A stretch of DNA of 61,790 nucleotides, counting the filler, from Globobulimina sp. (Eukaryota), in NCBI GenBank assembly GCA_003354225.1. It is 25 parts of 25 records of this genome, joined end to end, with 100 filler letters (N's around TTAATTAATTAA, not from the genome) between each part and the next. Parts side by side here need not be neighbours in the genome. Positions count along the whole stretch, not along the records: positions 24,765 to 27,140 come from PIVH01007056.1; positions 27,241 to 29,616 come from PIVH01007057.1; positions 29,717 to 32,092 come from PIVH01007058.1; positions 32,193 to 34,568 come from PIVH01007059.1; positions 34,669 to 37,044 come from PIVH01007060.1; positions 37,145 to 39,519 come from PIVH01007061.1; positions 39,620 to 41,994 come from PIVH01007062.1; positions 42,095 to 44,469 come from PIVH01007063.1; 17 more parts are not named here. One strand, given 5' to 3'. The notes beneath the pieces were generated by a model that saw only the letters and a program-made list of their open reading frames with translations, was not told where the DNA came from and did no database searches. A program made the position numbers and the translations under genes. How positions within the stretch are numbered: position 1 is the first letter of the stretch; every line of letters starts with the position of its first letter. Shown one piece after another: positions 1 to 61,790 of the stretch.

Positions 1-65
1 CAAACACAATACAACAAAGCAAAAGTCAAGCAAAATGACGAAAGAGTCAGTGTGGTCATCCCTAA

Positions 66-1910
66 TTGAGTGCATTCTTTTTTTTTTGCATTAATTTCTT
101 TTCTAAACAACCATCAAATAATGGACTTGCAAATCCAACAGCAAATGTACCTCCAATTAGAGTGTCATTAAAATTGGAGGGAGATTGTAATAATTCCCCA
201 TTAAATGATGCATTAGGAATCAATCCAACTTCATTCACAGACGCCTGGTGTAACTTCATTCCAGAGAGTTGCCATTGGAAACCTAAATGGATAAGTTCAC
301 GCTGTGGAAGCATAATTATTGAAACTGAATTTCAAGGAGCCGTAACCAGAGATGATTCTCAACTAAACCTCATCAAAGATGCGATAAGAAATAATAAACC
401 ATTTATTTATGCCGTACCAAACGGTGTCAAATCTTATAATGTATTATCATTTGGCATAGTTGATAGTACTGGTGAATGTACAATGGAAATGAATACTGAT
501 CGTTATGACACTTATTTACATGACACAAATAATGCAATCTACACTGAATGTGAAGAATTGGAAAAACATCAACATCACTGGATAGTATCTGATCATGGCA
601 AAACCATTAAAACTAGTGATGAACACGTTGCTGTGGTTCGTTTCACTAATGTTTGCGAACAAGGCCAACAATGCAAATGGATACTTAAATATACACAGAC
701 AGCTCATCATACACAACGAGTAGGTCTCGCTACCTGGAGTCAAAATAATGGTCATTGGGGTTGGCGATATTGGTTAAACTCCCAAGGAAACATCGAACAC
801 TCTCCTAACCATCAATATTTTGGCGAAAATATACTATCTGACCAGAAGCTAAAGTTTGGTACACCAGACACTGTAGAAATGATATTAGATTTAACGACGA
901 ACAAATTGCATTTTAAAGTTGGTTCACATGAATCACAGGTTGTCGATGTTGATGCACTGAATTATAAATTAGCACTGGAAGTTATCGATAGTGAAGTGAC
1001 ATTAATGGAAAGTACTTTCACACCCTGTCCTACTGATGCTGTTGGTCACTGTGTAACAGCAAGAAATGAAGACCATTGGAATACTGTAGCGATGGAAACA
1101 ACATTTAGCAGACCTGGAAGAAGTGTACCTACTCAATGTAATAATTAGCAGAAATGGGACACTGAATGCCTGGAGAATTGGATTTGTAGCTGGAAATTGG
1201 AATTACTTCAACCAATAGAATCACCATGTCTCATGGATATTGTTCTTGTTGGAGTTGAGAAGTCGCATTATTATACAATACCTCATGAAGCATTTGATAA
1301 TGGAGATTTCGGCAACATTGGTGATACAATGGAGATTTCGTTAGATTTACAGATATATGAATTGCAATTTTTTGTTAACGCTGCAAGTGGAGGAAGTTAT
1401 ACATCTGGAATTATCTCAGTCGGTAAGACAAAATATGACCTAGGCACATCAGGCACAAGATTGAAAGCAAATATGTATGGAAAATCAATTGTAGGAACAA
1501 CAGTACAAGATATCTCAGTTGCTGTAAAAGAATGTCAAATTGGTTATACTTGTCAATGGACATTAAAATGGACAGCAAAACCAGGATATGCCTGGGTTGG
1601 TATCGTAAATGACAATATCAAGACGACATCTTATGCATTAACCGTAAAAGGTGATGTGGGAAGTTTTTTCGGGAAGATATCTGCGAACTCAAACCTACAA
1701 TATGGTGAGGTAGATGATATTGTACAGATATTATTGGACTTGAAAATGAATACATTAAAATTCAAAGTTGGCCGTGAAAGTAGCAGCGGATCTTATACGT
1801 TTCGTGGTGAGTCAGAAGAGATTGCAATAGCAGCAAAGACTTACAGATTAGCAATTTCAATGATCAATGGTATCGCGGAAATAGTGGACAGTAGTTTCAC
1901 AAATTGTTGA
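66..1910 (+). CDS. Multi-repeat SPRY/B30.2-like beta-sandwich protein, probably secreted; interrupted by one in-frame TAG (1146-1148), possibly a pseudogene
   Basis: ORFs 66-1148 and 1197-1910 share a frame with a single TAG between them. There are three repeats with C-x4-C-x-W and G/D-T-[VM]-x-[MI]-x-LDL...L-x-F-x-V signatures (DTVEMILDLTTNKLHFKVG, DTMEISLDLQIYELQFFVN, DIVQILLDLKMNTLKFKVG). An upstream ATG at 35 is out of frame across a T10 run. Confidence 0.5.
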
Positions 1911-2377
1911 ACCGTGCTATCGAAAAATCAGTGCGTAATACATAATGTTTAAACAAGGATGTTAATATTATAAAGATTAAGACTTTGAAGCTTTTTTAAA
2001 CATTTAATGTAAACTCTTTAATTCATCAACTTTTTACAGTTGGAACAGCAAGTCTGCTGCAGGAAGTATGTCCTTGCACTTTCACAAGATAAACGAAAGA
2101 ACATGTTGTACTTTTTGCCAAAATCTGTACCAACCAATTCGGTACAACATGTTCTTTGTCATTGCACTCTCAAAATATGCATTATTTTATCTGAACATTT
2201 TTGCCCTCAACTTTTCAATACATTAGGGCTCTCCGATAAGTACTGGTTTTTTCAAAAACTTATCAAATATCAAACAGTTCTCAAAAATGCAATCAGTTCG
2301 ATAAGTATTTTCATTTTTTTTATATTACAGAATCTTAACAATACACACAAGAATTAGATATTACAAAAAACAAATAA

Positions 2378-2477
2378 NNNNNNNNNNNNNNNNNNNNNNN
2401 NNNNNNNNNNNNNNNNNNNNNTTAATTAATTAANNNNNNNNNNNNNNNNNNNNNNNNNNNNNNNNNNNNNNNNNNNN
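2378..2477. other. Artificial contig linker, the first of 24 (44 N + TTAATTAATTAA + 44 N)
   Basis: An identical 100-nt spacer with stops in all six frames recurs every ~2475 nt. Flanking contig lengths fall steadily from 2377 to 2374 nt. Confidence 0.99.
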
Positions 2478-2617
2478 TATCTTTTCGATCACAATGGATG
2501 AAGACGGATTCAACCCTGTATTACATTCCAGCGACAAGTCGTTAGACGCTCTTTTGATCGAGACTCCTATGGTTTAGCTGCTATTTGATACATTCCAAGC
2601 GATTGCGGCAAAGCCGT

Positions 2618-2680
2618 TTCCTGAATCAACTGTGCAATATAAGGTGTGGTCACCAGAATCTCGATTGCCGGCACCAACCT
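2618..2680 (-). other. Short bacterial-like coding fragment resembling the C-terminal part of a PilT/PilU ATPase, in a chimeric contig end
   Basis: Reads RLVPAIEILVTTPYIAQLIQE, similar to the PilT/PilU segment R-x-x-A-x-E-[IV]-L-x-x-T-P. It is only 21 codons with no larger ORF. Confidence 0.3.
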
Positions 2681-2714
2681 GGGATTCCAGTGTCAAATAC
2701 ATCTGCGCAGTCGT

Positions 2715-3934
2715 TATATTCTTCTCCATCAACACAGCCTTCTCACGCACCAAAGTTATATATTCCTTCCCGTCTTCCTCCAACAATGTCAACGCAGTTT
2801 GAGCTGCAGTACACTGAAAAGGCGGCGCGGAGGCACTGAACACATAGCCGGCACCACTTAAGGTTTGATGATGAGTGATCTCCTTATTACCAATGCAAAA
2901 ACCGCCGGTACTGCCCAATGCTTTGTCCATCCCAGCAATATACATATCAACTTCCTTATGTTTAATATTATAATAACCGGGAGTCCCTTTTGCATGAATT
3001 GTACCCAAACCGTGCGAGTCATCCAATATCAATCTGTATTTATAGATCTCCTTCAATTCAATGATGCGGTTTAATTTGCAAATATCGCCATGGTTAGCAA
3101 ATAGACCCTCGCTGACAATGAACCTTCGATTTAAGGTGCTGTTCGATTTGGAATCCTCTTCGTTGACAGTCTGCAAACAGGTCTCTAATGCATTCATATT
3201 GTTATGTTCGTACCATATCACATTGCTGCGCGACAAGATCGCGCCTTGCGTTATTAAGTAATGACAGCCTTCGTCACTGTTATTGACACATCATATTATT
3301 ACAGGATATAAATATAAATACAACGTAACATTACTAATAAGTCATCGCGTTTAGCAAAGGCAGTGATGACAGAGGCGGGGAGCCCGACGTAATCAGCGTA
3401 TATAATGGCGTGGTTGCCAAAATATTGAGATAATGCACGTTCTAATTTCAAATGTATATCCATTGTGCCATAAAAACCGCGTGGCCCACAACTGCCGACA
3501 GCGTATTTTTTGATGGTCTCAGTGGCTGCGTCAATGACCTGTTGATTTCGTGACATGCCTAAATAATTACTGGAGGATAAATGGATGTATTGGGTGTCGC
3601 CAGCAGTGACGACTGGGCCCACGCCGCTGTCTAAATGGATATAATTGGAGGATAAGGTGCTATTTGCTTGCTCGACGAGTGATGCGGGCACTAATGGCTC
3701 TGGTTCCCATTCCCGGATTAACCCTTCCTGTTCGCGTACTGTTAGCCGGTCAAAATCAGAGGGTTCCTTACGTTGGTCACGTTTGAAAAACATCCAAGAG
3801 ACTAAGATAATTAATGCTAATTCTGTCACCATATGGTATGGATTATCACGATAGGCGGAGGCTAAATGATGTAGCCACCAATCCAATGATAAAACCATGT
3901 AAATGTCAAATGGTGCATAGTCTGGATCGGACAT
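2715..3934 (-). CDS. LCB1: Serine palmitoyltransferase subunit LCB1/SPTLC1; 3' end lost at a chimeric junction near 2714
   Basis: N-terminal TM helix and motifs EWEPEPLV, KYAVGSCGPRGFYGTMDIH and GYVFSASAPP. Removing a 53-nt GT-AG intron (3277-3329) gives KRDDLLVIDEGCH. Confidence 0.92.
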
Positions 3935-4045
3935 GGACGCGGCTGTAAACTCACTTTGACTCAGTAAAAAACTTTAAAGCAAGCAACTTATATTTAAAGA
4001 CTCGGATTGATTAAATTATAATAGCACTTAAATCAATTTAACAAT

Positions 4046-4789
4046 TTACAACATATCTTGTAAATTCATAGGCATTTCATCAATTTGTGTGGCATAAAAT
4101 TGTTCAATATCTCTTAAAATCCGGATATCATCATCTTTGACAAAATTAATGGCCACGCCTCTCCTTCCAAACCTTCCTGATCTACCAATCCGATGTATAT
4201 ATAGCTCTCGCGAGTTGGCTAAATCATAATTAATGACCAATGTCACTTGCGAGATATCAATACCTCGGCCAAAGATATCCGTGGCAATCAATACCCGACA
4301 TTCGCCATTGCGGAAGGACGCAGTTATATCATTCCTCTCTTTCTGCGTCAAATCTCCATGGATCGCATTCACAGTAAAATTCTTTTTAATTAATTCCTGT
4401 TGCAACCACGAACATTTTTGCTTGGTATTGACAAATATTATCGCTTGGTTTATAGTCAATGTGTCATATAAATCGCATAAAGTATCAAATTTCCAATCTT
4501 CTTTCTCCACAGAAATAAAAAACTGCTTAATTCCTTCCAAGGTCAATTCATCCCTTTTTACCAAGATCTGGATCGGATCGTTCATGAATTTCGATGTAAT
4601 GGACAATATCTCAGGTGATATGGTAGCAGATATTAATATGATTTGTGTGTCATGCGGCAAACACCTGTAACATTCATATAATTGCAATTTAAAGTTCTTC
4701 TGCAACATTTCATCCGCCTCATCAATCACTAATATTTTAATGTTTTTCGTGTTTAAGGCGCCGCGTTGTATCATATCGTTGATACGGCC
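4046..4789 (-). CDS. EIF4A3: DEAD-box RNA helicase eIF4A-III (exon junction complex core), 5' partial
   Basis: Motifs DEAD, SAT, GRGID and [15 protein letters not shown]. The C-terminus [19 protein letters not shown] is typical of eIF4A-III. Confidence 0.9.
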
Positions 4790-5341
4790 ACTGACCCACG
4801 CGCACCGCGGCTGTACAAGGTTATCGATGGGGCCGAGATTAAGGCCAAGGCCAANNNNNNNNNNNNNNNNNNNNNNNNNNNNNNNNNNNNNNNNNNNNTT
4901 AATTAATTAANNNNNNNNNNNNNNNNNNNNNNNNNNNNNNNNNNNNNNNNNNNNCACGTCAATTGGATTGACGTGTTTTGTCCTGCGGATTACGATGGCA
5001 ATCCATATTTATGTGCGATAATAACAAGATATGGATCACATTCAATGACTTGGCCACAGGGCATATTTAAACTCAATTCATGGCAAACACAAATAACAAT
5101 GCAATATCTAAGGGCTGTTTTTATGTTAAAATGCAGAGAAAAGTTTGATAAAACAAATTGTTAACTTTGTGATTGATATAAAGTAACTTTCGTAACAATT
5201 ATTTAATTGCAACCTGTTCACAATTCACAATATACAGACAGTTTATCGTTTTTGTATTGGATTTTGTCGGATTTACACAAACTGAATTATGCAAAGTTTT
5301 TAAGCTTTCCACTTTAAAAAAAAATCAACAAACCTTGGAGA

Positions 5342-7331
5342 ATGCCGACTGCAAACTTAAATTTTGCAGATCAGATTTATCAGCTCTTCAAGTCAGAGCA
5401 GACCACAGCGATCAAATACAACCAACTGGCGAGTCTATTCGAGCAAACGTACGGCGCGCCATTCGACACAATCCGGTTAAGAGAACTGCCCTTCATCCAG
5501 TTCGACAAAACCGGCACCAAATTCAAAGAAACAATGATTTTTTTAGTTATCGAATTAGATGATTGCTGTTTCCAATGCCGAACCTATTGCAAATTGCTAC
5601 ATACCATCGACTCGACGGATAAATTCAAACAAATTTATCGAGAGCCCGCTCACTCGCAACCCTCCAAGTTAACCGACATCAAAATCCCTCACATTCGCTT
5701 AACCCATCGGCTCAAAGACATCTTAAACGAAAATGTGTCCAACTCATTCCACAAAGAAATGAAACTATGCGCTATTATTACACAACATAATCGAAAATAT
5801 CCGTCATATAAATCGCACGAACCGACCTCTCATGGCATCTCCATCCGGTTCAAATCCACTTTTTTGGTGACTTACTCGCAATATCGGCCCGTGGGCCAAC
5901 ACCTAATATCGCTCAGAAAGCAGGCAAACAACGGCAATAACTCAGCGCTGACAAACAGGAATATTTTCGACTGCATCACCGACGATTATTGCAACAAAAA
6001 TATACATTGTTTATCCATTGCAATCTCGCCCAAATGGACGGATACCAAATTAATTCCGGAGTTGATCGAACATGTCGTTCAAACTAAAAAAAAAGTTGTC
6101 GACGTTTACATTCGCGATACAGTGCGTTTGGGCTTTTTCAGCACCAAATCGCTCAAAATCGCCCAGACTTTCGTGGAAAATGCCAAAAACCAAAAGATCA
6201 AATGCCTCGGCCGCACGGTGTATGCGTCCATTGTCACCATTCCAAAGAGCGACAAACACAAACATGTCCAAAGTGGATACCGCATAAAATTGCAAAACTT
6301 GCCGGCTGTTTTGGGTATGGGTGCCTACGATGACTGGATCTATAAAATCACCGCCACGCAGAAGAAGAAATATTTAATCTACGATTCGCTCATTATTTTC
6401 CCCAAAAGAACCAAGGAAATCGCACAATGCTTCATGTTATTTAACAGCAGGAAAGACTGCAAATTCGTGATTAAGAAATTGAACAACGGCAAATTTCGAG
6501 GCTTTGCTTTGAAATTTAAATATTTGGAGAATCTGTGCCAGAATGTCAGCCATAAACGGCCGAGTATTACAGTCAAAACCAAACAAGATATCATCAAACA
6601 ACACAAAGTTAGCAACTTAGCCATAACGGTGCCAATCAAGAAAAGCAAGAAAAGTGTCATGAAAAGTATGAGCACGCACTGTCAAACCATGCCAGCTCAA
6701 AGCAGTCAAAGTCAAACTGTTCCGGTCAATGCCTGGCCAAAACCGGCCAAAAAAGCTGTAAACGTCGACCCGAAACCGACAGCAACAGTGCACACTGCGT
6801 GCGATGCCAAAAAAGTGGAGGAAATGCTGCAAACCTTCGCGGACAAAACGTTCGATGACGACACTTCGATGGAGACCTCGATTGAGGAGAAATCGCAGGA
6901 AGAGACCTGTGCCGACGAACAGATTGTCATTGAACAGGAACATGAGAATGAGTATGAATACGAAGGTGAGACCAAAACAAATGAAGAAATGGACGGTATA
7001 CAGGGCATACAGTACGAACTCAACTCGCTGCAGCACGAAACGGATAATATTTTGACGCCGCACCTGGTGGAAATTAACAAATTTATTATCTCGTTCGAGT
7101 CCAACCGACAGTTATATGCCTCGCAGGAGAGGCAAATCCAGCGCACCTTTCGTAAGGCCCAAAAAGAGCAAAATGACATTTTAGACAAAATCAATAGGAA
7201 CGAAGACCGGTATCGACGGTTAAAGGTGAATATGGCAGAGATTGTTTATGAAGAAAAATGGAAAGACATTATACAGCATTTAAATGAAAATATATTAGCT
7301 AAGCTGAACGGAAATGCATTGATATTCAATA
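5342..7331 (+). CDS. Putative RNA-binding protein: 1-2 LOTUS/OST-HTH-like domains, two divergent RRM-like domains, acidic linker and coiled coil; 3' partial
   Basis: Uninterrupted ORF of over 660 codons. N-terminal IKYNQLASLFEQTYGAPFD..LRELPFI is LOTUS-like. YRIKLQNLP...QCFMLFNSRKDCKFVIKKLNNGKFRGFALKFKY is RRM-like. Confidence 0.55.
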
Positions 7332-7431
7332 NNNNNNNNNNNNNNNNNNNNNNNNNNNNNNNNNNNNNNNNNNNNTTAATTAATTAANNNNNNNNNNNNN
7401 NNNNNNNNNNNNNNNNNNNNNNNNNNNNNNN

Positions 7432-8437
7432 AACCACAATCATGGTTCAAATGCCATAAATCTAAACTAGTCAATTTATTCCATGATTTAAAACAGTTTT
7501 TAATATCATTGGTTGTGATATTATCATATTTATTATACGACACCATTCCAAACCGAAGTATTTTGAGTTTACATAATAACGATAGTGGATACAAGTCGTC
7601 TCTATCAATGTATAACATGCCAACATTCAAACATTCAATACAGATAAATTTATTTTTATCAAATTGTAATTCATTAATTTTATATAGATTTTTTGCATAT
7701 TCTTTATAAACATTGTTTGCCGCTAATTCAAATAATGCTTTATTCACAAAATATAATGATGTTTTAATCTCTTCCTTTCCAACAAAGTTATATATTGTAT
7801 CAAAATGAGTGATTAAAATATTTAAAATTGCTACTTGTCTGTGTTGAGTAGTTTGATTATAAAGATATTCATTTGTTATTTTATCTATTTCTGTTTGACT
7901 TTGTTTTTTATGAATTTTATCGAGTTCTGTTTTAATACGACTCATCTCTTTAGCGATAATAAATTGTTGTTGCATACTATATAACAACTGTTGTTGGTCA
8001 CGAATTAGTTGAACATATTCATCGTCCTCAAACCATTGTGGTTGCGATAAAATAGTATAAAGCACTGTTTTTCGTATAATATCTGCGTCATATTTGTCAT
8101 ATAATTTATTTGCATCGCTACTCACACCGCCACATAATTCGTCATTGTTATCATGTTCATTTCCATTTTCTTCATCTTCATCCATTTCTTTTTCGTCTTT
8201 TTCTGTAGTATTATTATTATTCTTTATCCATTTTTTAATATAAATTGGTAATACTTGTTTCAATTTATCTTTATTCTCATCATCGAGTGTTTCAATTATA
8301 ATCAAATCCGTTTCTTTAATATATATTACAAACTGATGGCTGAAAAATAGTGTAATACCTAATGATGCAATAAAATTTTCCAAAACATCATCAAAAGATA
8401 TTGCAGTCGGATTAGCGATATTCCTTATTGACAACAT
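7432..8437 (-). CDS. F-box-like plus leucine-rich-repeat protein, 3' partial
   Basis: ILITHFDTIYNFVGKEEIKTSLYFVNKALFELA is F-box-like and is followed by LRR units (KLKILRFG, KLTSLDLW). There may be an in-frame 45-nt GT-AG intron near the 5' end. Confidence 0.5.
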
Positions 8438-8443
8438 TTTTTT

Positions 8444-9595
8444 TTAAAACGAAAAGTCATTCACTCGAATTGTAGTTTTTTTCGCAATTTTAAGAAAGTT
8501 TGAACATAATAACTGGCGTAATTTATCTTTTCCATAAAAATCCATTTCAAATACCTGTAATTGTTTTGTTGCCACTGCGTCATCATCAATATCCTCATCA
8601 TCATCTGTTCCGTTTTTGGTATTCTCATCGTATATTTCCACAAACTCGGATGTAATTATTCCATCGACTTTTAATTTACCAAATGCTTTATTTGTATCAC
8701 CATGAAATATTTTTAAATCAAGCACTAATTTTTCAAACAATTTAATTAATTTGACAGTATTTATTAATAATTCTTGATCAACATTCATTTTCTGTGTATT
8801 GATAACATCAAAAGATTGCCAATTCAAAATCTCATAAACATTAAGAATAATTTCGTTGAGTGATTTAAATTGCTTTAATATTTTAATTAGACCAAAATTG
8901 TCGGAAATAATATCAATAATATTACTTTCATTAACAACTATTTCAATTTTTGTTAAATATTTTGAATTTGCTAATAATGATAAATTTGGAGCAAACTGCT
9001 TTTCACCACTTATTTGCATCGATAATGTTTTAATTGGATTTTGTACCATCGCTAATAAATTATTTGTAAATGTTTTATGCATTTCATCGTTTCCATATGT
9101 TTCTGACCATAAACATAATGATGTGATTTTATCGCATTTTATATTTTCAAATGCTTGATTAATTATATTAATATCCACATCATCATCAAAATGGCATTCG
9201 TCCATTGCTAATGTTTCTAAATTATGTAAAGAGCGAAATACATTCAAAAACTCTTTGGAAATTAGTGCGGAAGCAAAGCCGATTTGTTTTAAATATTTAA
9301 AATGAAAGAAACATTCATTGCCAAATTCATACGACGGATCAGTTTTTTCTAACCATTGTTTTGTTTCTTTGCATTGATTTTCAAAAGTTACGGTGTTATT
9401 ATTTTCACACGCAATGATGAATTCATTTAATGCATCATGATCCCATTCGCAATGTTGGATAATGAACTCACATAAAACGGCAACATCAATTGTTTTAATT
9501 ACATTTTTTATTCCGTCTTCACTGCATAACTGATGATCACGTTTTTGTTTTTTGAATGGTATCTCATTTAGATCTCCACGTTTCTGTCGCTTCAT
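8444..9595 (-). CDS. Leucine-rich-repeat (RNI-like) protein with basic NLS-like N-terminus
   Basis: Long ORF, likely ATG at 9595 (MKRQKRG...FKKQKR). LRR-like units include LHNLETLAMDEC, KITSLCLW, YLTKIEI and FKSLNEIILN. Confidence 0.55.
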   Translation of the reverse strand: MKRQKRGDLNEIPFKKQKRDHQLCSEDGIKNVIKTIDVAVLCEFIIQHCEWDHDALNEFIIACENNNTVTFENQCKETKQWLEKTDPSYEFGNECFFHFKYLKQIGFASALISKEFLNVFRSLHNLETLAMDECHFDDDVDINIINQAFENIKCDKITSLCLWSETYGNDEMHKTFTNNLLAMVQNPIKTLSMQISGEKQFAPNLSLLANSKYLTKIEIVVNESNIIDIISDNFGLIKILKQFKSLNEIILNVYEILNWQSFDVINTQKMNVDQELLINTVKLIKLFEKLVLDLKIFHGDTNKAFGKLKVDGIITSEFVEIYDENTKNGTDDDEDIDDDAVATKQLQVFEMDFYGKDKLRQLLCSNFLKIAKKTTIRVNDFSF

Positions 9596-9674
9596 TTGGA
9601 GTTCATTGTGCGCCTTGCAATAAGATAACACTGTTTTTAAGCTGTTTTTAATTTTTAGCTCACTTCATCAAAAA

Positions 9675-9808
9675 ATGAGAATTTTTCGGAAATTGAAAGC
9701 AAAAGGTTCAACACCCAATGGCACTGCAACTACAGCCCAATATCAACGAATCGACACTCTCAGCTCTTTACCTAATCTAGCTGGAGAACATGATAGCAAT
9801 GAATTGGA
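9675..9808 (+). CDS. 5' end of an uncharacterised gene, divergent from 8444-9595
   Basis: AAAAAATG start context, open to the contig end. Confidence 0.4.
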
Positions 9809-9908
9809 NNNNNNNNNNNNNNNNNNNNNNNNNNNNNNNNNNNNNNNNNNNNTTAATTAATTAANNNNNNNNNNNNNNNNNNNNNNNNNNNNNNNNNNNN
9901 NNNNNNNN

Positions 9909-10344
9909 TTGTTGTGAATTGTGAGACAATGTTGGCTATTGCTGGGATGTCGTTGTCGTAGTTGTGTGCGTTGTCACTACTCCAGTGTACGGGTCCGTCC
10001 TCGTGTGCGTCGTTTGCACTGGCTATTATTGGTGCACGGGCTGGTGATGGACAGGCTGGTGATTTACCACTTAGTGTTGCTACTGATGCACGATAGGTTG
10101 CTGTTGCTGTTAGTGAACCACTGTGTGTTAGGGCTGGTGCGTCGTCGTATAGCTGCTGCTCGTGTGCTGCTATTAGACTACTGGCTACGAGACAACCTGG
10201 TGAGAGTAGACTGGATCTTGGACTACTTGGTGGGTAGTCTGTGTGTGCATCACAGGCTCTGCATGGACTACCTACTAGTGGTGCGCGTCGTGATGCACAA
10301 TTTGGTTCTGCATTGGGTCTATTTGGAGTTATTGTCGGTATCAT
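9909..10344 (-). CDS. Uncharacterised Ala/Ser/Pro-rich ORF in a GC-richer segment, possibly of foreign or chimeric origin
   Basis: About 145 open codons running off the contig. Composition differs from the adjacent AT-rich DNA and no motif is recognisable. Confidence 0.3.
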
Positions 10345-10628
10345 ACAATCCCAAGGAGTCTCACGCTAAATAACTGCTAACTTTCCTTCTTGCTCTAAAT
10401 AATATTAAAAACGGAATATCGCAAACCAAAAACTACATTTTTCATCATCGAAATTGATCTGACAAACGTGACAGAAGACAAAGTCCAAATTTTGACATAA
10501 CGATCAAAAAACAAACAAAAAGAAAACAAAAAATGGCTTTACAAGTTTGCAAACAGTCGGTCAACTAAAAAAAGTGTGGAGAACAGAAAGAGATTTATAT
10601 ACATAATACTGTATAAGTTGCATTTTAT

Positions 10629-11767
10629 TCACGGTGGAATGGCTTGACTCTTAGAAACAATATTTTTGAATATCTGATCAAAAACATCAGTGACTTGATC
10701 CGGTTCATACGCACATGTTTCAAATGTAAGCACTTGTTTATTTTCATCAGTAATCTGTCGAATAAATTGATCTTTAATAAACTGTTTATTTTTATCAATT
10801 TTCTCCTCATTTTCACAATTCGCAAAATATTCCTTTTCATCATATCCGTCTTTATCATAATCAAAACACGTCGAAAGTGATTGATTTATGATCTTCTCAT
10901 TGAATAAATCTTTTTTATTAAAAATTAAAAACAAAGAGGACTGTTTAAACCAATGCGAGTCTTGTTTTATAGTCTCGGCAAATAAGTCAATGGCATCGCG
11001 CAATGAATTCACAGTTTCATCCTCATATAACAACTCATTATACGCCGACAATGACACTACATATACGATGGCAGAAACATTCTCAAAATGATGGATCCAT
11101 TTCCGGCGCTCATTCTTCTGTCCGCCCACATCGACCATTTGGAACTTCGCATCTGAATTATCCGCAATCCATTGCTCAATCAAGCCGGTGGTGGCCCGCC
11201 GTTGCATTAATATGTCTTTATCGCTGGGCTCAAACGAAGCGGACGAGATTCTATCAATGCTGTCAAAGAAATGAGCGCATGGACCATTTAATTGTAATCT
11301 GGCCTTTGTTTATTGTGGAATGTGGATTATATAAACCTATAAAGTGTGGGGAGAGGAACGCGCAGATTCGCACATACTGTCTCATCGAATAAGTCTTTGA
11401 TTTCTTGCTGCTCCCATAATATTTTTATATATGCGGATATTTCTGTTGTTAATGTCACATTTGAATTGGCTTTGATTTCGAGGATTTTGTTTGCTGCAAC
11501 TTTCGCATCCTCATTTTTAAATTCTTGGATGTTACATTTTTCATCCTCTAATAATAAGCGCATAGTCTCGACCACAAACTCGGCTATGCCATAAACTGCG
11601 TCTTTTTTGTCTTTATTTGTAAATCCTGTGCCGTATAACTGTTTTAATTGTTTAAACAGGGTTGATTTCCCACAGCCACCACTTCCTAAAAATAAGATTT
11701 TGTGGGTGCTTTTTTTGGATGTTGCGTCATCGCCAGCATATTCTTCAGGTTTACAACATGCGCCCAT
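10629..11767 (-). CDS. Heterotrimeric G-protein alpha subunit, complete, 2 exons
   Basis: MGACC acylation motif, GSGGCGKST, RRATTG, DVGGQKNERRKW, NKKD and TCA. Intron 11304-11377 (GTATGT..AAG) joins DLFDET|ARLQLNG. Confidence 0.95.
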
Positions 11768-11858
11768 TGTGCGACGTGTGAGCAACGTTTTTTGTATGAA
11801 ATATCTCGATTATTTTAAAAATTAAAACCTCACTTCACAGTAAGAACTAAGAAGTGAG

Positions 11859-12284
11859 TTATTGATCATGAGTCTTACCAAGCATTAGGCGCCTGCTATT
11901 CAATAAAAATTGTCTCTCAAACTTGAATAAAACCGCAAATATTAATATCAAACATAATACTGCAACACCAGCATGAAATACATAGCATATTAACTTATTG
12001 CCACCACAAATATTGTTATAATTATCATGCAGTACAAATAATTGATTTGATTTATTTGTAATAAAATATGACAGAATCAAAACAATGAATAATTGAAAGC
12101 AAGTAAATATTGGATAAAATATTTTGGTTAAATGAATATCATGGCGATGAATAAAGTAACAATTATAAATAATTCGAATTATGATATTTATACAATTTGC
12201 ATAAATTAAGCCATTTACGCCCATATTTATCTCAATAAAATACTTAACAGTCATCCAATAAATAAGAGTGGTAATTATTAAAAA
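11859..12284 (-). CDS. RFT1: RFT1 (Man5GlcNAc2-PP-dolichol translocation protein), C-terminal part
   Basis: GVNGLIYANCINIIIRIIYNCYFIH and HAGVAVLCL...FERQF match the RFT1 C-terminal pattern G-x-x-x-ANC-x-N-x-x-IRI...FIH. Confidence 0.75.
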   Translation of the reverse strand, partial: FLIITTLIYWMTVKYFIEINMGVNGLIYANCINIIIRIIYNCYFIHRHDIHLTKIFYPIFTCFQLFIVLILSYFITNKSNQLFVLHDNYNNICGGNKLICYVFHAGVAVLCLILIFAVLFKFERQFLLNSRRLMLGKTHDQ

Positions 12285-12384
12285 NNNNNNNNNNNNNNNN
12301 NNNNNNNNNNNNNNNNNNNNNNNNNNNNTTAATTAATTAANNNNNNNNNNNNNNNNNNNNNNNNNNNNNNNNNNNNNNNNNNNN

Positions 12385-12480
12385 ACTTTTCGTGATAATT
12401 CTACTTTTCGTGAAATTTGCATACAACTTGTATAGGAGATATACTTTTCGTGACAAATACTTTTCGTGAAATTTTCGTGA
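12385..12480. repeat. Cluster of five TTTTCGTGA motifs, resembling a transposon subterminal repeat or binding-site array
   Basis: Copies at about 12387, 12405, 12445, 12461 and 12472, four of them preceded by AC. Confidence 0.7.
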
Positions 12481-12769
12481 ATATCCAAGTGCTAGAATTT
12501 CAGCCTTTTTACCTTCAGTTGTGGTACAAAATTCAATCAGGGCGTAAAGTCTGATTCCAGAGTCATCCAATATTTTCAGAAATAAGCAACTAAGTACTTT
12601 TCAGAACAAACAGATGTGACATATTACAGCTATCAATCAAACGGATTTGTGAATCTCCGCAAAGGCAAAATATGATGGTTCTATGCAGCATTTAAAAAAT
12701 TTACATATTAAAAACATCACTTTCAGACAATAAAAAACAACGTACAGAAAAAAAACAACGTACAGAATA

Positions 12770-14044
12770 TCATTTATCGCATTTAAACATAAAGCGATGT
12801 TTAATTGTTTCCCAAACCAATGGATGTACGTGTTTCATATGATTAGTTTGCGCAGATTTCGAACTATAGCTCGAGTTACAAATAGTACAAACATACTGCT
12901 TCGATCCATCTACAAAAATGATACATAGAATATGTAACAAACAACAAACAACAACAAAGCAAAACACTTAACTATGAATCAGCCGATGTTGTCTCATAAG
13001 CGTTTGCTTTGAAAATGCTTTGAAACAAACAGGGCATTTATAACATTTGTCGCGTAAACCATTCAAATTCTCACCACACGAACTGTATATAAAATACAAT
13101 AAAATATATAACATTAAATTGAACAGCAAACAACAAGGGAGTAAGTAACATATGGATTGTCCGCAAAAAAAGAGTAAGTAACAAGGGAGTCAGATAAAGA
13201 GAAAACGGATTGTCCGCAAAAAAAATGGACAGATTGTAACACTAACAACAGCAAAATAACATAACTTATTCAAGCGTTGTTGGAACGCATTCTGTGCTAT
13301 ATTCTTATTGGAGTGTGTGCGGATATGTTGCTTTAAGTTGCCGCGATGTACAAACTCTTTTCCGCAAAATGGACAAGTGGGGAATTCATGTTTGGTCTGC
13401 TCATGTTGTTTTTTTTCATGTACTAAGAGATTATATCTATTTTTGAAATGTTTCCCGCACGTTACACAATAACAACTCTGCGGCTCCTTGCTGGTTTCAC
13501 AGGTGGTACCAGCTTCTAATTTGGGCAAAGCAGGCAATGTGGTGCTAGTGCTGGTGGCCGTGGATGGAGAGATGGAGGACATGGAGCTGGTGGAAGGAGG
13601 TATATGCACTGGCATAGTATTATTATTATTGCATTGTTGCAACATATAACTGATGAAATTTTGTATATTTATATCGTTGATATTGGGATTATTTTCTGTA
13701 TGGATTGCTTTTGGGATATTTATGTTTCTCGAAATGTTATTGAGTTTCAGATTGGTAATGTTTGTATTGTTAGTGTTTACATTCATTTGTGCGCAATGTA
13801 TTTGCGGTTTTGGTATAGCTGGAATTAATAAAATGTTTGCTGGCGGCATGTGGATAGGGTTAGAGGTTGGATAGAATGGTTGTGTTGTGATTGGTGGTGG
13901 TATGGTGAATGTATGGTTTATTAATATTGGTTGTGGATTTAGTGCGGTAAATGTAGGAGTTAATATGAATTGTTGTGGTGGTGATATGATTGGTGTTGGA
14001 GTATATGGCAATTGATTTTGTAGGATGGTAATTAATTGATCCAT
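12770..14044 (-). CDS. C2H2 zinc-finger transcription factor (4 fingers, Pro/Ile/Asn-rich N-terminus), 3 exons
   Basis: Exons 14044-13266, 13082-12973 and 12909-12770, with GT-AG introns. Fingers are CVTC..HEKKQH, CPFC..HIRTH, CPVC..HRLIH and CTIC..HMKHVH. Confidence 0.9.
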
Positions 14045-14337
14045 GTTGGGTTTCGTGGACGAACGACAAGTTTTCAATCTCAAATGTTGAAACAATGGCG
14101 ATCTAAACGAATCTGAACGAATCAAAAGTGCAGAATTATGACGTGAAAAAGTCGGAGTGTTGAAAGGTAACTAGGTTTTTTTTCCCTGCTATTTTAAAAA
14201 CATCTCGAACATATTTTTATTGGGGTAAGGCTGGGGTAAGGTAGAAACAAACGGTTTCTGCCACTTTCTGGTGACTGACAAAGGTAAACATTATAGATTT
14301 GGCTTACATTAAATTGCGGTGTATAAGTTTGTCATTT

Positions 14338-14760
14338 TCAATAGAATTTCTTTTTCTTTTTCTTTTTCTTTTTTTTCTGTGAATTATAATTATCATTACT
14401 GTTCGAAGTCAGTTTTGTTTGATTAGCATCGTCATCAAAATTAAATGAACCCAGCATATCGTGATCATTCCAAGAACGTATAATATCATTATCACGCAAT
14501 GATTTTGCATCAATATTATCCACCACCATCATATTTTTGTTTTCATTCTCTTTTTCATCCATTTGTTCAACTTTATCATTTATGTTATTATTACCCTCAA
14601 AGTTATCATCATTTAATCGCATTCTTTTATTATTTGTATTATCCTCATTTTCATCCATTAGGTCTTGTCTTGCTCTCTTTCTCTGATTGCTATTAATATC
14701 AATATGTGTATCAACAGTGTCCAATGTACCTGCAGCTGACTTACATTTTTGTTCAGTTGA
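14338..14760 (-). CDS. C-terminal low-complexity part of an uncharacterised, likely nuclear protein (Asn/Asp-rich, poly-Lys tail)
   Basis: Open from the contig edge; contains RKRAR and KRMR basic clusters and ends in K10-FY. Confidence 0.55.
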   Translation of the reverse strand, partial: STEQKCKSAAGTLDTVDTHIDINSNQRKRARQDLMDENEDNTNNKRMRLNDDNFEGNNNINDKVEQMDEKENENKNMMVVDNIDAKSLRDNDIIRSWNDHDMLGSFNFDDDANQTKLTSNSNDNYNSQKKKKKKKKKKFY

Positions 14761-14860
14761 NNNNNNNNNNNNNNNNNNNNNNNNNNNNNNNNNNNNNNNN
14801 NNNNTTAATTAATTAANNNNNNNNNNNNNNNNNNNNNNNNNNNNNNNNNNNNNNNNNNNN

Positions 14861-15184
14861 GTGCGCACGTTGGAAGAGGCTGACGAAATACTCATGGAAC
14901 AAATCGAGCGTATTGTCAAAGAAGGAATCACCCAACAAGAACTAGACAAGGCAAAAAAGCAGGCCCGTGCAGCCTTTGCTTATGGCACAGAGAGCGTCAC
15001 TAACCAAGCCTACTGGTTGGCGCAATCGGCGGCATTGCATGATTACGAATGGAACGAAAAATATGTTTCACGGCTGGAAGCGGTCACAGTCGACGATATC
15101 CACGAAGCAGCCCAACGTTATTTTGTGTCCAAACAACGCATTACTGGCTGGCTTGTCCCCACCGGCATGGAGGAAATCGAATAG
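14861..15184 (+). CDS. Bacterial M16 (insulinase/pitrilysin family) peptidase, C-terminal fragment
   Basis: GITQQELDKAKKQ...YVSRLEAVTVDDIHEAAQRYF is a typical M16 C-terminus. GC is higher and there are no introns. Confidence 0.85.
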   Translation: MRTLEEADEILMEQIERIVKEGITQQELDKAKKQARAAFAYGTESVTNQAYWLAQSAALHDYEWNEKYVSRLEAVTVDDIHEAAQRYFVSKQRITGWLVPTGMEEIE

Positions 15185-15350
15185 ATGATTGCCAAAAATA
15201 TTGTTTATGCCCTGCCCGGTGTCGATAATGTTTCTCGCGTTAAGCTGGAAAACGGCATCACCGTCTTGATCTATGAAAATCATAATGTGCAGTCGGTGTT
15301 TATGGTCGGTTCTTTGCAGGCCGGGAGCATTTATGAAACCAGCGAACAAA
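15185..15350 (+). CDS. Second bacterial M16 peptidase subunit, N-terminal fragment, truncated by a chimeric junction
   Basis: ATG directly follows the upstream TAG, with a GGAGG Shine-Dalgarno about 10 nt upstream. Reads LPGVDNVSRVKLENGITVLIYENH...AGSIYE. Confidence 0.85.
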
Positions 15351-15512
15351 ATGTTTCGTTTAAACGTTAAGGATGGAGGAAAATGTACAGACAAATTTAT
15401 TAAATCAATACAAATCGAGTTGAATAGTTTTTAGACATCTTCACCAAAAAAATTTGAAACATTTTATTCAATTTTATTCAATTTTATTCAACAAGAATGA
15501 AACATATATTTA

Positions 15513-17030
15513 TCACCATGGCTGTAACTCCATATCGTTTGAATCAGACAAGTTATTGGCTCCAATGATAGCAAGATCGCATATCCACCATATCAATAAA
15601 GCATAGCAACAACATCCAGACACGCCAAGGGCCCCAGTCCCAATATCTTCAGAACCATCCAACATTGCAATACCACACACACCACAACAACACACAAACA
15701 CAAACATAATCACTTGCCATGCCCCGCCACCACCATCCCCAACATAAAAACGACCCGCCCCAAACCAGCCAAAAAAGAACGTTAAACAAAATGCAGTCAC
15801 TTGTGTTTTCTCCGAATATGGATTTTCTGTCGGAAAATCCGATGGCCTCAATGTTGGGAAATACGATGGTCTCAATGTTGGACTCTCACTGGGATAAAAC
15901 GTTGGCGTTGTCGTTGGATATTTTGTGGGTTTCAAAGTTGGCGATCTTGTTGGCTTTGGATTGGGACTCATTGACGGATATTTTGTCGGTGAGTCAGTCA
16001 TAAAACCACACAACAACGCTGCTATGATATTTGATTTATTGTTATCGTGTATTAAGGGCCCAATGTTGCATTGAGTCTGTGTTATAATTTCGTTATTTTT
16101 ATCGTTATTTATGAAATCATTGATATCAATAAAAGCTTGATTCAAATAAATTGTATAATTAATACTTATATCGATAATATATGCATAATTTGCAAAATCA
16201 AATTGCCGGCAAACATAAAATATAACTTTTGAAGAATAACTATCCGTACAATCATATGCTTTCAATTGCTGATAATCCACAGATTGAAGGTCTTCATTGG
16301 CATTGTTAGATATACTGTAAATTCTGCTGTATTTATTGACTGCTTTATTAGTGAAATAGTCACAAATGCCAAGAAACAAATTAATATTCCATTTCGAGCT
16401 GACATAGGGAACTAATGATTGACTGTACGATTGGCAGAGCATATTGTCCGTAATATCATTGTTATGCGATGGCTTCCATACTGCTTCAATGATAAATGCG
16501 TTGTTTGTGTCCAACGAAGTGTTATATTGAAACAGAGAGCCGGCGCAGGCACAGCAGGCCTCAAATGCATTAAATTCAGATGCGTCTTCTAAAATAAATA
16601 TTTTTGAAGTCTGATTAAAAGTATTTTCACATATTCCACCGACTGAATACTTATCGCAACCGTCCAAATATTTGTCGCGCCATAAGGAGGGGTAATTTGT
16701 GCATTGTGTCTGTTGTGTGACGTTGTGATACCAAAAAGATGCCACAACTGGTGACGAATTAAAATATTGGAAATCACAGAAATTGTTTAATAAATAACAT
16801 CGGGATGGGTCATTAGTTACGTCATGTTTTAAATATTCAAACCAAAGTGTTCCTTTACAAATTGTTGTGTTTTGGCATCTATCGTGACATTGCAACAATG
16901 ATAATTCATATTCAACTTCAAACGCGGATGATAATATATCGCAACTGTAATTTGGATGGTCTTTCCAGATAATCGATTTTGTGATGGTAGGATCTGGATA
17001 TGTAAATAATACAAATAAGCAGACAAACAT
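15513..17030 (-). CDS. TM2-domain membrane protein with signal peptide, PAN/apple-like and Cys-rich ectodomains and a P-T/S stalk
   Basis: TM2 motif KTQVTAFCLTFFFGWFGAGRFYVG...WWICD, PTxxPT repeats, and a W-x-D...C..Y...C...EACCAC module. Start at 17030, alternatively 17048 or 17069. Confidence 0.8.
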   Translation of the reverse strand: MFVCLFVLFTYPDPTITKSIIWKDHPNYSCDILSSAFEVEYELSLLQCHDRCQNTTICKGTLWFEYLKHDVTNDPSRCYLLNNFCDFQYFNSSPVVASFWYHNVTQQTQCTNYPSLWRDKYLDGCDKYSVGGICENTFNQTSKIFILEDASEFNAFEACCACAGSLFQYNTSLDTNNAFIIEAVWKPSHNNDITDNMLCQSYSQSLVPYVSSKWNINLFLGICDYFTNKAVNKYSRIYSISNNANEDLQSVDYQQLKAYDCTDSYSSKVIFYVCRQFDFANYAYIIDISINYTIYLNQAFIDINDFINNDKNNEIITQTQCNIGPLIHDNNKSNIIAALLCGFMTDSPTKYPSMSPNPKPTRSPTLKPTKYPTTTPTFYPSESPTLRPSYFPTLRPSDFPTENPYSEKTQVTAFCLTFFFGWFGAGRFYVGDGGGGAWQVIMFVFVCCCGVCGIAMLDGSEDIGTGALGVSGCCCYALLIWWICDLAIIGANNLSDSNDMELQPW

Positions 17031-17338
17031 GGTTTTAAAGGGTTTCATTAAAAAGTACAGTGAAAACATCTTAAAAACTCAATAACATCAGAATAAATTT
17101 GTTCTGACTTTGTTCTGGATTTGCAAACCCAAGACAAACATATAGCAAACAGTTTCTGGATTTGAAAAGCGCTTCTCAGATAATTGAATAAAATGTATAC
17201 AACTTATCTTGTGGAATATATCGTTTAAATAAATCTNNNNNNNNNNNNNNNNNNNNNNNNNNNNNNNNNNNNNNNNNNNNTTAATTAATTAANNNNNNNN
17301 NNNNNNNNNNNNNNNNNNNNNNNNNNNNNNNNNNNNGC

Positions 17339-19624
17339 GGTGGCAAGAAGCACAACTACAGCAAACAAGATATATTTGAGCGCAAATTATGTGTTTTAAT
17401 CTGTAAATTGACGCCCGATCGGTTTGACAAAGTGCTCGCGAAAATGCTGGAGTTTATGGACAATCACGTTCAGACTCAGAATGAGCTGAAAATAATCGTG
17501 GATAAAACCTTGCGTTTCACGCTCAATCAAGCGTATATCTCGAGTTTGACCGCCAAATTATTCTTGCATTTCTACGACTATTTGCCGCGTTTAATAATGA
17601 CGCAACAATATCAGCAACATTTATGGGACACGAATGACACGGACATATCGCAGACGTTTAGGAAAATATTAATCGTCGCATTGGAGAAGCTATTCAACGA
17701 ATTCATTGCAAATATAAACAAAATGTACGCTGCTGAAACGGCAGAAGTGGCAGAAAAGAAATGTGACGTCGAGGATGAGGCCGATGTGGAGCTCGAGGCA
17801 GAGAGTGAAAACCCGGAAAAAGAAAGGCTGAAAACAGATTTCTTTGCCTTGATGGAGATCGTTGGCGAGATATATAACGTGGATTTAATCCATGTTCGTG
17901 TGTTACGCAAAGGCATTTTCGACAATTTATTGGTGGCCAGCCACAACATCGTGGTCAATATCGAAGCGATGTGTGTGTTGTTTAAGAGCTGCGGCAAGAA
18001 ATTAGATTTAATCGAAGGGCGGTTTGTGGATAAATATATCAGCAAAATCTACGCCATGTGCAATGATATCGAAATGAATCAGCATCGCAGTCGGCGCGCG
18101 CGGCATTGTCTGGATATTATGAACGAAGTGAAAGCGATTCGGAGCAATAACTGGGTCATTCACAGGAAACTGGCACATAATCAGAAGTATAAAACTGTCA
18201 AGTTCTTCAGCTTCCCGCTCGATGAGATCCGAGAGGAAGAGATCAATGGTTATGAATATTCCAACGGCTATGCCGACGGCTACGGCTACGACTTTACTGA
18301 GAGCAAAATGAATAAGTACAAAGTGCCGGGCATGGATACGTTGACCAAATGCTATGGCTTTGACAGCGCTGCCAACAAAATGGTGGGCATCAACGACGCC
18401 ATTGGCTTCATAAAGTGTATGGAGTTTGGCTACGAAGGCTCGAGCTATACGTTGGGCGACGATGGCACCTTAATGGTGCATGGAAATAACAAGTTTGGGC
18501 AGTTGGGCATCGAGAATGAGATAATTTTGATGATTTTGAAAGCGTGGGATGTCCACCATATTATCAATAAAATCCGCGATATCTCATACTTGATCACGTC
18601 CTTTGTGGATGGCTTGAAGTATGTTCGTGAACGGGTGGAGAGAGCGGACAGTTTGCTGATTGTGAATGATATCACCGGCGGGGACCAGGGGCAGTTGATA
18701 TCGCGCGGCATTGCGTCGCGCCATCGGTTCATACTGACGACCAGCGATCAGCTGTACGGTGCGGGCTGTAATACCTTTAATCAGTTGGGTCATTACGAGG
18801 TAAACAATGAGATCAATAATCAGAATCTGAATACGTCCGCCTCGCAGTACGAGAATAAGAATTCTTGGGTGAAAGTTAACTATTTCACCGAGAATAACAT
18901 TAAATTGTCGCAGATTGAATGTGGTTACTCGACGAGCACTTTTTTGAGCGAAGATGGCTGTATTTATACGGTGGGATACTCGTCGTTTGGCAATTTGGGT
19001 TTGGGCGATAAACGCAATAAGATTACGAAAATCAGCAAGATATTCACCATCAAGACAAAGATCCAGCATATTTCGTGCGGCTTTGATCATACACTGTGCA
19101 TAAATGAGTATCGCTATGTGTTGTCATTTGGGGATAACGGCTTTGGGCAGTTGGGACATGCGCATTTGATGCAAAATCGGCGGCAGAAACCAAAGGAAAT
19201 TGAGTATTTCCATAAGAATAACATCCATGCGATTGAGATTTGTTGCGGTGCCTTTCATTCGCTTGTGTTGGATTGTAATGGGAAGATCTATTGTTTTGGC
19301 TATAATTTGAGCTATCAGTGTCATTATAACAATGATGACGAAGATTTGAATATCTGTACGCCGAAAATGAATGAAACTTTGCATAATATCGATAAGATTA
19401 CAAATATAAAATGCGGCGCATTTCATAATATTGTCGAGACTCAACAGAATCAATGGTATTTGTGGGGTGATAATAGAAATAAACAATGTCTTGTTTATGA
19501 TTCGAAATCGCAATTTGTTAAAGTGCCGACTAAATATCATCAACGGGATATTTCGGAAAATGAATCGATCATTGATATGTTTCCTGGATACGAAAAAACC
19601 ATAATATTTACACTGCAAAATTAA
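17339..19624 (+). CDS. eIF4G-type MIF4G domain fused to RCC1-like repeats, 5' partial
   Basis: KLTPDRFD...FRKILI...EIVGEIY...NIEAMCVLFKSCGKKLD...IRSNNW marks the MIF4G domain. Repeated GxNxFGQLG and IxCGxxHS/T motifs mark RCC1 repeats. Confidence 0.85.
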   Translation, partial: GGKKHNYSKQDIFERKLCVLICKLTPDRFDKVLAKMLEFMDNHVQTQNELKIIVDKTLRFTLNQAYISSLTAKLFLHFYDYLPRLIMTQQYQQHLWDTNDTDISQTFRKILIVALEKLFNEFIANINKMYAAETAEVAEKKCDVEDEADVELEAESENPEKERLKTDFFALMEIVGEIYNVDLIHVRVLRKGIFDNLLVASHNIVVNIEAMCVLFKSCGKKLDLIEGRFVDKYISKIYAMCNDIEMNQHRSRRARHCLDIMNEVKAIRSNNWVIHRKLAHNQKYKTVKFFSFPLDEIREEEINGYEYSNGYADGYGYDFTESKMNKYKVPGMDTLTKCYGFDSAANKMVGINDAIGFIKCMEFGYEGSSYTLGDDGTLMVHGNNKFGQLGIENEIILMILKAWDVHHIINKIRDISYLITSFVDGLKYVRERVERADSLLIVNDITGGDQGQLISRGIASRHRFILTTSDQLYGAGCNTFNQLGHYEVNNEINNQNLNTSASQYENKNSWVKVNYFTENNIKLSQIECGYSTSTFLSEDGCIYTVGYSSFGNLGLGDKRNKITKISKIFTIKTKIQHISCGFDHTLCINEYRYVLSFGDNGFGQLGHAHLMQNRRQKPKEIEYFHKNNIHAIEICCGAFHSLVLDCNGKIYCFGYNLSYQCHYNNDDEDLNICTPKMNETLHNIDKITNIKCGAFHNIVETQQNQWYLWGDNRNKQCLVYDSKSQFVKVPTKYHQRDISENESIIDMFPGYEKTIIFTLQN

Positions 19625-19812
19625 ATAAATTACTTACTATAACTTACTATATTAAATTTATTACGTTATTGTTTCTTTAGTGTTTTTTTTTTATGATACT
19701 ATTCTATTCTCTNNNNNNNNNNNNNNNNNNNNNNNNNNNNNNNNNNNNNNNNNNNNTTAATTAATTAANNNNNNNNNNNNNNNNNNNNNNNNNNNNNNNN
19801 NNNNNNNNNNNN

Positions 19813-20982
19813 CAATTTGGACTACCATAATCCCCATACATATCACATAAGTCAGCATATGACGCCTCATCATCATAACACACATCCCAATTATAATTAT
19901 AATCGCCGCATCTAAATCGATATTCAGTCCACCCGCAGGTATACGTAACATCAGAAATTAAATACAATCTCTGCCTGGCTAAACTATTGACACATAAGCC
20001 AATAAATAATATTAATAAAGCGATAGCGCCTAACACTGCAGATGCGGTCCTTTGTGATTTCACACTCTGTGCCATGGGCACGCCGTTATTTGTGGCACCG
20101 GCTGCGACCACAGCCCCTGGTCCGGCCGCTGGTGTAGCCCCGGGGTACGATGCTGTAGTGGTTGTAGTTGGCGCTGCAACTGGATTGCCATATTGGTCCA
20201 CATATTTGATGTTTGGTTGAGCCGCTGCTGCGCCGCCTGCGCCCACCGGTGGCGCCACAGGATTGCCGTATTGGTCTACGTATTTTATGTTTGCAGCGGA
20301 TTGTGGAGCTTGAACGCCGGTGGGTGCTGCCACGGGATTGCCGTATTGGTCTACGTATTTGATGGCAGGCTGTGTTGGTTGTGCTTGGACGCCGGTTGGG
20401 GCTGCCACGGGATTGCCATATTGATCTACGTATTTCACATTTGCTGCTTGCGGCGGGTTAACTGGATTGCCTGTGGTGCATTAAGTATATTTATATGTGT
20501 ACAGTAGTGAAATTGTAAGGGAAAGGGTAGAATTTAGTGTGTTTTGTAATTTGTACCGTTTTGGTCCACGTATTTGATACTTGCAGCTGGTGGGGGATTA
20601 ACTGGATTGCCTGCGAGGATATGCGTGTATGTTAGTGCTGATAAATAAGTGTATACATTTGTAGGTTGTTTATACCGTTTTGATCCACGTATTGTACATT
20701 AGCAGCTTGTGGTGGTGCTACGGGCTGACCTGTCATGTTTGGAAATTAAATTTTATGTTTTCTATATGGATGTATATTGTATAGAATATAGATACCATTT
20801 TGATCGACATATTTGATGCTTGGAGCAGTTTGTGGTGATGGAGCTGAAGGATTTGATATTGGAGCTTGTGAATTATATGGTGCTGATGGAGCTTGTGAAT
20901 TATATGAAGGAGGTGGTGCTCCTCCTACTCCTTCGCCGTTATCCATTGCGGAATATGCTGGAGGTGGTGCGTTAGATGCCAT
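19813..20982 (-). CDS. Membrane protein with PPxY motifs, seven YVDQ[NY]G[NQ]PV repeats and a claudin/PMP22-like first TM and loop; 4 exons, 3' partial
   Basis: Exons 20982-20796, 20729-20676, 20610-20557 and 20470-19813, all joined by phase-1 GT-AG introns. Contains PPPAY and PPPSY; TM AVLGAIALLILFIGLCV is followed by a CGW...C...C loop. Confidence 0.8.
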
Positions 20983-21044
20983 TATTTAAGTAGTGCAAGG
21001 AGATGATTGTTTTTTTTGAGTAAACTATTACACTACAAGCCATC

Positions 21045-22188
21045 ATGACGAATGCTGTAGCCATAATTGAAGATTTGATTAAATTTATAGGCAATGGTGA
21101 TCAAGATGACCTCAAATCAGATGCTTGCATGAATGCAGGTAAACATACACATATACATAAATATGACATTTTCAGCTATATAATATTATATAAAAAGGTC
21201 CAGCAATCGAATCAAATCAATATAAATTCAAAGGCAGTATCCAAACATTAAAAGCTGCCCAAGATTCAAGCTCAAAATTATCCGATCTCGAAGTATATTA
21301 TTCAGCGCAAATTGACCCAAAACAAAATATTAAAAACGCGGTCATACTCTTCTATGACATCTTTGGTTGGAACACCAAAAATAAAAACGTTTTCGAATTA
21401 TGCGACAAGATCTTCGCCCAAGGAAACGGCCAATATTATGTCATTATGCCTGATATCTATCGCGGTAATGGCTGGCCAGTAAATAAAGAAATAAAAATGG
21501 ACGAAATCATGGCCTGGGCCGCCAAAGTAGCAACGTTTGAAATTGTAACCGATGACATGTCTGAACGAATATTACCTGCATTGCGACAAAATAAAATTGA
21601 AAATATATGTTTTGTGGGGTTATGCTGGGGCGGCACTATGGGTTTTAGATTAGGACAATTAGCTACAGCTCATTCAGATATGTTTGCCGGTTTAGCCTCC
21701 ATCCATGGCTCCAGAATCAATGACGAGTTATGCCAGAATATGAAGATACCGGTTTGTTACTGTCCCACTGCCAAAGATCAGCCACTCGAAGCGGTTAAAA
21801 GTATATTAGATACAAAAGGGTTTGGTGCAAAATGTGTGTATAAGTTATATGAGAATATGTGCCATGGTTTTACCGCCGGTCGGGGCGATTATAATAACAA
21901 AGAGAATCTCGAAGCGGTGACTGATGTGGTGAACCTCGCGAGCACTTTTTTCAAATCTGTGTTTAATAAAAGTGATGCGGACGACAGTAAGTGTGATGCT
22001 GATGATGTTAAAGTGGCATTTGGTGGAAGGAAGCAGGCGGATACAACGGATTTGACTGAGGCCGCAAATGCGGTGCGGGATGATGTGCAGAAAATGGATG
22101 ATGAGAAGTTTAGCTGTTATGAGGTTGTAAGTGGGCATAAACAGGTTGTTGCGGGGATTAATTATCAAATTAAAGTGCGAGTTGGGGA
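21045..22188 (+). CDS. Dienelactone hydrolase family protein fused to a C-terminal cystatin (stefin-like) domain; 2 exons, 3' partial
   Basis: Intron 21139-21197. Hydrolase motifs YDIFGW, VIMPDIYRG, nucleophile GLCWGG and HGF, then in frame FGG...QVVAGINYQIKVRVG. Confidence 0.88.
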
Positions 22189-22497
22189 NNNNNNNNNNNN
22201 NNNNNNNNNNNNNNNNNNNNNNNNNNNNNNNNTTAATTAATTAANNNNNNNNNNNNNNNNNNNNNNNNNNNNNNNNNNNNNNNNNNNNCCGGGCCTAATA
22301 TACCTTATAATTAACATTTCATATTTCATCATGCGTTAAAAAATGTTTTTAACATTATTAATAAAATGTTATCTTTTAACATTTTATTTATAACCTATTT
22401 TCCTTCCTATCTCCCAATGGTTATTATCATTTTAGTGATCCATGGAACCACGTGCATGGAACAAACATAAATAATGAGATATTACAATGAGATATTA

Positions 22498-22887
22498 CCT
22501 GAGTCTGAAAAAGAAGCTACAAAATATGGATCTCTACTCGAAGTAAACAGCATACTTGCAAACAATGATATTTAATATTATTACGACATCATCATACAAT
22601 CGCAGATGTATAAATACTGCTTCTTTATATCATTGATAAACTTATGGGGTATAATATTTCCATATCTAAACTTTGCATATGTTGATCGCAATGTGAAAGC
22701 GGTCCATGATTGAACGATAACATCTAGTTACTGCTTTCACATTGCGATCAACATATGCAAAGTTTACTGCTTTCACATTGCGATCAAGTATACATCTTCG
22801 ATTGTATGATGATGTCATAATAATTTGCAAGTATGCTGTTTACTTCGAGTAGAGATCCATATTTTGTAGCTTCTTTTTCAGACTCTG
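22498..22887. mobile_element. Foldback/MITE-like non-autonomous DNA element, Tc1/mariner-like (TA-flanked)
   Basis: Perfect inverted arms of about 62 bp (22501-22562 and 22824-22885), further imperfect inner arms and an inner 34-bp inverted repeat. TA lies at 22496-97 and 22888-89, and the right end reads TA-CAGAGTCTG on the minus strand. Confidence 0.7.
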
Positions 22888-23206
22888 TATACAATAAAAA
22901 ATCAGGATTGGTCTACGAGGTTTACGGACAGTGTCAAATGAACAAAACTTAAAAACCAATTTAAAAATTGTCTTTCCTTTCGCCACATTAATATCTACAA
23001 AAGTTTTAATTAAAAATGATTATAAACTCTGGAAAGATAATTATCCAAATCATGCCACAATATATATATTAAAATGTTGAAAGCGTTCAAAAATAATTAT
23101 CAATTATAAGTAGCACAATCTATTTGTATAAAATTAATGTACAGTGTATATATTTAATTTGCGTGCCGTTTCCAGTTTTTTTGTTGTTCATCCAATTATT
23201 AAGAGA

Positions 23207-24664
23207 ATGGCACTTGAAGCAGCCCAGAAAAGAATAAACAAATTAGAAGCTCGTCTAAGAGAATATGAGGGTGCAACACCAAACCATGTCTTAGGGCATC
23301 CCTCAACGATGCCAGATAGACAATATCATCTATCGCTGACACCATATATTAATCGGGCTCCATTACTTCAGCCAAACAGTGGCGTTTATACAAAAATAGA
23401 AAATGGATATTCTTTCCAAAGTTACAAAGACATTCCATATCGCGGCAAAAAATTAGCATCCGCACTAAATAATATTGGTATAGCTACAGGTGACTGTATA
23501 GCGACATTCATGTATAACAATGGCAGACATTTTTTAATTCATTATGCCAGTGCATGCAGTGGAATATTATTAAATGCCCTTAATTTTCGATTATTTGTCG
23601 ACGATTTAATTTATATTATAAATCATGTTGGCGATAAAATAATATTTATTGATGCTTTGTTATTAGCTGAATTTGAAAAAATCCCCTTTCATAAATTAAA
23701 GACAATTAAATTGATAGTGGTTTGCGGCGAAAATGAAGCATCGGGCGGATGGAATACACCCTTATCAAATATGTGTCGTGTCATTGATTTTGAGAGATTT
23801 ATAGCAAACGGATCGAGTACAATAATATGGCCAAATTTAGATGAAAGGTCGGGAGTAAATATATGTTTTACATCGGGAACAACGGGCAAACCAAAAGGCG
23901 TAGTTTGTTCACATCGATCCACTGCAATACATTTAATGGCATATTTTATGACTGATTTTTTAAGTATTTCTGGCACTGATTGTTGGTTACCATTAGCACC
24001 AATGTTCCATGCCGCTGCCTGGTGTATTCCATACTTATCGTTATGTTTAGGTATTATCCATTTTAAAAACGTCAGATTTTCGTCAAACTTTACCTGGAAA
24101 ACACGTACTGCCCAGCAACATTTTGCCATGGAGACTGACGAAAAACTTTAAGTTCATGGCAACCAACTACAGTTTTCAACGCGTTTACCATAATATACAC
24201 AGGAAATAAAGTTGTTTTATCAAATCATTACTCAGATGCGGCTACACAAATGTCAATGGTCTATGATCACAAAGTAACCATATTCTCCGGTGTTCCCACA
24301 GTAATGCAAGCGTTGCGAATGGAATATGAAACCAATCCAAGTAAATATAGCAAAATAAAAGGCACATTATCAAGAATAATGACTGGTGGTTCGGCCCCAC
24401 CGCCTGAACTAATCAAATGGTATAAAAATACATTAAATGTAGAAGTCATTCAAATTTGGGGAATGACCGAAATGAATCCGATTGGTACCTATGGCCGAAG
24501 AATGAGCAGACAATGCGATATTGCTAAATCCGATGAGGAATTAATTGAAAATCAATTATGTGTTGGTTTGCCATTACCGAGTGTTGAAATTAAGGTTGTT
24601 AATTGTGATAATTATGAAGAAGAGTTGCCGTGGGAACATAAAAGCATCGGTGAGTTATTAGTCC
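23207..24664 (+). CDS. AMP-dependent acyl-CoA synthetase of the bacterial AlkK/DmdB-like medium/long-chain family; 2 exons, 3' partial
   Basis: Motifs LNFRLF, FTSGTTGKPKGVVCSHRS, PMFHAAAW, SGVPTV, GGSAPP and WGMTE. Intron 24051-24202. Confidence 0.88.
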
Positions 24665-24903
24665 NNNNNNNNNNNNNNNNNNNNNNNNNNNNNNNNNNNN
24701 NNNNNNNNTTAATTAATTAANNNNNNNNNNNNNNNNNNNNNNNNNNNNNNNNNNNNNNNNNNNNAATTGGATTTACCAAAATATTCTACCAAAATAATAT
24801 TAAAATCCAATGTGGCAGCTACTATTCTAAACTGTGACCTTAAGTCCAATATTCTCAAAATTTCAGTGAAAGGTTTTCTGATTTCAGTGAAAGGTTTACA
24901 ATA

Positions 24904-26291
24904 ATGGCAACCTTACTATACCACACTATGGATCAAGAACCTGATCCAGAAGAATTATTTGAATTTCTGAATTGTGAGCATTGTAATGGCTCAATCAGGA
25001 TATATAAAGCAATGGATAAAAACAATTCTGAATTAGTTGCAATAAAAATAATTCCATATAACGACGATGAATACAGCAAAATTATAAAAAAAGAAATAAA
25101 AATCCAAAAACGAATACATTCGTCGTATATTACAAATATAAAAAGCGTATTCGTTAAGCATCACAATATATACATTGTAATGGATTATTGCATTGGCTCA
25201 GTTCTTGACATCATTAATATCACAAAAACAAACTTGAAAGAAAAACAAATTCAAATTATTATGAGAGAGTCGTTAACCGCATTAAAAGCGTTGCATTGTA
25301 ATCAAATAATACATAAAAACATAAAAGCAAGCAATGTAATGATAGCTATTGGAGATGAAGAGATATCCAAAGAATATAATGTCGAAATGTTAATTACCGG
25401 CTATGTCCGTGAACATTCTACAATGTACAATTGTTATATACCGAGGCAATTATTTGCATTTTTCATAGTATTTTGTCGTGAAAAGGTTAGTCTTATAAAA
25501 TTAAGTATGTCTCTTACTAATTAACTATCAGTATCATAGTGGACACCGTTTGTTTGCAGATAATTATTTATTGTTTTTTGTTAAAATAAGATTTTTCGTT
25601 ACCGATTGATGACCAACGCGCGGAGAATATAAGCAAAATTATTGATAATTCATATTGGTTGGCACCAGAAATAGTTCGTTGCAACGCAAAGCATAACGAA
25701 AAAACAGATATCTGGTCGCTCGGTATAACTGCGATTGAAATGGCAACTGGCAAAGTACCACATTGTGATAAGACTCCAATGCAGGCCTTGTTGATAAGTT
25801 CGCGTAGTTTGCCTTTGGAGTCATGTAACGAAAAATGGTCAAATTCGTTTAGGGATTTTGTGGATCAGTGTGTTGTCAAAGATCCAGCGAAAAGAGCGTC
25901 AGTTGATATGCTATTAAAACATAAATGGATTAAAAAGGCGCCTGGGAATTATGTACTGTATGATTGGATGATGAATGGTGCGAAATTATTGGATGGTTAT
26001 AATTATGATATTGGTATTGATGATGAATTTGAATTCATTGAATGGATACAGAACGAATGGAAAACTGGATCAAAAGTGGAAGTATACTCGAAGTCGTTTG
26101 ATCGTTGGTTTGTAGGAAATATCAAACGAATATTTACAGATTGCGAAGGCGAATGGCTTGAAGTAAAATATGCAGTGAATAATCTGTTGAGACTAAAACA
26201 AATACCCCGCGATGACAGTGATGCAATACGTCCATATTCAAAGGCAATGGGTGTATATCAATATATATATAATGCAATTATTAATAATTAG
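24904..26291 (+). CDS. STE20/MST-like pseudokinase with an internal insert and a C-terminal Tudor/Agenet-like domain, 2 exons
   Basis: Has DPEELF, VAIK, YWLAPE and DIWSLGITAIEMATG. The Gly loop is missing, HRD reads HKN, and DFG reads NFS after removing intron 25505-25590. C-terminus is WKTGSKVEVYS...W..G.I...EWLEVKY. Confidence 0.85.
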
Positions 26292-27240
26292 ATGAAATTA
26301 AACCAGAAGAAACTATGTTTTTCTGTGTTGAAATAAATTTTGTTATTTAATTATAAACATAGTTGCTTTCGAATTAATCAAGTTCTTTTTTTTTAATTTT
26401 TTCTGTGAAAACCTTTCAATTAGTTCTGTATACATATGTATTATTTACTGCATCTGTTTTTCATTATATCATTGCATACATGATTGATTACAATGCTTCA
26501 TTGTTGTCAGCTGTCGCAAAAATTAGTAGAATGAGTTCATAGGTGATAAGCGGACTGGATTATAGCGTTGGTTTGAGATCTGTGTATGACATATCGAAAC
26601 AATTAAAAAAAAACGAAGTTCTGAACATTTCCAAAACTTCACAAGTGTGTATCATAAAACGCATCCAAACGTATTATTTGAAACATATATTTCTAAAAAT
26701 ATTTAATATAAAAACTTGAAATGAGTTTATAGTATGAATCGGTTGAAACTGTATGATTTAAAATCACTAAGCTTTCGGCTAACGTAAAGTAGCCATTGTC
26801 AAACTGTTTAATTGAAGACTTAAAAATGTCCAATCACAAAAAACTACACACACTCAAACAACAACAATAAGAAAAGAAAACAAAAGCAAACACACGTGAA
26901 ATAATAACAAATTGAATCAAAACGATATGATTCATATTAAATACAATTGGTTGTAACAAAAATAAATAAACAGAAACAAAATCAACCAATTTGAAACAAC
27001 TAATAATAAAAATAAATATAAAACTTAAGAGGGTACAAGACCCTGGAACCCTTGGGAAAAACACTCTGCGACTGCGAGTGCAAAGATAAAAATAAAAAAC
27101 TGAAAGTAAGTACTAACTCAAAAACTTCAAAATTGAATGGNNNNNNNNNNNNNNNNNNNNNNNNNNNNNNNNNNNNNNNNNNNNTTAATTAATTAANNNN
27201 NNNNNNNNNNNNNNNNNNNNNNNNNNNNNNNNNNNNNNNN

Positions 27241-27997
27241 ATGATCATAGAGTATACCAAAAAGAAAAGTGTAAATGATCAAGCTTACAGGGACTTAACT
27301 CCTTTTTTAAACCCTTTGCCAACACAACCACAACAACAAAAAGAAATACTACATCCACCAATACACTGCAAATACGACAATAAACATAAGAAGCGCAAAA
27401 CACGTCCAACACGACAACATATTCGACAACAATTAGCGTTTAACACACCAATAAAAACACAACCGAAACCACAGAAAAAAATACATTCACAGCCACCAGC
27501 ACCAGCACAAATACAATCGCCGATGAGACAACAATCACAAATGCCGTCACAAACCCAAACACCATCGATATCAGCAAATACATTATGTAAATTCCTGGCA
27601 GGTGGTGTGTTTTTGGTTTTTCTTATTATGGCCTTGAATGCCGCCGTAATGTATGAAATTATGAAAGATAATCAAGAAACAACAACCAAATTAATACTGA
27701 CTCTCCAACAATCCATGCAAATAAATTCTTCGCTACAGCAACAAACTTTGAATTTATTTGCTGAGCAACAAAAAGAAATAAAAGAAATAATCAAACAACA
27801 ACAAAAGAGAATGGATTTACACGAATCAACACCAAAACATAAAAGAAATGATAATGAATCCATAGAATTATTATTTGTTAAGTTTTTTTTTCCGATCCAT
27901 TGAATATATAAATATGTTGAAACCAATTATTCAGATGAGAACATTGTATAAATGCATGCATTCTGAGCCATGGCAATGGAATAATAATAATAACTAA
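27241..27997 (+). CDS. Uncharacterised single-pass membrane protein (Gln/Pro-rich, TM, coiled coil), probably 5' partial
   Basis: TM FLAGGVFLVFLIMALNAAVMY. Probable intron 27877-27934 and last exon MRTLYKCMHSEPWQWNNNNN*. Confidence 0.6.
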
Positions 27998-28062
27998 TAA
28001 TTGATTCATATTTTGCTGATTTTATGGCATTATCGACAAATAAAATACATCCTTCACTCATT

Positions 28063-28145
28063 ATATTGTCAAAACTGTGGATATTTTATTTGTGGATATT
28101 GTCAAAACTGTGGATATTTTATTTGTGGATATTGTCAAAACTGTG
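28063..28145. repeat. 33-nt tandem repeat, about 2.5 copies
   Basis: Unit ATATTGTCAAAACTGTGGATATTTTATTTGTGG is repeated exactly. Confidence 0.9.
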
Positions 28146-28517
28146 GGTGACACAGACAACGGAGACACCGCAATAATCTCAGCATTTTTTTTGTAATAAA
28201 CATTCTCTTCATTTCATTTTCTTTTTTTTCTTTTGCATTGTCATCAATTTTATATTAATTATTATTATTACACATCAAAACACCAAATACAAAAACCGTC
28301 TGAATATCATATACGTATTCAGTTCCTAGTTTGGATTGCTTTAATTGTCAGTACTCGTATTTAGAAGGTTCTATTTTCAGGTTTTTAGATCCTATGAATT
28401 TGTTATCACCATCTTCCCGGTGCGCAAGGATCAATATAGCAACGAAAGTGTTGCTAGTGTTTTTATTTGTTATTTTTGATTATATTTTTTTGCATAACTA
28501 TATACTTCAAATATGGT

Positions 28518-29396
28518 TTATTCCTCTTCCTTTTCTTCTTTTTCGTCTTGATTTCCAACTTTTTTATCGTCTTTGTTTTCAATGTTTTCTTCATATTTAG
28601 CATCAAAACTGTTTACACCAAATTTATTCCTCCAAATATCAAATGCATCGTTGTTCTCATAATTGTTTCCAATCCACCAATCTTGTTTATATATATGATT
28701 CATATATTTTGCAATATGTTTATATGCAGTTTTTGGACTAAAAATATCAACATTCAATGCATTTTTGCTATGGATTATAATTGCATGTAACTTGGGTATT
28801 AATTCAATATCACATAAACATAATTTATTGCTGCCATTTAAATAAATATCAGTGTTGTCAAAGTTTGTTAAATGTAACTCCGCCAAATATCCTTCAATTC
28901 CTGACAATGATTTCTTGTATGTATCATATTTCTGTTTATTGACATGATTATTAATAACTCCATTATTGCGCGTACCAATATCTTTTGCCAATGCTATAAA
29001 ATCACCAAATATGCTTTTCCCACCAGGAATTTTATCAATATTTACATTGTTTGCAGCTAATATGGATGGTTTGTATGTGCTTTCTAAATATTTGACAATT
29101 TCGCCAGAATCAAATATACGAACTTTATTGTTTGTATCTTGTAATGTTGGCGTTGAACCTCTCCATTTATCCGTATCACCTCCAATTAAATTAAATGTTT
29201 TGTCTTTGTTTAAATCTAAAAAATATTGTGGTTTGTTTGATAAATCAATAAATTTCTTTTCAAACTTTATTCCATGTAATGATAAACATATCGCTGCTTT
29301 TTGAGTAAATGGACAGTCACCGAGTCCAGTCCCACCAATATTGCTTTTACAATAAAGAATAATGTCACATGTTGAATCTTCTTTTGCTTCAGCCAT
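28518..29396 (-). CDS. Dehydroascorbate reductase / CLIC-like glutathione transferase-fold protein
   Basis: LYCK...GLGDCPFTQK, IDLSNKPQYFLDL, DSGEIVKYLE and CDIELIPKLH. Likely start is MAEAK at 29396. Confidence 0.85.
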   Translation of the reverse strand: MAEAKEDSTCDIILYCKSNIGGTGLGDCPFTQKAAICLSLHGIKFEKKFIDLSNKPQYFLDLNKDKTFNLIGGDTDKWRGSTPTLQDTNNKVRIFDSGEIVKYLESTYKPSILAANNVNIDKIPGGKSIFGDFIALAKDIGTRNNGVINNHVNKQKYDTYKKSLSGIEGYLAELHLTNFDNTDIYLNGSNKLCLCDIELIPKLHAIIIHSKNALNVDIFSPKTAYKHIAKYMNHIYKQDWWIGNNYENNDAFDIWRNKFGVNSFDAKYEENIENKDDKKVGNQDEKEEKEEE

Positions 29397-31362
29397 TAGA
29401 CGTTCCGGAAATGTTTTCACACTCAACAGTTTTTTGTGAGATATAATCAAATAATCTTTGGCGACCATGAAGCGGTCTCGAGACATGCTGGACAATATCG
29501 ATGACATTAAGCTTCTTTTATTGGGGTGACCTTTTCATTCAATGAATAAGAAGCTATCCTGCAATGCGGAATACAGCAACAAAGAGAAAACGAAAGCGAA
29601 AGAATAATGAATCGAANNNNNNNNNNNNNNNNNNNNNNNNNNNNNNNNNNNNNNNNNNNNTTAATTAATTAANNNNNNNNNNNNNNNNNNNNNNNNNNNN
29701 NNNNNNNNNNNNNNNNAACAAAGTCAGAACAAATTTATAATTGAATTTTCGGTATACAAAGGGGGGGTTATCCAAACGGGGGGGGTGGATTTCGTTGAAA
29801 GGTTTTAACAGATACCATTAATTAATACAGAACCAATACATCATTAATCATGTACCAATTATAATATTGTTAACGAATTATTAATAGGTGTTTGTTTTTC
29901 TTCTTGTTGATTACAAGAATGTACAGATGAGCGAAATCACGTAAAGGTGTTTTGAAATGAAAGATAAATATTTACAGTTTTTTTGTCAGTCCATTTCTAA
30001 CATCCTCGACTTTCAGAGACAATAAGCTTTTAACTTACTCTGATTGCTAAAATATCAACCATTAGCAACCCATTAAAAAAATCTGACACACCAAAAACTT
30101 ACAGATGGCTGCAGCTTCGAATCAGATGGACTTACACGATCAACATACAACAGCATGGCTGGTACGTACGTATGCTTCTATTTTGTCGAACGCAAAACCC
30201 CAATTCGTATCTGTCAAACAAACCAGAGCACCACAGGCAGCCAGATATTCTTCATGCAACTCGGTAGTGCCCCTATATATATATCTCAACAACTTTAGAT
30301 ATACTTTCTGTACATACACCAAAACACAGGATTCTTATGCTACGAAGTTGGATTTGTCAAACCTGTATGGACTCAATCAGTCATTCTTAAAAACATTGAG
30401 TATCCAATTGTTTCCATCCATTGACTACGTGCAACCCCTCCAACATTCCAATCCATGCTTTTATTTATTATATATTATATTATTGTATTTTGTGTAAATA
30501 ACAATTCATTTCCGGGAAGAATATAAGAATAATTAGTACAAATCATCATATCTGAAACACAAAAAAATAAAAAAAATAAAAACAAAACTATTACAGATTT
30601 AAAACGAATGAGAGAGAATGGAAATGTCATTAATGATTCTGGCATATAACATACAACCGATACTAACTTACATATATATAATGTATAAATATTAATGACA
30701 TACAGAGTTTAATGGCGTGTAATTGTTGAGCACTTTAACAAACCTTGTTGTTTTTCAATGGGCATTGGATAATTAATTGATTGAGAAATGATTGCAAAGC
30801 ATCGTATTAATATATATAGAAACAACAAAAGAGACATAAAACAAACGGAATACATTGAGATATTACATACAAAAAAATTAAAAAGAGAAACATACAGTTT
30901 CTGTATTATTATTTATGTTTTTTAAACGAAAAAAGTCGACATCTGGATAATAAACTTAGTGCTGATATATATTTATTTAAGTTAGTATCAGATATATTTA
31001 TTATTCAGTAATGGGATGTGATGCATTGAACAGCCCCTAAATAGAACATCTGTTACAAGGCAATTGCAAATATATATAATCACAAAAAGCAGAGTGAAAT
31101 ACAATAAAATATACCAGAAATGTACCGTATGTTGAGATGCGTTTATCATTTCGATGACTGCATAGAGAGAGCACATTGGATCGGAATAAAAACATAAAAA
31201 CACAGACATACAGATGACGCATGATATTGTAACCAATCACTTGGTATATTTTATTGTATTTTGTGTGGTTAGCTGAGGCAGACTCATTTGTTTGGATACT
31301 AACAATAGAAAGTTTACGTAAATTATGTTGCAAAAAATTTTTATTTAAGAAGCAAATATTGG

Positions 31363-31832
31363 CTATTTATCATATAGAAAATATAAATTTGTTAACTGAC
31401 CATCGTCTTCGTCTTCTTCTTCTATTATCGATGCATATTTATGTACAAATATTTAATATAAATTTCGGGAAATTTCAAAATGATAAATACTTAACCGGCG
31501 AGCGCCGAGCTGCTGGAACCAAAACCAATTAAATGTGACCCATTTTCCATTGTGGAGGTGAGACTGGTGTATTTTTTTATGTTTTTTCGAGAAATTTCTG
31601 AGAATACGAATGTTTTTCATTATACGTACCTGATGGCTGAGAATACCATGCATGACGGTGTTGCGTTCATTGTTTGTGGATAGGACATTGTTATTGTTGG
31701 AGCGGATGATTGTGTGAAGGAGGAGGCAGATGCAAATCGTGTATAGTTGGAGCTGAACGAGGGTTTAAATGAGGATTGGAAGGACATTCTACGACTGGCC
31801 CCACGCAATCCATGACCCAGACGGGATTGCAT
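31363..31832 (-). CDS. Small protein with a mitochondrial-presequence-like N-terminus, weakly NFD6/NOXY2-like; multi-exon, 3' structure uncertain
   Basis: Exon 1 (31832-31630) is R/S-rich with no acidic residues. Exon 2 is 31563-31496. A micro-exon at 31421-31401 encodes EEEDEDDG. All junctions are GT-AG. Confidence 0.6.
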
Positions 31833-31928
31833 ATTTTTATGTTTATATAGCAATGAACTGTGATGTACTCACTTGTGCGATTTTGGTTGACTGTGTTTAA
31901 GTGAGGTGAAAACTATTCGGACACTAAA

Positions 31929-32092
31929 ATGACGAGAATGTTTGGTAATATTCGTCTGTTATCCACTTGGAACATATGGTGTGCGCCTTTTGGTTCAGAA
32001 TTCTTATTTCATAAACATGATCAAATTCGGAATGTTAATGATAAAAATGTACTGAAATTAATCAATGATTATAATGCAACGGATATCATAAA
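31929..32092 (+). CDS. Possible endonuclease/exonuclease/phosphatase-family protein, 5' fragment
   Basis: IRLLSTWNIW...DII resembles the EEP N-terminal strand that precedes D-x-x-x-x-QE. Truncated by the contig end. Confidence 0.4.
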
Positions 32093-32193
32093 NNNNNNNN
32101 NNNNNNNNNNNNNNNNNNNNNNNNNNNNNNNNNNNNTTAATTAATTAANNNNNNNNNNNNNNNNNNNNNNNNNNNNNNNNNNNNNNNNNNNNC

Positions 32194-34568
32194 AAAGGAT
32201 TTCCATTTCGACTTAGTTCACCCTTAGTGGATGATTCTGAAAATGGATCGATTTCACCTGCTTCGCCACTGAGCCAAGTAAACCTTTATCACACTGATAA
32301 TATATTAAACTACCAACTGCCATGCGCCAAACCATTGTTATGTAGACACGCACCAAATATAAATGAAGGCATCGAAGTGGATGGCTACAAACAAAAATTA
32401 AAAGCATTAAACTCATTATTATCGCCCATTCAATTATTTCATGAGATTGATTTAATGATAAAAAACTACCATACGCTTAAAAAAGAGTACTGTTTACAAT
32501 GGGAACTGCAGCAATTATATCGCCAACAAATCCGTTCCTTACTCAAGCAAAGTTACGCATTTATATATAAAAACAAACGTTTTTTATAAACACATTTATT
32601 TTATTTTAGAAAAAACACCACAAAACAACAACGATCATCCAATTCCACCATATTTAATGCCATTGCATGACATTGAATTATTAATTCAACGTTTACAAAA
32701 CATCCAATTTTCAATCACAGAAATCTTTCAAAATTGTTTAAACAAAAAGAAAAGCAGAAAATCGCAGAGAAACTCAAGAGTAATCTCGCCAAAAATGCAC
32801 AAAAACATCAAACCCAGCAATGTGCGGAGATTATCTGGCTGTGCCTCTGATGCATATTTATTAACAAAACGCAAAAAAACAAAATCAAAAAGAAAAACAA
32901 AACAAAATAAATACAGCGAATATGACTCTTTTTCGCCATTAAATATAACACTTCCCTACAATGTGAGGATGAGCAATCGGCGCCGTCTCAGTGTGCGTTC
33001 TTTTGGCAGTTTATATTCCGACGAATTTCGTAATTCCGTAGCCATAAATTATAAGAAACGCATGTCGTTACACGATGAGTTCAAACACCACGACGACTAC
33101 CTTGGTTTGCGGCAATTGCAAATTGTGGAATTTTACCATGATGATTACATTGGACAGCATCAAGTGTTTGAATCGCCGTTTGGTATAAGACCCATTATAT
33201 ACTGCGACTGGACCGCCTCTGGCAAACCGTTGCATTGCGTGGAGCGATATTTGTCCGCTGAGATGTTGCCTTTGTACGCCAATACGCATACAACTACCTC
33301 CATCACCGGCGTACAAACTAGTAAGTTCCGGTCGGAGGCCAGGTCCATAATATTAGAATCCGTCGGCGGTGATTGCAATGAGGACGTTATAATATTTGCA
33401 GGCAATGGCGCGACTGCAGCAATTTATAAAATGGCACATGTTTTAATGAAACAAAATGAATATACACCGTCGACAACCATTGTTTTTATATCTATTTATG
33501 AACACAATTCGAATGTATTTATTTGGAAGGAATTGGGCTGTAAAATCATTGTAATTCCAGAGAGCGATGGTTATGATTCGGGTGGCTTAGATTTGCAAAT
33601 ATTAGAAAATCATTTGCGTTTTTATACCAGTTTGCATATGAAACATAAATATAATTTATTGATTGGTACGTTTTCCGCCGCATCAAATGTGTCTGGTGTT
33701 GTCGCGCCGATTGATGAATGTACAGAGTTGCTACATCGATATAATGCGCTGTCGTTTTGGGACTATGCCACTGCGGCGCCCTATGTTCATATTAATATGA
33801 CCAATGGACAAAACCCGATGTTGTCGAAAGATGCGGTGTTTATATCGCCACATAAATGTCTGGGCGGCCCTGGATCGCCTGGTTTGTGTGCAGTATTTTG
33901 TACATATTTGTATGTTGTGTGTGTGTTGAAATCGTTTGCTTTTTTTGTAAGGAATTCTATGTGCGAAGAAAGGGCTATTTTTAAATTACACGCCGGTGGT
34001 GGCCGGCGGAGGAACGGTGTTTATAGCGTACGGTGTAGAGGATGGTGAGTGGGAATATTTGGATAATATCGAAGAAAGAGAAGAAGGCGGCACACCAAAC
34101 ATCATCGGCAGCGTTCGCGCCGCCTTTGCCTTTATGGTGAAAGATCATTTAAGCACTGAATTTATACAGCACAGAGAGCGGCAATTTTTGCAATATTTTT
34201 TGCAAGAATGTGAAAGCATTTCCAATTTGGTCATAATGGGCAATACGGACTGTGAGCGGCTTCCGGTGATATCGTTTTTGATCACACACACAAAGAAAGG
34301 CTTTGGTGCTGCCAAGAAAACAAAATATTTGCATTATAATTTTATCGCTGCGTTAATGAACGACCTGTTTGGGATACAAGGACGTGGCGGCTGTGCTTGT
34401 GCTGGAATGTACGGCAAATATGTGCTAAATATGAGTGCGGCGCAAATTGATAATGTGGTGAAACAGTTGAGACTGAGCAAGAATGAGTTGTCGCGACCTG
34501 GGTATTTTAGAATAAATCTGCATTATACGCTAAATACAAATGAGTTGAATTATATTATACATGCTATA
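32194..34568 (+). CDS. PLP-dependent class V aminotransferase / cysteine desulfurase-like protein with a long N-terminal extension; 3 exons, partial at both ends
   Basis: Motifs YCDWTASG, YANTHT, EHNSN, WDYATAAPY, SPHK (PLP lysine), REEGGTP and RGGCACAG. Introns 32552-32609 and 33882-33951. Confidence 0.9.
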
Positions 34569-34668
34569 NNNNNNNNNNNNNNNNNNNNNNNNNNNNNNNN
34601 NNNNNNNNNNNNTTAATTAATTAANNNNNNNNNNNNNNNNNNNNNNNNNNNNNNNNNNNNNNNNNNNN

Positions 34669-35160
34669 CTCTTTGTATTTGCTGCGTTGATATCTGCATT
34701 GATATCTGATGACAATTTACTTAATGCAGCTTCAATCGATGATATCTCACTGCTCTCTTCTGTTGATTCGCCATTACTGTCTGAACCTGTATCCTCGCTA
34801 AAATCTGCTTCTTCCGCAGATTCATTGTCTTCGCTTGAATTCGCCTCTTCGACATCATCATCATCGATAAAATAGTCAGTATCGGTTGAATCAACATCGC
34901 CTTCTTCGGCATCATCTAATAACTGTCGATTGGAATGGGGTAATATATTATGGTCGGCAAAGTGTGATGCATCGGTTATTGCTGTGTATGGTTATATTAT
35001 TGGAGTTCGTTTGTATGTAAAATAAGGTATGTTTGTATCTAATTTGGGTTTAATTAATTTGTGTTTAATTAATTAACGTACCGTATGTTTCAGTTTGATT
35101 TGGTTCTACATATAAAATTAGAACGAGTGCTGTTAGTATCAATGCTACCGTTGGATTCAT
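34669..35160 (-). CDS. Secreted, highly acidic (Asp/Glu/Ser-rich) protein, missed by the ORF track; 2 exons, 3' partial
   Basis: Exon 1 (35160-35082) encodes signal peptide MNPTVALILTALVLILYVEP. Intron 34982-35081. Exon 2 is open to the contig end: RQLLDDAEEGDVDSTDTDYFIDDDDVEEANSSEDNESAEE... Confidence 0.75.
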
Positions 35161-35263
35161 TTTGAGTGTCAATAGATGTGGAAGTATTGAAATATGATAT
35201 GATTGTTTAAATAATATACAGATAATCTCAGTGAGTTTGGTTAAAAAACAGCTTAAATTTTCA

Positions 35264-36724
35264 ATGGCAATGCTATTAAAACCAGAAAACGATGTTGTTA
35301 AACAAATATTTAATGTGCCAATCGAGCCAACGAAAGAATTTGCAGAGAAAATGGGTATATTAAATTAATTTGCTTGAAATGAAATGCAATGTGTTGTATA
35401 TATTTAACAAACAGACAAAGCAGATCCGTTAAAAAGGTTTCGCTCTGAATTTGAAATCCCGCCATCAATCCACGGCAATCGCTTGGAATCAATATATCTC
35501 TGCGGCAATTCATTGGGTTGTCTGCCAAAACGAGCCAAAATTTATTGCAATGAAGTATTTGAACAATGGAAAAAATATGGAGTCGAAGGCCACTTCCGAG
35601 GCAAAAGAGAGTGGGCAATAATCGATGAGGCATCGCTGACATTAATTAAACCTTTGATTGGTGCAAAAAACGAGGACGAAATAGCAATTATGAACTCATT
35701 GTCAGTCAATAATAATTTAATGTTTATCTCCTTTTATCGGCCAACCAAATCTCGCTACAAAATATTGATGGAAGGACAGGCATTTTGCAGTGATCATCAC
35801 ACAGTCCATTCCCATTTGGATTTGCATGGTTACCGCAACAAAGATGCATTGATCGAAATCAGTCCAAAAGCAAATCAACATTTAATCACAACTCAAGACA
35901 TTATCGCAAGCATTGACAAGCATAACAATTCCATCTCGTTGGTGTGGTTGGGGGCAATCCAATATTTTACGGGACAATGGTTTGACATCCAACGCATTAC
36001 AGACAAAGCGCACGAATATAATATTTACGTTGGCTTTGATTTAGATTTTGCATATATATGATGTCAACTTTGCATATAAATGAATGCCCACTGTTTAGCG
36101 CATGGAATTGGAAATATTCCGCTAAAACTACATGAATGGAACGTCGATTTTGCGACTTGGTGTTCTTACAAATATTTAAACAGTGGACCTGGCTCAATCT
36201 CCGGCATATTTGTTCACGAACGACATCATAGCAATGCATCGTTTAAGCGGCTGTGTGGATGGTGGGGACAGGAATTATTCGACAGATTCAAAATGGGACA
36301 CATTCAAGTTCCAAAAAAAGGAGCTCAAGCTTGGCAGATATCGAATCCTGCGGTGTTACCTACCGTCTGTTTACAAGCATCGCTGGAAATATTTAATGAA
36401 GCTGGAATTGACAATTTGCGATATAAATCCATTGCGTTGACTGCATATTTGGAGGAATTATTAAATAGACATTTGCATAAATATGTTTCTATCATTACAC
36501 CAAAGCAAAGGAATCAGAGAGGATGCCAGTTATCGTTGGTATTTAATAGGAATATCGAAAATATCCATAAACAAATCACTCAAAAAGGCGTTATTTGTGA
36601 CTTGCGCAAAGGCAGAGTTATGAGGGTTGCGCCAACGCCGTTGTATAACACATTTGACGATGTTTGGCAATTTGTTATGATATTAAAACACTGTTTTTAT
36701 CAACATTCAATCTCAAAACTATAA
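35264..36724 (+). CDS. KYNU: Kynureninase, complete, 3 exons (second intron non-canonical)
   Basis: Motifs YLCGNSLG, MNSLSVN, AFCSD, GFDL|AHGIGN, WCSYKYLNSGPG, GWWG and RGCQLS. Intron 1 is 35355-35414; intron 2 is 36045-36098 (AT..AG). Ends in SKL, a PTS1-type signal. Confidence 0.93.
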
Positions 36725-36835
36725 TTTAAACTTTAACATTTGCTAAATTTGAATTCGAACCTAAGTTTAGAAACGAAAAATGACCTGAAACCTCGAAACC
36801 TAAAAGTTGTTTCACTGATTCTAGCTTCAAGATCA

Positions 36836-37044
36836 ATGGATGGCTACCGAGAATCGTTGGTATTTGGGTTCATTCGGGAGTTTATAAAACAAAATAAATT
36901 CTCCATTGCCATTCCACAAGAAATTAAAAAAATAATTTGTGACTTTTTTACATCATTATGTGTCGTCATTAAAAATGGTTCAGGAACGATAAAAGCTGGA
37001 TTTTCAGGTCATAACAAGTTAAAACCAGATACTACATTCCCATC
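36836..37044 (+). CDS. Actin-related protein with an N-terminal LVFGFIRE module, 5' fragment
   Basis: CVVIKNGSGTIKAGFSG...PDTTFP matches the actin phosphate-1 loop (VIDNGSGxxKAGFAG...FP), with Lys in place of Asp. Confidence 0.8.
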
Positions 37045-37144
37045 NNNNNNNNNNNNNNNNNNNNNNNNNNNNNNNNNNNNNNNNNNNNTTAATTAATTAA
37101 NNNNNNNNNNNNNNNNNNNNNNNNNNNNNNNNNNNNNNNNNNNN

Positions 37145-37420
37145 GTGCCCCTCTTCTCTCAGCCTCTTGACTTCCTCAATGTCTAGACATGCCTTTGGCC
37201 TACCTATCGCCTTGCCCTTCGCCTTGGCACGCCTCATGCCAGCCTGAACACGCTCTCTGATCAAGTCACGTTCAAGCTCAGCCATTGAGCCTATAATGCC
37301 AAACAGCGCTCTGCCTAATGGGGTGCTGGTATCAAATCCCTCTGCGAGAGAAATAAAATCAATGTCCAGTGCCTGGAACTCATGAAGGCTGTTAACAAGA
37401 TGCTTAAGGCTCCGAGAAAA
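37145..37420 (-). CDS. Bacterial serine recombinase (resolvase/invertase) internal fragment, in a chimeric contig end
   Basis: FSRSLKHL...FISLAEGFDTSTPLGR...AELERDLIRERVQAGMRRAKAKGKAIGRP. Confidence 0.9.
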
Positions 37421-37427
37421 AACAGTT

Positions 37428-37601
37428 TCATCTCAAGCTGGCTTTTGGTTGAATTAAATTACATTCTATGCATTGCCACTCATCTTCGACGCTCATTGAT
37501 TCGTTATGTCCACATATTATGCAAATACAATTAACTGTGGATTGTGCAACTCTACAAATAGTACATTGCCATTCCCCATCGTTAATTAATTCACTTGCCA
37601 T
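37428..37601 (-). CDS. RanBP2-type zinc-finger protein, 5' fragment cut by the chimeric junction
   Basis: WQCTIC-x10-CIIC followed by a second, truncated finger WQCIEC-x10. Confidence 0.7.
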   Translation of the reverse strand: MASELINDGEWQCTICRVAQSTVNCICIICGHNESMSVEDEWQCIECNLIQPKASLR

Positions 37602-37649
37602 GTTCCATTTATGTAAAAGGGTTTTCAAAAAAGTGTATAAACAGTAAAA

Positions 37650-38693
37650 ATGCATGGCGTTCAAAAGAAGCATTTAACAGAGGAAAGAAAAAAATTGATT
37701 GCAAAGAATATCAAAATATACAAGGAACTAAATTCATTTGTGTTGCGCCAAAAACGCGCAAAGATTTACAATGAAGAAATGCTTGAGAAATGCAGTAAAG
37801 TGTTATCCATAAATTCAGAACATTACACCGTATGGAATTACAGACGTGAAATATTATTACATTTATTTGAACAGAAATACATTGACAATGCATCGGAACA
37901 ACAGAGATTACTATCAAATGAAAGTGTTGTCATAAATAAGACATTACAAAGAAATCCCAAATCATACTCGGGTTTCCATCATCGAGTTTGGTGCGTTAAT
38001 AATGACAAATTTGGTGCGATTGACTTGCACAAAGAGGTACAATTATGCTGCAACTTTTTATCATTAGATTCTCGCAACTTTCATTGTTGGGATTATCGAA
38101 GGTTTATTGTGTCGAAAGCAAATATTAAATTGAAAGATGAGCTGAAATATAGCGGCGAGTTAATTGCAAAGAATTTTAGTAATTACAGTGCGTGGCATTA
38201 TAGGTCGACATTGATACCGTTGATATGCGGGGATAATATGAAGAAATTGGCCAAGCGAATCAACAAAGAGTTGGAATTTGTGAAAAATGCATTTTATACC
38301 GAACCAAATGATCAATCTGCTTGGTTGTACCATCGGTGGTTATTAGGGAAAGACGGATATTCCATTATTTATAATGATGAGCAATCGCGGAGTAATGTGC
38401 ATAAATATGAGTTGAATTTGGATGAATTGATGCATGAATATCAAGCCATTGAGGAATTTTTAACGGTGGAACCCAAATCAAAATGGGGATTGTTGACGTA
38501 TTGTGTGTTAATTCAGGCGTTGAATCATCGCGGCAATGTAATAGATAATGCACAAGAAAAAGTTAATGATGCGTTTGGAATCTTAGTTCAAATTGATAAG
38601 ATCCGGAAAAATTATTATTTGGATGTGAAGGATGAGATAATTACACAATTAATGAATAAGAATAGTGAGGAAAAGGCGGTAAAGGATGAATGA
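37650..38693 (+). CDS. RABGGTA: Rab geranylgeranyltransferase (GGTase-II) alpha subunit, complete
   Basis: MHG start and PPTA repeats YTVWNYRR, NPKSY..FHHR, DSRNFHCWDYRR, NFSNYSAWHYRS and EPNDQSAWLYHRWL. Confidence 0.95.
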   Translation: MHGVQKKHLTEERKKLIAKNIKIYKELNSFVLRQKRAKIYNEEMLEKCSKVLSINSEHYTVWNYRREILLHLFEQKYIDNASEQQRLLSNESVVINKTLQRNPKSYSGFHHRVWCVNNDKFGAIDLHKEVQLCCNFLSLDSRNFHCWDYRRFIVSKANIKLKDELKYSGELIAKNFSNYSAWHYRSTLIPLICGDNMKKLAKRINKELEFVKNAFYTEPNDQSAWLYHRWLLGKDGYSIIYNDEQSRSNVHKYELNLDELMHEYQAIEEFLTVEPKSKWGLLTYCVLIQALNHRGNVIDNAQEKVNDAFGILVQIDKIRKNYYLDVKDEIITQLMNKNSEEKAVKDE

Positions 38694-39029
38694 TCAATAA
38701 AAATTGTAATAAAAATGCATTGAATTTTTTTTTGATGGCTCGTGTTATTTCTCGGATCGTGTACTGTGATTAAAATAAATTAATATATAAACATTTGTTT
38801 CAAAAAAATTTCAGATAGCTGTTTACAAAACTTTAAACCGTAATAATGGGCGGTTGTTGCACAGATATAGCGATCACATCGTTTTGACTTGGAAGAAAGC
38901 ATTAAAATAATTTAAATAGTTAAACCAAACCACAAACAACAAACCAAATTTAAATAGATAAACCAGGTCAAAAAAAAATGACAGACAAACAACAAACCAA
39001 AAGCAATTGGTAATATCTATCAATAAAAC

Positions 39030-39519
39030 TCATAAATTATCGGTCCATGGATGAAACACTTTAATACATGCATTTAAATATAGATCAAACTCTTCAAAAA
39101 GTTTCCATGATTCGTGATTTAATGTTATTTGATCAGAACTATCAAACTCTGTCAATCTGTTTGAAACATCACTGAAACTGTCCTCACGCCCAATTATTGC
39201 CATTGTACACCAAAAATTAAACGGTTCCGTCTTATATTCTATCAAATCATTTTTGACATTTTGTAGTTTCTCAATCTCTAAATATTTCCATTTAAATGGA
39301 TTTAAAAGAAATATATTTTCTTTCAGAAAGTGTTCTTCTTCATAAATGTGTGTATATTGCCCATAAAATGCTGTCACTTCAAATCCATCTCCATCTCCAT
39401 CTAAATTCATTTGTTTTTGAATAAAATCTTCAAAATCATACCCTTCAGAGTTATGTACAAATTGTATAATACATTTTGCTATCTCCGACTCAAAATACTC
39501 AAATTTAGATTTTTGTCCA
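39030..39519 (-). CDS. C-terminal part of an uncharacterised protein
   Basis: Open frame from near the contig edge to a stop at 39030. No motif recognised. Confidence 0.5.
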
Positions 39520-39734
39520 NNNNNNNNNNNNNNNNNNNNNNNNNNNNNNNNNNNNNNNNNNNNTTAATTAATTAANNNNNNNNNNNNNNNNNNNNNNNNN
39601 NNNNNNNNNNNNNNNNNNNATATATTATATATTAGTAAAAAAATGCGTGACATGTGCTCCATTCTATAAATATATTAGTACAACTAATATATATATTAGC
39701 ACTAATATGCGTACCTCTTATCGGGAACACTACT

Positions 39735-39950
39735 GTATCGGTCAGTGTACTACTAGTACAATACTAGTGCTGTACTAGTACTGTGCTGACATAAATGAAA
39801 TAGCAATGGAATTTGCAAGGGAATTGTGAATCAAATTTTGCATCAATAAATTTTGAAAAAGTTTGGTTCAAAATTCCCTTGCTATTTCCTTTGTGTTAGC
39901 GTAGTACTAGTGCAGCACTAGTATTGTGCTAGTAGTACACTGACCGATAC
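39735..39950 (+). repeat. Long imperfect inverted repeat (stem of about 93 bp)
   Basis: 39735-39806 pairs with 39879-39950, and 39819-39839 pairs with about 39858-39878. The arms are rich in ACTAGT. Confidence 0.9.
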
Positions 39951-40897
39951 TAGTACTGAAAACTTAAATGCAAATAGTTTAATAAGTGCTGCAATTGAAT
40001 GGTGCTCACATTCGCTTTGAGAGACAAAAATTCATTTCAAAATACTGTAAAAATATACACCAACTCAATGCGATTTTGTATTGATCGTTTCCTATTTCTT
40101 ATTTAAATAATAGTAATGTGTCTGTTTTGTGCAATGAAAAATGATCAATGATGCATGAAACAGAGGATCGACACACTAAATACCATACTTATTCGCAGTA
40201 ATCCCCACAAAGAGTTGGATTTCTTCCATACTTGAATGACATTGAATGAATTCCTTTGTTGACATTTGTTTCATCTCAGAGTTTCTGTGTGACGGATGTC
40301 AGACGTTTTTGTTGCCATTTTGTAGGGATACACCTGATTCAAGTTTTCAAACAGTTTGAAGTAACAATTTTTAAGTTAGCCATAAGTCAAAAATCATGCC
40401 AATCGATTCGCTGTGTAAAAGATACAAAAATAATTAATAAATAAATAAATAAAGGCTGTCCGTTTCTGACACACAAGGCCAGAGAGAGAGGTAAACCTCA
40501 ATTCCAAAAATGTAAACCCTAAAATAGGGGACCGTGTTACCGGTAAAGTGCAAACAACACAAAAATAAGCAAACAACATAAAAATAAGCAGAAAAAAAAT
40601 ACATATACTCATCAAAGCGGAAAATAGTGTGGCCCTCGGGTCTTATACCACTCCTTTGGAGGTTGGATGCTATTATGTACGTCTGAACTTGTACACTTTA
40701 ATCTCATACCCCAATATAGAAACAAAAACTAAAATCTCAAATCTTACTAATTATCTCATTTATTTTGTTGATTTCAACATTTATTTTGCTGTTTGCTTGT
40801 ATTTATACTTTAATTTGCATGTTTGTATACATTGTTTTCAGAAACAGTTTTTTGTTATTTATTTTGTGTTTAATATTTATTTAAACGAGTGTTTGTT

Positions 40898-41074
40898 ATT
40901 GTGAGTTTGGTGATTGAGGTCATGGTATTCGACTCGGCCTCAAACCAACTCACAATTTTTGTTACACATAATATTTATTTTAATTATGTTTGTTATATTT
41001 ATTATTTGTACTTAATATATTGTGAGTTGATAGAGGTAAAGTCATTTGACTCTGCCTGAAACTAACTCACAATA
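40898..41074. repeat. Two homologous ~57-nt stem-loops
   Basis: 40898-40956 and 41018-41074 both read ATTGTGAGTT...GAGGT...GACTC.GCCT...AACTCACAAT. Confidence 0.85.
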
Positions 41075-41120
41075 ATTATGAATAATATGAATGGCGTGTG
41101 TATTGTTTTGTGTTTATTTA

Positions 41121-41223
41121 GGGTTTTCACATATTTGTCACATATTTTACATATTTGACACGTATTTCACCATGGGAAATACGGGTCAAATACGTGAAAT
41201 ACGGGTCAAATCTGTGAAATCCC
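41121..41223. repeat. Foldback element built from ~20-nt internal repeats
   Basis: GGGTTTTCAC...CCATGG...GTGAAATCCC. The unit GAAATACGGGTCAAAT and its decayed reverse complement each occur twice. Confidence 0.8.
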
Positions 41224-41591
41224 AGATTTAATATGCTTATTGTGTGTTTGATATTTAATTTAATGTGTATTTATTAAAGTTTTAAAAGTGGAAAAGATGG
41301 ATGGAAAGTGTGGGAAAAATAGAAAATGATAATTGTGGTGTTTGGAATGAAATTTGATAGGTTTTAAAGATTTGTAATGATTGATAGATTTGGAAGAGGA
41401 AAGAGTGAGAAATATGTGAATAAATATAGGAGATGTTGAGAGTTTGAGAGAAGATATGATAGAATAAATGATGGGGAAAATGTGTGATAAGTGTTGGCTG
41501 TTTGTTTATTATTTTAATTTATTGTTTTTGTGCTCAATATAATCGCAAATAATAGATTGCTAGTTTGGTGCTATATAATAAAATAATTGTA

Positions 41592-41686
41592 ACTAGATTA
41601 GCGGTGAATTCAACTGAATTAAACAGCTGATGTGCATATCAGCTGCTTAATTCACTTGAATTCACCGAAAACATCAGCTGTCTAGT
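41592..41686. repeat. 66-nt near-perfect palindrome flanked by ACTAG...CTAGT, resembling a Helitron end
   Basis: 41602-41667 is self-complementary except at 3 positions. CTAG followed by T lies 14 nt downstream on + and 5 nt downstream on -. Confidence 0.7.
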
Positions 41687-42308
41687 GACCTAAATTATAT
41701 AGAATGCGGACAAAAACACATTCATAACTCCCATGAATATTCAATATCCAAATTATGTGCCTTTAAATATTCTTTTGAACCTACAAACTGAAACATAACA
41801 ACTGAGTCGAGGTTGTATTGAGTTCTGTGGCGGTAACTCTTGCAATTTGGTCCCGGGTGGTCCCCTCGTCTCTCTCTCATCTACACACACACTATGCAAT
41901 CAAGTATGTACACACTCTCTCTCTATTTCTATACACTCTGCACACACTAACTCTGACTTTATACACAGGACTGATCTCAGGATCAGACACTCGTNNNNNN
42001 NNNNNNNNNNNNNNNNNNNNNNNNNNNNNNNNNNNNNNTTAATTAATTAANNNNNNNNNNNNNNNNNNNNNNNNNNNNNNNNNNNNNNNNNNNNTTAAAG
42101 GAGCGGAGTGGTCGCATGTCTAGGCGTCCTTTATTGCAATATCATTGTACCAAGGTACTAGGTCTCAATTTATATTGCGCAATATAAGAACCCCCAACGT
42201 TTGCAACGTCCAAAGTACAAAGTAATTGGCCTAGCTATATAGCGTTTAAACGAACAAATTAAACTTTTTTAAATTGGTAAGACATTTATTTCAATTTATG
42301 TTATCCAG

Positions 42309-43085
42309 TTACCATGGTTTTGGATATAATCCGTCTTCATCGTGAATGCCATTCATTGCAAACAGTACAATGTCAGTAATCCACCAAACAAACATAGCAA
42401 ATCTCAGTATATAATAAATATATTCTCCACAAAGAGCTGAAGCCATAATTCCCGTGTTTTCTTCGGGCGTAACAACTCCGTCCGATGCTGCACTCGCTGC
42501 GGTTGTGCATGGTATCAATATTGGTAAACAACACGCCATTAACAACAATACCAATTTTAATGAGCCTCCAATATATTCGCCAACATAAAATCTAAATATA
42601 TATATTATGACAACACAACGCTGTATACGTATATATCACGTATGTGCATATATATACCTTCCGAACCCCAATGGCCCCAAAAACAATGATAATAAAAACG
42701 CAGTAAGTTGTCTCCTATCCGAATATTTCTCTTCCTCATCAGAGTCAGTATCTGTGTCTGTATCCATATCCTCACCATCCATCCTATTATCATAGCCAAA
42801 TAGTGCAGGAAATACATGTTTGCTCCAATAATATGGTGGGTATTTATGAACACCATACCGATTTCCATTATTATCTTCGTTTATCATATCATATATATCA
42901 TAATGTTGCTGTCTTTTGGAGGCAAAATGTCCATTACCTTTGAATTTAAATGTTTTCGTTTGATTTACAAATAAATGTAAGTATTATGTACTTGGAGAGC
43001 GTCTATTTGACCGATGAATACTGTATCCGTTTACAACATGAATAATATATCCTACAATAAAAATCCAAAGGTACCAGTTTGACAT
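42309..43085 (-). CDS. TM2-domain protein, complete, 3 exons
   Basis: Signal peptide MSNWYLWIFIVGYIIHVVNG. Exons 43085-42992, 42937-42658 and 42591-42309. Reads RQLTAFLLSLFLGPLGFGR|FYVG...WWITDI...KPW. Confidence 0.88.
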
Positions 43086-43163
43086 GTTTCAAAGATGTAT
43101 TTTATACAAAAAACATTTCAGTTAAAAACCATGTATGCACATTCATTCTAATAACATACAATC

Positions 43164-44447
43164 ATGTGTCTGTGCAGAAAGCGACCATGTTGTCGTTGCA
43201 TCTGGAAACGATGCACATTCTGCGCTTACAATATCTTCAGCATTCGTGTGTTATTACTCTTATTTTGCATGATTGACATAATTATTATGTTATGGTATTT
43301 ATACGCATTGGAAGAATCCCGAAATAGCATCACAAACTGTTGCAGCGTTTCCAACAATAATTATCCTTCACCAACAATAAATAATACAGCCCTAATATCC
43401 AATTATTCGACATGTTCCAATCTAGATTACTCAAACACGATAATCTCCTCTTATCTCGACATTGTAGCTCCATTTAACCACAAACCAAACTTGATAACAA
43501 ATCTCCGACATTATAAATGGGACAAATTCAAATCTATATTCACGTATTACTCCATAAACATCACAATACATCGCAACGGAGGCTGTGTATACAATGATTT
43601 TGATGCTTACCATGACATAAATTGCTTATCCAACACAGCAATGCCTTGCATACAATATGTACGTCTCTACAATCCATGTAATTGAGAGAGAATACCTACG
43701 CCGACCTATATATATATACACAGATAAACCACAGCATAGCAAATGCTACAAACACTGCGTTGAGTGCACTCTGTCAGGATAACATAAGTGAGGACGAGAT
43801 CGCATACATACAATTCGGAATATTAATGATAATCATATCTAAAATATTATTAATATTCATAAGTATTTGTTGCAAGGTCTGTCGTCAAGAGATCCGTCCC
43901 GAAGATGAATACATTCGTAACCTATTACGTCCAGCCTATATACCTTCGTTTATGCAGCAACGCATTGAGCATAAACGGAGGCAGACACAGGCATTGTTGC
44001 ACCGATTGAAGCGTATCGACAGCACACCAAATACGGACAGACGTAGCGAGAAATCAGAGACCATTGACATGGGCGCCAAATCGTATTATGTATACTACCG
44101 AATGGAGGACAGAAGAAAGAACAGAAACATTTGCTGCAAGTTAATGTATGCGGTTTGCCATTTGTTGGAACTTATTGTCTTGTTTGTGATTTATTTGTAT
44201 AAATTGATCAAATGGTTGATTAAAACCTCATTTTGGATCATTTTATTGATTATAAACTGTATCTGTTCCATGCGTTTGTTTTTCATTTATCACTCTCCAG
44301 TTTTTGGTGTGGATGATGTCGATTTTTGTACGCAGCAAAGTCAGACATGTGATATTGCGCAGAATCAGTGCGGTGTGGTGAATTGGATCATTTTGCCACA
44401 TATTTCAAAGTATTTATTGCCGCGATATATTACAATTATTTTCTCGC
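43164..44447 (+). CDS. Uncharacterised multi-pass membrane protein with a Cys-rich, N-glycosylatable loop; 3' partial
   Basis: Intron 43659-43723 joins the two ORFs in frame. There are at least 3 hydrophobic helices and a probable donor GTTAAG at 44448. Confidence 0.7.
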
Positions 44448-45162
44448 GTTAAGTATATACAAAATAAATNNNNNNNNNNNNNNNNNNNNNNNNNNNNNNN
44501 NNNNNNNNNNNNNTTAATTAATTAANNNNNNNNNNNNNNNNNNNNNNNNNNNNNNNNNNNNNNNNNNNNTTGGTTTATTTTTTATTCGTGTATTTGCTTT
44601 TTGTATGTTTATAGGCTAAAGAGATATTATATAAATAAGATGATATCTGTACGTCCTATATTTAATGTGTTTTCTTTGAATTAATTATTTTCTTCAGAAA
44701 AAGTTTTAACAATTGAACAGTAATCAAAACTTTCAAAACAGTAATCCAAAAAGTGGGTAGTACACACGCTTGGCATACGTTTGAACACTCTCCTACATAA
44801 GCATGAGGGCCCACAGGTACGCTACTCTACGCCCAAATTGAACCCTTCCATAAATAATCGTGCTATGATTAACACCTCTCTATCTCTCTAGTACAGTAAT
44901 CCATATTTTGCATGATATCTTTGTATGTTATTTGAAATTATGGTATACACAAAAGGCCACGAAACGACGGATTATTTATGGAAACATACAAATTATAGAT
45001 TGTCTATAATCTGAATTATCTAAACCCGTGTATCAAATTGGAAACCAATCACTCCAAACCAATCTACAGGGGAAAGTATACGGTTATAAAGAACATACAA
45101 TTAAATATAATATAATTTAAATGTAAACAAAATCAATGATCGTCAAACGAATCAAATATTAA

Positions 45163-46446
45163 TCAGTCGGAATAAAACGACAATACCATATCTTTTAAAT
45201 CACCAAAGGTTAATTTATTTCCCTCAATTTGTTCCCTAATAAATCCATATACCAACATCTTATCATTACTCATCATTTCATCAATTTTTATTCTTAGCTC
45301 CTTTGGTGACACATCATATAAATCAATTATATCATGAAAACAATTTCCATAATAATGCGCATATCTACCTTCTGTAGAAACATATGATTTTCCTTGAACT
45401 TCAAGAAAATAGTTTGGGACTTTTTTTCCCGAAATATACCATTTCTTATCAACAACATCCAAACAACGTATTTCAACCACTCCCTGATTTAAGTGATTTT
45501 CAACAAACAAATAAATAATAAATCCAAATCCTGCAACAATAGCACTGTGCTTAATATTTGTTCTCAATCTATCTGGCCACATAAACCCATTTTCCTTTTC
45601 CCAGCATGCTTCAGGTCCTTTGCTTAAATCTAACGAACATACACTCTGTGAATAAAGATCCAAAACAATAAATTTATTGATTGCTCCAATGTATACACAA
45701 TGAGCGGGATAAAAATCGTCTCCGTACTCACCTCCATAAGCTTGTAACATGCAAGCATTATTGGATAATTCTACAAATGCACATTGATCAAAATCAAAGA
45801 TTGCATGATGACCACCTTCAGCATTCACGTAAATACAATGTGCTGTTCCATTCACAAAATGCAACCGAGGATACCATATTCCTTCGACACGTGGTTTATT
45901 TGGTTGTAGAACATTCGTCATAACATTCCATTGCTTAGTCTTCAAATCTAATGTTATTATATCATGCGTCCGCATTTCACAATTTATCTCTTCCAATTGT
46001 TGATCATAAGAGTGCATTGTACTGAATATATACAACTTATCATGTTTAGTATCAATAAAAGTTCCTACACTTCCTGGCATTCCGAACATATAATTTTCCT
46101 TCATGTCTGCCAACGGCTTAGGCATTTTAGCAAATTCATTCATTTCGTTGTTTTGAACATCGTATGCGAACACACTATTTATTGTTATAAAGAGAAGATA
46201 ATTCTTCTTTGAATGCAAAGGTCTATAATATATTTTATCCCATTCTCCGATAGGATGATATTCTGCGAATATAAGTTTCGCACGTGGTTCTACCCACTTT
46301 TTCACCGCTTTACAATATTTTTTATGATGGCTCCAAGCCTCTGCTTGACACGTCTGGTTGCAATACCACACTCTGTTGCAAGCACTACATCGAAGAGTGG
46401 CGTTGGGTTTGTAGTTACATCTAAAATTTGCACAGCGTGAAGGCAT
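45163..46446 (-). CDS. MYND zinc finger plus kelch-like beta-propeller plus C-terminal LVYGFIRE module, complete
   Basis: CANFRC...RCSACNRVWYCNQTCQAEAWSHHKKYC is a MYND finger. Kelch-like blades end in LDLKTKQW, LDLSKGPEACW and LDVVDKKW. Confidence 0.85.
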   Translation of the reverse strand: MPSRCANFRCNYKPNATLRCSACNRVWYCNQTCQAEAWSHHKKYCKAVKKWVEPRAKLIFAEYHPIGEWDKIYYRPLHSKKNYLLFITINSVFAYDVQNNEMNEFAKMPKPLADMKENYMFGMPGSVGTFIDTKHDKLYIFSTMHSYDQQLEEINCEMRTHDIITLDLKTKQWNVMTNVLQPNKPRVEGIWYPRLHFVNGTAHCIYVNAEGGHHAIFDFDQCAFVELSNNACMLQAYGGEYGDDFYPAHCVYIGAINKFIVLDLYSQSVCSLDLSKGPEACWEKENGFMWPDRLRTNIKHSAIVAGFGFIIYLFVENHLNQGVVEIRCLDVVDKKWYISGKKVPNYFLEVQGKSYVSTEGRYAHYYGNCFHDIIDLYDVSPKELRIKIDEMMSNDKMLVYGFIREQIEGNKLTFGDLKDMVLSFYSD

Positions 46447-47044
46447 AATATTTGAAGTGAAAAATTATATATCTTTCAAATAATTTTACTTTAATATTTG
46501 TAAGTAACACGCTAGAAAACTGCTTTGCTAATCACCTGGCTCTAAAATAGTTTAGTGCAAGGATACGCAGCAACTTAATAGAAAATTAGAATTATAGGTC
46601 ATAATATAAATTAAATTAAAACCAACATGAATTTTTTAATTTAATTTCACATTTTTTTATGTATGGCGTACACATTTACATACAAAAAAAAGCAAAAAAA
46701 AACCCAATACATTTCAAAATTCAAATTGAAAATCGATTCCATAAAATGAACAATCGATTGCAATAACAACTGTTTCATAAATGCAAATTTCATAATCAGC
46801 ATCATTCAATAAATTATAAACTTGAATTTCATTGTTTTTATTGTAAATTTCATTCAATTGCTTCAAATCAGAATTATTATGACTTAATTCCTCATAAAAA
46901 ATATCATATTCTATAAATTTATTTTCATCTTCGTCTTCAACATTNNNNNNNNNNNNNNNNNNNNNNNNNNNNNNNNNNNNNNNNNNNNTTAATTAATTAA
47001 NNNNNNNNNNNNNNNNNNNNNNNNNNNNNNNNNNNNNNNNNNNN

Positions 47045-49014
47045 ACCGCAATAATCGTGACAATGTGTGTTGAAGATTCATGGAAATGGATGAATGAAAT
47101 TGGCATTAAAGCCGTACAGAATAATGAATATTTATTGAATGAAATAAATCTATTAAAGTCTATTCAGACTCGCCATAAATCAGAGCATTCTCAATGGGAA
47201 CAATTTTGCACTGAGTTAGAAAAATCAAACACAAATCTACAAAATGAAAATTCTGATTTACAAAATAACATCAAAAATATAAACCAATTTCATGATACAA
47301 TGTTTGATGAATATAAACATTTCAAACAGCTAAACGGGACATTACTAAATAAGTTAGAAAACTGTGAGAAACAATGTAATAAGACACACGATGAAATAAA
47401 GGAATTTCAACAACAAATTTCAAGTTTAAATGAAAATATTAATTACTTAAAGAGAGAAAAAGTTTCAATAACAAGACAACATAATATCACAATCAATGAT
47501 TTGCACAGTAAACATGAACAGGTTCTGTTGTAATATACATATACAAATTTACAAATATACACATGATATTATTGATATATCAGAACATAAATGAAATGGA
47601 AATAATAATTAACAATTTGTTGAGAGAAAAGAGGCAATATTTTGAATTCGAAACGCATTCAAAAGTAAACGAGCATGGAATCGAAAATAAAAAGTCCGCA
47701 TTGGATGCGTATGACTACGAAAAGGGAGAAACAGTCTCACCACAATTTATTGATATTGATGTTGAGAATGGAGAAGAATCAGAATTATCAGATGAAGATC
47801 GAGCAATGAGTGGTTTTTATGAATATAATAATAATGTGGATGATGAATCCGATGGAGAGCTGAGTGCTTTTTATGAATATAAGTATGAAATATGTAAATT
47901 ATTTGTAAAATATAAATTAATGAATGAGTCTGATACAGAAGTAATGGAAATGGTTGATTCTAAATTAAGTCTGCAATTAATAGAAAATGTTTGTAAAAAT
48001 GCAGATAAATATAAGAATGCCTATTTTTCAGCAAACAAAAAAATTCAAACATTAAGGCGATCAAAATCAAAATTAAAACATCGTTTGGATTCTTTAAAAA
48101 TACACAAACAAAAAAATAAACGGAATAAACCAAAATTAAAACATAAGGAACAACGCAGAGTACGTATAAAACGAAGGAATGCCGTTGCCATTGATCCGAG
48201 GCCATATCCAATGGATATTTTATCTGCGATATGTGAAGATTTATTATCTTTGATGAAATATTTACAAATTGTACAAAATAATAATCAGTATGAATATTGT
48301 TTAAATAAAGTAAGATCTTTGTCATTGTCATTAAAACATTCAGCAAAGCATACTGCTTCGCCATTGTTGCAAAATGCAGTCAATATATTGCATTTATTGA
48401 GAAATAAAATGTATAAACAGTCAAATCTTTACAGATTTAATAATAATAATTCCTTACATAATATTATCAATACAACAAAGAATAAAATTTATGATTTATA
48501 CACAAATAACACCATTGCAAATAAATCGGTGGCAATTTCAAGAAGAAAAACAAAAGCAACACATTTGAAGCCAGAATCATTAAATGATATCATTGACGAT
48601 AATCATATGCATAATCAATATGAGTGCGAGTACTATGATGATATTCCATTTGTTGCAAGTTTCGAAATGGATAAAACACCGAAAGCCGTGATATGTTACA
48701 ATGGCAAAAAGTATCGACGCAAGTTATCTGATTTTGGATGGTTATCAAAGATACTTTCTTCTGTGAATGGCGTTGGAAGTGTTCCAAAGTTGGAAGAATG
48801 GCCATGGTCATTGTCATTGTCACCGCATGTATCGGATAGAGGATATTTGAAAAAAAGGGAAACAGAGTTAAACACATTTTTGAAAGAGTGCCATCGCACC
48901 AAATGGATTCGACAATTGTACGGATATAACAAAGTATTCTTTGCAAAAACAGATAAAGAATGGAAAAAGTTAAGAAATAACTTTGACAAAAAGATGATTA
49001 CTGAATGTGCGTAA
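47045..49014 (+). CDS. Coiled-coil protein with a C-terminal PX-like domain; 2 exons, 5' partial
   Basis: Intron 47522-47583. YRRKLSDFGWLSKIL...VPKL...YLKKRETELNTFLKEC follows the PX pattern RRYSDF..L...P.LP...R...L..FL. Confidence 0.7.
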
Positions 49015-49310
49015 TCTGTAAACTGTGAATGCAACAATCGTAACGTATTTAACACTTCAAACTTCCAACCAGCATAAGCAACATTTCATTTCATTTCAAC
49101 GATTGGCAAGGTTTTTGGGTTAGCTAGAGTGATTTTCAACCTTTACATTTGAGACCGTTACATTTGATGTCTACTTATGTCACGAGGATTGCTTGTCAGC
49201 AGCGTGGATTAATAAATAGTTCTCACTCTATTGCCTCTACTGTCTCTCCATATGGTTTATAATTCATTTGAAAAATAAACCTCCACATAGAAAATCGATA
49301 ATGGATAAAT

Positions 49311-49375
49311 GTCGCTTAGCTCAAGCAGAGCACTGCATTAATCCAGAAGATTCATGTTCAAATCCTGAGGCGACA
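49311..49375 (+). pseudogene. Degenerate tRNA (pseudogene or tRNA-derived SINE head); anticodon not assignable
   Basis: GTCGCT/GGCGAC acceptor-like stem, D-arm TAGCTCAAGCAGAGC and T-loop GTTCAAATCC. It is only 65 nt, with a 4-nt anticodon loop. Confidence 0.65.
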
Positions 49376-49519
49376 GCGATATCGATGGGATGCAATGCCG
49401 TCATGTATTAAGGCGGTGANNNNNNNNNNNNNNNNNNNNNNNNNNNNNNNNNNNNNNNNNNNNTTAATTAATTAANNNNNNNNNNNNNNNNNNNNNNNNN
49501 NNNNNNNNNNNNNNNNNNN

Positions 49520-50699
49520 TTTGGTACGTTATTTGGCTTTTTATGGAAGTCAAAAGTGCCGGATTTATCTGCCTTATCTTCCAGACAGCGCTCTATGAGT
49601 CGCTTCTTAATGATTTATAGGTCCATCAATGTAAATATTCGAAAGATTATTGCCTGGCTCACAATTTTATTAATATTGCTCTTATGTTTGATTGGTGAAT
49701 ATTTTGTGGATGAAACTCATTTCATTCGACATATAAAAGGTGGCCGATATACTTACTGTTTGGTGGTTATATTTACGGGTTTGTTCATCTTCAAATGTAT
49801 CCAAGTGATCACTGATTGGGAGTTTAAAGCATATATCAAAAAGAAAAAGAAAAAGAAAAAAAGAAACGAAGCAGGCACAGATATTATATCCTCGCCAGAG
49901 ACGGCCACCGATGATAAGTCGAAATGGGATGAAATGCTGTCTGGAGTTCAAGAGACCGAACCGGAGCTCATTATTTCTAAGAAACGCACTGCTTTATTTC
50001 ATAGAGATGTATGCAAATATATTTTATTTTATATCTAAGTATTTTATATGTGATATATGTGATTATTAGTTAACGACATTTATGCTGAATACTACCATTG
50101 GCGTTTTGTTGCCTGCCCTGAAAATGATGCCAGCGCCGTGGAGCCGGAGCATTGATGCGGAAGATATGGAGCAATATACTTCGGTGTTAATGGCATGCAT
50201 TGGCGAAGCAACTATGTTTATATGGAGTGCCTGCATCACCTCACAAACAATGGCATTAAGCATTGAATTGTCGATGAAATGGATCTATAATAAACTGGAA
50301 AAGGAATATATTCCAGATATTAACCTGAAATCAGCGGATGCTAAAAATAGAAAGGATAAGTTAATATTATTCTTATTCACAAAGATTGGCGCAAAACATG
50401 TGCACGGTTTGTATGTGACGCATGAAAACTGGTTCATTTTACTTGTGCTATTTCTATGGCAATGTCAATGGGGATGGCTCAATCCGAATATGTTTGTAAT
50501 GGGCGCGGGCACCATGCTGTACATTACCATTGTTTATAAGATAAGGTTTACAGTGTTAAAGCCGCGGATTGAAAAACAATTTATTGCACATTTAGTGAGA
50601 GAGGAATGCTTCTTATATATGATTTACTTATTTATTCCACTGCAATTTATTATATTGTTGCCATTTCACGCGATTTCCAGCCAGAAAAATGCAAAATGA
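49520..50699 (+). CDS. Uncharacterised multi-pass membrane protein; 2 exons, 5' partial
   Basis: Intron 50009-50069 joins the ORFs in frame. Several TM helices and a poly-Lys loop. Confidence 0.7.
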
Positions 50700-51067
50700 A
50701 ATGTGATAATATTTGGATTGCCGAGTGTTACTTTCTTGATTACTGTTTTAAATGGCATGATTTACAGAGTGTGCCTCAGGAAAAATAGGACGCCGTATCT
50801 CGTGGCTATCACTGAACAATGGAATAATATTGAAAACAAGTTACATGACACTCGTGGAATTAAGTCTGTTGCAAAATGAATTTTTGCATTTGTATTACAG
50901 CTGTACTTTTAAATTAAAGTTTTCGACTCAGTTGATATATTTACCGAACATGGCAGATGATGTGAAGCCACTAAAACCCGGCAAATGTAGTGAAACAGGT
51001 AAGTAATTATAGTGGTTACCTCTGGTGACATGTGTTTGCAATCAATACTTAAGATTCTGCTCCGGCA

Positions 51068-51815
51068 ATGGCATGTAATCCAACAGACTTTGTTCATGAT
51101 AATGATTGTTATAATGAACCGGATCTAGTCAATATATTAACATCCAATGCATTATATGATTATTTATATGACACATTGCACAAAAATGAGATTGGTTATG
51201 ATGAACTGCAATTGTTAGAAAAACATGAAATTGATGAAATCTGCAAAGAAATGAATTTTTCTACAATACAAACATTAAAATTTCGAAAATTGGTCAAAAT
51301 CATTCAAAATAAAAACATCAACACTAATAATGAAGCAATTGTTGACGACGAAGAATTAAAAGAATTTCTCGACAAAAACCAATTAGCAATAACATGGTAT
51401 GACATATTATTAAAACAAGGCATTGGCTTCAAACAAATAGCATCAATCACACCGTATGATATTGATAAGTTATCGGAAAATAATAATATTAATATCGGAG
51501 CAAAAATAAATCTCAAAAATGCGGTCCACGCGCTTCAGTTTGAAACGTTGCAAGCAGCAAATAAAGACATTGACGAATCAAATGGCAGAATGATAACAGC
51601 TGGCAATGTATCAGTAGAAGAGAACAAATATTTTGATGTCGATTTAGATGCTGCGGATTATAAATTAAAAGTAATATTAATCGGCGACAGCGCAGTGGGC
51701 AAAACCTCTCTCATTGACAGATATATCAACGATCGATTTAGAAATGACTTGGTGAGTACGGTTGGTTATTGCCACCTGACTAAAAGAGAAACATTGAGCG
51801 ACGGAACCGTGGCGG
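51068..51815 (+). CDS. Tandem SAM-like domains fused to a Rab-like small GTPase; 3' end lost at a chimeric junction
   Basis: Two ~62-aa repeats (L..FL....L...Y..L....I....L...IDE/K...). Then YKLKVILIGDSAVGKTSLIDRY...STVG. GC-rich unrelated sequence starts where WDTAGQ is expected. Confidence 0.8.
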
Positions 51816-51994
51816 AGGCGATCGGACGCGTCCACAAAGGGACAGCGACGACGTTCAAGACAAAGGCACCCGAGGCGCCAGACCCACCGCCATCNNNNNN
51901 NNNNNNNNNNNNNNNNNNNNNNNNNNNNNNNNNNNNNNTTAATTAATTAANNNNNNNNNNNNNNNNNNNNNNNNNNNNNNNNNNNNNNNNNNNN

Positions 51995-53509
51995 TAAACA
52001 GGAAAACTATTTTTCGTAATCGGATGAGTTGCCATTTTATCAGCTTGCCAAAGGGAACCACATTTAACCCAACAATCCGTGCTTTGCACAGTTTGAATGA
52101 TAGCAGCAACATTGCTGTCAAACTCAGATTTGCCATACGGCCATATTTTAGTATACACCGCATCCTCGGGATAGTATTCTTGTATTAACTCAGCTTGCGT
52201 TTCAAATAATTTTTTATAATAATGTTCATTCAATTCATCCAAACTTTGTGGAGATTTTCCGAGATTAAACGGTTTCTCAGTAAAGCTTTCCCGGAATAAT
52301 GTGCCAATCATTGCTGATTCGCCATTGGCATAACCCGCGTCAAGTAACTCCATGGTGCTCACAGGAAACACATAGCCATCGACCGAAGGTAATATAGTCT
52401 TTGCTGAAGCCGCCCAAGTATCGGTTAAAACTTGTAAGTCCATATCGCGCATTTCATCAAATAAAGTTACATTATTTGCTTGCTTAAAGTAGTACAAATG
52501 TACAATAATCACTTAATTGTGCATATATATAGAGATTATCATATTACATACCTTAACCAATTGCGTCGTTTCCCAAGCTTCTTCTTTCGAAAATATCTTC
52601 CCTAAGCTATCGACACATGTGCCAGACATTTGAATGCTTCTTTTGAATAAGTTCTTAGCCAACGGAGAGAGTATTAATCCACAGACCGCCCAGCCACCGC
52701 CACTTTTATCCACAGTACATCCAAAAATAATCATTATAATCATAGACATTCATAGCTAATAAAACATATAGAATATGATTATAATGATTATAAATAGTAT
52801 ACCTTTCGCCTGCAATGGTAATATCATTAGGGTCACCGCCATACGATTCGATATTGTCCTTGGTCCATTTTAATGCTTCAATCATGTCTAAGAATGCATT
52901 AGCTCCGCCATTACCGGTTGGAGAATTATATAATTGTGGATCAATGAGAAACGCCCCAATACCTAAACGATAATTGATAGAAACGATAACAATATCTTGG
53001 TTTTTTGATAACGAACTCAAAACATAACCGTATCCGGTCCCCATTGTTAATCCTGTCAGTGTTCATTGGATTGTTTGTAAACAGAAATGTCTAGAAATTA
53101 CTATTATTATTGCCATACCTCCGCCATGTATGAAAAATAATACTTTACGTAAAGTTTGTGTGTCAGGTGTGGCAAATTGAAATGGCGTTTGAATGCCTAA
53201 AGTTAAACAATCTTCAGACAATATACCATTACTACCATTGGTCATCATTGCCGAAGCCATTGAGGGTTGTACACATGCGTTGCCTGCTTCTGTTCCGTTG
53301 AATACACCGCTGAAGCTATTGTTCTCCAATGGTTTTGGTGGCTGCCATCTTAATTCACCGACTGGTGGTGTGGTATATGGTATATTTCTAAAGACGTGGG
53401 ATCCAAATTCGTCTTCGATTCCTTCGATTTGACCCAATTTTGTGTCAATTATAATAGCATTTATTGCTAAGAATCGAAACAAGCAGAAAAAAGCAAAAAA
53501 CAGTGCCAT
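51995..53509 (-). CDS. Secreted type-B carboxylesterase; 4 exons, 3' partial
   Basis: Signal peptide and motifs IPYTTPPVGELRW, SEDCL, FIHGGG, INYRLG and the catalytic GE|SGGG. Introns 53053-53118, 52703-52802 and 52483-52551. Confidence 0.93.
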
Positions 53510-53659
53510 TATGTGCAACAAATGTTATCTTGAACAGAACATAAAAATCATCCAAAAAACATTTTACTTTAGCAATCTGAATTGACGATAGAATCACCGC
53601 GTTCTTGTTGTTATTGAATAAAAATTAAAATAGCAACAAAAAAAGAAGATTGAATCAAA

Positions 53660-54368
53660 ATGTCAAAAGGAGATAAAGCAGCTATGAGGAAGGTTAAAAA
53701 AGGCGAAAATGTGAAAATATATGGTCGGGTTCGAAATTTAATGCCTTGGGAGCCGCGTAAAACATCATTACAAGTGTGTGTAGGTAACAAATTACGCAAC
53801 CAGACAGCGAAAACCTTAAATGAGTATAAATTCAATCGCGTATTCGGTATCGATGTGAACAACGAAGAGATTTATCAAGTAATGGTGCAACCGATGATCG
53901 ACAATGTGCTCAAAGGCTTCAACGCGGTGTTAATAGCATATGGTCAGACGGGCAGTGGAAAGACGTTCACAATGTTAGGAAAACCGAATTTGGGCGTTAT
54001 TGGTTTATTACCTATGACCTTAAAAGAGTTTGTCGACACTAAAACCTGCCATAAATTAGAATTATCCGCAGTGGAGGCCTTTGGCCATCACGTGGCCAAA
54101 ATCGAGTTATACGATTTATATTTCCCTCACAACCAAACTCCAGTATGGCGCAATAAGAAAGGCAACACCGGGCAGGAAATGCACAAAGCGATTCGTAAGG
54201 AAGTGGGCAACATCGACCAAGCGTACACTCTCATCCGTTATGCGCACGCCGCCTCACACTTTGCGCCCACTGGCAAAAACCCAGAGTCTTCGCGGGGCCA
54301 CGTCACCTTTGTTGCGAAAGTGTATCAAGACGCCCCCGACGGCAGTAACAATGACTTGATTTCCTTCT
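53660..54368 (+). CDS. Divergent N-terminal kinesin motor domain, 3' partial
   Basis: VKIYGRVR, YKFNRVF, GFNAVLIAYGQTGSGKTFTMLG and switch I NPESSRGH. Confidence 0.93.
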
Positions 54369-54468
54369 NNNNNNNNNNNNNNNNNNNNNNNNNNNNNNNN
54401 NNNNNNNNNNNNTTAATTAATTAANNNNNNNNNNNNNNNNNNNNNNNNNNNNNNNNNNNNNNNNNNNN

Positions 54469-55512
54469 CTGTCTGACTCTGATCTATCGGCGTTGCCATG
54501 GACCATTAAATATCGATCAATATTTGCTAACTTAAAATTTATGGTGTTTGTAATGATATTTTTTTGGATTGCATCGACTTTAATTTTATGGTTTTTTATT
54601 GGAGCTAATATCAATTATTCTGGTTTTTATATATTTGAAATGGTAATATCTTCCATCATTTTTTTATTTACATTTGTTTTAACTATATTTGTATTGCAAT
54701 TTAATGGTAATATAAATAACATACATTTTCAAAAAGAATTAATTGCAATGACGAGTTTAATTGTATTTGGTATAATATGTTATACTGTGATTAATATATT
54801 TTCATCATCTTCATATTCAAACTCTTTTCAACGTATATTTTGTACATTTTTATTAATTGAAATTGTACAAATTTCAATTGTATTTCGTATGATTTGTGCA
54901 GAAATATCATGCATTGATAATATTGTGGATGAATTTCGTGACACTTCAGGATTCAATACATTTGGTGGTTCATTCTTTGGTGATACAATTAATTTGAATC
55001 AAATATTAAACGATGAAAATGGATTTAAAGCATTTGCACAATATCTGATATCCGAATTAAATGTATCTCATTTATTGTTTTTATGCGATTTTGTGAATCT
55101 GCAGAATTATATGATACGTAATGAATGGATTAAAGATGAGTTTATTGTAAATTTTGATATTAGTTTAAAGGATGATGTTGACGATGATTGTCATAATACG
55201 GTCGGGCAATGTATCAATGACATTAATTATATCTATCATTTGTATTTAAAACACAATTCTATGGCAAATGTTTACATTTTAATGAATCAAGAACGAAATA
55301 TTAAATTATTAATTGACGAATTTACAAATAATAAAGATTTAAATAATAAAAATGAATTACAAGTATTAAAAGCAATATATGTGGAATATGAAAACATTGC
55401 ACACAAAATATATACATCTTTATGTGAACAGAGTATAAATCGGTTTATGCTTTCAAATCAATATAAAAATTGGAAAACTGCATCATATAAAACATTTTCT
55501 CAATTACCATAA
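54469..55512 (+). CDS. Transmembrane-RGS protein (7TM-RGS-like), 5' partial
   Basis: Four visible TM helices, then LNQILNDENGFKAFAQYLISE...LLFL...IYHLYL...SINRFMLSNQY, an RGS pattern. Confidence 0.8.
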   Translation: MSDSDLSALPWTIKYRSIFANLKFMVFVMIFFWIASTLILWFFIGANINYSGFYIFEMVISSIIFLFTFVLTIFVLQFNGNINNIHFQKELIAMTSLIVFGIICYTVINIFSSSSYSNSFQRIFCTFLLIEIVQISIVFRMICAEISCIDNIVDEFRDTSGFNTFGGSFFGDTINLNQILNDENGFKAFAQYLISELNVSHLLFLCDFVNLQNYMIRNEWIKDEFIVNFDISLKDDVDDDCHNTVGQCINDINYIYHLYLKHNSMANVYILMNQERNIKLLIDEFTNNKDLNNKNELQVLKAIYVEYENIAHKIYTSLCEQSINRFMLSNQYKNWKTASYKTFSQLP

Positions 55513-55768
55513 GTTTTTATCCTCGCACAATCACACATTTGTAATCTTTTTTTTTTTAATATTATTAATTATTACGTATTGATCACTGTAACATTATCAT
55601 TATGCATATTATAAAAACCTGCTTTGATAAAATTCAGCAAATGTCTTAAAAAAACAGCAATAGCGGTGATTAGCCTCTGGTTTGCATCTTGTATACATGT
55701 TTTTGAAAAATAGAGTTGAAAAAGTAGTCCTTACAAAAAAAACGGTTTTCTACAAAAATAATTAAGCC

Positions 55769-56842
55769 ATGTCACAGGGTTATTGGTCACCTGTCAATAA
55801 TATATTTGAATATAGGTTAATCATACACAAATTATCAGCACCAAAACATTTTCTTGATGAATTACAGAATTGCCAATATTCGTTTGTATGGAAATCATCA
55901 AATGACTCATACTCAACATCAACGAATCAATACACGTTTAATGACAAAACTGGCACAATACATTTCAACAAAACAAAGCTGAAATTACGTTTAAATCAAT
56001 GGTGTTCCAATGAAGAAAATGAGGAAGTCGGAGAAGAAGAATATACTAAAACCAAACTCATTTTATATGAAAAATGTGAAAAACAAATAGATGATAACGA
56101 CTATAATGCTAATAACGAATGTATGACGCAGTTGGATGAAATTACATTATCGACAAACTATTTCCTTGTAAATAAGCGTCAATTAACAAATATTACATTT
56201 AATAAAATCATTGGCAATGATATTCGTATTGAATTGCGATTAAATGTAACTTTAATAGCTAAACAAAACAAACACGAGGAAGAAGAGGAAGTGCTATTAA
56301 AATGGTTGAATAATATGAGTACAGGATATAGCGCCGGATATAGCGGATATAGTTCGAGTGTGAGCTGCAGCGATAATATCAATAAGAATAATAAACGGCG
56401 TCGAAGCGGTCTATGTGCCAATTCTGTGCAAAAATTTTATAAAAAATCAAAAGAGATTGAAGAGAAAAAAAAAGAGGAAAATAAATTAATTGATCAACAA
56501 ATAAAAAATGATTATAACGAAATGGGGAATAAGTTAATGATAAATATGGAAGAATCAAAACAGTTAAAATCACAAATTGCAGTGCTACAAAATTTGTTAT
56601 TTGAAAGAAATACAGAATTTGATGAATTAAAACAGAGAAATCATGAAAATAATAAAAAAATTAAAGATTTACAATATGAAAATAATAAATTAAAGTCATT
56701 TGAATGTGATTATATGGAGAAACTTAATGAAAATAAGATATTAATCCAAACAATGAAATATCAGCTCCATAGTCGGTATTCCAAATATAATGAATTGTTA
56801 AATATTATGAAATTAAAAAAGAAAAAACAATTAAAAAACTAT
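55769..56842 (+). CDS. NT-C2-like (EEIG1/EHBP1-type) domain plus coiled coil, 3' partial
   Basis: The beta-strand pattern FEYRLIIHKL...YSFVWK...GTIHFN...KLILYE...LDEITL...LRLNVT is followed by long heptad repeats. Confidence 0.55.
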
Positions 56843-56943
56843 NNNNNNNNNNNNNNNNNNNNNNNNNNNNNNNNNNNNNNNNNNNNTTAATTAATTAANN
56901 NNNNNNNNNNNNNNNNNNNNNNNNNNNNNNNNNNNNNNNNNNC

Positions 56944-57249
56944 AACAATATTCCAACGCATTTCTTATTTTTCTCATTATTATTATTGCATTTATTTTCA
57001 TTTTTATTCATTTATTTTTATCAATATTCCGTCAACAAACAGTTTGGGAAAATTACATCCATCATATTTGCAGTTATTATTCTTTGTTCATATATTTTAA
57101 AAAAAGTGCTCATGAAAGAAAGTGATAACAATGAAGAAGCAGCATATATATTATTGGAACAAGATGAAAAACAGGAAAACAATGATAACGATGATCAACA
57201 AAAAGAAATTCCAACTGAAACGGACATCATATCGGATAAAATTGAATAA
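56944..57249 (+). CDS. C-terminal part of a membrane protein
   Basis: Two hydrophobic helices and an acidic tail with an E-x-x-x-I-L-L dileucine-like motif. Confidence 0.55.
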   Translation, partial: NNIPTHFLFFSLLLLHLFSFLFIYFYQYSVNKQFGKITSIIFAVIILCSYILKKVLMKESDNNEEAAYILLEQDEKQENNDNDDQQKEIPTETDIISDKIE

Positions 57250-57508
57250 AAAACAAATAAACCTTCATCACTATTTGTGTTTTATTTTTGTAATATAAAT
57301 AATATTCAGTACTATCCATTCACTGTGAATTGAAATATTCCTAAATACAAAACGAAGTCGCACACATAACACAAAACACAAAACTAATTCATAAAACATC
57401 ATAAAATAAAACAGCTAGATTACAAAAACACAATTAATTGCCGGCTATCATCAATCTTGCACTAAAAGATTAAATAATGTGAATTAAAACACTCACTAAT
57501 TAACAATA

Positions 57509-58675
57509 TTAATTCAGCAAACTCTCTAAGACTTTGATAACATGCGTTATTTCCTCATTCGTCAATGAAGATATCGATGTTATTTCCGTTTCTATTTCAT
57601 CGACACTCAATGGATACTTTTTCCTCATAATGATTTTATAGAGCAAGGGAACAAATCCACACATTAACATTTCCGCATCCATTCTATCGGTGACACCGCC
57701 ATGTCCGGGTATCAGTGATCCATAATTTTTCAATCCAAATGCTCGCTTATACCCAGAAGCTAAAAAGCCTCCAACCGGACAAACAGTAGCAACAAACAAT
57801 GATATCAATGCATTATATATTTGAAATGGCTCCGTATGTACTACATATCCATAAAAGTCGTATTCCATTTTAACAAATATTGCATCAACTTCGCACTCCA
57901 CCAAACCAAAAGAAAACTCATTCACTGGACAAAGCAACACATTGTATTTCATAAAAATGTGAGCCAAGCAATATCCAAATGGTATCGTCGCCATTCCACT
58001 GTAAACATAGCCTTCCCACGTTTTCTTTGGAGATAACAAAGTTAGCGGATGTTTGCCAAACAATTTACCAAAGACGTAGGCAAAAATATCATTTGCGACC
58101 ACAGTTAACATTGGCAACACAGTCCAGATAAGGCCATCGAAGGAAAGTCGCAGTGCGGGCGCGCTGATTGCGATTATTGCAACGCTGGATAAGGCCCACA
58201 CGAACTGACCGTACTGATACTGCAATAATTGAATAGTGGCGCTATGTTGATTTAATTTGACCGCAAAGCATATTAAGCCGAATAATGTCAAGATAAATGC
58301 AAATAGCAAATGGTTTTGAAATAGTAACAACAAAATCCGGTTATTTGATTGCAAGAAAAGATCCATTAACACCCAACCATCCAATATGAAGTGCCAAGTT
58401 ATTAAAATATACCATCGTAATTTATTCAAATATGGAACATGACGCTCCAATTCTGGCTGAATGCCAATAGACCAAACCTCAAAAGACACTGAAACCTAAT
58501 TATTTGAATTAATGTCATTCTGTTTGTTGACACGTGTCAGTATGGGCATAAATGTGCTAACTTGGACTGCCAACGTCATGAAGGCCACCGACAGACTGCC
58601 ATTGTAGATGATGACGCTAAACATAACAAACAGAGCATTCATGGAGAAAAACCTCCGCGTGTTCCAAAGGCCCAT
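57509..58675 (-). CDS. CDS1: Phosphatidate cytidylyltransferase (CDP-diacylglycerol synthase), complete, 2 exons
   Basis: NDIFAYVFG, LSPKKTWEG and SGYKRAFGLKNYGSLIPGHGGVTDRMD. Intron 58496-58561. Confidence 0.93.
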
Positions 58676-58780
58676 GTTGCGAATTTGTGATTGTAGAAAG
58701 ACTTAAACTGTTTTCAAGTTTTCTGTCCAGTCAGCTAGCCAGTCTTCAGTCAGTGTTTTAATGTTTGAGTAATTTAATAA

Positions 58781-59101
58781 ATGGATCTTTCTCGTCCACG
58801 AATAATAGATTTTTATGTTCAACTCGGTCAGTACGGTCACCGTCTATTATTATCCGAAGAGCCACACGACATCGACACGAACGGACATGATGTAGACACG
58901 AATGGACACGTATCCTCATCCGGATGTGAAATCGAAGAGGGCCATGTCGGCGGAGACCACGACATCGAGGAGGCCTTCCAACACATATACTTCGTAATGT
59001 TATTCATGGCCTGTCTATGGTTCATCGGCAAAGTATTTGCGCGCTGCGGTTTGCCCTCCTTAGTGGGTGAGATTGTGTGTGGCATTATTTTAGGACCGAC
59101 A
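58781..59101 (+). CDS. Cation/H+ antiporter (CPA2-like), 5' fragment with a His/acidic N-terminus
   Basis: GLPSLVGEIVCGIILGP is the CPA2 TM2 signature; also an HDIDTNG-HDVDTNG duplication. It is followed by GTAAGT (donor) and unrelated-looking sequence. Confidence 0.75.
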
Positions 59102-59710
59102 GTAAGTTCATCTCTGCAGAGTACGGCAGTTTGTTGGCTGAGATGTGCGAGAACCAGAGGGTGAAGAATGGACTCACCCCGCTGATGTTCTGGTGCGTCT
59201 ACATGAAGTGCCTACGATTGATGAACGCCTTCCGAATGAAATTCAAAGCCAGACAAGGAGGATTAAGCAATTATCGGTTTAATATCGAGTACGGGAGTCT
59301 GATGGGGATCAACCACNNNNNNNNNNNNNNNNNNNNNNNNNNNNNNNNNNNNNNNNNNNNTTAATTAATTAANNNNNNNNNNNNNNNNNNNNNNNNNNNN
59401 NNNNNNNNNNNNNNNNATAAATTATATTTATTATAATAATTAAGCACAACGACGATGATTAAACAGCTATACCATTGTCGTTGTAATACAGAATAGTATT
59501 TTCCTTCCGTTTATAACAAACGTGAACAGAGCTAATATTTCCCTTCGTTACTTTAGTAGTTTAAATAAACAAAGATGACTATTCATGGAATCATGGTATT
59601 GACACAGGTTATCTGTCATTGATTTAGACTCACTATCAGCACAAACACGCAATCTATTACGTATTAAACACTTTACAATCATAATCAGAAACCATTACTT
59701 TTCATTGAAA

Positions 59711-61345
59711 ATGCAAACAATTCATCGTAACGATTCATACTACGAAGAGTACAAAAGAACGCAAAACAATGGCAAAGAAAACAGGAATATGAATACGAAC
59801 AAACTAATGACAGATCGTAGCTCATATATGGCATTTTTAGAAGTTGAACTAGAACGTGTCTCCGCTGCATGTATGACAGTCCAAGCATACAAAGAACAAT
59901 TATCCGAAATAAATACTAATTACAATGATTTAGAAGAAAAACTAAAACAATATTCACGAGCATTAAAATTGTCGTCGACTGAAATGGATCGAAGAGACAA
60001 TGAAAACACGCATCAATTTGATAATATTGAATCGAGGATGAATATTATAGAAAGAAAACAAAATCAGATAGAAACAGATTGTAAAATGTTTTTAAATTCC
60101 GATATGCCGTCAATATACAATGAAGTTAAGAATATTGTAAAAAAACAATTAATTGATATTACTGAGAAATATGCTCACGTTGAAAAGCGATGCAATGAAA
60201 CGATACATGAACGGTTGGATGGATACAACAATGTTTATATTGCAATGGAAAAGAAAGTAAATCATTTATTCAATGAAAATCTATCCAAATATCACACAAA
60301 AATGATACAAAATAACGAAGAGATCAAATTATGGACAAAAAACTATATGAAACAATATTCGCAGGTCAATGTTGATGGAATACAGAGAATGAATGAAAAT
60401 ATAAAGACCGTCGACGATGCGTTAAACAAAAAAATAAAAAATTTGGAGTTTAATATGTTAACTGAACAGCCCAGATACATTAAAGAGTTTATTGCAGAAA
60501 ATGTTAAATCGATAATTAAAGATAATGACAAAAAAAATAATTTTAAATTTAATTTGCAAAATAAAACCGCAGAAAGAGCGGAATTAACATGTTCAAAAAT
60601 TGCTGACGATGTTTATAAAAGGCTACAAAATCAAAGATACGATTTGTTTGAACATATTAAAAATGTAGAAAATAGAGTTTGCAGTCAATTGAAGGATACA
60701 ATTCATTATATTGCTCATAAAGATAACAAAAAAAATATAGAAAATCAGGACAACAAACAAAATGGAGATAAAGTAGATTTATTAAGAAATGAAATATTGG
60801 ATTATCGATCGGAAATTGTACATTCTCAGCAAAAGTTAAGCAAATTAGAAAATAAATTTGACGAAAAATTAAAAAATATGCATTACCAAAATAATATCAA
60901 TGATAACAATAAATTAATTGAATTAAGCGATAAATACTCCGAAATACAAAACTCAATCAATTGTTTACAAGACGTGATAAATAAATATAACCCCGAACCA
61001 GAATTCAAAAGTAAAAAATCTAACAAAAAATCTACAAAACATAAAAATAAAAATAGAAAAAGTAAAAAAAATAAAAAACACATAGCCAATGATTTTGCCA
61101 CAAAATTATTAAATGAATGTAGATCCGATAGCTCTTTAAATGAATATAGATTGCCGTCTCATTTAACTCCACATTTCAGTGATTTGGACAATTTGGTGGA
61201 ATGTGTGCTTGTAACTGATAAAATTGATAAAAAGCATTCCGATTTAAATGAACTAAATAAAGCAAAGACATCTACAAATTCAAAAAGAAAAAAAATACAG
61301 AAAACATCATGTCCGTCATCAATACAAAAACCTTTATGGAAATAA
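59711..61345 (+). CDS. Long coiled-coil protein of unknown function
   Basis: 544-codon ORF with heptad periodicity, an N-terminal block YMAFLEVELERVSAAC and a Lys-rich C-terminal region. Confidence 0.75.
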   Translation: MQTIHRNDSYYEEYKRTQNNGKENRNMNTNKLMTDRSSYMAFLEVELERVSAACMTVQAYKEQLSEINTNYNDLEEKLKQYSRALKLSSTEMDRRDNENTHQFDNIESRMNIIERKQNQIETDCKMFLNSDMPSIYNEVKNIVKKQLIDITEKYAHVEKRCNETIHERLDGYNNVYIAMEKKVNHLFNENLSKYHTKMIQNNEEIKLWTKNYMKQYSQVNVDGIQRMNENIKTVDDALNKKIKNLEFNMLTEQPRYIKEFIAENVKSIIKDNDKKNNFKFNLQNKTAERAELTCSKIADDVYKRLQNQRYDLFEHIKNVENRVCSQLKDTIHYIAHKDNKKNIENQDNKQNGDKVDLLRNEILDYRSEIVHSQQKLSKLENKFDEKLKNMHYQNNINDNNKLIELSDKYSEIQNSINCLQDVINKYNPEPEFKSKKSNKKSTKHKNKNRKSKKNKKHIANDFATKLLNECRSDSSLNEYRLPSHLTPHFSDLDNLVECVLVTDKIDKKHSDLNELNKAKTSTNSKRKKIQKTSCPSSIQKPLWK

Positions 61346-61790
61346 ATATATTATTTTGTTTGTATAGTAATAATATGCTATTAAATTGTAGAATGTACCA
61401 GTTAGGGGTTGTTCTTATAATTATTTGTTCTTATTATAAATTGGAACCTAGGACCTAGGTATTATTAATTGCAAGAACTGTAGCCTTATCTGCTATGTGT
61501 GATCCACAGAAAGAGCATCCGCTTTTCAGCTCATATTTTTATTTTTCATCGTCAGAAGAGAACTAAAAATTATGTATAGGTTTAATCTGACGTTGAAAAC
61601 CGGAATGCTCTTTATATTGCAATCCGTATTTTTAATTGACAACTTTTGATTAATGTAAATGTTTGTTGTGTCATTAAATATGATGTTAACGTTTACGTGC
61701 ACTCATAGCTCAGTTGTGTCATTAAATATGTCTTGTTCTTCATCGGCTTTTCGTATGAATGTATCCATTCGTTTAATTGCTGCTTTGGTT

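What the first reader, a model, noticed from the sequence alone, without database searches (positions are those of the whole stretch)
25387..46446. Portable ~30-aa 'LxxG[FY][IV]RE' module grafted onto unrelated, partly catalytically degenerate proteins: candidate lineage-specific E3-adaptor tag
Seen: three proteins on three different contigs share one motif. The kinase has MLITGYVREHSTMYNCYIPRQLFAFFIVFC (25387-25476), inserted between the catalytic loop and the DFG position. The actin-like protein has SLVFGFIREFIKQNKFSIAIPQEIKKIICDFF (about 36854-36949) at its N-terminus. The MYND/propeller protein has MLVYGFIREQIEGNKLTFGDLKDMVLSFY (about 45172-45258) at its C-terminus. A weaker candidate interrupts an RCC1 blade at about 18521-18607. 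Known: the second half resembles the start of an F-box (LPxEIxxxIFxYL), and the two-helix layout resembles SOCS/BC boxes. Inference: this is a position-independent tag that recruits a Cullin-RING adaptor. Two hosts have lost catalytic residues (kinase HRD to HKN and DFG to NFS; actin DNGSG to KNGSG), as expected if housekeeping folds are reused as substrate-binding baits. Three hits in about 45 random genes implies a large family.
Basis: partly seen in the sequence, partly recalled or inferred. Interest (0 to 1): 0.8.

Follow-up and report, generated by a model that had tools for sequence, protein, structure and literature searches.

The report
Foraminiferal docking box, candidate Skp1-paralogue partner
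A short two-helix protein segment, grafted onto hundreds of unrelated proteins of foraminifera and not matched by any protein family searched, probably works like an F-box and hands targets to a ubiquitin ligase, most likely through a conserved, remodelled copy of the adaptor Skp1, but binding has not been shown.

Summary
The three copies are real and in frame; the kinase copy is exonic. The RCC1 candidate is unproven. The module (L[VI]xG[YF][IV]R, 5-15 residues, IPxx[IL]xxx[CI]xx[FY]Y) has about 400 or more copies in this genome (549 pattern hits against 219 control) and 760 representatives elsewhere; all named relatives are foraminifera. It matches no Pfam, NCBIfam or PDB sequence family. 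Only its second helix resembles F-box helix 1. It lacks the rest of an F-box and the BC-box Leu/Cys. Hosts are mostly SPRY, Kelch, RCC1 and TLDc proteins, plus actin, kinase, Ras, E2 and others; catalytic loss is not general. This scan has noted the module at least eight times on other pieces of the same genome, partner unknown. New here is a candidate partner: a Skp1 paralogue, conserved across five foraminiferal genera, with a remodelled F-box-clamping C-terminus. The module is fused in front of Skp1-like domains in 5-9 of 18 loci, and absent from 59 F-box and BTB loci. Best reading: a second SCF-like ligase system (0.45). Binding is inferred, not shown.

The parts
24904..25504 (+). Exon 1 of a degenerate STE20-like kinase (AIK lysine kept, HRD read as HKN) that carries the module as an insert
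   Evidence: (Pkinase 4e-21); 'STE20-like' is my recall
25387..25476 (+). Module copy 1, inserted between catalytic loop and DFG position; helix 1 and IP canonical, helix 2 divergent
   Evidence: 9.7 bits against profile A2, which does not contain it
25505..25590 (+). 86-nt GT..AG intron; splicing gives NFS at the DFG site
   Evidence: joint seen in contigs of 3 of 4 runs
25591..26291 (+). Exon 2: kinase C-lobe (APE, DxWSxG kept) and a weak Agenet/Tudor-like tail
   Evidence: Pkinase 2.1e-17; Agenet E 0.051
36836..37044 (+). Start of an actin-like gene (KNGSG in place of DNGSG), continued on G000:C19825 (L003)
36854..36949 (+). Module copy 2, N-terminal, near consensus
   Evidence: predicted helices 2-18 and 26-37 of the 38-mer, pLDDT 82
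45163..46446 (-). 427-aa protein: MYND finger, probable Kelch-type propeller, C-terminal module
46312..46425 (-). MYND zinc finger (residues 8-45)
   Evidence: Pfam zf-MYND 7e-9
45172..45258 (-). Module copy 3, at the extreme C-terminus; lacks the Pro
   Evidence: (16 bits, seed without it)
18521..18607 (+). Possible degenerate copy in an RCC1 protein: helix-2 pattern present, G[YF]IR absent; unproven
   Evidence: (no hit)

Best explanation
The module is a portable docking box for a Skp1-family adaptor, doing the job of an F-box in a second, foraminiferal SCF-like ubiquitin ligase. Shown: two amphipathic helices joined by a variable loop, conserved as protein, attached to the start, end or a surface loop of hundreds of binding domains and housekeeping folds. 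Also shown: a conserved Skp1 paralogue (G000:C37101, L099) that is Skp1-like through helix 6 but has its helix 7-8 region replaced or cut short, and several related cullin paralogues. Inferred: helix 2 (IPxxIxxxCxxFY) sits where F-box helix 1 sits on Skp1 helices 5-6, and helix 1 (LVxGYIR) stands in for the missing F-box helices against the remodelled C-terminus. The attached domain (SPRY, Kelch, RCC1, TLDc, or a duplicated actin, kinase, Ras or E2 used as bait) then picks the target. Module-Skp1 fusions would be one-chain adaptor-receptors.
For: (1) Helix 2 aligns with helix 1 of this genome's own F-boxes: hhalign probability 48.5, 17 columns. (2) Hosts: of 60 own ORFs 30 have a Pfam hit, 19 of them Kelch, RCC1, SPRY or TLDc; of 150 outside representatives 46 have a hit, 33 of them these four; 130 of 167 copies lie within 60 residues of the N-terminus. 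(3) The paralogue is 79-95% identical among the top hits, with named records from Globobulimina, Ammonia, Elphidium, Bolivina and Nonionella. It lacks the Pfam Skp1 C-terminal domain that the canonical copy has, and helices 5-8 are the F-box interface (PMC12101541, passages). (4) The module lies directly before a Skp1-like domain in 9 of 18 Skp1-family loci (8 by pattern plus 1 by profile), in at least two Skp1 subclades, and in 9 of 10 long relatives from other data sets, read by eye. (5) It is absent from 30 F-box, 29 BTB and 7 cullin loci, against 12 of 97 E2 and actin loci (Fisher p 0.004 for 0 of 59). (6) Four of 7 cullins form a close group, three at 59-62% and a fragment at 40-53%. (7) Precedent: trypanosome cullins use novel Skp1 paralogues and F-box-less Kelch/LRR receptors (PMC12816148).
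Against: The F-box likeness is weak and shrinks with a wider alignment (probability 15.0). The module is fused to many housekeeping families (6 of 30 actin loci, 6 of 67 E2 loci), so the Skp1 fusions may be one more bait; Skp1 against actin is only p 0.05. The relaxed pattern was written after I had seen the Skp1 fusions. Profiles built without them find only 5 of 18 (A2) or 4 of 18 at 8 bits or more. Fusions are not independent: most share an upstream 'GYC' block and the tree needs only 2-4 changes. The query itself held the module, which favours fusions; pattern and profile found only 4 of those 9. Genome-wide the module is on roughly 1-2% of genes (my estimate), at which rate 0 of 59 is unremarkable. 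Only the top 30 F-box, 29 BTB and 30 actin loci were read, on short contigs. Truncated Skp1 paralogues also occur in more distant metagenome loci of unknown taxa. Skp1 paralogues can serve non-SCF roles (both papers mention cases).
Confidence: 0.45

Rival explanations
1. The module docks onto something other than a ligase adaptor: it dimerises with itself, LisH-style, or anchors its hosts to one scaffold or compartment.
For: Two amphipathic helices; 1 of 54 members has a weak LisH-like hit, E 0.029; hosts include motors, formin, tubulin, actin and CAP-Gly; some proteins carry two or more copies.
Against: Profile comparison with this genome's LisH motifs gives probability 2.9, on only 5 LisH sequences; the loop length varies from 5 to 15; this reading does not predict the Skp1 fusions or the absence from F-box and BTB loci.
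Confidence: 0.2
2. The module is a permuted, minimal F-box that binds canonical Skp1 and Cul1; the paralogue is unrelated to it.
For: Helix 2 matches F-box helix 1; canonical Skp1 is present (L100); one W-type variant is inserted in a Skp1 with canonical C-terminus (L164).
Against: The genome already has canonical F-boxes, 42 of 88 matches over the Pfam cut-off; all 9 counted fusions are to paralogue-type or degenerate Skp1 domains.
Confidence: 0.12
3. The module is a degron or regulatory tag: it marks its own host for turnover rather than recruiting other targets.
For: It is inserted into surface loops of near-intact actins, kinases and E2s; many hosts keep catalytic residues.
Against: Many hosts are about 210-residue proteins made of the module and one SPRY domain, a receptor layout; a 35-residue two-helix unit is long for a degron (recalled).
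Confidence: 0.08
4. The module is a divergent SOCS/VHL-type box that binds Elongin C.
For: Helix-loop-Pro-helix layout; the genome has an Elongin A with a regular BC box, so Elongin C probably exists.
Against: No conserved Leu or Cys at the BC-box positions; no SOCS box over cut-off in the genome; no Elongin C among 4 Skp1_POZ matches or 27 protein matches; no cullin clearly of Cul2/Cul5 type among those examined (only L148 was compared with PDB).
Confidence: 0.07
5. Helix 1 is a DDB1-binding H-box-like helix and the module recruits a Cul4 ligase.
For: Recalled resemblance of LVxG[YF]IRE to short DCAF helices; no call supports it. A Cul4-like fragment is present by my reading of L136.
Against: Only 1 of 150 representatives has a WD40 hit; the profile finds no PDB sequence at E up to 10.
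Confidence: 0.06
6. The module is the translation of a small selfish DNA element that inserts in frame, like Rickettsia palindromic elements (recalled).
For: Position-independent, in-frame insertion into housekeeping genes.
Against: Over 54 copies, pairwise identity is 0.44, 0.52 and 0.36 at codon positions 1, 2 and 3 (0.27, 0.30, 0.30 expected); all synonymous Gly, Arg and Leu codons are used; mean folding z is -0.09; flanking direct and inverted repeats equal controls.
Confidence: 0.02

Closest known systems
F-box (Pfam PF00646 / PF12937) of SCF substrate receptors
   Same: Short helical box, mostly N-terminal, joined to SPRY, Kelch, RCC1 and other binding domains; Pro-capped helix with the P, +3, +7, +10 hydrophobic pattern.
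   Different: The Pro helix comes second, after an LVxG[YF]IR helix; F-box helices 2-3 and the VC[KR]xW signature are missing; no Pfam hit; also C-terminal and internal positions; canonical F-boxes exist separately in the genome.
Trypanosome lineage-specific cullin complexes (TbCul-E, -F, -G) with Skp1 paralogues and F-box-less receptors (PMC12816148)
   Same: Extra Skp1 and cullin paralogues in a protist lineage, with Kelch-type receptors lacking an F-box.
   Different: Those complexes were purified; no shared docking box is named in the passages I read. Here the box is defined, present in hundreds of copies, and the complex is only inferred.
SOCS box / VHL box (BC box plus cullin box)
   Same: Helix, variable loop, Pro-capped second helix; placed at either end of the host.
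   Different: No BC-box Leu and Cys; the organism's own BC box in Elongin A looks different; no Pfam SOCS_box hit.
LisH dimerisation motif (PF08513)
   Same: Two short helices; similar spacing of hydrophobic residues in helix 1 (my reading).
   Different: Variable loop and conserved Pro; profile-profile probability 2.9.

Membership tests
F-box | Match to Pfam F-box or F-box-like | tested here: not met
   0 of 54 members at E up to 10; 0 of 150 representatives at E up to 0.001
F-box | Helix 1 pattern LPx[DE][LI]xxxIFx[FY]L | tested here: met
   17 columns aligned, probability 48.5, E 1.8e-4 pairwise; 15.0 with the wider alignment; a weak match
F-box | Helices 2-3 with VC[KR]xW after helix 1 | tested here: not met
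   Present in the genome's F-boxes (V 83%, C 65%, W 48%), absent after the module
F-box | Binds Skp1 | not testable with these tools
   Needs a binding experiment
F-box | F-box fold | tested here: inconclusive
   Two-helix model too small to discriminate: best Foldseek E 4.6, best Z 4.8
SOCS/VHL box | BC box [STP]LxxxCxxx[VIL] (consensus recalled; seen in the genome's Elongin A) | tested here: not met
   Column frequencies show no such Leu/Cys pair in helix 1; Elongin A BC box
SOCS/VHL box | Elongin C available as partner | tested here: inconclusive
   Not found, but Elongin A is present and the assembly is fragmentary
LisH | LisH profile with fixed short loop | tested here: not met
   Probability 2.9 against 5 LisH sequences; 1 of 54 weak LisH_TPL hit; loop 5-15 residues
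DCAF H-box (DDB1-binding helix) | Short helix that binds the DDB1 cleft | not tested
   Resemblance is recalled only; no H-box profile was available
In-frame palindromic DNA element (RPE-like) | DNA-level conservation, hairpin, terminal repeats | tested here: not met
Skp1 family (for the candidate partner L099) | Skp1 POZ domain and helices 5-6 | tested here: met
   Pfam Skp1_POZ 2.7e-8; 33 PDB sequences matched, all Skp1; model of a fusion relative matches Skp1 chains
Skp1 family (for the candidate partner L099) | Canonical C-terminal helices 7-8 (PF01466) | tested here: not met
   No PF01466 hit in L099 or P0263, 6e-29 in canonical L151; alignment shows the linker deleted

The most novel reading that the evidence does not exclude
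Foraminifera run a second SCF-like ubiquitin ligase system that outnumbers their canonical F-boxes several-fold. A new docking box, a dedicated Skp1 paralogue with a rebuilt C-terminus and a paralogous cullin group evolved together. The box is grafted into duplicates of actin, tubulin, myosin, kinases, Ras and E2s, turning housekeeping folds into baits that send their normal partners for ubiquitination, and is fused to Skp1 itself to make one-chain adaptors.
Probability: 0.35. Interest if true: 0.85.

Novelty: new variant of a known kind. Interest (0 to 1): 0.65.

Why it matters
Only a few docking boxes for cullin ligases are known (F-box, SOCS/VHL box, BTB, H-box; recalled). A further one with hundreds of copies per genome would show that a lineage can reinvent the receptor-adaptor interface. 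It would give a function to roughly 1-2% of foraminiferal genes now without annotation, including odd actin and tubulin paralogues in cells known for unusual cytoskeletons. Naming a candidate partner makes the idea testable with two small recombinant proteins. Even if the ligase link fails, the module is a real domain family missing from Pfam and NCBIfam.

Tried and rejected
Complex prediction of the module with the L099 Skp1 paralogue: no answer. It scored 0.85-0.86 in three runs, but one control partner scored 0.77 (the other two controls 0.02); my alignments were not used; it counts neither for nor against binding. Canonical Skp1 and Elongin C were not co-folded (one job only). AlphaFold model of a natural module-Skp1 fusion (L154): Skp1 part confident, module helix 1 not folded (pLDDT about 51), so packing cannot be judged. 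Fold searches of the 38-residue model: nothing above background. PDB sequence search with the profile: 0 hits at E up to 10. NCBIfam: five scattered single-member hits. ESM Atlas: best score 0.88 and no usable hit, which shows neither novelty nor absence. Word-indexed homologue search with the short profile found only 3 proteins. No run on record as RNA was listed for the kinase contig. Searches of earlier findings by sequence gave nothing. Selfish DNA element: rejected. General catalytic decay of hosts: not supported. RCC1 candidate: not accepted as a copy. Eight paper searches listed no paper whose title or abstract start describes the module or a foraminiferal Skp1 paralogue; I read passages of two papers only, no supplements, and subscription journals are mostly missing from the library.
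Full report
Observation. The window is a chain of 25 short contigs separated by N-spacers, from a 70-Mb, 48,370-contig eukaryotic assembly. A G000 protein is identical to a record labelled Globobulimina turgida, so the host is a foraminifer. The three peptides are present exactly as reported and are the only matches to the core pattern in six frames. In the kinase, contigs of 3 of 4 public runs skip an 86-nt GT..AG intron at 25505-25590, while the fourth run reads through it (two of the three are one sample, and RNA status is the tool's guess). The module is therefore exonic and in frame, between HKN (HRD site) and NFS (DFG site). The actin contig continues on G000:C19825 through a 119-base exact overlap into a full actin-like ORF. 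The kinase copy is the weakest: 9.7 bits against a profile that does not contain it. The RCC1 candidate has a plausible second helix but no G[YF]IR and no profile hit; I do not count it.

Family size. The back-translated core pattern hits G000 549 times against 219 for the reversed control. Only the first 100 places were listed and I read 90 loci from them (30 returned, 60 fetched; several near-identical RCC1-family places were left out). Across the loci then held and the window, 87 pattern hits were found, 68 in open frames of 85 residues or more, 46 with the second half. The strict pattern catches 128 of 165 copies in outside representatives, which puts the family at about 425 copies, a rough lower figure. 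I aligned 54 copies (A2), dropping near-duplicate RCC1 copies and short fragments; the invariance of G and R is partly built in by the pattern. The profile finds 760 of 1.84 billion representatives at E up to 0.001. Of 14 motif-bearing representatives looked up, 7 carry a species label, all Nonionella or Bolivina. Taxa of the rest are unknown, so restriction to foraminifera is likely but not shown.

Anatomy. Consensus L[VI]xG[YF][IV]R, then 5-15 residues, then IPx[DE]Ixx[LI][CI]xx[FY]Y. The model has two helices. Conservation is at the protein level: third codon positions are near background, and there is no hairpin, target-site duplication or terminal repeat signal in 54 copies. Of 167 profile hits, 130 are within 60 residues of the N-terminus, 12 near the C-terminus and 25 internal. 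Hosts with a Pfam hit: in G000, 30 of 60 ORFs (Kelch 6, RCC1 6, SPRY 5, TLDc 2, actin 2, ubiquitin-like 2, and one each of Ras, PP2C, myosin head, formin FH2, discoidin, PARP-type zinc finger with SAP, DnaJ-type zinc finger; three of these ORFs are the next frame or contig after the module). Outside, 46 of 150 (SPRY 17, Kelch 8, TLDc 5, RCC1 3, kinase 2, 11 others including tubulin, RasGEF and CAP-Gly, two probably spurious). Some hosts are degenerate, such as both window enzymes and kinase P0126. But 3 of 4 module-bearing E2s keep the catalytic Cys, against 35 of 53 without the module, and actin hosts L201, L205 and L207 keep DNG. Decay is thus common but not the rule.

Known families. No member matches F-box, SOCS or classic LisH models, NCBIfam or any PDB sequence. 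Against an alignment of 23 of the genome's own F-boxes, only helix 2 aligns, with F-box helix 1 (probability 48.5; 15.0 with a wider alignment). The genome has 42 F-box matches over cut-off, no SOCS box over cut-off, and an Elongin A with a regular BC box unlike the module. So the module is not an F-box or a SOCS box, though half of it resembles one.

A candidate partner. Besides canonical Skp1 (L100), G000 encodes a paralogue (L099) that aligns with Skp1 through helix 6 and then diverges: the linker between helices 7 and 8 is deleted. Helices 5-7 form the core and helix 8 the variable F-box interface (PMC12101541, passages). The paralogue is highly conserved, with named records from five foraminiferal genera; a second type ends after helix 7. 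A search of G000 with L099 gave 27 matches, read as 18 loci. In 9 of these the module lies directly before the Skp1-like domain, in one case in the adjoining frame (L162), behind SAM, UBA or PH-like domains (PH read by eye). In other data sets 9 of 10 long relatives show the same layout by eye, 4 by pattern or profile, one behind an Rpn13 ubiquitin-receptor domain, as do 2 of 50 metagenome loci by pattern. With one uniform pattern (137 of 150 representatives caught, at most 0.5 hits after shuffling) the counts were: Skp1 family 8 of 18, E2 7 of 67 loci, actin 5 of 30, F-box 0 of 30, BTB 0 of 29, cullin 0 of 7. After keeping only hits in the family's own ORF and adding profile hits, I used 9 of 18, 6 of 67 and 6 of 30: Skp1 against E2 p 0.0003, against actin p 0.05; F-box plus BTB against E2 plus actin p 0.004. 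Of 37 F-box and BTB ORFs scanned, one carries SPRY and none Kelch, RCC1 or TLDc, so these receptor domains seem to sit on the module instead, though contigs are short. Four of 7 cullin loci form a close group.

Against this reading. The pattern was tuned after I saw the fusions; profiles built without them find 4-5 of 18 Skp1 loci, against 4 of 30 actin and 4 of 67 E2 loci with A2. The fusions descend from few events (2-4 changes on the tree), so the p-values overstate the case. The module is grafted onto many housekeeping families, and Skp1 could be one more bait. Only the best-scoring 30 of 88 F-box, 29 loci of 62 BTB and 30 loci of 116 actin matches were read. No interaction has been measured.

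Mechanism. Most likely the module is an F-box equivalent for the remodelled Skp1 paralogue in a second SCF-like ligase (0.45). The anatomy, host range, paralogue and fusions are shown. The interface, cullin usage and ubiquitination are inferred. Trypanosomes give a precedent for lineage-specific cullins with Skp1 paralogues and F-box-less receptors (PMC12816148, passages and section 9). Rivals: self-association or another scaffold 0.20, canonical Skp1 0.12, degron 0.08, Elongin C 0.07, DDB1 0.06, selfish DNA 0.02.

Novelty. Eight paper searches, seen as listings, showed no description of the module; supplements of foraminiferal genome papers were not seen and could hold one. This scan has reported the module at least eight times on other pieces of the same genome, each time with the partner unknown; those notes are unchecked and are not independent support. 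My reading, including the Skp1 paralogue, was recorded before I saw them. I class it as a new variant of a known kind: an undescribed domain that probably works like an F-box.

Noticed in passing
L099 (G000:C37101:149-706 +) and 17 further loci: Expanded family of Skp1 paralogues with two non-canonical C-termini: type A with the helix 7-8 linker deleted, type B ending after helix 7. Type B-like sequences also occur in more distant metagenome loci (L339-L344) of unknown taxa.
   Followed up: yes
P0288: One chain joins an Rpn13-type ubiquitin-receptor domain (PF04683), the module and the Skp1 paralogue.
   Followed up: no
   Followed up: no
L189:481-1572 -: E2 with Asp at the catalytic Cys position, followed by the module and a ubiquitin-like domain.
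   Followed up: partly
L201, L205, L223: Actin paralogues with the module inserted at the same internal loop near the C-terminal third.
   Followed up: partly
L345 (G000:C10378:101-1198 -): Elongin A with a regular BC box, although no Elongin C was found in the assembly.
   Followed up: partly
L164:234-938 -: Skp1 with canonical C-terminus and a Trp-type variant of the module inserted in its POZ domain; suggests a wider W-subfamily that my profile misses.
   Followed up: no
L028, L033, L034, L087, L096, L097 and many places: A recently expanded family of module-RCC1 genes with near-identical DNA at the module, some copies truncated by stops.
   Followed up: no
window 26060-26291 +: The kinase ends in a weak Agenet/Tudor-like domain (E 0.051).
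   Followed up: no
window 37145-37432 - and 14861-15181 +: Bacterial-looking ORFs (resolvase-like and M16-peptidase-like, by my recall) at the starts of otherwise eukaryotic contigs; possible chimeric assembly or contamination.
   Followed up: no
window 35408-36721 +: Kynureninase-like gene (my recall) ends about 115 bases before the actin-like gene.
   Followed up: no
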